Of a stretch of 25,440 nucleotides of DNA, positions 1-25,440 are shown piece after piece (position 1 is the stretch's first letter; every line of letters starts with the position of its first letter). Below the pieces are notes generated by a model. That model was not told where the DNA came from, did not search any database, and saw only the letters and a list, made by a program, of their open reading frames with translations. This DNA comes from a virus (lineage: Duplodnaviria > Caudoviricetes), in the IMG/VR virus record IMGVR_UViG_3300025327_000654, positions 1 to 25,440 of that record; one strand, 5' to 3'. Made by a program: the position numbers and the translations under genes.

Positions 1-377
1 CTCTTAAATACGCAGTAAATTTTTTTTAGTAAGACGATTATGCTGGGAGATAGATCTGGTGAGGGACTGGCCCCCCTTCCCCCCAATGGGCCTTGAAGTA
101 AGAAGTTGCTTTCATGTGTCTACTTGCCTCTCGTCTTCTGCCGAGGTAGACCGCATGGGCGTTAATCTGACTTCCTCCAACTTCTTGAAGGTGCACACGC
201 CTCGTTCAGTTTATTTTTTTATATCGAACGGTCCTGCAGATTTTTTCCCTTCGGGCTCTGCACCTCTGTCCGATTAGAGGCCCCACGACATTCCTGCCAT
301 GGCCTGACCCGGCCCCCAGAAGGGGGGTTTATGCTGGTGTGATTAGTCTGGCGACAAATGCTCTGATACATGAAAGT

Positions 378-404
378 ATCATAACACATAATGCAAGTTG
401 TCAA
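378..404 (-). promoter_or_regulatory. Candidate leftward sigma70-type promoter
   Basis: Minus strand reads TTGACA (404-399) and an extended -10 TG-t-TATGAT (386-378). The 15-bp spacer is short, so the extended -10 is the main support. Confidence 0.4.
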
Positions 405-408
405 GTTT

Positions 409-437
409 TTGACAAACTGCTACTTATGGGTTAACAT
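409..437 (+). promoter_or_regulatory. Candidate rightward sigma70-type promoter
   Basis: TTGACA (409-414), 17 bp, TAACAT (432-437). Confidence 0.55.
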
Positions 438-498
438 GGTCTGGCAGTACGGACTATCTGATACATCTTCTTCTACTGCAACTGAAGAGTCTGGTCGT

Positions 499-530
499 AG
501 GGGGTCACAAAAGGTGGCCCCCTTCTTTTT
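499..530 (+). terminator. Rho-independent terminator
   Basis: Stem GGGGGTCAC (500-508) / GTGGCCCCC (514-522) with one G-U pair, a 5-nt loop, then TTCTTTTT. Confidence 0.7.
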
Positions 531-559
531 GCCGGAGAAAGGGGGGAGTAACAACCGCT

Positions 560-817
560 TCACGAGGGAAGAGTCGAATTATCCGTATCCGCATCCCCCA
601 GCATGGGGAAAGGCTGGGCGAAGATCTTTTCCGCCGCTTTTACGAGTTCCTGTTCTTTTTTTTCCCGCTCTGCTGCTTCTTTCCCCAGCCTGGCCATGCC
701 CTCTAAAATTTCAGGAAAAGATTTTTTCCCACGGGGAGTTTCTCCCCAAAAGTTCTTTTTCTCTTCTTCCCAGGGCAGTGGTTCTCCTCGCACGTTTCTG
801 GTTAAACCATCTTCCAT
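560..817 (-). CDS. Hypothetical protein (85 aa, charged, helical)
   Basis: ATG start and protein-like E/K-rich composition; fills the gap divergent from the 861 gene. No recognisable family. Confidence 0.55.
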   Translation of the reverse strand: MEDGLTRNVRGEPLPWEEEKKNFWGETPRGKKSFPEILEGMARLGKEAAEREKKEQELVKAAEKIFAQPFPMLGDADTDNSTLPS

Positions 818-846
818 ATCTTGATATTACCACAGGAAGGGTGCGG

Positions 847-852
847 TATAAT
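847..852 (+). promoter_or_regulatory. -10 box TATAAT, probably giving a near-leaderless mRNA
   Basis: TATAAT lies 8 nt upstream of ATG 861; no convincing -35 element. Confidence 0.4.
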
Positions 853-860
853 TGCGGGGT

Positions 861-1343
861 ATGGCCCTGGGTGACGAGGTACAAAAGCAGGTCGATGAAG
901 CAGCCGAAAAGGTCGATGCTATGGGCCAGGACAGCGAAGTTAAGGCGGCAAAGTGGGTCATCGAGGAGGGCAAGGCTGGAGACCGGGAAGAGAAAAAGGA
1001 GGCAGACCAAAATCTGGAAGTTCTGGGCAGGAGAGCCCGGTACAAGTTTGACAACTATAAACAGTTTTTAACTGAAATATGCCTGGACGTTTTGGAGCGG
1101 AAGGTGGAATTGAGGAAGGGCTGGAAGTACCGCACTTACTATAATAGTAAGGGGGTCGGGCTTCTTCTGGGATCTCCGTCGGGAAAAACGTATGGCCGGG
1201 GTTTTGCCCCCATGAATAATCCCCAGTACGATCTCAATGCTTGTGTGGTTTTGTGTCTTCAGGCAGAAAACACGATTGACGACATTGAGAAGTTAGAAGT
1301 GGAGAGGGCTTCCAAAACTGAGGCGGGGGTATACCTAGCATGA
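861..1343 (+). CDS. Hypothetical phage protein in the terminase small subunit position
   Basis: ATG 861 preferred over TTG 852. Its stop overlaps the terL start (ATGA). No terS motif recognised. Confidence 0.7.
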   Translation: MALGDEVQKQVDEAAEKVDAMGQDSEVKAAKWVIEEGKAGDREEKKEADQNLEVLGRRARYKFDNYKQFLTEICLDVLERKVELRKGWKYRTYYNSKGVGLLLGSPSGKTYGRGFAPMNNPQYDLNACVVLCLQAENTIDDIEKLEVERASKTEAGVYLA

Positions 1344-2869
1344 GCCGCAAAACTTCTCCATTCATCATCCCCAAGCCGCAGCTGGTAAAAGAATATGTGA
1401 AGCTGGCGGAGGTGGCCAAAGAGATGCTCAAAGCCAGATGCGGGCCGGATTTGTACCTGTTTAACAAATACGTTTTGGGAGTGGAAACAGGATCGGAGAA
1501 AGTTCCTCTGGGTCAGTTCCACAAGGAAATCTGTTATTTTGTCCAGAACCGGAGAGACAGGAAAAAACTTCTTTTGGTTCCTCGTGGTCACCTAAAATCA
1601 ACTCTCATCACCATCGGTTATCCTATTTTCAGGCTGGTGGAAAATATAAACACTCGTGTTTTGATCTTAAACGCCACTTGGCAGATGGCTGTGGACTTTT
1701 TAACCGAAATTAAAAACCATCTGCAGAAAAACGAAACCCTGATTAACACCTTCGGGTCTATGGCCGACAATCCAATTGAATGGAGTCAGGATCGGATTAC
1801 CCTGCAAAGGTCTGATCACGGGGTAAAGGGGCCGACGGTTTGGGCCACCGGGGTTGAATCTAATTTGGTCGGCAGCCACCCGGATTTAATTATCATGGAC
1901 GACGTGGTTAACCGGGACATCGCTGACTCCGAAGACCTGGCTTCCAAGGTCATTCTCCGCTACAAAGACGCTCTCGATCTCCTCGAACCCGGGGGCCAGC
2001 TCATCGTCATTGGCACTTGCTGGACGGACAAGGATCTATACGAGTGGCTGCGCAACCCCGACAACAAAGTTATCCAGGGTTATGACCTTTTAATCAGACC
2101 GGCGTTTGAATTCGAGGGGACTCTGGAGCAGGTTTTTTCCGAGGGCGGAGAAGCTCTGATGCAAAACCGGCTCTGGCCGGAGAAGTTTTCCTACAAGGAA
2201 CTTAAATCCCGGTATACCGGCAAAGGGCCGTATGAATTCTCGGCCCAGTATTTGCTCAATCCTGTCCCTGAAGATTCCGCAATTTTCAGGAAGGAATGGT
2301 TTAAGTACATCGAGTTGGAGGATTGGAAGGGCAGGATGGTGAACCGCTACATGACCGTCGATCCGGCCATCTCTCTGGCAAAAGAGGCGGATTATACGGG
2401 AATAATTATTACCGACGTTGACCAGTATGGAAACATATTAGTCCGGCACATTGACCGAGCCAGGGTTAGTCCGTACGACCTGATTAACCGGATCTTTTTT
2501 TTGGCAGACCAGTACCACCCGAATTCAATCGGAGTGGAAACGGTAGCTTTCCAGAAGACTTTGCAGTATTTTTTGAACGAGGAAATGAAGAGGCGGGGCA
2601 AGTTTTTACCAATTAGAGAGATCACTCCGGGCGACAGAACCAAGGCTGAAAGAATCAAATCCCTGCAGCCGCTTTATGCAGGTGGTAAGATATTACACAG
2701 TAAGGCAGTGCAAAACCTGCAGCTTCTAGAGGACGAATTACTCCGTTTTCCCAGAGGCAAACACGATGATATGATCGACGCTTTTTCATACATGACCGAC
2801 ATGATTGTCTCTCCACGGCCAAGACGGGAACATTACCACCAGCACTATTTGTATGGTCAAGAAAGATAA
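1340..2869 (+). CDS. terL: Phage terminase large subunit
   Basis: Walker A-like LLVPRGHLKST, Walker B LIIMDD, VIGT coupling motif, RNase H-like nuclease residues TVDPA, GVE and FPRGKHDDMIDA. Confidence 0.95.
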   Translation: MSRKTSPFIIPKPQLVKEYVKLAEVAKEMLKARCGPDLYLFNKYVLGVETGSEKVPLGQFHKEICYFVQNRRDRKKLLLVPRGHLKSTLITIGYPIFRLVENINTRVLILNATWQMAVDFLTEIKNHLQKNETLINTFGSMADNPIEWSQDRITLQRSDHGVKGPTVWATGVESNLVGSHPDLIIMDDVVNRDIADSEDLASKVILRYKDALDLLEPGGQLIVIGTCWTDKDLYEWLRNPDNKVIQGYDLLIRPAFEFEGTLEQVFSEGGEALMQNRLWPEKFSYKELKSRYTGKGPYEFSAQYLLNPVPEDSAIFRKEWFKYIELEDWKGRMVNRYMTVDPAISLAKEADYTGIIITDVDQYGNILVRHIDRARVSPYDLINRIFFLADQYHPNSIGVETVAFQKTLQYFLNEEMKRRGKFLPIREITPGDRTKAERIKSLQPLYAGGKILHSKAVQNLQLLEDELLRFPRGKHDDMIDAFSYMTDMIVSPRPRREHYHQHYLYGQER

Positions 2870-5090
2870 TATTGAACGGATCAGGGATTCCTACAAGCCC
2901 ACCGGGGAAGAGGCGAAGGTTTTGGAGATGGTGTATGACCGAAAGGTCAAGATGGAGGATGGAAGTGACCGGAAACAGGCTGCTAAAAACTGGGATAAAT
3001 GGCTGAAACAGTGGGAGGCGATGAGGCCGGAGAAAAACGAAGAAGATTGGCAGAGTAACCACGTGGTTCCCCTCACCACTGCGGTTGTGGAATCGGCGAT
3101 GTCCGAAGAGGTTGAGCAGGGCAGTAAGCCGTTGATCCAGGGTAGGGGGGAAGAGGATGTACCAAAAGCTACGGTCATGAGCCATATTTACGATTACACC
3201 TGGGAAATTTCAGACAGCGACACGGCCAGGGATGATGTCTTCAAGGATTCTTTGATTTTGGGAACCGGCATCGGCCAGGAATATTATCTAAAAAAGCCCA
3301 GAAAGATCAGGCATATTAAGGTGGACAAAGATGGCAAGGAAAGTTATACCGAGGAAGAGATTTTTGAGTACGACGACTGTATTTTGGAGCCGGTTAGACT
3401 GCAGGACTTCTTCATTGACGAAAACGCCAGGAACATAAATTCCGGGCCGTACCCGGCCAGGGATTGTATCCGTCGGTATGTTATGGACATTGACGATTTC
3501 AAGAATTTTTTTACGGGCAAGGTCTGGGATCCGCTGGAGAACGCCAAGCGGGTTATTCCCGGCAAGGGAGCGGATTATTACGAGTTTTACAAACCCCCCA
3601 CGGGGATAGACCACTCCCGCCAAGTGGAGGTTTTGTGGTACTGGTCGAGGGTTCCCAAGGATTATCTGGTGGTGATTGCCAACGATGTGGTCATCAGGAT
3701 GGGGCCGAATATTTACCGGCACAAACAGCTTCCTTTTGCCAGGGCGATAGACATTAAACGCACCCACCGTTTCTACGGCAAAGGTGAGCCGGAGCTCTTG
3801 GAGTCGGTACAAAACGAGAAAGACACTCTCCGCCGGATGATTCTGGACAGGAATCATTTAGACATCGACAAAATGTTTTTGGTGGGTAGCCGGAACCAGT
3901 TGAGCGAAGAAGATTTGATTGCCCGCCCCCACGCCATGGTGCCAGTTGACGACCCCGATTCGGTTAAAGCCGTGGAGTATGGGGATATTCCCCGGTCGGT
4001 GGAGATGTCACTCAAAGCTCTGGACGAAGACGGCACGATTGCCACCGGGATTGATCCCAGGTTCACTTCCGCCCCTCAAGCCGGTACGGCCACGGAAGCG
4101 GCCATCCTGAAAGAATCGGCTCTGCGTAGGTTGAGGATGAAGATCCGCATGTTCCAACGGGGATTCCTGGTGGATGTGGCCAGATTGAGAGTAGCCAACA
4201 TCATCCAATTCTACTCCCAGCCACGGCTGGAGAAGATTGTGGGAGAGAAGGGTTCCCAGGACTTCGAGAAGAAGATTGAAGAGTTGAAAGCCAAGGGAGT
4301 TTTGGAGGAAATGGGTGGTGATTTCTACCAAAAGAGTTACAAAAACATCAAGATTAAAGACAAGAAACTGGATTTCGATGAACGGGGCCAGGTCAAAGAG
4401 GTACCCTACAAGGGTTACACCTTCTTTGAGGCTAAGCCGGAGTTCTTTATTCCGGCGGTTAGGGGTGGGTTTGATATCAAGTTCTCCGCCGGGCCGACTC
4501 TTCCTCCCAGTATTCCCCTCATGCAGAGCAAAACAGTGGAATTATATGACCGGCTAATCCAAAACCCCGGTTTTGATCCGATTAAACTGGGCGATCTCCT
4601 GTTAACCGTCCATGACCGTGACCCCGATGCTCTCCACGCCCAACCGGCGGAGGGCGAGGACACCGAAAGCGGCGGTTTGCAGATGCAGATCGAGCTGGCT
4701 ATGCGGGAGAACCAGATGTTGACCCAGGGTCAGGAGGTTCCGCCCACCGAGTACGCATCCCCGGCTCATTCCCGAATCCACATCGAGTTTATGGGTTCAG
4801 ACCAGGTTCCATCTGATCCCCAGATTTTGCAGAATTTCAGCAACCACGTCATGCCTGAACTCATGGCCCAAGCCCACCGTGGCGGTCAGGGTGGGGCGAT
4901 GGGAGCCGAGGGCGGAATGGGCGGAGGTATGGGCAACGAGGGTAACTCGCCCATGCAAGCCATCCAGGGTGGGGAATCGGCCAGAAAGGCCATTTCTCCG
5001 GGTAAAGCACCCAAGGCCAGCAGGATTAAGATGGGCGATGTCATGCCCGGCAAAGTGACCGGAAGCCGGACGATGCCGGTACAAGCATAA
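2853..5090 (+). CDS. Portal protein (large, P22/podovirus-like)
   Basis: Follows terL; ~745 aa from ATG 2853; portal-like motifs GTGIG, HRFYGKG, ATGID and TATEA; low-complexity G/M-rich C-terminus. Confidence 0.88.
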   Translation: MVKKDNIERIRDSYKPTGEEAKVLEMVYDRKVKMEDGSDRKQAAKNWDKWLKQWEAMRPEKNEEDWQSNHVVPLTTAVVESAMSEEVEQGSKPLIQGRGEEDVPKATVMSHIYDYTWEISDSDTARDDVFKDSLILGTGIGQEYYLKKPRKIRHIKVDKDGKESYTEEEIFEYDDCILEPVRLQDFFIDENARNINSGPYPARDCIRRYVMDIDDFKNFFTGKVWDPLENAKRVIPGKGADYYEFYKPPTGIDHSRQVEVLWYWSRVPKDYLVVIANDVVIRMGPNIYRHKQLPFARAIDIKRTHRFYGKGEPELLESVQNEKDTLRRMILDRNHLDIDKMFLVGSRNQLSEEDLIARPHAMVPVDDPDSVKAVEYGDIPRSVEMSLKALDEDGTIATGIDPRFTSAPQAGTATEAAILKESALRRLRMKIRMFQRGFLVDVARLRVANIIQFYSQPRLEKIVGEKGSQDFEKKIEELKAKGVLEEMGGDFYQKSYKNIKIKDKKLDFDERGQVKEVPYKGYTFFEAKPEFFIPAVRGGFDIKFSAGPTLPPSIPLMQSKTVELYDRLIQNPGFDPIKLGDLLLTVHDRDPDALHAQPAEGEDTESGGLQMQIELAMRENQMLTQGQEVPPTEYASPAHSRIHIEFMGSDQVPSDPQILQNFSNHVMPELMAQAHRGGQGGAMGAEGGMGGGMGNEGNSPMQAIQGGESARKAISPGKAPKASRIKMGDVMPGKVTGSRTMPVQA

Positions 5091-5091
5091 T

Positions 5092-5397
5092 ATGGTAAAG
5101 AGAAAAGCTACTATTCAGGTTGTCGAATACCTGAAAGCGATTACGCTGGAGGAGTTGAAGTTTCTGGTGAAGCTGGCCAACGACAAAGACAATGATATGT
5201 TCTTCAGGTTCCTGAAAGCTGAAGCTGAACGCAAGAAAAACATCATCTGGCGGTTGCCGGAGGGAGATCCGGTAAAATTGGCCATTGAGAAAGCGGCTCT
5301 CCGGGGAGGGATAGAATCACTATATATTGTATTTGATATGATTAGGGAATCTCCGAACGAGATGGAACGGAGGCTGAAGGAGAGTAAAAATGGCTAG
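5092..5397 (+). CDS. Hypothetical helical protein downstream of portal
   Basis: Starts 1 nt after the portal stop and overlaps the next start; 101 aa. Confidence 0.75.
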   Translation: MVKRKATIQVVEYLKAITLEELKFLVKLANDKDNDMFFRFLKAEAERKKNIIWRLPEGDPVKLAIEKAALRGGIESLYIVFDMIRESPNEMERRLKESKNG

Positions 5398-6166
5398 TCT
5401 AAAAGATTATTTGGGGGGTTTGGTCGGCAACCTCTTTGGTAAGGCTAAACAGGGGGTGGGCGAGTTTCTTCAGTATGCCAAGCAACAACCTCAACCTAAC
5501 TTTATGCGTGACTTTCCCAACATTATTCAACAACCAACGGCAACTCCAGCTCCAACAGCTAGGCCAACCATATCTCCCAGACAACAGCAGGTTTTGTCTG
5601 CAAATTCAGGTCGGATTCCCGACGCTGGTACTTTTTATAACGAGGGCTTCGACAAAATATATCCAGAGGCTGCAAAAGAAATACCGACCCCCACTCCCAC
5701 TCCTCCGAATTATATTCAAGGTTTTACACACGGGAATATCCCGACAGATATTTCCGGGTTAATTATTCAGGCGGCAAATCAATACAATATACATCCAGCG
5801 GTTTTGGCTAGTTTAATTTTTTCAGAAAGTGGGTTCAATCCACAAGCTATAAATACCGGAGTAAACGACTATGGACAGAGCTGGAGGGATCGTGGGATTG
5901 CGCAGATTAACGATCTGGCCCATCCAGATGTTACCGATACTCAAGCATTCGATCCTGGATTTGCAATCCCTTATTCAGCTAGATTACTAGATCAATACAG
6001 AAAACAGATGGACAATGATTTAACAACAGGCATAGCTGCATACAGAGTTGGGCCGGGGAGAGCCAGAAACAAGGGTCCAAAAGGCAGGGAAAAGGTTAAA
6101 AAAGTTATTGAAGGTCTTGATCCGGCGATTGTTAAAGAGCTTGGGTTGGGCGTTGGTTGGGAGTGA
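5390..6166 (+). CDS. Lytic transglycosylase (SLT/lysozyme-like domain) with Pro/Thr-rich N-terminal linkers
   Basis: AANQYNIHPAVLASLIFSESGFNPQA (catalytic Glu motif), GIAQIN and IAAY motifs; SD AAGGAG upstream. Confidence 0.88.
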   Translation: MASLKDYLGGLVGNLFGKAKQGVGEFLQYAKQQPQPNFMRDFPNIIQQPTATPAPTARPTISPRQQQVLSANSGRIPDAGTFYNEGFDKIYPEAAKEIPTPTPTPPNYIQGFTHGNIPTDISGLIIQAANQYNIHPAVLASLIFSESGFNPQAINTGVNDYGQSWRDRGIAQINDLAHPDVTDTQAFDPGFAIPYSARLLDQYRKQMDNDLTTGIAAYRVGPGRARNKGPKGREKVKKVIEGLDPAIVKELGLGVGWE

Positions 6167-6176
6167 GGTGATTTAA

Positions 6177-6281
6177 ATGGCTAAGAAAGTTTCAAAATAC
6201 GCAAAGAAATCGGCAAAAAAGGGTGGAAAAATGATGATGAAAGAGAAGGAAATGTATCGGATGCACAAGCCGAAACATTGA
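6177..6281 (+). CDS. 34-aa Lys/Met-rich basic peptide (below the ORF-track cutoff)
   Basis: MAKKVSKYAKKSAKKGGKMMMKEKEMYRMHKPKH*; SD GAGGTG at 6165-6170; fills the gap between the SLT gene and the next promoter. Confidence 0.7.
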   Translation: MAKKVSKYAKKSAKKGGKMMMKEKEMYRMHKPKH

Positions 6282-6306
6282 CATTGGTAGTTCCTGGGTA
6301 TATTAT
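6278..6306 (+). promoter_or_regulatory. Near-consensus sigma70 promoter upstream of scaffold/capsid genes
   Basis: TTGACA (6278-6283), 17 bp, TATTAT (6301-6306). Confidence 0.7.
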
Positions 6307-6348
6307 TCCAGTTAAGGAGAACCGTGTAGCCCACGGCCCCGCAAACAA

Positions 6349-7149
6349 ATGGCCGATGATTCCGTAATACAAGTAGATCCTCCGGCAACACCATCGATTT
6401 CGGTGGAACCTAAAAAAGATGAGCCGGGAGATTTGTCATGGAAAGACAAGGTAAAAGACAAAAGCCAGGGGCAGTTGATGGAAATGTACGGTGAGGCCAG
6501 TAAGAAATTAGGGGAAATGAGCGAATCGGAGAGGCAAAAGACTGAAGTTTTGAAGAAAATGAACGTAATTTTGGCTGCCATCGGCAAAGACCCGACCAGA
6601 GAGAAGATGGTCAAGCTGTGGATTGATGAATTAAATGGTGGGGACGGGGACGGGGACGGAGGCGGTGATGGCAAGGACAAGAAGACCGATCCGGCTTTAA
6701 CCGATGTCCGCCGGAGTCAGGAAAGCGAGATAATTAACCGTTTTGAGGCCAGATATGGCATAGACAAACTGGCCGCAGACAAGAAAAAGGAAGACCACAT
6801 AAAAATCGGTAACGCTTTGTGGGAATTGGTTGATCCCAGGGGTGAATTTAAGAATTATGAGCAGATGTTGGACAGTGTTCCCCTGCAAAAGTTGGATAAA
6901 ATGCTGGAAAATGCCTACTGGATCGCTAATCGGGACAAAGTACAGTCTGATCTGGCCATCGCCAGGAAAGCGGAGCGGGATGGGGCTGAGATGGGGGCAA
7001 TCGGGGGTATTTCTTCGTCTTCTGCAGGTGGCGAAGGTGAAGATATCAACTTAACCCAGGAGCAACGGTATGCGGCCAAAAAGATGGGCGTTTCCGAGGA
7101 CAAATACAAGGAAAGAATGAAAGAAATTATAAAATCGAGGAGGGGATAA
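6349..7149 (+). CDS. Capsid scaffolding protein (putative)
   Basis: Highly charged and helical, located between portal and capsid genes; C-terminal LTQEQRYAAKKMGVSEDKY resembles scaffold coat-binding ends; GDGDGDGGG linker. Confidence 0.7.
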   Translation: MADDSVIQVDPPATPSISVEPKKDEPGDLSWKDKVKDKSQGQLMEMYGEASKKLGEMSESERQKTEVLKKMNVILAAIGKDPTREKMVKLWIDELNGGDGDGDGGGDGKDKKTDPALTDVRRSQESEIINRFEARYGIDKLAADKKKEDHIKIGNALWELVDPRGEFKNYEQMLDSVPLQKLDKMLENAYWIANRDKVQSDLAIARKAERDGAEMGAIGGISSSSAGGEGEDINLTQEQRYAAKKMGVSEDKYKERMKEIIKSRRG

Positions 7150-7150
7150 C

Positions 7151-7624
7151 ATGAAAGCATTAAAAAACCCGGAAAACGGGGCAGATATCACTACTATAGT
7201 CAGGAAAGAGGGTCAAAGCCGGGAGTATTCCATCAAAGTCGGCGAAACTCTGATTTTTGACGACAGTGTGGCAAAAGATCTCTTGACCAGGTATCAATTT
7301 CTCGAAGAGGTGGAGATAAAACAGGAAAGAGCAACGGGAAACTATAAATGTCCTCACTGCGAGTATGGTCATGTCTCTAAAATAGCGGTTCTGGGACACA
7401 TGAACGGCCACAAGGATTTGGAAAAGAAAGAAATAATCCAATTGGGTTCAGAGTTGCCAACCGTGACTCCAGTTGAGGGCAAACCAGTTTTGAGTCCGAT
7501 GGAAGAACGGGAAATTAAGAAGAGGGAAGACCGGGGCGATGAAATACCGGATCGGGGAGTTGATAAGGACGGAGTTTCTTGGTACGGGCCGGGACTCGAA
7601 GACGACGATTTGAAGAAGGAATAA
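7151..7624 (+). CDS. Hypothetical protein with one classical C2H2 zinc finger
   Basis: YKCPHCEYGHVSKIAVLGHMNGH matches C-x2-C-x12-H-x3-H; acidic C-terminus; SD GGAGG upstream. Confidence 0.75.
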   Translation: MKALKNPENGADITTIVRKEGQSREYSIKVGETLIFDDSVAKDLLTRYQFLEEVEIKQERATGNYKCPHCEYGHVSKIAVLGHMNGHKDLEKKEIIQLGSELPTVTPVEGKPVLSPMEEREIKKREDRGDEIPDRGVDKDGVSWYGPGLEDDDLKKE

Positions 7625-7644
7625 GGGGTTTTTTGAAGCTAAAC

Positions 7645-7675
7645 TTGACAAGTGGTAGCCAACATGTTCTATACT
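7645..7675 (+). promoter_or_regulatory. Candidate promoter upstream of cement/capsid genes
   Basis: TTGACA (7645-7650) and TATACT (7670-7675), but the spacer is 19 bp. Confidence 0.4.
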
Positions 7676-7693
7676 TTCTAGTGAAAGAAGAAC

Positions 7694-8278
7694 ATGGCAT
7701 ACACAGCATCAACGGGTTTTCGATACGGCAAGAGCCTTTTGGGGTCACAGTCCCCGATGGCCTTGAAGATTCGTGCGGGAGATTCTAAAACACTTACGAT
7801 TGGTGACGCAGTTCGGGTAAACACTTCTGGTTTGATTGATTTGGTTGGAGCTGGTAATCCGGTTTTGGGAGTAATTCAGGGTTTAGTCGATGAAAACGGC
7901 GGAAACCTTTTGGCTCTTGGTTATACAAACAACACCGGGGCGACTCTTTCTGGCGACGATACCGTGACTACGGCTTCGGACAATTCAACCAGAACCCATT
8001 ATATTATGGCGGAAGTCTTCATCGACCCCGCCGGTTCTTTGCTTTATTACAATGACTCCAATGGAACTCTGGCCCAAGCCAATCTCTTCCAGCTTTTTGA
8101 CGTACTGGCCGCTTCGGATCAGATAGATCAGTCGTCTGCTTCCGATACTTCTGGTCAATTTCAACTTCTAGTGATTGATCCCGACGGGGATGCGGATGCG
8201 TCAAAAGGGTTATTTAGGGTGGCTGAACCCCAGTTGCTAACGCATATTGGGAATTCCACCGCAGTTGTGGCTGCATAA
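7694..8278 (+). CDS. Putative capsid cement/decoration protein
   Basis: 194 aa, G/A/T/D-rich and beta-like (IGDAV, VLGV), immediately before the major capsid gene. Call is based on position and composition. Confidence 0.65.
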   Translation: MAYTASTGFRYGKSLLGSQSPMALKIRAGDSKTLTIGDAVRVNTSGLIDLVGAGNPVLGVIQGLVDENGGNLLALGYTNNTGATLSGDDTVTTASDNSTRTHYIMAEVFIDPAGSLLYYNDSNGTLAQANLFQLFDVLAASDQIDQSSASDTSGQFQLLVIDPDGDADASKGLFRVAEPQLLTHIGNSTAVVAA

Positions 8279-8281
8279 AAC

Positions 8282-9193
8282 ATGGCTAATCGTGCATTAT
8301 TTGGAGACATTTTGGAACCCGGTTTCAGGGAGATCTTTGATGACAGGTTCAAGGAAATCCCCATGAAGCTGGAAACCCTGCTTCACGTCAACGAAAGCGA
8401 CAAGCAGGATGAAAAAGATTCGGCCTTGTCCGGCTTCGGCTACCTGGATGAAACGAGTGAACAGGATAATATCAGGTATGAAGATCCGGTTCAGATGTAT
8501 GACATAACTTATACCCACAAGAAATTCACCAAGGGTTTCAAGATTTCTGAAGAGCTATATGAGGATGCCCTCTACAACAAGATGAATAAGAAACCGGCGG
8601 CTCTGGGTAGGGCTGCACGCAGGACGGCTGAATTCCATGCCGCCAAGGTCTTCAACAACGCTTTTGATACCACAGACCAGGGTGGAGACGCCAAACCCCT
8701 CTGCTCAATCAGCCATCCCCGTGCTGACGGTGGAACGGCTCAATCCAATGCCTCCTCGACTGGCTTGATTCTAAGTGAACCCAATTTGGAGACTGTTCGC
8801 TTGGCCGGTATCAAACTCTTGGACGACAAGGGGATGAAGATCGACATTGAGTTCGACACCTTGTTGGTTCCGGTTGATCTTGACAAGAAAGCCCACGAAT
8901 TGATTGATTCCGGCATGAGGGCGGGTACAGCCGACAACGACATGAACTACTACAAGGGGGCGTTCAGGATAATCAACTGGATATATCTGACTTCCACGAC
9001 AGCGTGGTGGCTGATTGATTCCAAGCTCCATGAACTCAACTGGTACTGGAGAGTCCGGGCTGAATTCAAACAGGATGACCAGTTTGAGAGTGGCAGCGCA
9101 TTGTTCAAATGCCGTGAGAGATTCTCTAAAGGGTTCTCCGACTGGAGGGGCGTACACGGTAGCAAGGGTGACGGAGCCGCATACGCTTCATAA
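8282..9193 (+). CDS. Major capsid protein (HK97 fold, Mu gpT-like family)
   Basis: 303 aa; LEPG near the N-terminus, GFKISEELYEDALY, GGDAKPLCSISHP, LLVPVDL, YLTSTTAWWL and RERFSKGFSDWRG motifs typical of this family. Confidence 0.9.
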   Translation: MANRALFGDILEPGFREIFDDRFKEIPMKLETLLHVNESDKQDEKDSALSGFGYLDETSEQDNIRYEDPVQMYDITYTHKKFTKGFKISEELYEDALYNKMNKKPAALGRAARRTAEFHAAKVFNNAFDTTDQGGDAKPLCSISHPRADGGTAQSNASSTGLILSEPNLETVRLAGIKLLDDKGMKIDIEFDTLLVPVDLDKKAHELIDSGMRAGTADNDMNYYKGAFRIINWIYLTSTTAWWLIDSKLHELNWYWRVRAEFKQDDQFESGSALFKCRERFSKGFSDWRGVHGSKGDGAAYAS

Positions 9194-9198
9194 TTCAC

Positions 9199-9234
9199 AG
9201 GGAAGTTGACCCGCCTCTGTAGATCAACTTTCCT
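9199..9234 (+). promoter_or_regulatory. Stem-loop after capsid gene (possible attenuator or processing site)
   Basis: AGGGAAGTTGA (9199-9209) pairs with TCAACTTTCCT (9224-9234): 11 bp with one G-U pair and a 14-nt loop; no long U tract. Confidence 0.5.
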
Positions 9235-9257
9235 TAACCGTTCCACATTTGAGGCAT

Positions 9258-9680
9258 ATGTCTACAACTTTCGGATCAATCGCAGGACGACTTCCAACAG
9301 GAACCGTTAACCCGACTACTCCGGCCACGGGAGACGAATATTACAACACAACTTACAATCGCTGGATGCGGTACGATGGAGCTAAGTGGTCTGGGTTGGG
9401 ATTGACAACCTCTACTTCTACTTCAACTTCGACCTCTACTTCAACCAGCACCTCAACTTCAACGTCTACTACCACAACTTCCACTTCAACTTCTCAATCG
9501 ACCTCGACTTCGACGACTATCAGCACTTCTACTTCTCAAAGCACCAGCACCTCGATTTCGACTTCTACCTCGACAACCACAACCAGTACGTCTACATCAA
9601 CAACGACAACCAGCACATCTACTACCACGTCCACAACGACCAGTACGTCTACGTCTACATCGACATCGACGACTGTATAA
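9258..9680 (+). CDS. Mucin-like Ser/Thr-tail protein 1 (putative capsid fibre)
   Basis: ATG 9258 with GAGG upstream; 49-aa head (GRLP..P..GDEYYN..W.RYDG..W) plus a 91-aa tail with only 5 non-S/T residues. Confidence 0.85.
   Translation: MSTTFGSIAGRLPTGTVNPTTPATGDEYYNTTYNRWMRYDGAKWSGLGLTTSTSTSTSTSTSTSTSTSTSTTTTSTSTSQSTSTSTTISTSTSQSTSTSISTSTSTTTTSTSTSTTTTSTSTTTSTTTSTSTSTSTSTTV
9405..9677 (+). repeat. Degenerate (ST)n coding repeat
   Basis: ACN-TCN/AGY hexamer periodicity with varied synonymous codons. Confidence 0.9.
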
Positions 9681-9686
9681 TAAATT

Positions 9687-9962
9687 ATGGCAACAGGAAC
9701 ACATATCACCGATTTACAAGGGAGGCTCCCGGTAGCCACGACGGCTCCGTCTGACCCGATTTCGGGTGACGAATATTGGGATTCCGGCAAGAAAGCCTGG
9801 TTTCGTTACAGTGGCAATAATTGGCTGGGTTTCTGGTTTAGTTCAACGTCTACTTCGACTTCGACCAGTACGTCGACTTCAACCTCGACCTCTATTACGA
9901 CAACGAGTACTTCCACCTCGACATCTACCTCTATTTCTACGTCTACCACAACCAGTGGATAA
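9687..9962 (+). CDS. Mucin-like Ser/Thr-tail protein 2
   Basis: 51-aa head (THI..GRLP..PSDP..GDEYWD..WFRYSG..W) plus a 40-aa tail with 3 non-S/T residues. Confidence 0.85.
   Translation: MATGTHITDLQGRLPVATTAPSDPISGDEYWDSGKKAWFRYSGNNWLGFWFSSTSTSTSTSTSTSTSTSITTTSTSTSTSTSISTSTTTSG
9840..9959 (+). repeat. Degenerate (ST)n coding repeat
   Basis: S/T codon run with varied synonymous codons. Confidence 0.9.
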
Positions 9963-9964
9963 AT

Positions 9965-10255
9965 ATGGCACCTGATACACATTTTTCAGCAGTTGAGTCA
10001 AAGAGACTTGTGACGTTTAACGTCCAGCCTACCCAACCCCAGGATGGGCAGTATTACTATGACAATAAAAATGGTGCTCTCTGGGTTTACGACGCAAGGA
10101 CTACCCAGTGGTATTTTGCTCCCCTGTCTACAACAACTAGCACTTCAACCTCCACCACGACCACATCTACGTCCACGACGACAACCAGTACCTCGACTTC
10201 GACTTCAACCTCTACGTCGACATCTACTTCTACTTCTACTACCACAACCTTATAA
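9965..10255 (+). CDS. Mucin-like Ser/Thr-tail protein 3
   Basis: 54-aa head (THFS..KRL..PTQP..GQYYYD..LWVYD..W) plus a 42-aa tail that is all S/T except the last residue. Confidence 0.85.
   Translation: MAPDTHFSAVESKRLVTFNVQPTQPQDGQYYYDNKNGALWVYDARTTQWYFAPLSTTTSTSTSTTTTSTSTTTTSTSTSTSTSTSTSTSTSTTTTL
10127..10252 (+). repeat. Degenerate (ST)n coding repeat
   Basis: S/T codon run with varied synonymous codons. Confidence 0.9.
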
Positions 10256-10257
10256 AT

Positions 10258-10593
10258 ATGTTAGTAAAACACACATATTCACTAGCGGGAGTCTGGAAAC
10301 CGACAGACACGGAGAAGGAAAAAAAAATTTCAGGTTCCAATGAGGTGACCTGTCTGAAACTATCTTCGGGGGGCGGGGCTGCGACGGTGGCAATATACGA
10401 TGCGACAGTTGCCGCAGAAGCGACTCCCAGCAATTTAAAGTGGTGGCTGGATTGCTCCACCACGGACAACGATATCAACGTGTTTGCCAGCCCCCTCTCT
10501 TTTACCAAGGGGGTATATGCGGTTTGCGAACAGGGGTGGGATTTTAACCCAGTGGTTTGCATTTCAGTGATTGGTCGGGCAAATCCAGCTTAA
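10258..10593 (+). CDS. Small beta-rich putative virion protein (possible vertex/spike base)
   Basis: 111 aa, 2 nt after the previous stop; GGGAATVAIYDAT and PLSFTKGVY patterns resemble small jelly-roll head proteins (recollection, not searched). Confidence 0.6.
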   Translation: MLVKHTYSLAGVWKPTDTEKEKKISGSNEVTCLKLSSGGGAATVAIYDATVAAEATPSNLKWWLDCSTTDNDINVFASPLSFTKGVYAVCEQGWDFNPVVCISVIGRANPA

Positions 10594-10600
10594 CTGGTTC

Positions 10601-10628
10601 TTGCTTCTGGTTTTTTCTGGGGTATAAT
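10601..10628 (+). promoter_or_regulatory. Promoter for the glycosylation cluster (near-leaderless)
   Basis: TTGCTT (10601-10606), 16 bp, TATAAT (10623-10628); ATG 8 nt downstream; no SD. Confidence 0.6.
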
Positions 10629-10636
10629 GATTCATA

Positions 10637-11974
10637 ATGGGTGAGATCGTAAATCCTAAAAACTGCATAATTTTCACTTCGTTTTCTTCAGCAGACGAGG
10701 CCTACAGTCTCAATAGGGTTGTCATTGATCAGATTAAGATGTTCACCCGGAATGGGTACAAGATCAAAGTCATTGTGGCGGAGACGTTTGAACCAAAGGG
10801 TGAGTATCTGAATCCGAATGTAAAGATTGAAAGAATCCCCCAGGTTCCGGTTCACAATGAAGTGAAGAAGGATGAAAGTTTTGATCTGGATGTTCAGATG
10901 CTTCGAGACAAACTGTCGAAGATCCTAGAGGGGGCGGATGTAGTCTTGACTCACGACATTATCTATCAAAACTCTTGCTTGAAGCACAACATGGCTGCCC
11001 GGATGGTGGCGGAGAAGATGCCTAATATCCGCTGGCTGCACTGGATTCATTCTGCCACTTCCCCAGTCACGCTGGCGACCCTTCGTCCTTACTTTGAGGA
11101 CAAATACCTGGAAGTGATTGCTCAACCGTTTCCCAATTCCAGATATGTATTTTTTAACGATTACTCAATTCCCCGGATTGCGGAGAACTTTGGAGTATCC
11201 CAGGATCTGGTAAAAACGGTGCATCATCCTACCGACGTATATGAGTTTTTGGGGATTGGGGAAGAAGTAAAACAAGTTGCGGAGAAGTATAAATTCCTAG
11301 AAGCAGACGCTATCTGCATATATCCCGTAAGGCTAGACCGGGGGAAGCAGGTGGAGATGGTAATCAAGACCATGGCTGCCCTCAAGAGGCATGACATGTC
11401 TGTTCGGATCGTGGTAGTTGATTTTCACTCGACGGCGGGAGACAAAGTAACTTACCGGGACGACCTAAAGCAGTTGGGGATAGATAACAAGCTAGCTCAG
11501 GGAGAGTTGATCTTTACTTCGGAAGAAAAACCGGCGTGGAATTATGAAATACCCCACATTCAAGTCAGAGACTTTCAGATGCTTGCCAACGTCTTCATTA
11601 TGCCGTCCAGGTCTGAATCATACTCCCTGGTAACACAGGAGGCTGGAATGTTGAGGCAGGTGGTGGTAGTCAACTTTGATTTCCCCCCATTCAGAGACAT
11701 CTTTGGCCCGAACACGATCAACCGCAAGTTTAGTTCCAATATAGACATTATGAATGGTATGGATGGGGTAACTAATACGAATTACGGGCCGGGGGATGCT
11801 GCTCCTGAACAGAGAGCGGCTTACGAGAAAAAATACCATTATGAAACAGCGGGGATGATTAAATCCAAGTTACTTGATGGTGGCCCGATGCAGTTGTCCC
11901 AATTCCTGCGTAAGAACAGGAATTTGAACAAGGTCTTTAAGTCGGCGTTAGAGCCACTTTTGTTTGAGACATGA
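10637..11974 (+). CDS. Glycosyltransferase, GT-B fold (GT4-like)
   Basis: PVRLDRGKQVE donor-binding segment and FIMPSRSESYSLVTQEA (E-x7-E motif). Confidence 0.9.
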   Translation: MGEIVNPKNCIIFTSFSSADEAYSLNRVVIDQIKMFTRNGYKIKVIVAETFEPKGEYLNPNVKIERIPQVPVHNEVKKDESFDLDVQMLRDKLSKILEGADVVLTHDIIYQNSCLKHNMAARMVAEKMPNIRWLHWIHSATSPVTLATLRPYFEDKYLEVIAQPFPNSRYVFFNDYSIPRIAENFGVSQDLVKTVHHPTDVYEFLGIGEEVKQVAEKYKFLEADAICIYPVRLDRGKQVEMVIKTMAALKRHDMSVRIVVVDFHSTAGDKVTYRDDLKQLGIDNKLAQGELIFTSEEKPAWNYEIPHIQVRDFQMLANVFIMPSRSESYSLVTQEAGMLRQVVVVNFDFPPFRDIFGPNTINRKFSSNIDIMNGMDGVTNTNYGPGDAAPEQRAAYEKKYHYETAGMIKSKLLDGGPMQLSQFLRKNRNLNKVFKSALEPLLFET

Positions 11975-11975
11975 C

Positions 11976-12749
11976 ATGGAGTCTGCCTGTATTTTCGGAT
12001 ACGGAGTTGTTGGAAAGGCTACCGGCCTCTCCCTTGGAATCACTCGATACTTTGACCTCCAAGGGAGCAATATTACTCTCGAAGATGCAGCGAAATGCCG
12101 ATACATTTTTATATGTTTACCAACTCCTACTGGAGCAGACGGCAAGCAAGACACCGGATACATCGAAGACTACGTTAGAAAAATCTCGTCTTTTGGCGGA
12201 ACTCAAACATTTGTCATCCGATCTACGGTCTTGCCAGGTACAGTTCGCAGAATTGTGGGGAGAACTGGCGTCCAGAGTATCGTATCCAACCCCGAATTCC
12301 TCACTGAATCAACTTGGGAACAAGATGCTAGAAGACCAACTCTTGTTGTCGTTGGGTCCGATTCTGGTGAGGCAAGGGATGGAGTCGCCGGTCTCTACGA
12401 AAGTCGTTGGAAAGGTATCGCCATCTACAAAACAGACTCAGTTACAGCGGAAACGATTAAATACGGCCTCAACTCGTTCTTTGCCACGAAAGTCGTCTTC
12501 GCTAACAGCATCTTCGATCTTTGCCAAAGAGAGAAAGCTAATTACGAGACCGTCAAAAAGGTTCTGGAATCTCATCCGTGGGGCAGTAAAAACCATTTTA
12601 CGATCTGGCATCAAGGCGGAAGGGGGGCAGGCGGAAAGTGCCTGAAGAAAGACGTGCAAGCATTTGCCTACTTCTCCGACAACCCGTTTTTCAGATTGGT
12701 GGACGCCTTGAACCAGGAGTTACTTACAAAATATCCTAAAGAAAAATGA
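11976..12749 (+). CDS. ugd: UDP-glucose/GDP-mannose dehydrogenase family protein lacking the C-terminal domain
   Basis: GYGVVG, CLPTP, RSTVLPGT, NPEFL, catalytic K in ETIKY and catalytic C in GGKCLKKD; ATG 11976 preferred. Confidence 0.9.
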   Translation: MESACIFGYGVVGKATGLSLGITRYFDLQGSNITLEDAAKCRYIFICLPTPTGADGKQDTGYIEDYVRKISSFGGTQTFVIRSTVLPGTVRRIVGRTGVQSIVSNPEFLTESTWEQDARRPTLVVVGSDSGEARDGVAGLYESRWKGIAIYKTDSVTAETIKYGLNSFFATKVVFANSIFDLCQREKANYETVKKVLESHPWGSKNHFTIWHQGGRGAGGKCLKKDVQAFAYFSDNPFFRLVDALNQELLTKYPKEK

Positions 12750-12961
12750 CAGCCAATTATACTGATGAGGAAGTAGTTAGGGCGTTGAATTTATATAAGA
12801 GTGGCTTAACGGCAAGAGAGGTATACAAAGAACTTGGGGAAAAATCATCTATTCGTTCTTTTTCTCGTCTCATCAGTAGGTGGATGAGAATGGCGGGTGT
12901 TTCCCATAAATACAACTTTCATCGCTGGGACAAGATATCTAAGGAGGTAAAAAATGAATGA
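12746..12961 (+). CDS. Small helix-turn-helix protein
   Basis: YTDEEVVRALNLYKSGLTAREVYKELG...ISRW pattern; ATGA overlap with the upstream gene. Confidence 0.7.
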   Translation: MTANYTDEEVVRALNLYKSGLTAREVYKELGEKSSIRSFSRLISRWMRMAGVSHKYNFHRWDKISKEVKNE

Positions 12962-14066
12962 TAATTGGGAGTGGAATACAAACGAGCCGACACCTAATCC
13001 CCCCATGCCACCAGGAGCGGAAACGGGAGCAAACATCCATGACCCGGAACTGGTGTCCATAATCATCCCGGTCTACAATCGAGGCTACGATGTCTTCCAC
13101 TATACCGGCAACTGTATCGGATCGGTGCGGGAACACACCGACAATCTGGTGACTCCTTACGAATTGATCGTGGTTGATAACGGATCTCCGATTAAGATGA
13201 AGAACCTATCTGACTGGAAAGCGGACAAGGTTGTCACTAACCAGGAAAACAAGGGCGTGGCGTATGCTTGGAACCAAGGAATTAGAGTGGCTAGGGGTGG
13301 TTACATTTGTCTTCTAAATAACGACACGATGGTCTTTGACCACTGGCTGGAAGACCTGAAAAAGTTTGTTGACGGTGGGATTCTGGATTTTGTGATGTCC
13401 CATCCCATGTATGGCGATGCCTACGCCAGGGCAACCGACTCGACCTTGAAACGAGCCAAATGGCTAGATAAGTCATTGCACGATTCTGTATCCGACTTTC
13501 GGGATTTTGCCTGTGTACTGGCAAAAAAGGATCTTTACGATGAAGTGGGGCTTTTTGATGAACAATTTACCCTTGGATACGGCGAAGACCTGGACTTTTT
13601 GAAGCGGATGGACAAAGCCGGTAAAACGTACGGATCTACCGAGTTAGTGCCGATATTCCACATTATCGGAGCTACCAGTCACGGTATGCCGGAGATACCA
13701 GAGTTGATGAACAAAAACAGGGAGTTGCTGAAGAGTAAATGGGAAAACACAGACCCGAAAATGGTCATAAAAGAGAAAGTCTGGGATATCAAGGAAGAGA
13801 AAAAAGAAGAAGTTTGGGGTGAAGATGTTCAACCTGCTTCTGGGCCAGCGGAAGACTCCCCCCTGGTTCGCTGTGCTTCCACCGGCGACAAGGTTTTCTT
13901 CCTGAAAGAGAGCCAAGCTAGTTGGGTGACCAACCCGGAAGTGTTGGAAGCCCTGGGATATGGTTGGGGAGATATTAGGACAGTTAGCCAGGAAGAATTT
14001 TACAAACTTCAGTACGGGCCACAAATTACGATGGAGAACGTGAAGGAGTATGCAAAAAAAGACTAA
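12954..14066 (+). CDS. Glycosyltransferase family 2 with an extra C-terminal domain
   Basis: VSIIIPVYN, VVDNGS, AWNQG, LNND, GLFDE and GEDLD motifs; SD AAGGAGG. Confidence 0.92.
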   Translation: MNDNWEWNTNEPTPNPPMPPGAETGANIHDPELVSIIIPVYNRGYDVFHYTGNCIGSVREHTDNLVTPYELIVVDNGSPIKMKNLSDWKADKVVTNQENKGVAYAWNQGIRVARGGYICLLNNDTMVFDHWLEDLKKFVDGGILDFVMSHPMYGDAYARATDSTLKRAKWLDKSLHDSVSDFRDFACVLAKKDLYDEVGLFDEQFTLGYGEDLDFLKRMDKAGKTYGSTELVPIFHIIGATSHGMPEIPELMNKNRELLKSKWENTDPKMVIKEKVWDIKEEKKEEVWGEDVQPASGPAEDSPLVRCASTGDKVFFLKESQASWVTNPEVLEALGYGWGDIRTVSQEEFYKLQYGPQITMENVKEYAKKD

Positions 14067-14080
14067 ACGGGGGTATATTT

Positions 14081-14860
14081 ATGCCTAGATTCAGTATACT
14101 TACGCCTGTCCACCTCTGGAATGAAGAACGAAGGGATCAACTATTCCGGGCCATCGAGAGTGTCAAAAAACAGACATTTCAGGATTACGAACACATCATC
14201 GTAAACGACGGTTCTACTCTTGAAGTAGAAATTCCAAAAGATGAGAAGACGGTAGTTTTGAATCAGGTACATTTGGAGCGGGTGGTGGCCTACAATCTGG
14301 CCATGGAAAACGCCAAGGGAGAGTGGTTTGTCTGCCTGGATTCAGACGATGAATTAGACCCGCAATATTTAGAGAAGTTTAACGAGGCCATTGAGGCAAA
14401 TCCAGAATTCAAACTTTTCAATTGCGGGTCTAGATATGTTCACAAGAATGGCAGTATTTCTGTCCGGGGGCCATTTAGGCCGCCAGAAAGAGAGGTCGGA
14501 CATGAAGAATTTGGGGGAGCAAACATAGTTAACGGGACGTTTGTCTGGCATCGGTCTTTATATGACGAGATGGGTGGTTTTCCCCCAGCTAAGGTAGAGA
14601 ATGTAGACTGTACGGAAATTAATTACGGCGGTGTTAGGGATTTGTATATGACAAGTCCTTGGGACTTTTCCGCCATGGCCCAAATTGAGTTCCCAGAATT
14701 GAGGAAGCATTATTTCATTGACCGGGAAAACGAGCCAGACAAAGCTATAAAAGAATTGGGGAATCCCTGGGGCCAGGATCATTATTTGTTCTATAAGTAC
14801 ACTCGTAAATACCGCACTTTCCCGTTTGAAGACAACCTTTATATCGTACATCCCCGCTAA
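14081..14860 (+). CDS. Glycosyltransferase family 2
   Basis: FSILTPV, IIVNDGS and AKGEWFVCLDSDD (DxD). Confidence 0.9.
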   Translation: MPRFSILTPVHLWNEERRDQLFRAIESVKKQTFQDYEHIIVNDGSTLEVEIPKDEKTVVLNQVHLERVVAYNLAMENAKGEWFVCLDSDDELDPQYLEKFNEAIEANPEFKLFNCGSRYVHKNGSISVRGPFRPPEREVGHEEFGGANIVNGTFVWHRSLYDEMGGFPPAKVENVDCTEINYGGVRDLYMTSPWDFSAMAQIEFPELRKHYFIDRENEPDKAIKELGNPWGQDHYLFYKYTRKYRTFPFEDNLYIVHPR

Positions 14861-14874
14861 AACATGCAAGGCGT

Positions 14875-15642
14875 ATGATTCCTGAAACAATCGACATTTT
14901 TATAACCGCATATCTGCGCCCCCAGTTTACGGACAATACCATCCAATATCTGCGTGAAAGAACGAAGCACAAATACCGATTAGTCGTTATCCACTTCGGG
15001 GGAAATGAGCAAGTCTTGGAGAAACACGCCGACGTGATTGACTTAGTAATTGAACCCAGTCGGATAAACGGCAAGAAGACCGTAGTCAACCTTGGCATCC
15101 ATTCCGCCTGGAACCTAGCTTTGGCCAACGCCACTTCTAGGTATCTCATAACAACGGACAACGACATCTATGTCCCCGATCTAACGCCAGACTGGCTTAC
15201 CCAACTAGCGACCTTCCTTGACGAGAGGGAGGAGTACGGGGCGATCTCGCTTCACCCGCACGTGTTCATTGGTGCGGCTGGTCTGGATCACAAAGACGCT
15301 GGCTTGCCGGATGTGGTCGAGAGGAATATGTGCGGAGCCGTGATGCGGATTATGCGACTGGATGCCGTCATTAAGGCTGGGGGATGGGAACACAAGTTAG
15401 ATCCACGGAGAAATCACGAGGAGAGGACAATTTGCTCTAGGTTGCAGACGATTGGGTACAAGGTCGGTATAACACCCCGAATCAGGGCATACCACCCCTT
15501 TGGAAAAACAACCGGGGGGAACTGGGGATACGCAAAGTGGTTCACTCCCCAGTTGCAAGGTCACACTCCAGAGTTAGAACAATATGTACAACAGTTCGAC
15601 AACCAAGACGCTTATGATTCAAAAAATTGGATGCCGAAATGA
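14875..15642 (+). CDS. Glycosyltransferase family 2-like (GT-A)
   Basis: IDIFITAYLR, AWNLAL, TTDND (DxD) and EERTICSRL. Confidence 0.85.
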   Translation: MIPETIDIFITAYLRPQFTDNTIQYLRERTKHKYRLVVIHFGGNEQVLEKHADVIDLVIEPSRINGKKTVVNLGIHSAWNLALANATSRYLITTDNDIYVPDLTPDWLTQLATFLDEREEYGAISLHPHVFIGAAGLDHKDAGLPDVVERNMCGAVMRIMRLDAVIKAGGWEHKLDPRRNHEERTICSRLQTIGYKVGITPRIRAYHPFGKTTGGNWGYAKWFTPQLQGHTPELEQYVQQFDNQDAYDSKNWMPK

Positions 15643-16463
15643 TTCAACAATCTGACTTATCAATAATTATACCCGTCTGGGGTAAAAACCCGGAAGAGAG
15701 ATATGCCCTGAAAGAGAGTTTGACCTCTTTAGTGGAAACCTGTGAATGTCCGATTGTGGTGGCTCTGAACGGCGGTTTGACGTTGCCAGACGAGATTGAC
15801 AAGCACGGGGGACAAGTAACTACTGTGGAGATTGATGGCCAAGGACAATGTAAGGCAGTAAACGCCGGTGTGAGATTCACCGACACGCCTTGGATAATGG
15901 TTACGAATGACGACATGATATACCCGCCGGGATGGTTTGAGAAATTAACGGAATCGGAATCAATGTGTATCTCTCCCCGATTGGTCGAGCCCAGACAGGG
16001 AGCCCCGACATTTGGCGTATGTTTCTGTGGTGGAGCAGGCGGAGACTTTGACAAAAAGAAGTGGTTGGACTGCGCAAAAGAATACAAGGGGTTTGGGACA
16101 TCAAAGGGGTTCAATCTGCCGTTTTTAATGAAGAGGGAGCTCTGGGACACCATCAAAGGATATGACGAGAACTACGATCCCTTTGGATCAAATGGGGATT
16201 CAGATTTGGAGTACAAAATAAGACTGGCTGGGGTTCAACCAATGCAGAATACCGATTGTGTTGTTTACCACTTCTCTCAAACAAGTGGAACATTTCATCC
16301 CGACAACCGTTCTTACTGGGATCACAACTGGCACTACTTCATTTCCAAGTGGGGGTTTGAGAGGGCAAGCTCTCCAGCTATCTGGACAGCAGACTTTGAA
16401 ATACCAATGGACAAACTTAAATACAGGCCGGAGTGGATGGGCAAATATGGATCTATACAATAA
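15639..16463 (+). CDS. Glycosyltransferase family 2
   Basis: LSIIIPV, AVNAG, TNDD, GYDENY, DSDL and VYHF; ATGA-coupled start at 15639. Confidence 0.9.
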   Translation: MIQQSDLSIIIPVWGKNPEERYALKESLTSLVETCECPIVVALNGGLTLPDEIDKHGGQVTTVEIDGQGQCKAVNAGVRFTDTPWIMVTNDDMIYPPGWFEKLTESESMCISPRLVEPRQGAPTFGVCFCGGAGGDFDKKKWLDCAKEYKGFGTSKGFNLPFLMKRELWDTIKGYDENYDPFGSNGDSDLEYKIRLAGVQPMQNTDCVVYHFSQTSGTFHPDNRSYWDHNWHYFISKWGFERASSPAIWTADFEIPMDKLKYRPEWMGKYGSIQ

Positions 16464-17001
16464 AATTTCCGAACAACTGAAGTCTATTGGACTGGCAGAC
16501 TGGGCAAACATGGAGGATATCCGTGAGATATACGATTCTGTTTCCCGGTTAAAACCCGGACAAACGTACCTGGAGATTGGGGTTGCTTATGGTGCCAGTC
16601 TGGCGGTGGCCTGTCTTGCTGCCAACCCCGGGGTTGATCTATATGGCATTGATAGTATAGACCAACCCGGAAGAACGGAAAACATCGAGAGGTTTCTGAA
16701 GTTAAATAATAAGGAAAAACCTGTCTGGGTTTTTATAAACTCTGATTCCCAGATGGAGGCCAAGTCCTGGGAAAGGGGAGAAATAAACGTCTTATATATC
16801 GACGGCGATCATACCGAAGAGGGGGTTTTGCGGGATATGGTATCTTGGCTTCCTTGGGTGGAAATAGGGGGAAAGATCATATTTGACGACTACAATGAAA
16901 AGACTGGTGTGAAAAGGGCGGTTGACCGAATAATCCTGAACAACAATTTGTACTCGGATTTTCTCGTCGATCACGAAAACTTTACTTGCCATAGATTTTA
17001 A
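16447..17001 (+). CDS. Class I SAM-dependent methyltransferase (Methyltransf_24-like)
   Basis: LEIGVAYGAS, YIDGDH and IIFDDY; ATG 16447 preferred over the upstream overlapping start. Confidence 0.88.
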   Translation: MDLYNKISEQLKSIGLADWANMEDIREIYDSVSRLKPGQTYLEIGVAYGASLAVACLAANPGVDLYGIDSIDQPGRTENIERFLKLNNKEKPVWVFINSDSQMEAKSWERGEINVLYIDGDHTEEGVLRDMVSWLPWVEIGGKIIFDDYNEKTGVKRAVDRIILNNNLYSDFLVDHENFTCHRF

Positions 17002-17003
17002 CA

Positions 17004-17960
17004 ATGACCATCAACTTTGTCGGCAACTACCAAAACGGCTATGTGGGCGAAATATCTGATGAGTCTCATATTGCCAGGGAGTTAGAGTCGGTGGGTAATA
17101 AAGTTGTCCGGGTTCCCAGAGACGTATGGAAAGCGCATGTGGACGGCTATGAAAAACAACCGGATTGGGTATTACCCGATGAAAACGCTGACATAAACAT
17201 TGTGGCCAAGTGGCCCCACTTTGACCATTGGAAGTATGTTGACTGGTTGAGGAAGATGACTAACGCTCCGGTTTTCTACTGGGTTTGGGATTACATGAAT
17301 GAGTTTGACCCAGAGAATTGGAACGTCAAGATGGCCATAGCTTCTGACCTATATTTAACCGGAGAAGGCGGCTTGATTGGAAAGTATCGAGAAGCTGGGA
17401 TACCGGCCTACTATTTTCAGATGGATGTGTGTGATGGAAATATTAAGCGGTTTAAGGATGAAGAGAAAAAATATGATGTAATTTTTACGGGGAGTATGAT
17501 ACAGAAGGGCCATCGCCGGGATTGGTTGGTGGAAATCAACAACCAGATTCCGGTGAAGGTCTTTTCGTGGAATTATGAAGAGTGGGCCAAATTGGGGTTA
17601 GACGCCAGCCCAGCGGTATATGGCGAGGAATACAACAAGTTGGTCGCTCAAAGCAAGGTGGTACTGGGATTTAACGTGGAACCCAACTGTTATGGCTACT
17701 GGTCAAACCGGGTGGGCAAGGTGTTGCGGGCATGGGGATATCTTCTTCAGGAATACGCACCTGGTATGGAGTCTCTGGTGGGTTATAACGTGGATTTTTT
17801 CAGTTCCCCAGGGGAAGCTATTGCTAAAGCCAAAAACCCCAAAGTTTATGTTAACGGACATATTCCCGATACTCACCGGTTCACTTCCGCATACAAAGCA
17901 GAACAATTAACGCAATTAATAGAGAGATTTTTGAAGAAGGGAGATGAATGGATAATATAA
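17004..17960 (+). CDS. Glycosyltransferase, GT-B fold (CgeB/Glyco_trans_1_2-like)
   Basis: YDVIFTGS, YGEEYNKLVAQSKVVLG and YWSNRV motifs. Confidence 0.8.
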   Translation: MTINFVGNYQNGYVGEISDESHIARELESVGNKVVRVPRDVWKAHVDGYEKQPDWVLPDENADINIVAKWPHFDHWKYVDWLRKMTNAPVFYWVWDYMNEFDPENWNVKMAIASDLYLTGEGGLIGKYREAGIPAYYFQMDVCDGNIKRFKDEEKKYDVIFTGSMIQKGHRRDWLVEINNQIPVKVFSWNYEEWAKLGLDASPAVYGEEYNKLVAQSKVVLGFNVEPNCYGYWSNRVGKVLRAWGYLLQEYAPGMESLVGYNVDFFSSPGEAIAKAKNPKVYVNGHIPDTHRFTSAYKAEQLTQLIERFLKKGDEWII

Positions 17961-19057
17961 AACACATTCCACTGTTCTGGCCCCACGTTACGGATTCTAT
18001 GCGTGAAGCCGTGGCTGCAACCCTGAAGACCAGGTGGATCGGTCAGGCCCACCAAGTGGATGAGTTTGAACAACAATTCCAGTCGGTTTTTCAGACATAC
18101 CCTGCGGTGGCCGTGAGTTCCGGTACGGCGGCTCTCCACCTGGCATATATTCTGGCTGGCATCAAGGATGGCGATGAAGTAATTTCCCCCGTTTTTACCT
18201 GTACTGCCACCAACATTCCCCTTTTGTATCAACGGGCAAAGATAGTGTTTGCCGATGTACAGGCCGATACCCTGAACATAGACCCGGAGGATGTTGCCAG
18301 AAAAGTAAATGAAAAAACCAAGGCCATTGTCTGTGTCCACTACGCTGGGTTGCCATGTGACATGGGTGGGTTACAAGCGATTGCCAAGAAGTGGAATATT
18401 CCCATAATTGAGGACGCCGCCCATGCCTACGGAGCGAAGTACCACGGCGTTCCGGTTGGGGGGATGAGTGAGTTTACTTGTTACTCTCTACAGGCCATCA
18501 AGACCATAACGACAGCTGATGGGGGTGTGTTGACTATTAAAGATCCAACCCTAGTCGATAAGGCTAAAAGGTTGAGGTGGTTTGGACTGGAAAGAAAAGC
18601 TGGGTTCAGGGCGAACTGGGAACAGGACATAACTGAAGTTGGGTACAAGTACCAGATGACGGATATATCTGCCTCGATGGGAAAGGCGGCACTGGGGGAA
18701 CTGGGCAGGATTCTCCAGTACCGTCGCCAGTTGTTTACCCGATATTCGGAACGACTTGCAAGCATCGAAGGAATATCCGTCATTAAAGGAAAGTACAATT
18801 ACACACACGGTGTATGGATACTAACCGTACTCGTGGAAAATAACCGTGAAAGTCTCATGAAAAAGTTGAGTGAAAAAGGAATAGAGAACGGGTTAGTTCA
18901 CTTTAGGAACGATCAGTACTCAATTTTTGGGGGGAAGAAGTTGGATCTGCCCAACATGAACGCTCTGGAGTCGAAATACCTAGTGTTGCCCCTTCACATG
19001 AACATGACCCTTGAGGACGTGGATTATGTTTGCGATAATGTAAAGGAGGGTTGGTAA
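17948..19057 (+). CDS. DegT/DnrJ/EryC1/StrS PLP-dependent sugar aminotransferase
   Basis: SSGTAALHLA, VHYAG, IEDAAHA, SLQAIKTITTADGG (PLP lysine) and LPLH. Confidence 0.95.
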   Translation: MDNIKHIPLFWPHVTDSMREAVAATLKTRWIGQAHQVDEFEQQFQSVFQTYPAVAVSSGTAALHLAYILAGIKDGDEVISPVFTCTATNIPLLYQRAKIVFADVQADTLNIDPEDVARKVNEKTKAIVCVHYAGLPCDMGGLQAIAKKWNIPIIEDAAHAYGAKYHGVPVGGMSEFTCYSLQAIKTITTADGGVLTIKDPTLVDKAKRLRWFGLERKAGFRANWEQDITEVGYKYQMTDISASMGKAALGELGRILQYRRQLFTRYSERLASIEGISVIKGKYNYTHGVWILTVLVENNRESLMKKLSEKGIENGLVHFRNDQYSIFGGKKLDLPNMNALESKYLVLPLHMNMTLEDVDYVCDNVKEGW

Positions 19058-19629
19058 TGACAGCAGAAGATGTAATCAGGGCTTGCTCAAAAATTCCATC
19101 ATCGGTTCACGAACCGGAACAGCGACTGTGGTGGGAAAAACTTCATGATTTGCCTGGACATCCGGTTATTGTGGACTTTGGTACTGGACACGGTAAGTCT
19201 GCCGCTTCTCTGGCTTTGTCTTGTCCACAGGGTATGGTATACACTTTCGATCCTGGCTTGCCGTATATCAACGCTGGATGCGATGAGCTGTGCTATGAAG
19301 AAGAAACCAAGAAGTTCATAGCTGATACCGGAGCCGTCAATGTTGTTTTTACCAGGGAGTCGTCTCTGGAAAAAGGGTGGCCAGGGGCAAATATCGACGT
19401 TTTGAACATAGATTCCGATCACACTTATGAAACAACCCTGCTGGAAGTAGGTAGGTGGGTTCCCCTGGTTAAGCCTGGTGGGTATATTTTCTTGCACGAC
19501 TGGGAACATCCCCGATGTCCGGGGGTAAGACAGGCCTGGGATGAATTGGTGCCATCTAAGATCAAAGCTGAATTCCAGTACGCTACTCAAGCCGGTGAGA
19601 TTAAATGTGCGTGGTCAATAAAGCTATGA
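19057..19629 (+). CDS. Class I SAM-dependent methyltransferase (Methyltransf_24-like)
   Basis: VDFGTGHGKS, IDSDHTY and LVKPGGYIFLHD; SD AAGGAGG before ATG 19057. Confidence 0.88.
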   Translation: MTAEDVIRACSKIPSSVHEPEQRLWWEKLHDLPGHPVIVDFGTGHGKSAASLALSCPQGMVYTFDPGLPYINAGCDELCYEEETKKFIADTGAVNVVFTRESSLEKGWPGANIDVLNIDSDHTYETTLLEVGRWVPLVKPGGYIFLHDWEHPRCPGVRQAWDELVPSKIKAEFQYATQAGEIKCAWSIKL

Positions 19630-20477
19630 AATGTGTTGTGAGTGGAAGTAGGGGTTTCTTAGGGTCTAATCTTGTCAAAAGGCTGGAGAGCGACGGTCAC
19701 GAAGTAATCGGATGGGATATTGTGGACGGAAACGACGTGTGTGGATCTCTTCCGAAGATTATAGACGTTGATGCCGTATTTCACCTAGCTTGCCCGGTTA
19801 ATCCTGCAAACTATGAAAGTGTCGCTATAAAAACAATAAACGCCAGTTCGGTTGGTACCCTGAACATGATCTATTTTTCGTTGCTTAACCACGCTAAATT
19901 TCTTTATGTTTCATCTTCCGAGGTATATGGAAATGTTTACAACGAACCGTACAAGGAGAGTGACGACGTGACTGTAAACTCAACTGGGTTGAGATCTTTC
20001 TACGATATCTCTAAATTATTCGGAGAAGTTACCACCTTGAATTATCACAGGTACGAAGGGGTGGATGCCAGAATAATCCGACCCTTCAATATTTATGGGC
20101 CAGGGATGAGGATAAACGATACCAGGGTTATTCCGTCTTTCATGCGGAGGATTAAAGAGGGATTGCCAGTGAAAGTGACTGGAGAAGGGAAAGCTACTAG
20201 GACATACTGCTATGTTGACGACTTCATTGAAGGCATGGTCAGGGCCATGTGGCATCCGAATACCAATGGAGAGATATTTAACTTGGGAACGTCGGAATTG
20301 ATGTCTGTCAAGGATCTGGCTTTTCTCATGGCGGCTGAAATTGAATTTGCACCGGCTCGGGCGGATGAGCAGAAAGATCGGATGCCAAACCTCGACAAAG
20401 CCAAGAAGATTCTGGGTTGGGAACCTAAAGTTAACCTCAAAGGGGGATTGGAGGAAATGTGGAAAAGTTATCCGTAA
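19626..20477 (+). CDS. NAD-dependent epimerase/dehydratase, UDP-glucuronate decarboxylase-like
   Basis: GSRGFLG, FHLACP, SSSEVYG, RSFYDISK (YxxxK), RPFNIYGPGM..DTRVI and TRTYCYVDD; ATGA-coupled start. Confidence 0.88.
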   Translation: MKCVVSGSRGFLGSNLVKRLESDGHEVIGWDIVDGNDVCGSLPKIIDVDAVFHLACPVNPANYESVAIKTINASSVGTLNMIYFSLLNHAKFLYVSSSEVYGNVYNEPYKESDDVTVNSTGLRSFYDISKLFGEVTTLNYHRYEGVDARIIRPFNIYGPGMRINDTRVIPSFMRRIKEGLPVKVTGEGKATRTYCYVDDFIEGMVRAMWHPNTNGEIFNLGTSELMSVKDLAFLMAAEIEFAPARADEQKDRMPNLDKAKKILGWEPKVNLKGGLEEMWKSYP

Positions 20478-21388
20478 TTATCGCCACCATCAACGATTCG
20501 ATTGCTACCAATTTAACGATTGCCCAGATTTTGGTACAGCTAGAAAGAGACAGAATGGATTATGAAATTATAGTTGTGGATAACGGCAGTGAAGAAATAG
20601 AGAAGATGAACCTACATGAGTTCATCCGGTTCCACAAAGACTTTCCCATTTCCTACCACAAGTATCCAATACAAGGAACCATTCCCCCCCACTCGTATGG
20701 GGTGACAGTTGCCACGGGAAAGTACATAACGATGCCTGATCCCCATTTAATCTTTTCTCCCAGCTACTTCAGAACCATGATTGATTCTTTGAACAACCTG
20801 GGGGCGAAAGTGGTGTTTTCCCCGTTTGGGGTGGGTTGTATTACCAAACGTGACGGGGAGTACATTTGTGAAAGCCACTTAATTAGTCCCAACCCCTTTG
20901 GCCGGGTCAACTCGATTGGCCGAAGTTGTCTACGGGACATTCCCCCGTTTCCCATTCCATCGAATACCCTGTCTGGCTTTGTGGCCGAAAAAGACTGGAT
21001 GATGAAAATTGGTAACTTGTTCCCCGAAGCGTTTGAAAAGTCCGGTGGACATACGGCGGAGAGTCTGATGTTGGGACTGACCACCTGGATGTTTGGGGGC
21101 AAGTGCTGGGCTGAACCAAGTGCAGTTATTGACCATCCCATGTATCGAAACGGTCACGGTGGTGGTAGGAACGCCAATATGTGCCTGTCGATGGCGACTG
21201 GAGCGTATATCCTGGGTGGTCAGAAGTATCTAGACGACATGGAGTACAACTATGGCAAGTTTGTTGCCGGGGATTTGGAGGAGATACCCGCAGTTGCGTA
21301 TTCAGCCAGAAAGTATGTTATAGACAACGCCAAGTATACCCTGGACGAGTTAGTTAATAACTGGGAACAGATTAAAAATGAAAGCTAG
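20459..21388 (+). CDS. Glycosyltransferase family 2-like
   Basis: LSVIIA, YEIIVVDNGS and ATGKYITMPDPH; GTG start with GGAGG. Confidence 0.82.
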   Translation: MEKLSVIIATINDSIATNLTIAQILVQLERDRMDYEIIVVDNGSEEIEKMNLHEFIRFHKDFPISYHKYPIQGTIPPHSYGVTVATGKYITMPDPHLIFSPSYFRTMIDSLNNLGAKVVFSPFGVGCITKRDGEYICESHLISPNPFGRVNSIGRSCLRDIPPFPIPSNTLSGFVAEKDWMMKIGNLFPEAFEKSGGHTAESLMLGLTTWMFGGKCWAEPSAVIDHPMYRNGHGGGRNANMCLSMATGAYILGGQKYLDDMEYNYGKFVAGDLEEIPAVAYSARKYVIDNAKYTLDELVNNWEQIKNES

Positions 21389-22514
21389 AAAGAACTGTAG
21401 ATTGTGCAATTCCAGGAATCTGGTGCCGGTGATTGATCTGGGAGATACCCCCCTAGCCGGTACATTCCTAAAAGCCGAAGAAGTGGGTAGGGAGAAATAC
21501 TATCCCTTGCAAATATCCAGGTGTCGGGACTGTTCTGCCGTTCAACTCCTGCATACGGTTCCCAAGGAAGAACTATTCCAGTCGTTTCTATCCTCCGTGG
21601 CCATGACTAAACACTTTGAAGACTACGCCGAGGAGTTGGTTAAAAAGGATCTGATTAGGCCAGGGAACTTTGTTGTAGAAATTGGCAGTAACGATGGGGT
21701 TCTATTAAAACCGCTGAAAGATTTGGGGATGAAGGTCTTGGGAATTGACCCCATCGAAAGCATCGCCAGGATTGCCAGAAAGAAAGGAATCAAGACCATC
21801 AACGAGTTTTTCTCCTGGGAATTGGCTAAGAAGATCGGCAAGAAGGCCGACATGGTTTTAGCCAACAACGTCTTCGCCCATATTGACGATCTGGATGAAG
21901 TGATGAAAGGAATCCAGGTCATGCTTAAAGATGACGGGCTATTTGTTTTCGAGGTTCATTTCCTGGTAGACATGGTTGAGAAACTCCAATACGACACCAT
22001 TTACCACGAACACATGAACTACTTTTCCATAGCTTCTCTGGCACCATTCCTCAAAAAGTACGGATTTGAGATTCTGGAAGTCAAACGGATTCCTACTCAT
22101 TCGGGGTCGATTCGGGTCTACGCTAAACAATTCCCCCCGGAGAGATTGAGGACTTTTGTGGACGATGTTGTCCAAAGAAGATTGGAATTGATGAACCTTC
22201 TCTTTGATTTGCGAGACAAAGACAAAACAATCGTGGGCTATGGAGCCGCTGGTCGGGCCAATACCCTGCTTAATTATTGCCGTATTAACGAAAACTTGAT
22301 TTCTTGCATCATTGACGAATCACCGGCTAGGTATGACAAATATACTCCAGGTTCCCATATCCCGGTGTTATCACCTGACAAAGTAGATTTGAAAGCGGTG
22401 GATTACGTCTTGATTTTAGCCTGGAATTACAAAGACCAGATTATACAGAAAGCCAGGGATGTTGGTTTCAAGGGCAAGTTTATTGTGCCATTGCCCAAGG
22501 TAGAAATAATATGA
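21378..22514 (+). CDS. NDP-sugar C-methyltransferase (zinc-binding N-terminus, TylC3/TcaB9-like)
   Basis: CRLC...CRDC, EIGSNDG, IYHEH, HSGSIR, GYGAAGRANTLLNY and LAWNY. Confidence 0.92.
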   Translation: MKARKNCRLCNSRNLVPVIDLGDTPLAGTFLKAEEVGREKYYPLQISRCRDCSAVQLLHTVPKEELFQSFLSSVAMTKHFEDYAEELVKKDLIRPGNFVVEIGSNDGVLLKPLKDLGMKVLGIDPIESIARIARKKGIKTINEFFSWELAKKIGKKADMVLANNVFAHIDDLDEVMKGIQVMLKDDGLFVFEVHFLVDMVEKLQYDTIYHEHMNYFSIASLAPFLKKYGFEILEVKRIPTHSGSIRVYAKQFPPERLRTFVDDVVQRRLELMNLLFDLRDKDKTIVGYGAAGRANTLLNYCRINENLISCIIDESPARYDKYTPGSHIPVLSPDKVDLKAVDYVLILAWNYKDQIIQKARDVGFKGKFIVPLPKVEII

Positions 22515-23200
22515 ATTTGATAATCTCCCCCATTTACAACGCTATTTTAGAAACGGCGGCGATGGTAAACGCTATCGACCAGTTCAGTACCATGCCGTTT
22601 GTCCACATCCTAGTTGATGACAACTCAACCATCCCCGTTTCGGAGAATGTCCGGGCAACAAAGAATCGCAGGGTTTTGAGGATTAACAGCGACGTACCCG
22701 ACTGGATTCACAAAAGCCAGTTGGGACAAGCTGTCCAGCTTGGATATGACTATGCCACGCAGGAATGGATGAACGAGATCCCCAAACAGCCAATCGACCA
22801 TGTATTTCTGATTGAAAGCGATGTGGTAGTCAAGGCTGACTGGGACAAGAAGCAAATTGACCTGATCCCAACCCTACCGGAAGATTGGGCCAGTTTGGAT
22901 GTGCAATCGGTGGATACGGACGGTAGGTTGACCTACCCGACTGTAATCTCTCCCCGCCACGGTTTCGTGCGAGACGACCTAGAACACCAGCACTATGCTG
23001 ACTTCCAATGCACGTTATTCAACCCACTCGTGTTACCAGAGAAGAGTGGGGTGAAGTTTTCCGATTTTCGCAGTCATTTTGATATTCTGTGGTCGAGGAA
23101 GATTGAAGAGTTGACCGGCAGGAAGCACTACCGCACCATGTTAATTAACGCCTTTCACTACGGCTCGGCAAGCCGGAGTACCCTGCCTAAAGAACTATGA
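22511..23200 (+). CDS. Glycosyltransferase family 2-like (GT-A)
   Basis: IISPIYN, ILVDDNS and LIESDV; ATGA overlap. Confidence 0.75.
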   Translation: MNLIISPIYNAILETAAMVNAIDQFSTMPFVHILVDDNSTIPVSENVRATKNRRVLRINSDVPDWIHKSQLGQAVQLGYDYATQEWMNEIPKQPIDHVFLIESDVVVKADWDKKQIDLIPTLPEDWASLDVQSVDTDGRLTYPTVISPRHGFVRDDLEHQHYADFQCTLFNPLVLPEKSGVKFSDFRSHFDILWSRKIEELTGRKHYRTMLINAFHYGSASRSTLPKEL

Positions 23201-24138
23201 AAATTGCAGTTGCAGACAACAACGGGGGCAAATTCTCCATGATGATTATGGATCACTGGAGAGACAAGGGCCATGAAGTTAAGTGGGAGCCTGGAGCCAA
23301 CCCCGCTCTCATGGACTGGGCAGATTTGTACTATGTCGACGTTTGGGATTCCAACATCCACTGCCTACTTAACTACTGCCGGGACAACAACTACACTCCC
23401 AAGTGTAAGTTCGCCGTCCGGCCCATCGACTGGGATATCTGGGTACGGGGTGTGAGGTGTCAGTGGATGGTGGACATGATCGACTATTTCATCTGCATTT
23501 CTCCATTTCTCTGGCGATGGCTTCTGGCCGAGAAAGACGACGCTACCGGGCAACCGATCCAGTGGGGTGACAAACTGCATATGATCCAGCCGGGGTTGGA
23601 TCTGGACAAGTTTCCTCTGAAGACCAGTGAGACAGACGGATTCCAAGTGGGCATGGTAACGGGCAATATGTGGGAACTCAAGGGGCCGATGTTGGGACTG
23701 AACATCTTTGCCGACCTAGCTTTGAAAGACCCTCGATGGAAGCTACATATCCGGGGTCAGTTGTCCGAAACCCAGTATCACAAACTCATGTATCCCCACT
23801 TCATTAAGAGCCGGGGGTTAAAAGACCGGGTGACGATCCACGGTAACTACGACGACATGAACCGCTTTTACGAGCAGGTTGACTTGCTTCTGGTTCCATC
23901 TTTGAAAGAGGGGTTTTCATATGCTACCGCTGAAGCTATGTCCAAAGGCATCCCGTGTGTCATCAACAACTTTATGGGATCGGAAGAGATATGGCCGAAA
24001 GAATGTATCTACAATACTTCCAGCCAGGCTATCGCTCTCATTGAAAGGGGCGGGTGTATGAATTACCGAAAATATATGGAAGACCATTACTCTGCTAAAA
24101 AAATGTTTAACGAGTACGATAAATTATTAGGCACATGA
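23197..24138 (+). CDS. Glycosyltransferase, GT-B fold (GT4)
   Basis: PGLDLDKF, ELKG and LLVPSLKEGFSYATAEAMSKG (E-x7-E). Confidence 0.92.
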   Translation: MKIAVADNNGGKFSMMIMDHWRDKGHEVKWEPGANPALMDWADLYYVDVWDSNIHCLLNYCRDNNYTPKCKFAVRPIDWDIWVRGVRCQWMVDMIDYFICISPFLWRWLLAEKDDATGQPIQWGDKLHMIQPGLDLDKFPLKTSETDGFQVGMVTGNMWELKGPMLGLNIFADLALKDPRWKLHIRGQLSETQYHKLMYPHFIKSRGLKDRVTIHGNYDDMNRFYEQVDLLLVPSLKEGFSYATAEAMSKGIPCVINNFMGSEEIWPKECIYNTSSQAIALIERGGCMNYRKYMEDHYSAKKMFNEYDKLLGT

Positions 24139-24722
24139 AAAAAGATATCGCTGTTTCATTAGATGACTTTTGTGATGACTACAAGAATAACGCCATGAAC
24201 TACCTCTGGTGGCTAAAATCTAAATATCCCACGTTTTGTGTGACCCTATTTACTATTCCCAACCGTATATCAGGTTCAGCTTTGTGGCTGATGCGGCAAA
24301 ACTCCAGTTGGATGCAGTTTGCCGTCCACGGCTGGAATCACGACCTAGAAGAAGTCATGGCCTGGGACATAGACGAGTGCAATGGGGTGCTGGATGCTTG
24401 TGAGGCAATGGGGGTCTTCAAAAAGGGTTTCAAGGCTCCCAACTGGGCTATCTCTGAAACAATGATGGACGTATTGGCCAGGCGGGGATATTGGCTGGCT
24501 TCTAAGGAAACCATGAACTTTCCGGGATTAAAGGAGTTTCCGCTTTCACACCCCTGGTGTATGCACGGCCATACCTGGGATTTAAACAATCCAGATCCGT
24601 CTTTCAACAATGGCATCCGACAATGGATTGAGGAGAAGGGGTTACCATTTGACGAGAACACCAATTTTCACATGATTGACCACGTTATGAATCCCAAAAA
24701 CAACCCCGTAAGTCATGGATAA
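24135..24722 (+). CDS. Polysaccharide deacetylase-like protein (NodB/CE4 or DUF2334-like)
   Basis: SLDD, VTLF, VHGWNH, GFKAPNW and HGH motifs. Confidence 0.75.
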   Translation: MKKDIAVSLDDFCDDYKNNAMNYLWWLKSKYPTFCVTLFTIPNRISGSALWLMRQNSSWMQFAVHGWNHDLEEVMAWDIDECNGVLDACEAMGVFKKGFKAPNWAISETMMDVLARRGYWLASKETMNFPGLKEFPLSHPWCMHGHTWDLNNPDPSFNNGIRQWIEEKGLPFDENTNFHMIDHVMNPKNNPVSHG

Positions 24723-25440
24723 ATTGAACACCATTGTCGTTTTCCCCGTCATTCCCGATTACATCGAGAAGTTTCTCCAGACCCTGCATGAGTTTACCCC
24801 TCCCAACTTTCAAGTGATTGTTGTCGACCAGACAAAAGACGGTATATACGACGTGGTCAAAAGGTTTAACCCCGAAGTTTATATACGGGTCTACCGAAAC
24901 ATGGGTTTTTCCAAGGCTGCCAACATGGGGGCGAAACTAGCGACCACGAAATATGTGACCATTGCCAACGACGATATCGAGTTCATCAATATGAAATGGT
25001 GGCAGGGAATTGAGGATACGTTTGCCCAGGCCGACAATATCATCGCCGTTAATCCCAACTCACCCAAGCTGGCTATGTGGGGATATGGGTGTGACCACTA
25101 CACCCGATTTGAGATTCTTGACCAGGAAAGCTGTAAAACCGAGGCCGGTTATGATTATCTTATTAAAGGTGACTATTCTAATCACGAGAACGCTACTTTG
25201 GTGGACAAGGGAGAAGTCAAGCCGATTCCCAAGAGTTTTCCTTTGAAGCAGGCCGGAGTGGTAGATGGTATCGCCACCTGGTTCACCGTTTTTGATCGGG
25301 AAAGGTACTGGAAACTGGGTGGGTTTGAGGAGAAGTATTATCCCGGTGGTGGAGAAGACCACGACATCTGCGCCCGTGCCTACAGTAAGGGATACCGCAT
25401 GGTGGGGACTATGAAATCCTGGGTTTGGCATCACTGGTCG
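24715..25440 (+). CDS. Glycosyltransferase family 2, 3'-truncated by the window (not in ORF track)
   Basis: Hand translation MDKLNTIVVFPV..VIVVDQ..NMGFSKAANMG..IANDDIE..GGFEEKYYPGGGEDHD..VWHHWS; open to the window end. Confidence 0.9.
   Translation, partial: MDKLNTIVVFPVIPDYIEKFLQTLHEFTPPNFQVIVVDQTKDGIYDVVKRFNPEVYIRVYRNMGFSKAANMGAKLATTKYVTIANDDIEFINMKWWQGIEDTFAQADNIIAVNPNSPKLAMWGYGCDHYTRFEILDQESCKTEAGYDYLIKGDYSNHENATLVDKGEVKPIPKSFPLKQAGVVDGIATWFTVFDRERYWKLGGFEEKYYPGGGEDHDICARAYSKGYRMVGTMKSWVWHHWS

Follow-up and report, generated by a model that had tools for sequence, protein, structure and literature searches.

Why does a tailed phage place ten glycosyltransferases among its late structural genes, downstream of small proteins that end in tracts of serine and threonine? 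The question arises from an uncultured phage of soil and groundwater that belongs to an uncultured, podovirus-like family. In the window (the whole stretch of 25,440 nucleotides analysed), the capsid gene is followed by three Ser/Thr-tract genes, a jelly-roll gene and an 18-gene cluster of soluble proteins, including ten glycosyltransferases, two of them weakly assigned.

Serine/threonine tracts behind the capsid gene

The structural part of the locus contains the following genes.

7694..8278, +, probable capsid cement or decoration protein, 194 aa (position; Atlas)
8282..9193, +, major capsid protein (Pfam PF25209, above cut-off, and PF10124; PHROG 371, major head protein)
9258..9680, +, tract protein 1: conserved N-domain of ~50 aa and a 91-aa tail with 86 Ser/Thr
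9687..9962, +, tract protein 2: paralogous N-domain and a 40-aa tail with 37 Ser/Thr
9965..10255, +, tract protein 3: paralogous N-domain and a 42-aa tail with 41 Ser/Thr
10258..10593, +, small jelly-roll protein, 111 aa, probable capsid vertex or cement subunit (predicted structure)

The nearest named Atlas clusters of the first gene are phage cement families (0.85-0.86), which is a lead only. An unrelated phage, L157, carries a Ser/Thr tail on the gene in the equivalent pre-capsid position (2904-3407).

The capsid protein itself has no Ser/Thr tract, although it might still bear a single modified residue; the tracts sit on separate genes. Tract protein 1 starts at the ATG at 9258, with a TTG upstream at 9249. 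The three terminal tracts hold 164 Ser and Thr residues (86, 37 and 41), matching the roughly 165 hydroxyl residues that a preliminary description had counted in three tailed proteins behind the capsid gene. Five to six Ser codons and all four Thr codons are in use, and same-residue codon pairs at positions i and i+2 are identical in 22/66, 8/28 and 12/32 cases. Because codon use is varied and only about one third of these pairs are identical, the tracts are features of the protein and not products of DNA slippage.

Pfam leads for the N-domain are weak (DUF7360 in 8, DUF2793 in 5 and Mtd_N in 3 of 83 members). Comparison with the PDB gave no meaningful match, and the Atlas gave a weak lead to a tail-trimerisation cluster (0.83). 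The tract proteins contain no hydrophobic segment, and hence no signal or membrane segment by hydropathy. Taking them as capsid fibres is an interpretation from gene position and these weak domain leads. The jelly-roll model (pLDDT 90.5) has middling top matches among PDB folds, namely XepA (Z 8.3, rmsd 4.7, 102 aligned) and the HFTV1 turret (Z 8.3, rmsd 2.7, 94 aligned), and the protein is probably a cement or vertex subunit of the capsid. At five other loci (L009, L011, L032, L039, L048) the orthologues themselves bear the Ser/Thr or Ser-Pro tail.

A soluble glycosyltransferase and sugar cluster

The cluster, which lies inside the late structural block, reads as follows.

10637..11974, +, lead GT-B (GT4-like) glycosyltransferase, core gene and module marker (PF00534)
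11964..12749, +, short nucleotide-sugar dehydrogenase limited to the N-terminal and central domains (PF03721, PF00984), GGKC motif at residue 223
12746..12961, +, 71-aa ORF, no Pfam or PHROG match
12954..14066, +, GT-A glycosyltransferase GT2a, variable gene (PF00535)
14081..14860, +, GT-A glycosyltransferase GT2b, core gene (PF00535)
14875..15642, +, GT-A glycosyltransferase GT2c, core gene (PF00535)
15627..16463, +, GT-A glycosyltransferase GT2d (PF00535)
16447..17001, +, SAM methyltransferase, probably a sugar O-methyltransferase (PF13578; weak CmcI, TylF; PHROG label 'DNA methyltransferase')
17004..17960, +, probable GT-B glycosyltransferase, weak (PF13524, E 1.8e-4, below cut-off)
17948..19057, +, DegT/DnrJ sugar aminotransferase (PF01041, E 2e-94)
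19051..19629, +, second SAM methyltransferase (PF13578)
19605..20477, +, NAD-dependent sugar epimerase/dehydratase (PF01370)
20459..21388, +, GT-A glycosyltransferase GT2e, not core; residues 5-226 weakly resemble polypeptide GalNAc-transferases
21378..22514, +, sugar C-methyltransferase of branched-sugar synthesis (PF08484, PF08421, PF13489)
22511..23200, +, probable GT-A glycosyltransferase, weak (PF00535, E 0.0043, below cut-off)
23197..24138, +, GT-B (GT4) glycosyltransferase (PF13692, PF00534, PF20706 GT4-conflict)
24135..24722, +, probable carbohydrate deacetylase, weak (PF01522, E 0.009, below cut-off)
24715..25440, +, last GT-A glycosyltransferase, cut at the window end (PF00535, PF02709)

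Eight of the ten glycosyltransferases, six GT-A and two GT-B, score above the Pfam cut-off; the seventh GT-A and third GT-B enzymes of the preliminary description (22511-23200 and 17004-17960) fall below it. Within the run described there as gap-free and mostly overlap-coupled, 14 of the 17 junctions overlap (longest ORF starts) and no gap exceeds 14 bp; the jelly-roll gene and a 43-bp gap set the tract genes apart from it. In G001, a record differing from the window by 27 bases, the last glycosyltransferase is 304 aa long and ends 189 bp beyond the window, after which non-glycosyltransferase genes follow. The earlier concern that host DNA had been joined at about 10.6 kb was dispelled. Single contigs span this junction in three of the four runs examined, depth is even, and relatives show the same layout, so mis-assembly or a host-boundary artefact is rejected.

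The cluster enzymes are soluble only: no cluster protein of the window attains a 19-residue hydropathy mean of 1.6. A Pfam scan of 93 proteins from G002, G005 and G001, in which many early genes are unannotated, revealed no flippase, lipid-priming transferase or integrase family and no TET/JBP, hydroxymethylase, DNA methylase or polymerase family. No integrase was found in two complete genomes, and neither the window proteins nor the 93 scanned include an accessory SecA2/SecY2 or wall-anchor family. PHROG matches to 'GtrB-like' proteins in the cluster are weak GT2-domain matches.

Within 6.5 kb of the lead GT4, GT2b is present at 44/44 loci, GT2c at 42/44 and GT2a at 22/44, while the distal genes vary between loci. 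The lead GT4 has 842 relatives, no match in 50,697 GenBank phage records and none among PDB sequences at E 0.01. Its fold is generic, and the protein O-transferases GtfA (rank 27; Z 12.3, rmsd 17.6, 323 aligned) and SdgB (rank 35; Z 11.6) are not at the top of its fold list, where a chlorovirus glycosyltransferase takes rank 19. The nearest cellular relative found is a small-molecule-acting, mannosylglucosylglycerate-synthase-like gene (23% identity, HHalign probability 99). For GT2b and GT2c, polysaccharide and elongating enzymes rank first.

Tracts and enzymes are inherited together

The same gene order recurs at 48 capsid loci (53-100% identity), as far as the DNA of each locus extends. Genomes carrying the module measure 46-49 kb, and it occupies 24-27% of three complete or near-complete ones. 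No cultured members of the family were found.

Co-occurrence of tracts and glycosyltransferases near capsid genes, a database pattern that the preliminary description had proposed to look for, was assessed at 61 distinct capsid loci retrieved with capsid queries and extending at least 5.5 kb downstream (68 with loci found through GT4). A Ser/Thr tract accompanies GT4 at 31 of the 61, neither tract nor glycosyltransferase is present at 28, and two combine a Ser-Pro tract with another glycosyltransferase pair; none is discordant. Since 27 of the 28 module-free loci are distant relatives, the tree implies about three label changes, and the 61-locus table therefore overstates independence. In G011, a close relative (88% complete) that lacks the module, 42.8 kb of sequence contain neither a GT2 nor a tract on the coding strand. 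Against the joint occurrence seen at the capsid loci, 14 of 80 GT4 loci have no tract in the DNA examined around them: three have one elsewhere on the contig, seven are G006/G007-type fragments, and four belong to neither group.

The acceptors are not confined to the head, as had been supposed. Much larger tracts occur in relatives, on genes located from the end of the cluster to the head-tail adaptor, and the proteins that bear fused tracts in relatives include decoration-like, jelly-roll and tail-region ones; in one family member a single tract runs to 1,083 residues. Phages that have GT4 but a different genome architecture (G006, G007, G009, G010, L157) carry tracts on other structural-region proteins.

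A four-row clade (SH-aLRT 100) nested within the Ser/Thr group has Ser-Pro tracts instead, and there the lead GT4 is absent. For its two GT-A enzymes, the 13 best PDB sequences are polypeptide GalNAc-transferases (best E 3.2e-11). Ser-Pro tracts accompany this enzyme family at six of seven loci. G417 (61% complete) has the GalNAc-transferase-like gene and no tract in 46 kb. These GT27 enzymes are the best solved relatives of the clade's transferases, although the likeness is limited to the catalytic domain and the phage enzymes, whose donor and acceptor are putative, are soluble. The core enzymes of the window are not of this type. GT2e finds GalNAc-transferases first by phmmer against the PDB, weakly (E 0.013 and 0.024), while by profile chondroitin synthase comes first and a GalNAc-transferase sixth of eight.

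Proposed glycosylation, precedents and alternatives

Relatives retain, lose or exchange the tails and the enzymes as a set, which makes it likely that the phage sugar-coats its own particle. The sequences directly show the gene set, its order, the solubility of the enzymes and the shared inheritance; the steps below are proposed. We consider it probable from this comparison that portable Ser/Thr tracts are O-glycosylated in the cytoplasm and displayed on the virion as a mucin-like brush. The dehydrogenase, epimerase/dehydratase, aminotransferase and C-methyltransferase would derive uronic, amino-deoxy and branched sugars from the nucleotide sugars of the host, and a priming transferase would attach the first sugar to Ser/Thr without a lipid carrier. 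We propose the lead GT4 for priming, as the cluster opens with it and the loci with Ser-Pro tracts lack it; GT2b or GT2c are equally possible. The core trio GT4/GT2b/GT2c may assemble an inner glycan that is conserved, leaving a strain-specific outer part to the deacetylase, the O-methylases and the variable distal transferases. The 50-aa N-domains would anchor the tracts on the particle, a role that may fall in relatives to the jelly-roll, decoration or tail-region protein.

Serine-rich adhesins of streptococci and staphylococci (Fap1, GspB and PsrP with GtfA/B; SdgA/B) undergo stepwise, carrier-free O-glycosylation in the cytoplasm, with GT4-type priming and an adjacent glycosyltransferase cluster. 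The window phage shares with serine-rich repeat adhesins a Ser/Thr-rich acceptor adjoining soluble glycosyltransferases. In contrast to them, neither an accessory Sec system nor a wall anchor was found among the proteins scanned, its acceptors are small phage proteins with Thr-rich tracts and no signal peptide, and its lead GT4 does not appear to be a GtfA orthologue. Chloroviruses and mimiviruses glycosylate their particles in the cytoplasm with their own sugar synthesis, transferases and methylases; they are giant eukaryotic viruses with other acceptors, and homology was compared only through the rank-19 chlorovirus enzyme.

Among phages, virion glycosylation is already known. According to the available text of PMC12363180 and PMC12619734, mycobacteriophage glycosyltransferases modify the C-termini of capsid and tail-tube subunits, as in Che8, Corndog and Myrna (Freeman et al. 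2023, as told there), with antibody shielding as the role. Both they and the window phage link their own transferases to structural genes, whereas the latter has separate long Ser/Thr tracts and devotes about a quarter of its genome to ten transferases with sugar-synthesis and tailoring genes, its glycosylation being predicted. The preliminary description knew of no tailed-phage system with dedicated acceptors and a pathway of this size, yet in number ten transferases are no record: the accessible parts of the cyanophage reports give 13 for S-SCSM2R (PMC12801897) and a 15-gene sugar cluster for P-SSM2 (PMC7824862). Those clusters likewise combine many transferases with epimerases, but belong to large myoviruses, are read as acting on the host surface and, in the same parts, come with no mention of dedicated Ser/Thr acceptors, unlike the 46-49 kb genomes here with their cluster in the structural block. 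We found no dedicated mucin-like acceptors of tailed phages in the literature searched.

That published reading (PMC7824862, PMC12801897, accessible parts) offers an alternative: the cluster could keep other phages out by remodelling LPS, capsule, pilin or S-layer glycans, leaving the tracts as unmodified flexible spacers. The likeness of the core GT-A enzymes to polysaccharide transferases and the O-antigen-locus manner in which the distal genes vary are in its favour. We regard it as unlikely, as serotype-conversion and O-antigen clusters (GtrABC, Wzx/Wzy) use a membrane flippase, polymerase and lipid-priming transferase, none of which was found among the window cluster and the 93 scanned proteins; nor does it account for the lack of membrane proteins and integrase, the late structural setting, or the joint change of tracts and enzymes. 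Somewhat less likely still, the tracts could be glycosylated by the cluster on proteins outside the mature particle, which would help assembly, be released as decoys or stay behind on the host. The weak links of the N-domain to fibre families leave room for this, whereas the position directly behind the capsid gene, the fusions to structural proteins in relatives and the lack of signal or membrane segments argue against it.

Two further readings detach the cluster from the tracts. Synthesis of a free oligosaccharide or small glycoside, as osmolyte or polymer, with tracts unmodified or otherwise modified, would fit the distant cellular relative of the lead GT4. It is very improbable: no export system accompanies the cluster, ten transferases together with O- and C-methylases are more than osmolyte pathways employ, and the link to the tracts would be unexplained. 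Sugar hypermodification of phage DNA against restriction, with the place beside the tract genes merely inherited, appears the least probable. Phage glycosyltransferases commonly act on DNA (PMC12619734, available text), PHROGs names both methylases 'DNA methyltransferase', one GT4 matches GT4-conflict, and many early genes are unannotated. Against this, the scan of 93 proteins recovered none of the DNA-modification families named above, Pfam groups the methylases with CmcI/TylF-type O-methylases, and the Ser-Pro clade enzymes resemble peptide transferases.

The proposal that a phage cluster glycosylates dedicated Ser/Thr acceptors thus retains comparative support from joint presence and absence, the Ser-Pro swap, enzyme solubility and the rejection of a host-boundary artefact, and loses its restriction to the head. 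The coat would most likely be a hydrated, variable shield against proteolysis, sticking to minerals or decoys, or recognition outside the cell; immune evasion of the mycobacteriophage kind is unlikely in soil and groundwater. We give about even chances to a broader view, in which widespread tailed phages, possibly on Patescibacteria, carry a true viral glycocalyx made from portable mucin-like tags, with as many as ~1,500 Ser/Thr sites in one gene set, and from a glycan pathway that can be exchanged, tag and priming enzyme co-evolving, and one lineage holds prokaryote-virus relatives of the GalNAc-transferases that initiate animal mucins.

If true, glycosylation of phage particles would be no mycobacterial oddity, but a major outlay, about a quarter of a 48-kb genome, by environmental phages that never meet antibodies. 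The small, soluble, matched sets of enzyme and tag, GalNAc-transferase-like enzymes included, would be directly testable in E. coli. Phage glycosyltransferase clusters now classed as host-surface or DNA modification would gain a second reading, and one would have to ask how virions in soil and groundwater make use of a sugar coat.

Layout of the late region and its sugar cluster

The window is the late region of a tailed phage, which includes the following genes:

1340-2869, terminase
2805-5090, portal, P22/SU10-like
8282-9193, major capsid protein

The three ORFs 3' of the capsid gene each combine a paralogous ~50-residue domain with a terminal tract, containing 86, 37 and 41 Ser+Thr, respectively. 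This bears out the trio of Ser/Thr-tailed proteins placed after the capsid gene in the preliminary description. Nearly all synonymous codons are in use, ruling out DNA slippage as the origin of the tracts. A hairpin (9199-9234; -14.2 kcal/mol, no shuffle control) follows the capsid stop, ahead of the first tract gene, and could lower expression of the minor proteins.

The tract genes are followed by a gene for a 111-aa jelly-roll protein and then by the cluster, 18 genes lying between 10637 and the window end; 14 of its 17 junctions overlap. The overlap-coupled run of seven GT-A and three GT-B transferases described previously is thus present, with the qualifications that the 111-aa gene separates it from the tails and that two of the ten transferases score below the Pfam cut-off (eight are above). 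The cluster also encodes a short nucleotide-sugar dehydrogenase, an epimerase/dehydratase, a DegT aminotransferase, a C-methyltransferase, two other methylases, a weakly matching deacetylase and one unknown protein. The window is contained, with 27 base differences, in record G001, where the cluster ends 189 bp beyond the window and spans 15.0 kb. No cluster protein of the window has a membrane-grade hydrophobic segment. The dehydrogenase (11964-12749) has ~260 aa in the window and in relatives and keeps a GGKC motif; neither it nor its relatives gave a Pfam match to the usual C-terminal dehydrogenase domain.

A promoter scan found no excess over shuffled sequence (6 found versus 7.7 expected). 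TATAAT occurs at 10623-10628, 8 bases 5' of the start of the lead transferase gene, a GT-B enzyme of family GT4. The same motif lies at most 90 bases upstream of 22 of 71 GT4 genes, versus 3 of 56 for GT2b and 0 of 46 for GT2c, the two other core transferases, a hint that the cluster may have its own host-type promoter. Shine-Dalgarno-like motifs precede 6 of 23 starts versus a 17% background. Elsewhere in the window, a lytic transglycosylase gene (5390-6166; GC3 0.37, below its neighbours) lies between the portal region and a scaffold-like gene and is patchy among relatives. The protein encoded at 7151-7624 has a CxxC-type finger and a C-terminal motif conserved across the family; its gene precedes the head genes here and sits between the tract genes and GT4 in most relatives.

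Mis-assembly or a host boundary at 10.6 kb, raised earlier as an objection, is ruled out by contigs from three of the four runs examined, which bridge the junction at even depth. Twenty runs labelled as soil, sediment or groundwater contain the window stretch, 12 of them being possible sources of the DNA; no RNA run is among those listed. In three runs (X13, X14 and X19) with loose ends at window 9487-10212, other contigs carry Ser/Thr-coding repeats, one at a depth of 6.8 versus 7.7 for the phage, a hint that the missing portion of the genome encodes more tracts.

Joint inheritance of tracts and enzymes

A capsid-protein search returned 48 loci (53-100% identity) and a capsid profile search 326 relatives, 80 of which were kept. 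The order capsid, tract genes, GT4, dehydrogenase, GT2b, GT2c is conserved wherever the sequence extends far enough. Where 6 kb or more of downstream sequence is available (44 loci), GT2b accompanies GT4 in all 44 and GT2c in 42, and the remaining transferases are variable. The cluster accounts for 27%, 27% and 24% of the 48-49-kb genomes G002, G005 (both complete, with terminal repeats) and G004 (93% complete), and a SU10-type adaptor gene lies 3' of it in G002 and G005. GT4 has 842 relatives, with a longest contig of 63.6 kb among the 120 listed; in GenBank phages the lead GT4 has no match, and the best capsid match is 36%. A GT-A gene of G005 contains an intein with a LAGLIDADG domain (L006:14639-16549). 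Three genes in related clusters (L136:17088-18113, L143:14276-15352 and L048:14619-15563) resemble S-adenosylmethionine synthetase by eye and would supply the methylases.

A tract call required 12 Ser/Thr within 14 residues, or the equivalent for Ser-Pro. The 129 distinct capsid sequences included 61 with less than 5.5 kb downstream, which were left out. Among the 68 scored loci, 37 have a Ser/Thr tract with GT4, 28 have neither tract nor transferase, two have a Ser-Pro tract with a different enzyme pair, and one (L157) has GT4 with a tract upstream of the capsid gene. The co-occurrence search proposed in the preliminary description gives, for the capsid-query loci alone, 31, 28 and 2 of 61 in the first three classes; these are not 61 independent tests, as all but one of the 28 negatives are distant and the tree (a quick IQ-TREE run) has about three label changes. 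A close relative that is 88% complete, G011, has neither a GT2 gene nor a coding-strand tract.

In a four-member clade that branches within the Ser/Thr phages, the jelly-roll orthologue has Ser-Pro tails, and GT4 is absent from its usual place in the three members with enough DNA. For a profile of the clade's two GT-A enzymes, the 13 best PDB sequences are polypeptide GalNAc-transferases (best E 3.2e-11); a three-sequence profile gave no match. Ser-Pro tracts accompany the GalNAc-transferase-like enzyme in six of seven loci. No tract occurs in the 46 kb of the seventh, G417, a record of 61% completeness in which the gene is close to the end of the contig.

A transferase cluster lacking an acceptor had been named as evidence against the reading. 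Tracts are present in the examined DNA of 66 of 80 GT4 loci. For three of the other 14, tracts lie at another position of the contig: L131 (same contig as L089), G006 (two tract proteins) and G007 (four). Seven are fragments that have packaging-region genes in common with G006 and G007 (including G008, 37% complete, with no tract in 31 kb), and the last four are fragments.

Tracts are portable between proteins: some sit on the small N-domain, others on the jelly-roll, on a decoration-like gene or on large proteins encoded between cluster and adaptor. In G002 a single tract makes up 1,083 residues of a 1,122-aa protein, and tract Ser/Thr total 1,511; the totals are 1,268 in G005, 817 in G004 and 162 in G003. 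Composition varies by clade from Thr-rich to strongly Ser-rich (L015, L073, L074, L162); L162, with 73 Ser versus 9 Thr, has the most divergent GT4. Enzyme-like inserts occur in some large tract proteins: one in G005 (L057:10658-13219) contains a methyltransferase domain, and the N-terminus of one in G004 (29995-30930, L020 record) looks SET-like by eye.

Proposed glycosylation pathway and its alternatives

We consider it probable that the enzymes of the cluster add O-glycans to the tracts step by step in the cytoplasm and that the tagged proteins are assembled on the particle as a brush. The glycan would comprise a conserved inner and a variable outer part. Our first assumption that the lead GT4 is clearly the priming enzyme was withdrawn, as fold and relative searches leave it a candidate. 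In a VIA-align comparison the fold of the GT4 model (pLDDT 90) is of generic GT4 type, and GtfA ranks 27th. For GT2b and GT2c, elongating and polysaccharide enzymes rank first. The gene at 20459-21388 has a weak GalNAc-transferase likeness and is not core. For these reasons no firm priming-enzyme assignment is made in the window phage.

The jelly-roll model best matches XepA and a haloarchaeal virus turret (Z 8.3, middling), and a viral fold search with it returned mostly unnamed or uncharacterised phage proteins. The N-domain weakly matches DUF7360, DUF2793 and Mtd_N; in phages, DUF2793 members commonly carry a fibre or structural-protein annotation (PMC5026251). PDB sequence searches with N-domain, jelly-roll, decoration and GT4 profiles gave no meaningful match, and a predicted assembly of three tract N-domains and three decoration chains scored 0.00, which weighs neither way. 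Because the fold matches are middling and the N-domain leads weak, we place the tract proteins on the virion tentatively, from gene position and fusions.

The joint swap of tract and enzyme is explained by only one of the alternatives, that the tract glycoproteins are made but are not virion parts, which we regard as quite unlikely. Remodelling of the host surface does not explain the swap and is unlikely as well. A free glycoside as cluster product would fit the nearest cellular GT4 relative found, a mannosylglucosylglycerate-synthase-like, small-molecule gene, but does not account for the swap and is very unlikely. The same holds for DNA hypermodification, which the PHROG labels 'DNA methyltransferase' and a GT4-conflict match favour and which appears highly improbable. 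A Pfam scan covered 93 proteins of G002, G005 and the G001 early region, a set that left out head genes, tract segments and ORFs <70 aa and in which many proteins had no match. It detected no integrase, flippase or lipid-priming transferase, and no TET/JBP, DNA methylase or polymerase.

Host and relation to known systems

A GTDB scan with a single protein was empty. The profile scan found L164, a 4.1-kb contig that carries the capsid and a tract gene and is binned with Ca. Zambryskibacteria, and a prophage of Cytobacillus that is distant and lacks the module. A GT4 profile matched one of 401 genomes of that bin's phylum, in a chromosomal gene of small-molecule type. The Patescibacteria-bin contig, the few Shine-Dalgarno-like motifs and the habitat are weak hints to the host.

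The phage module would work like the cytoplasmic O-glycosylation of streptococcal adhesins, but has no export or anchor and therefore falls outside that family. Glycosylation systems of giant viruses are a further known parallel. The literature covered (titles and abstract starts, few subscription papers) contained no account of dedicated mucin-like Ser/Thr acceptors in phages, in agreement with the earlier claim of novelty. The second part of that claim, pathway size, does not stand: cyanophages have larger GT counts, interpreted as host-surface modification (PMC12801897, PMC7824862). In mycobacteriophages, according to two papers, phage enzymes glycosylate the virion at capsid and tail-tube C-termini (PMC12363180, PMC12619734). 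The feature is real, widespread and strongly patterned. The proposed mechanism is plausible from sequence, and the module is provisionally filed as a variant of phage virion glycosylation.
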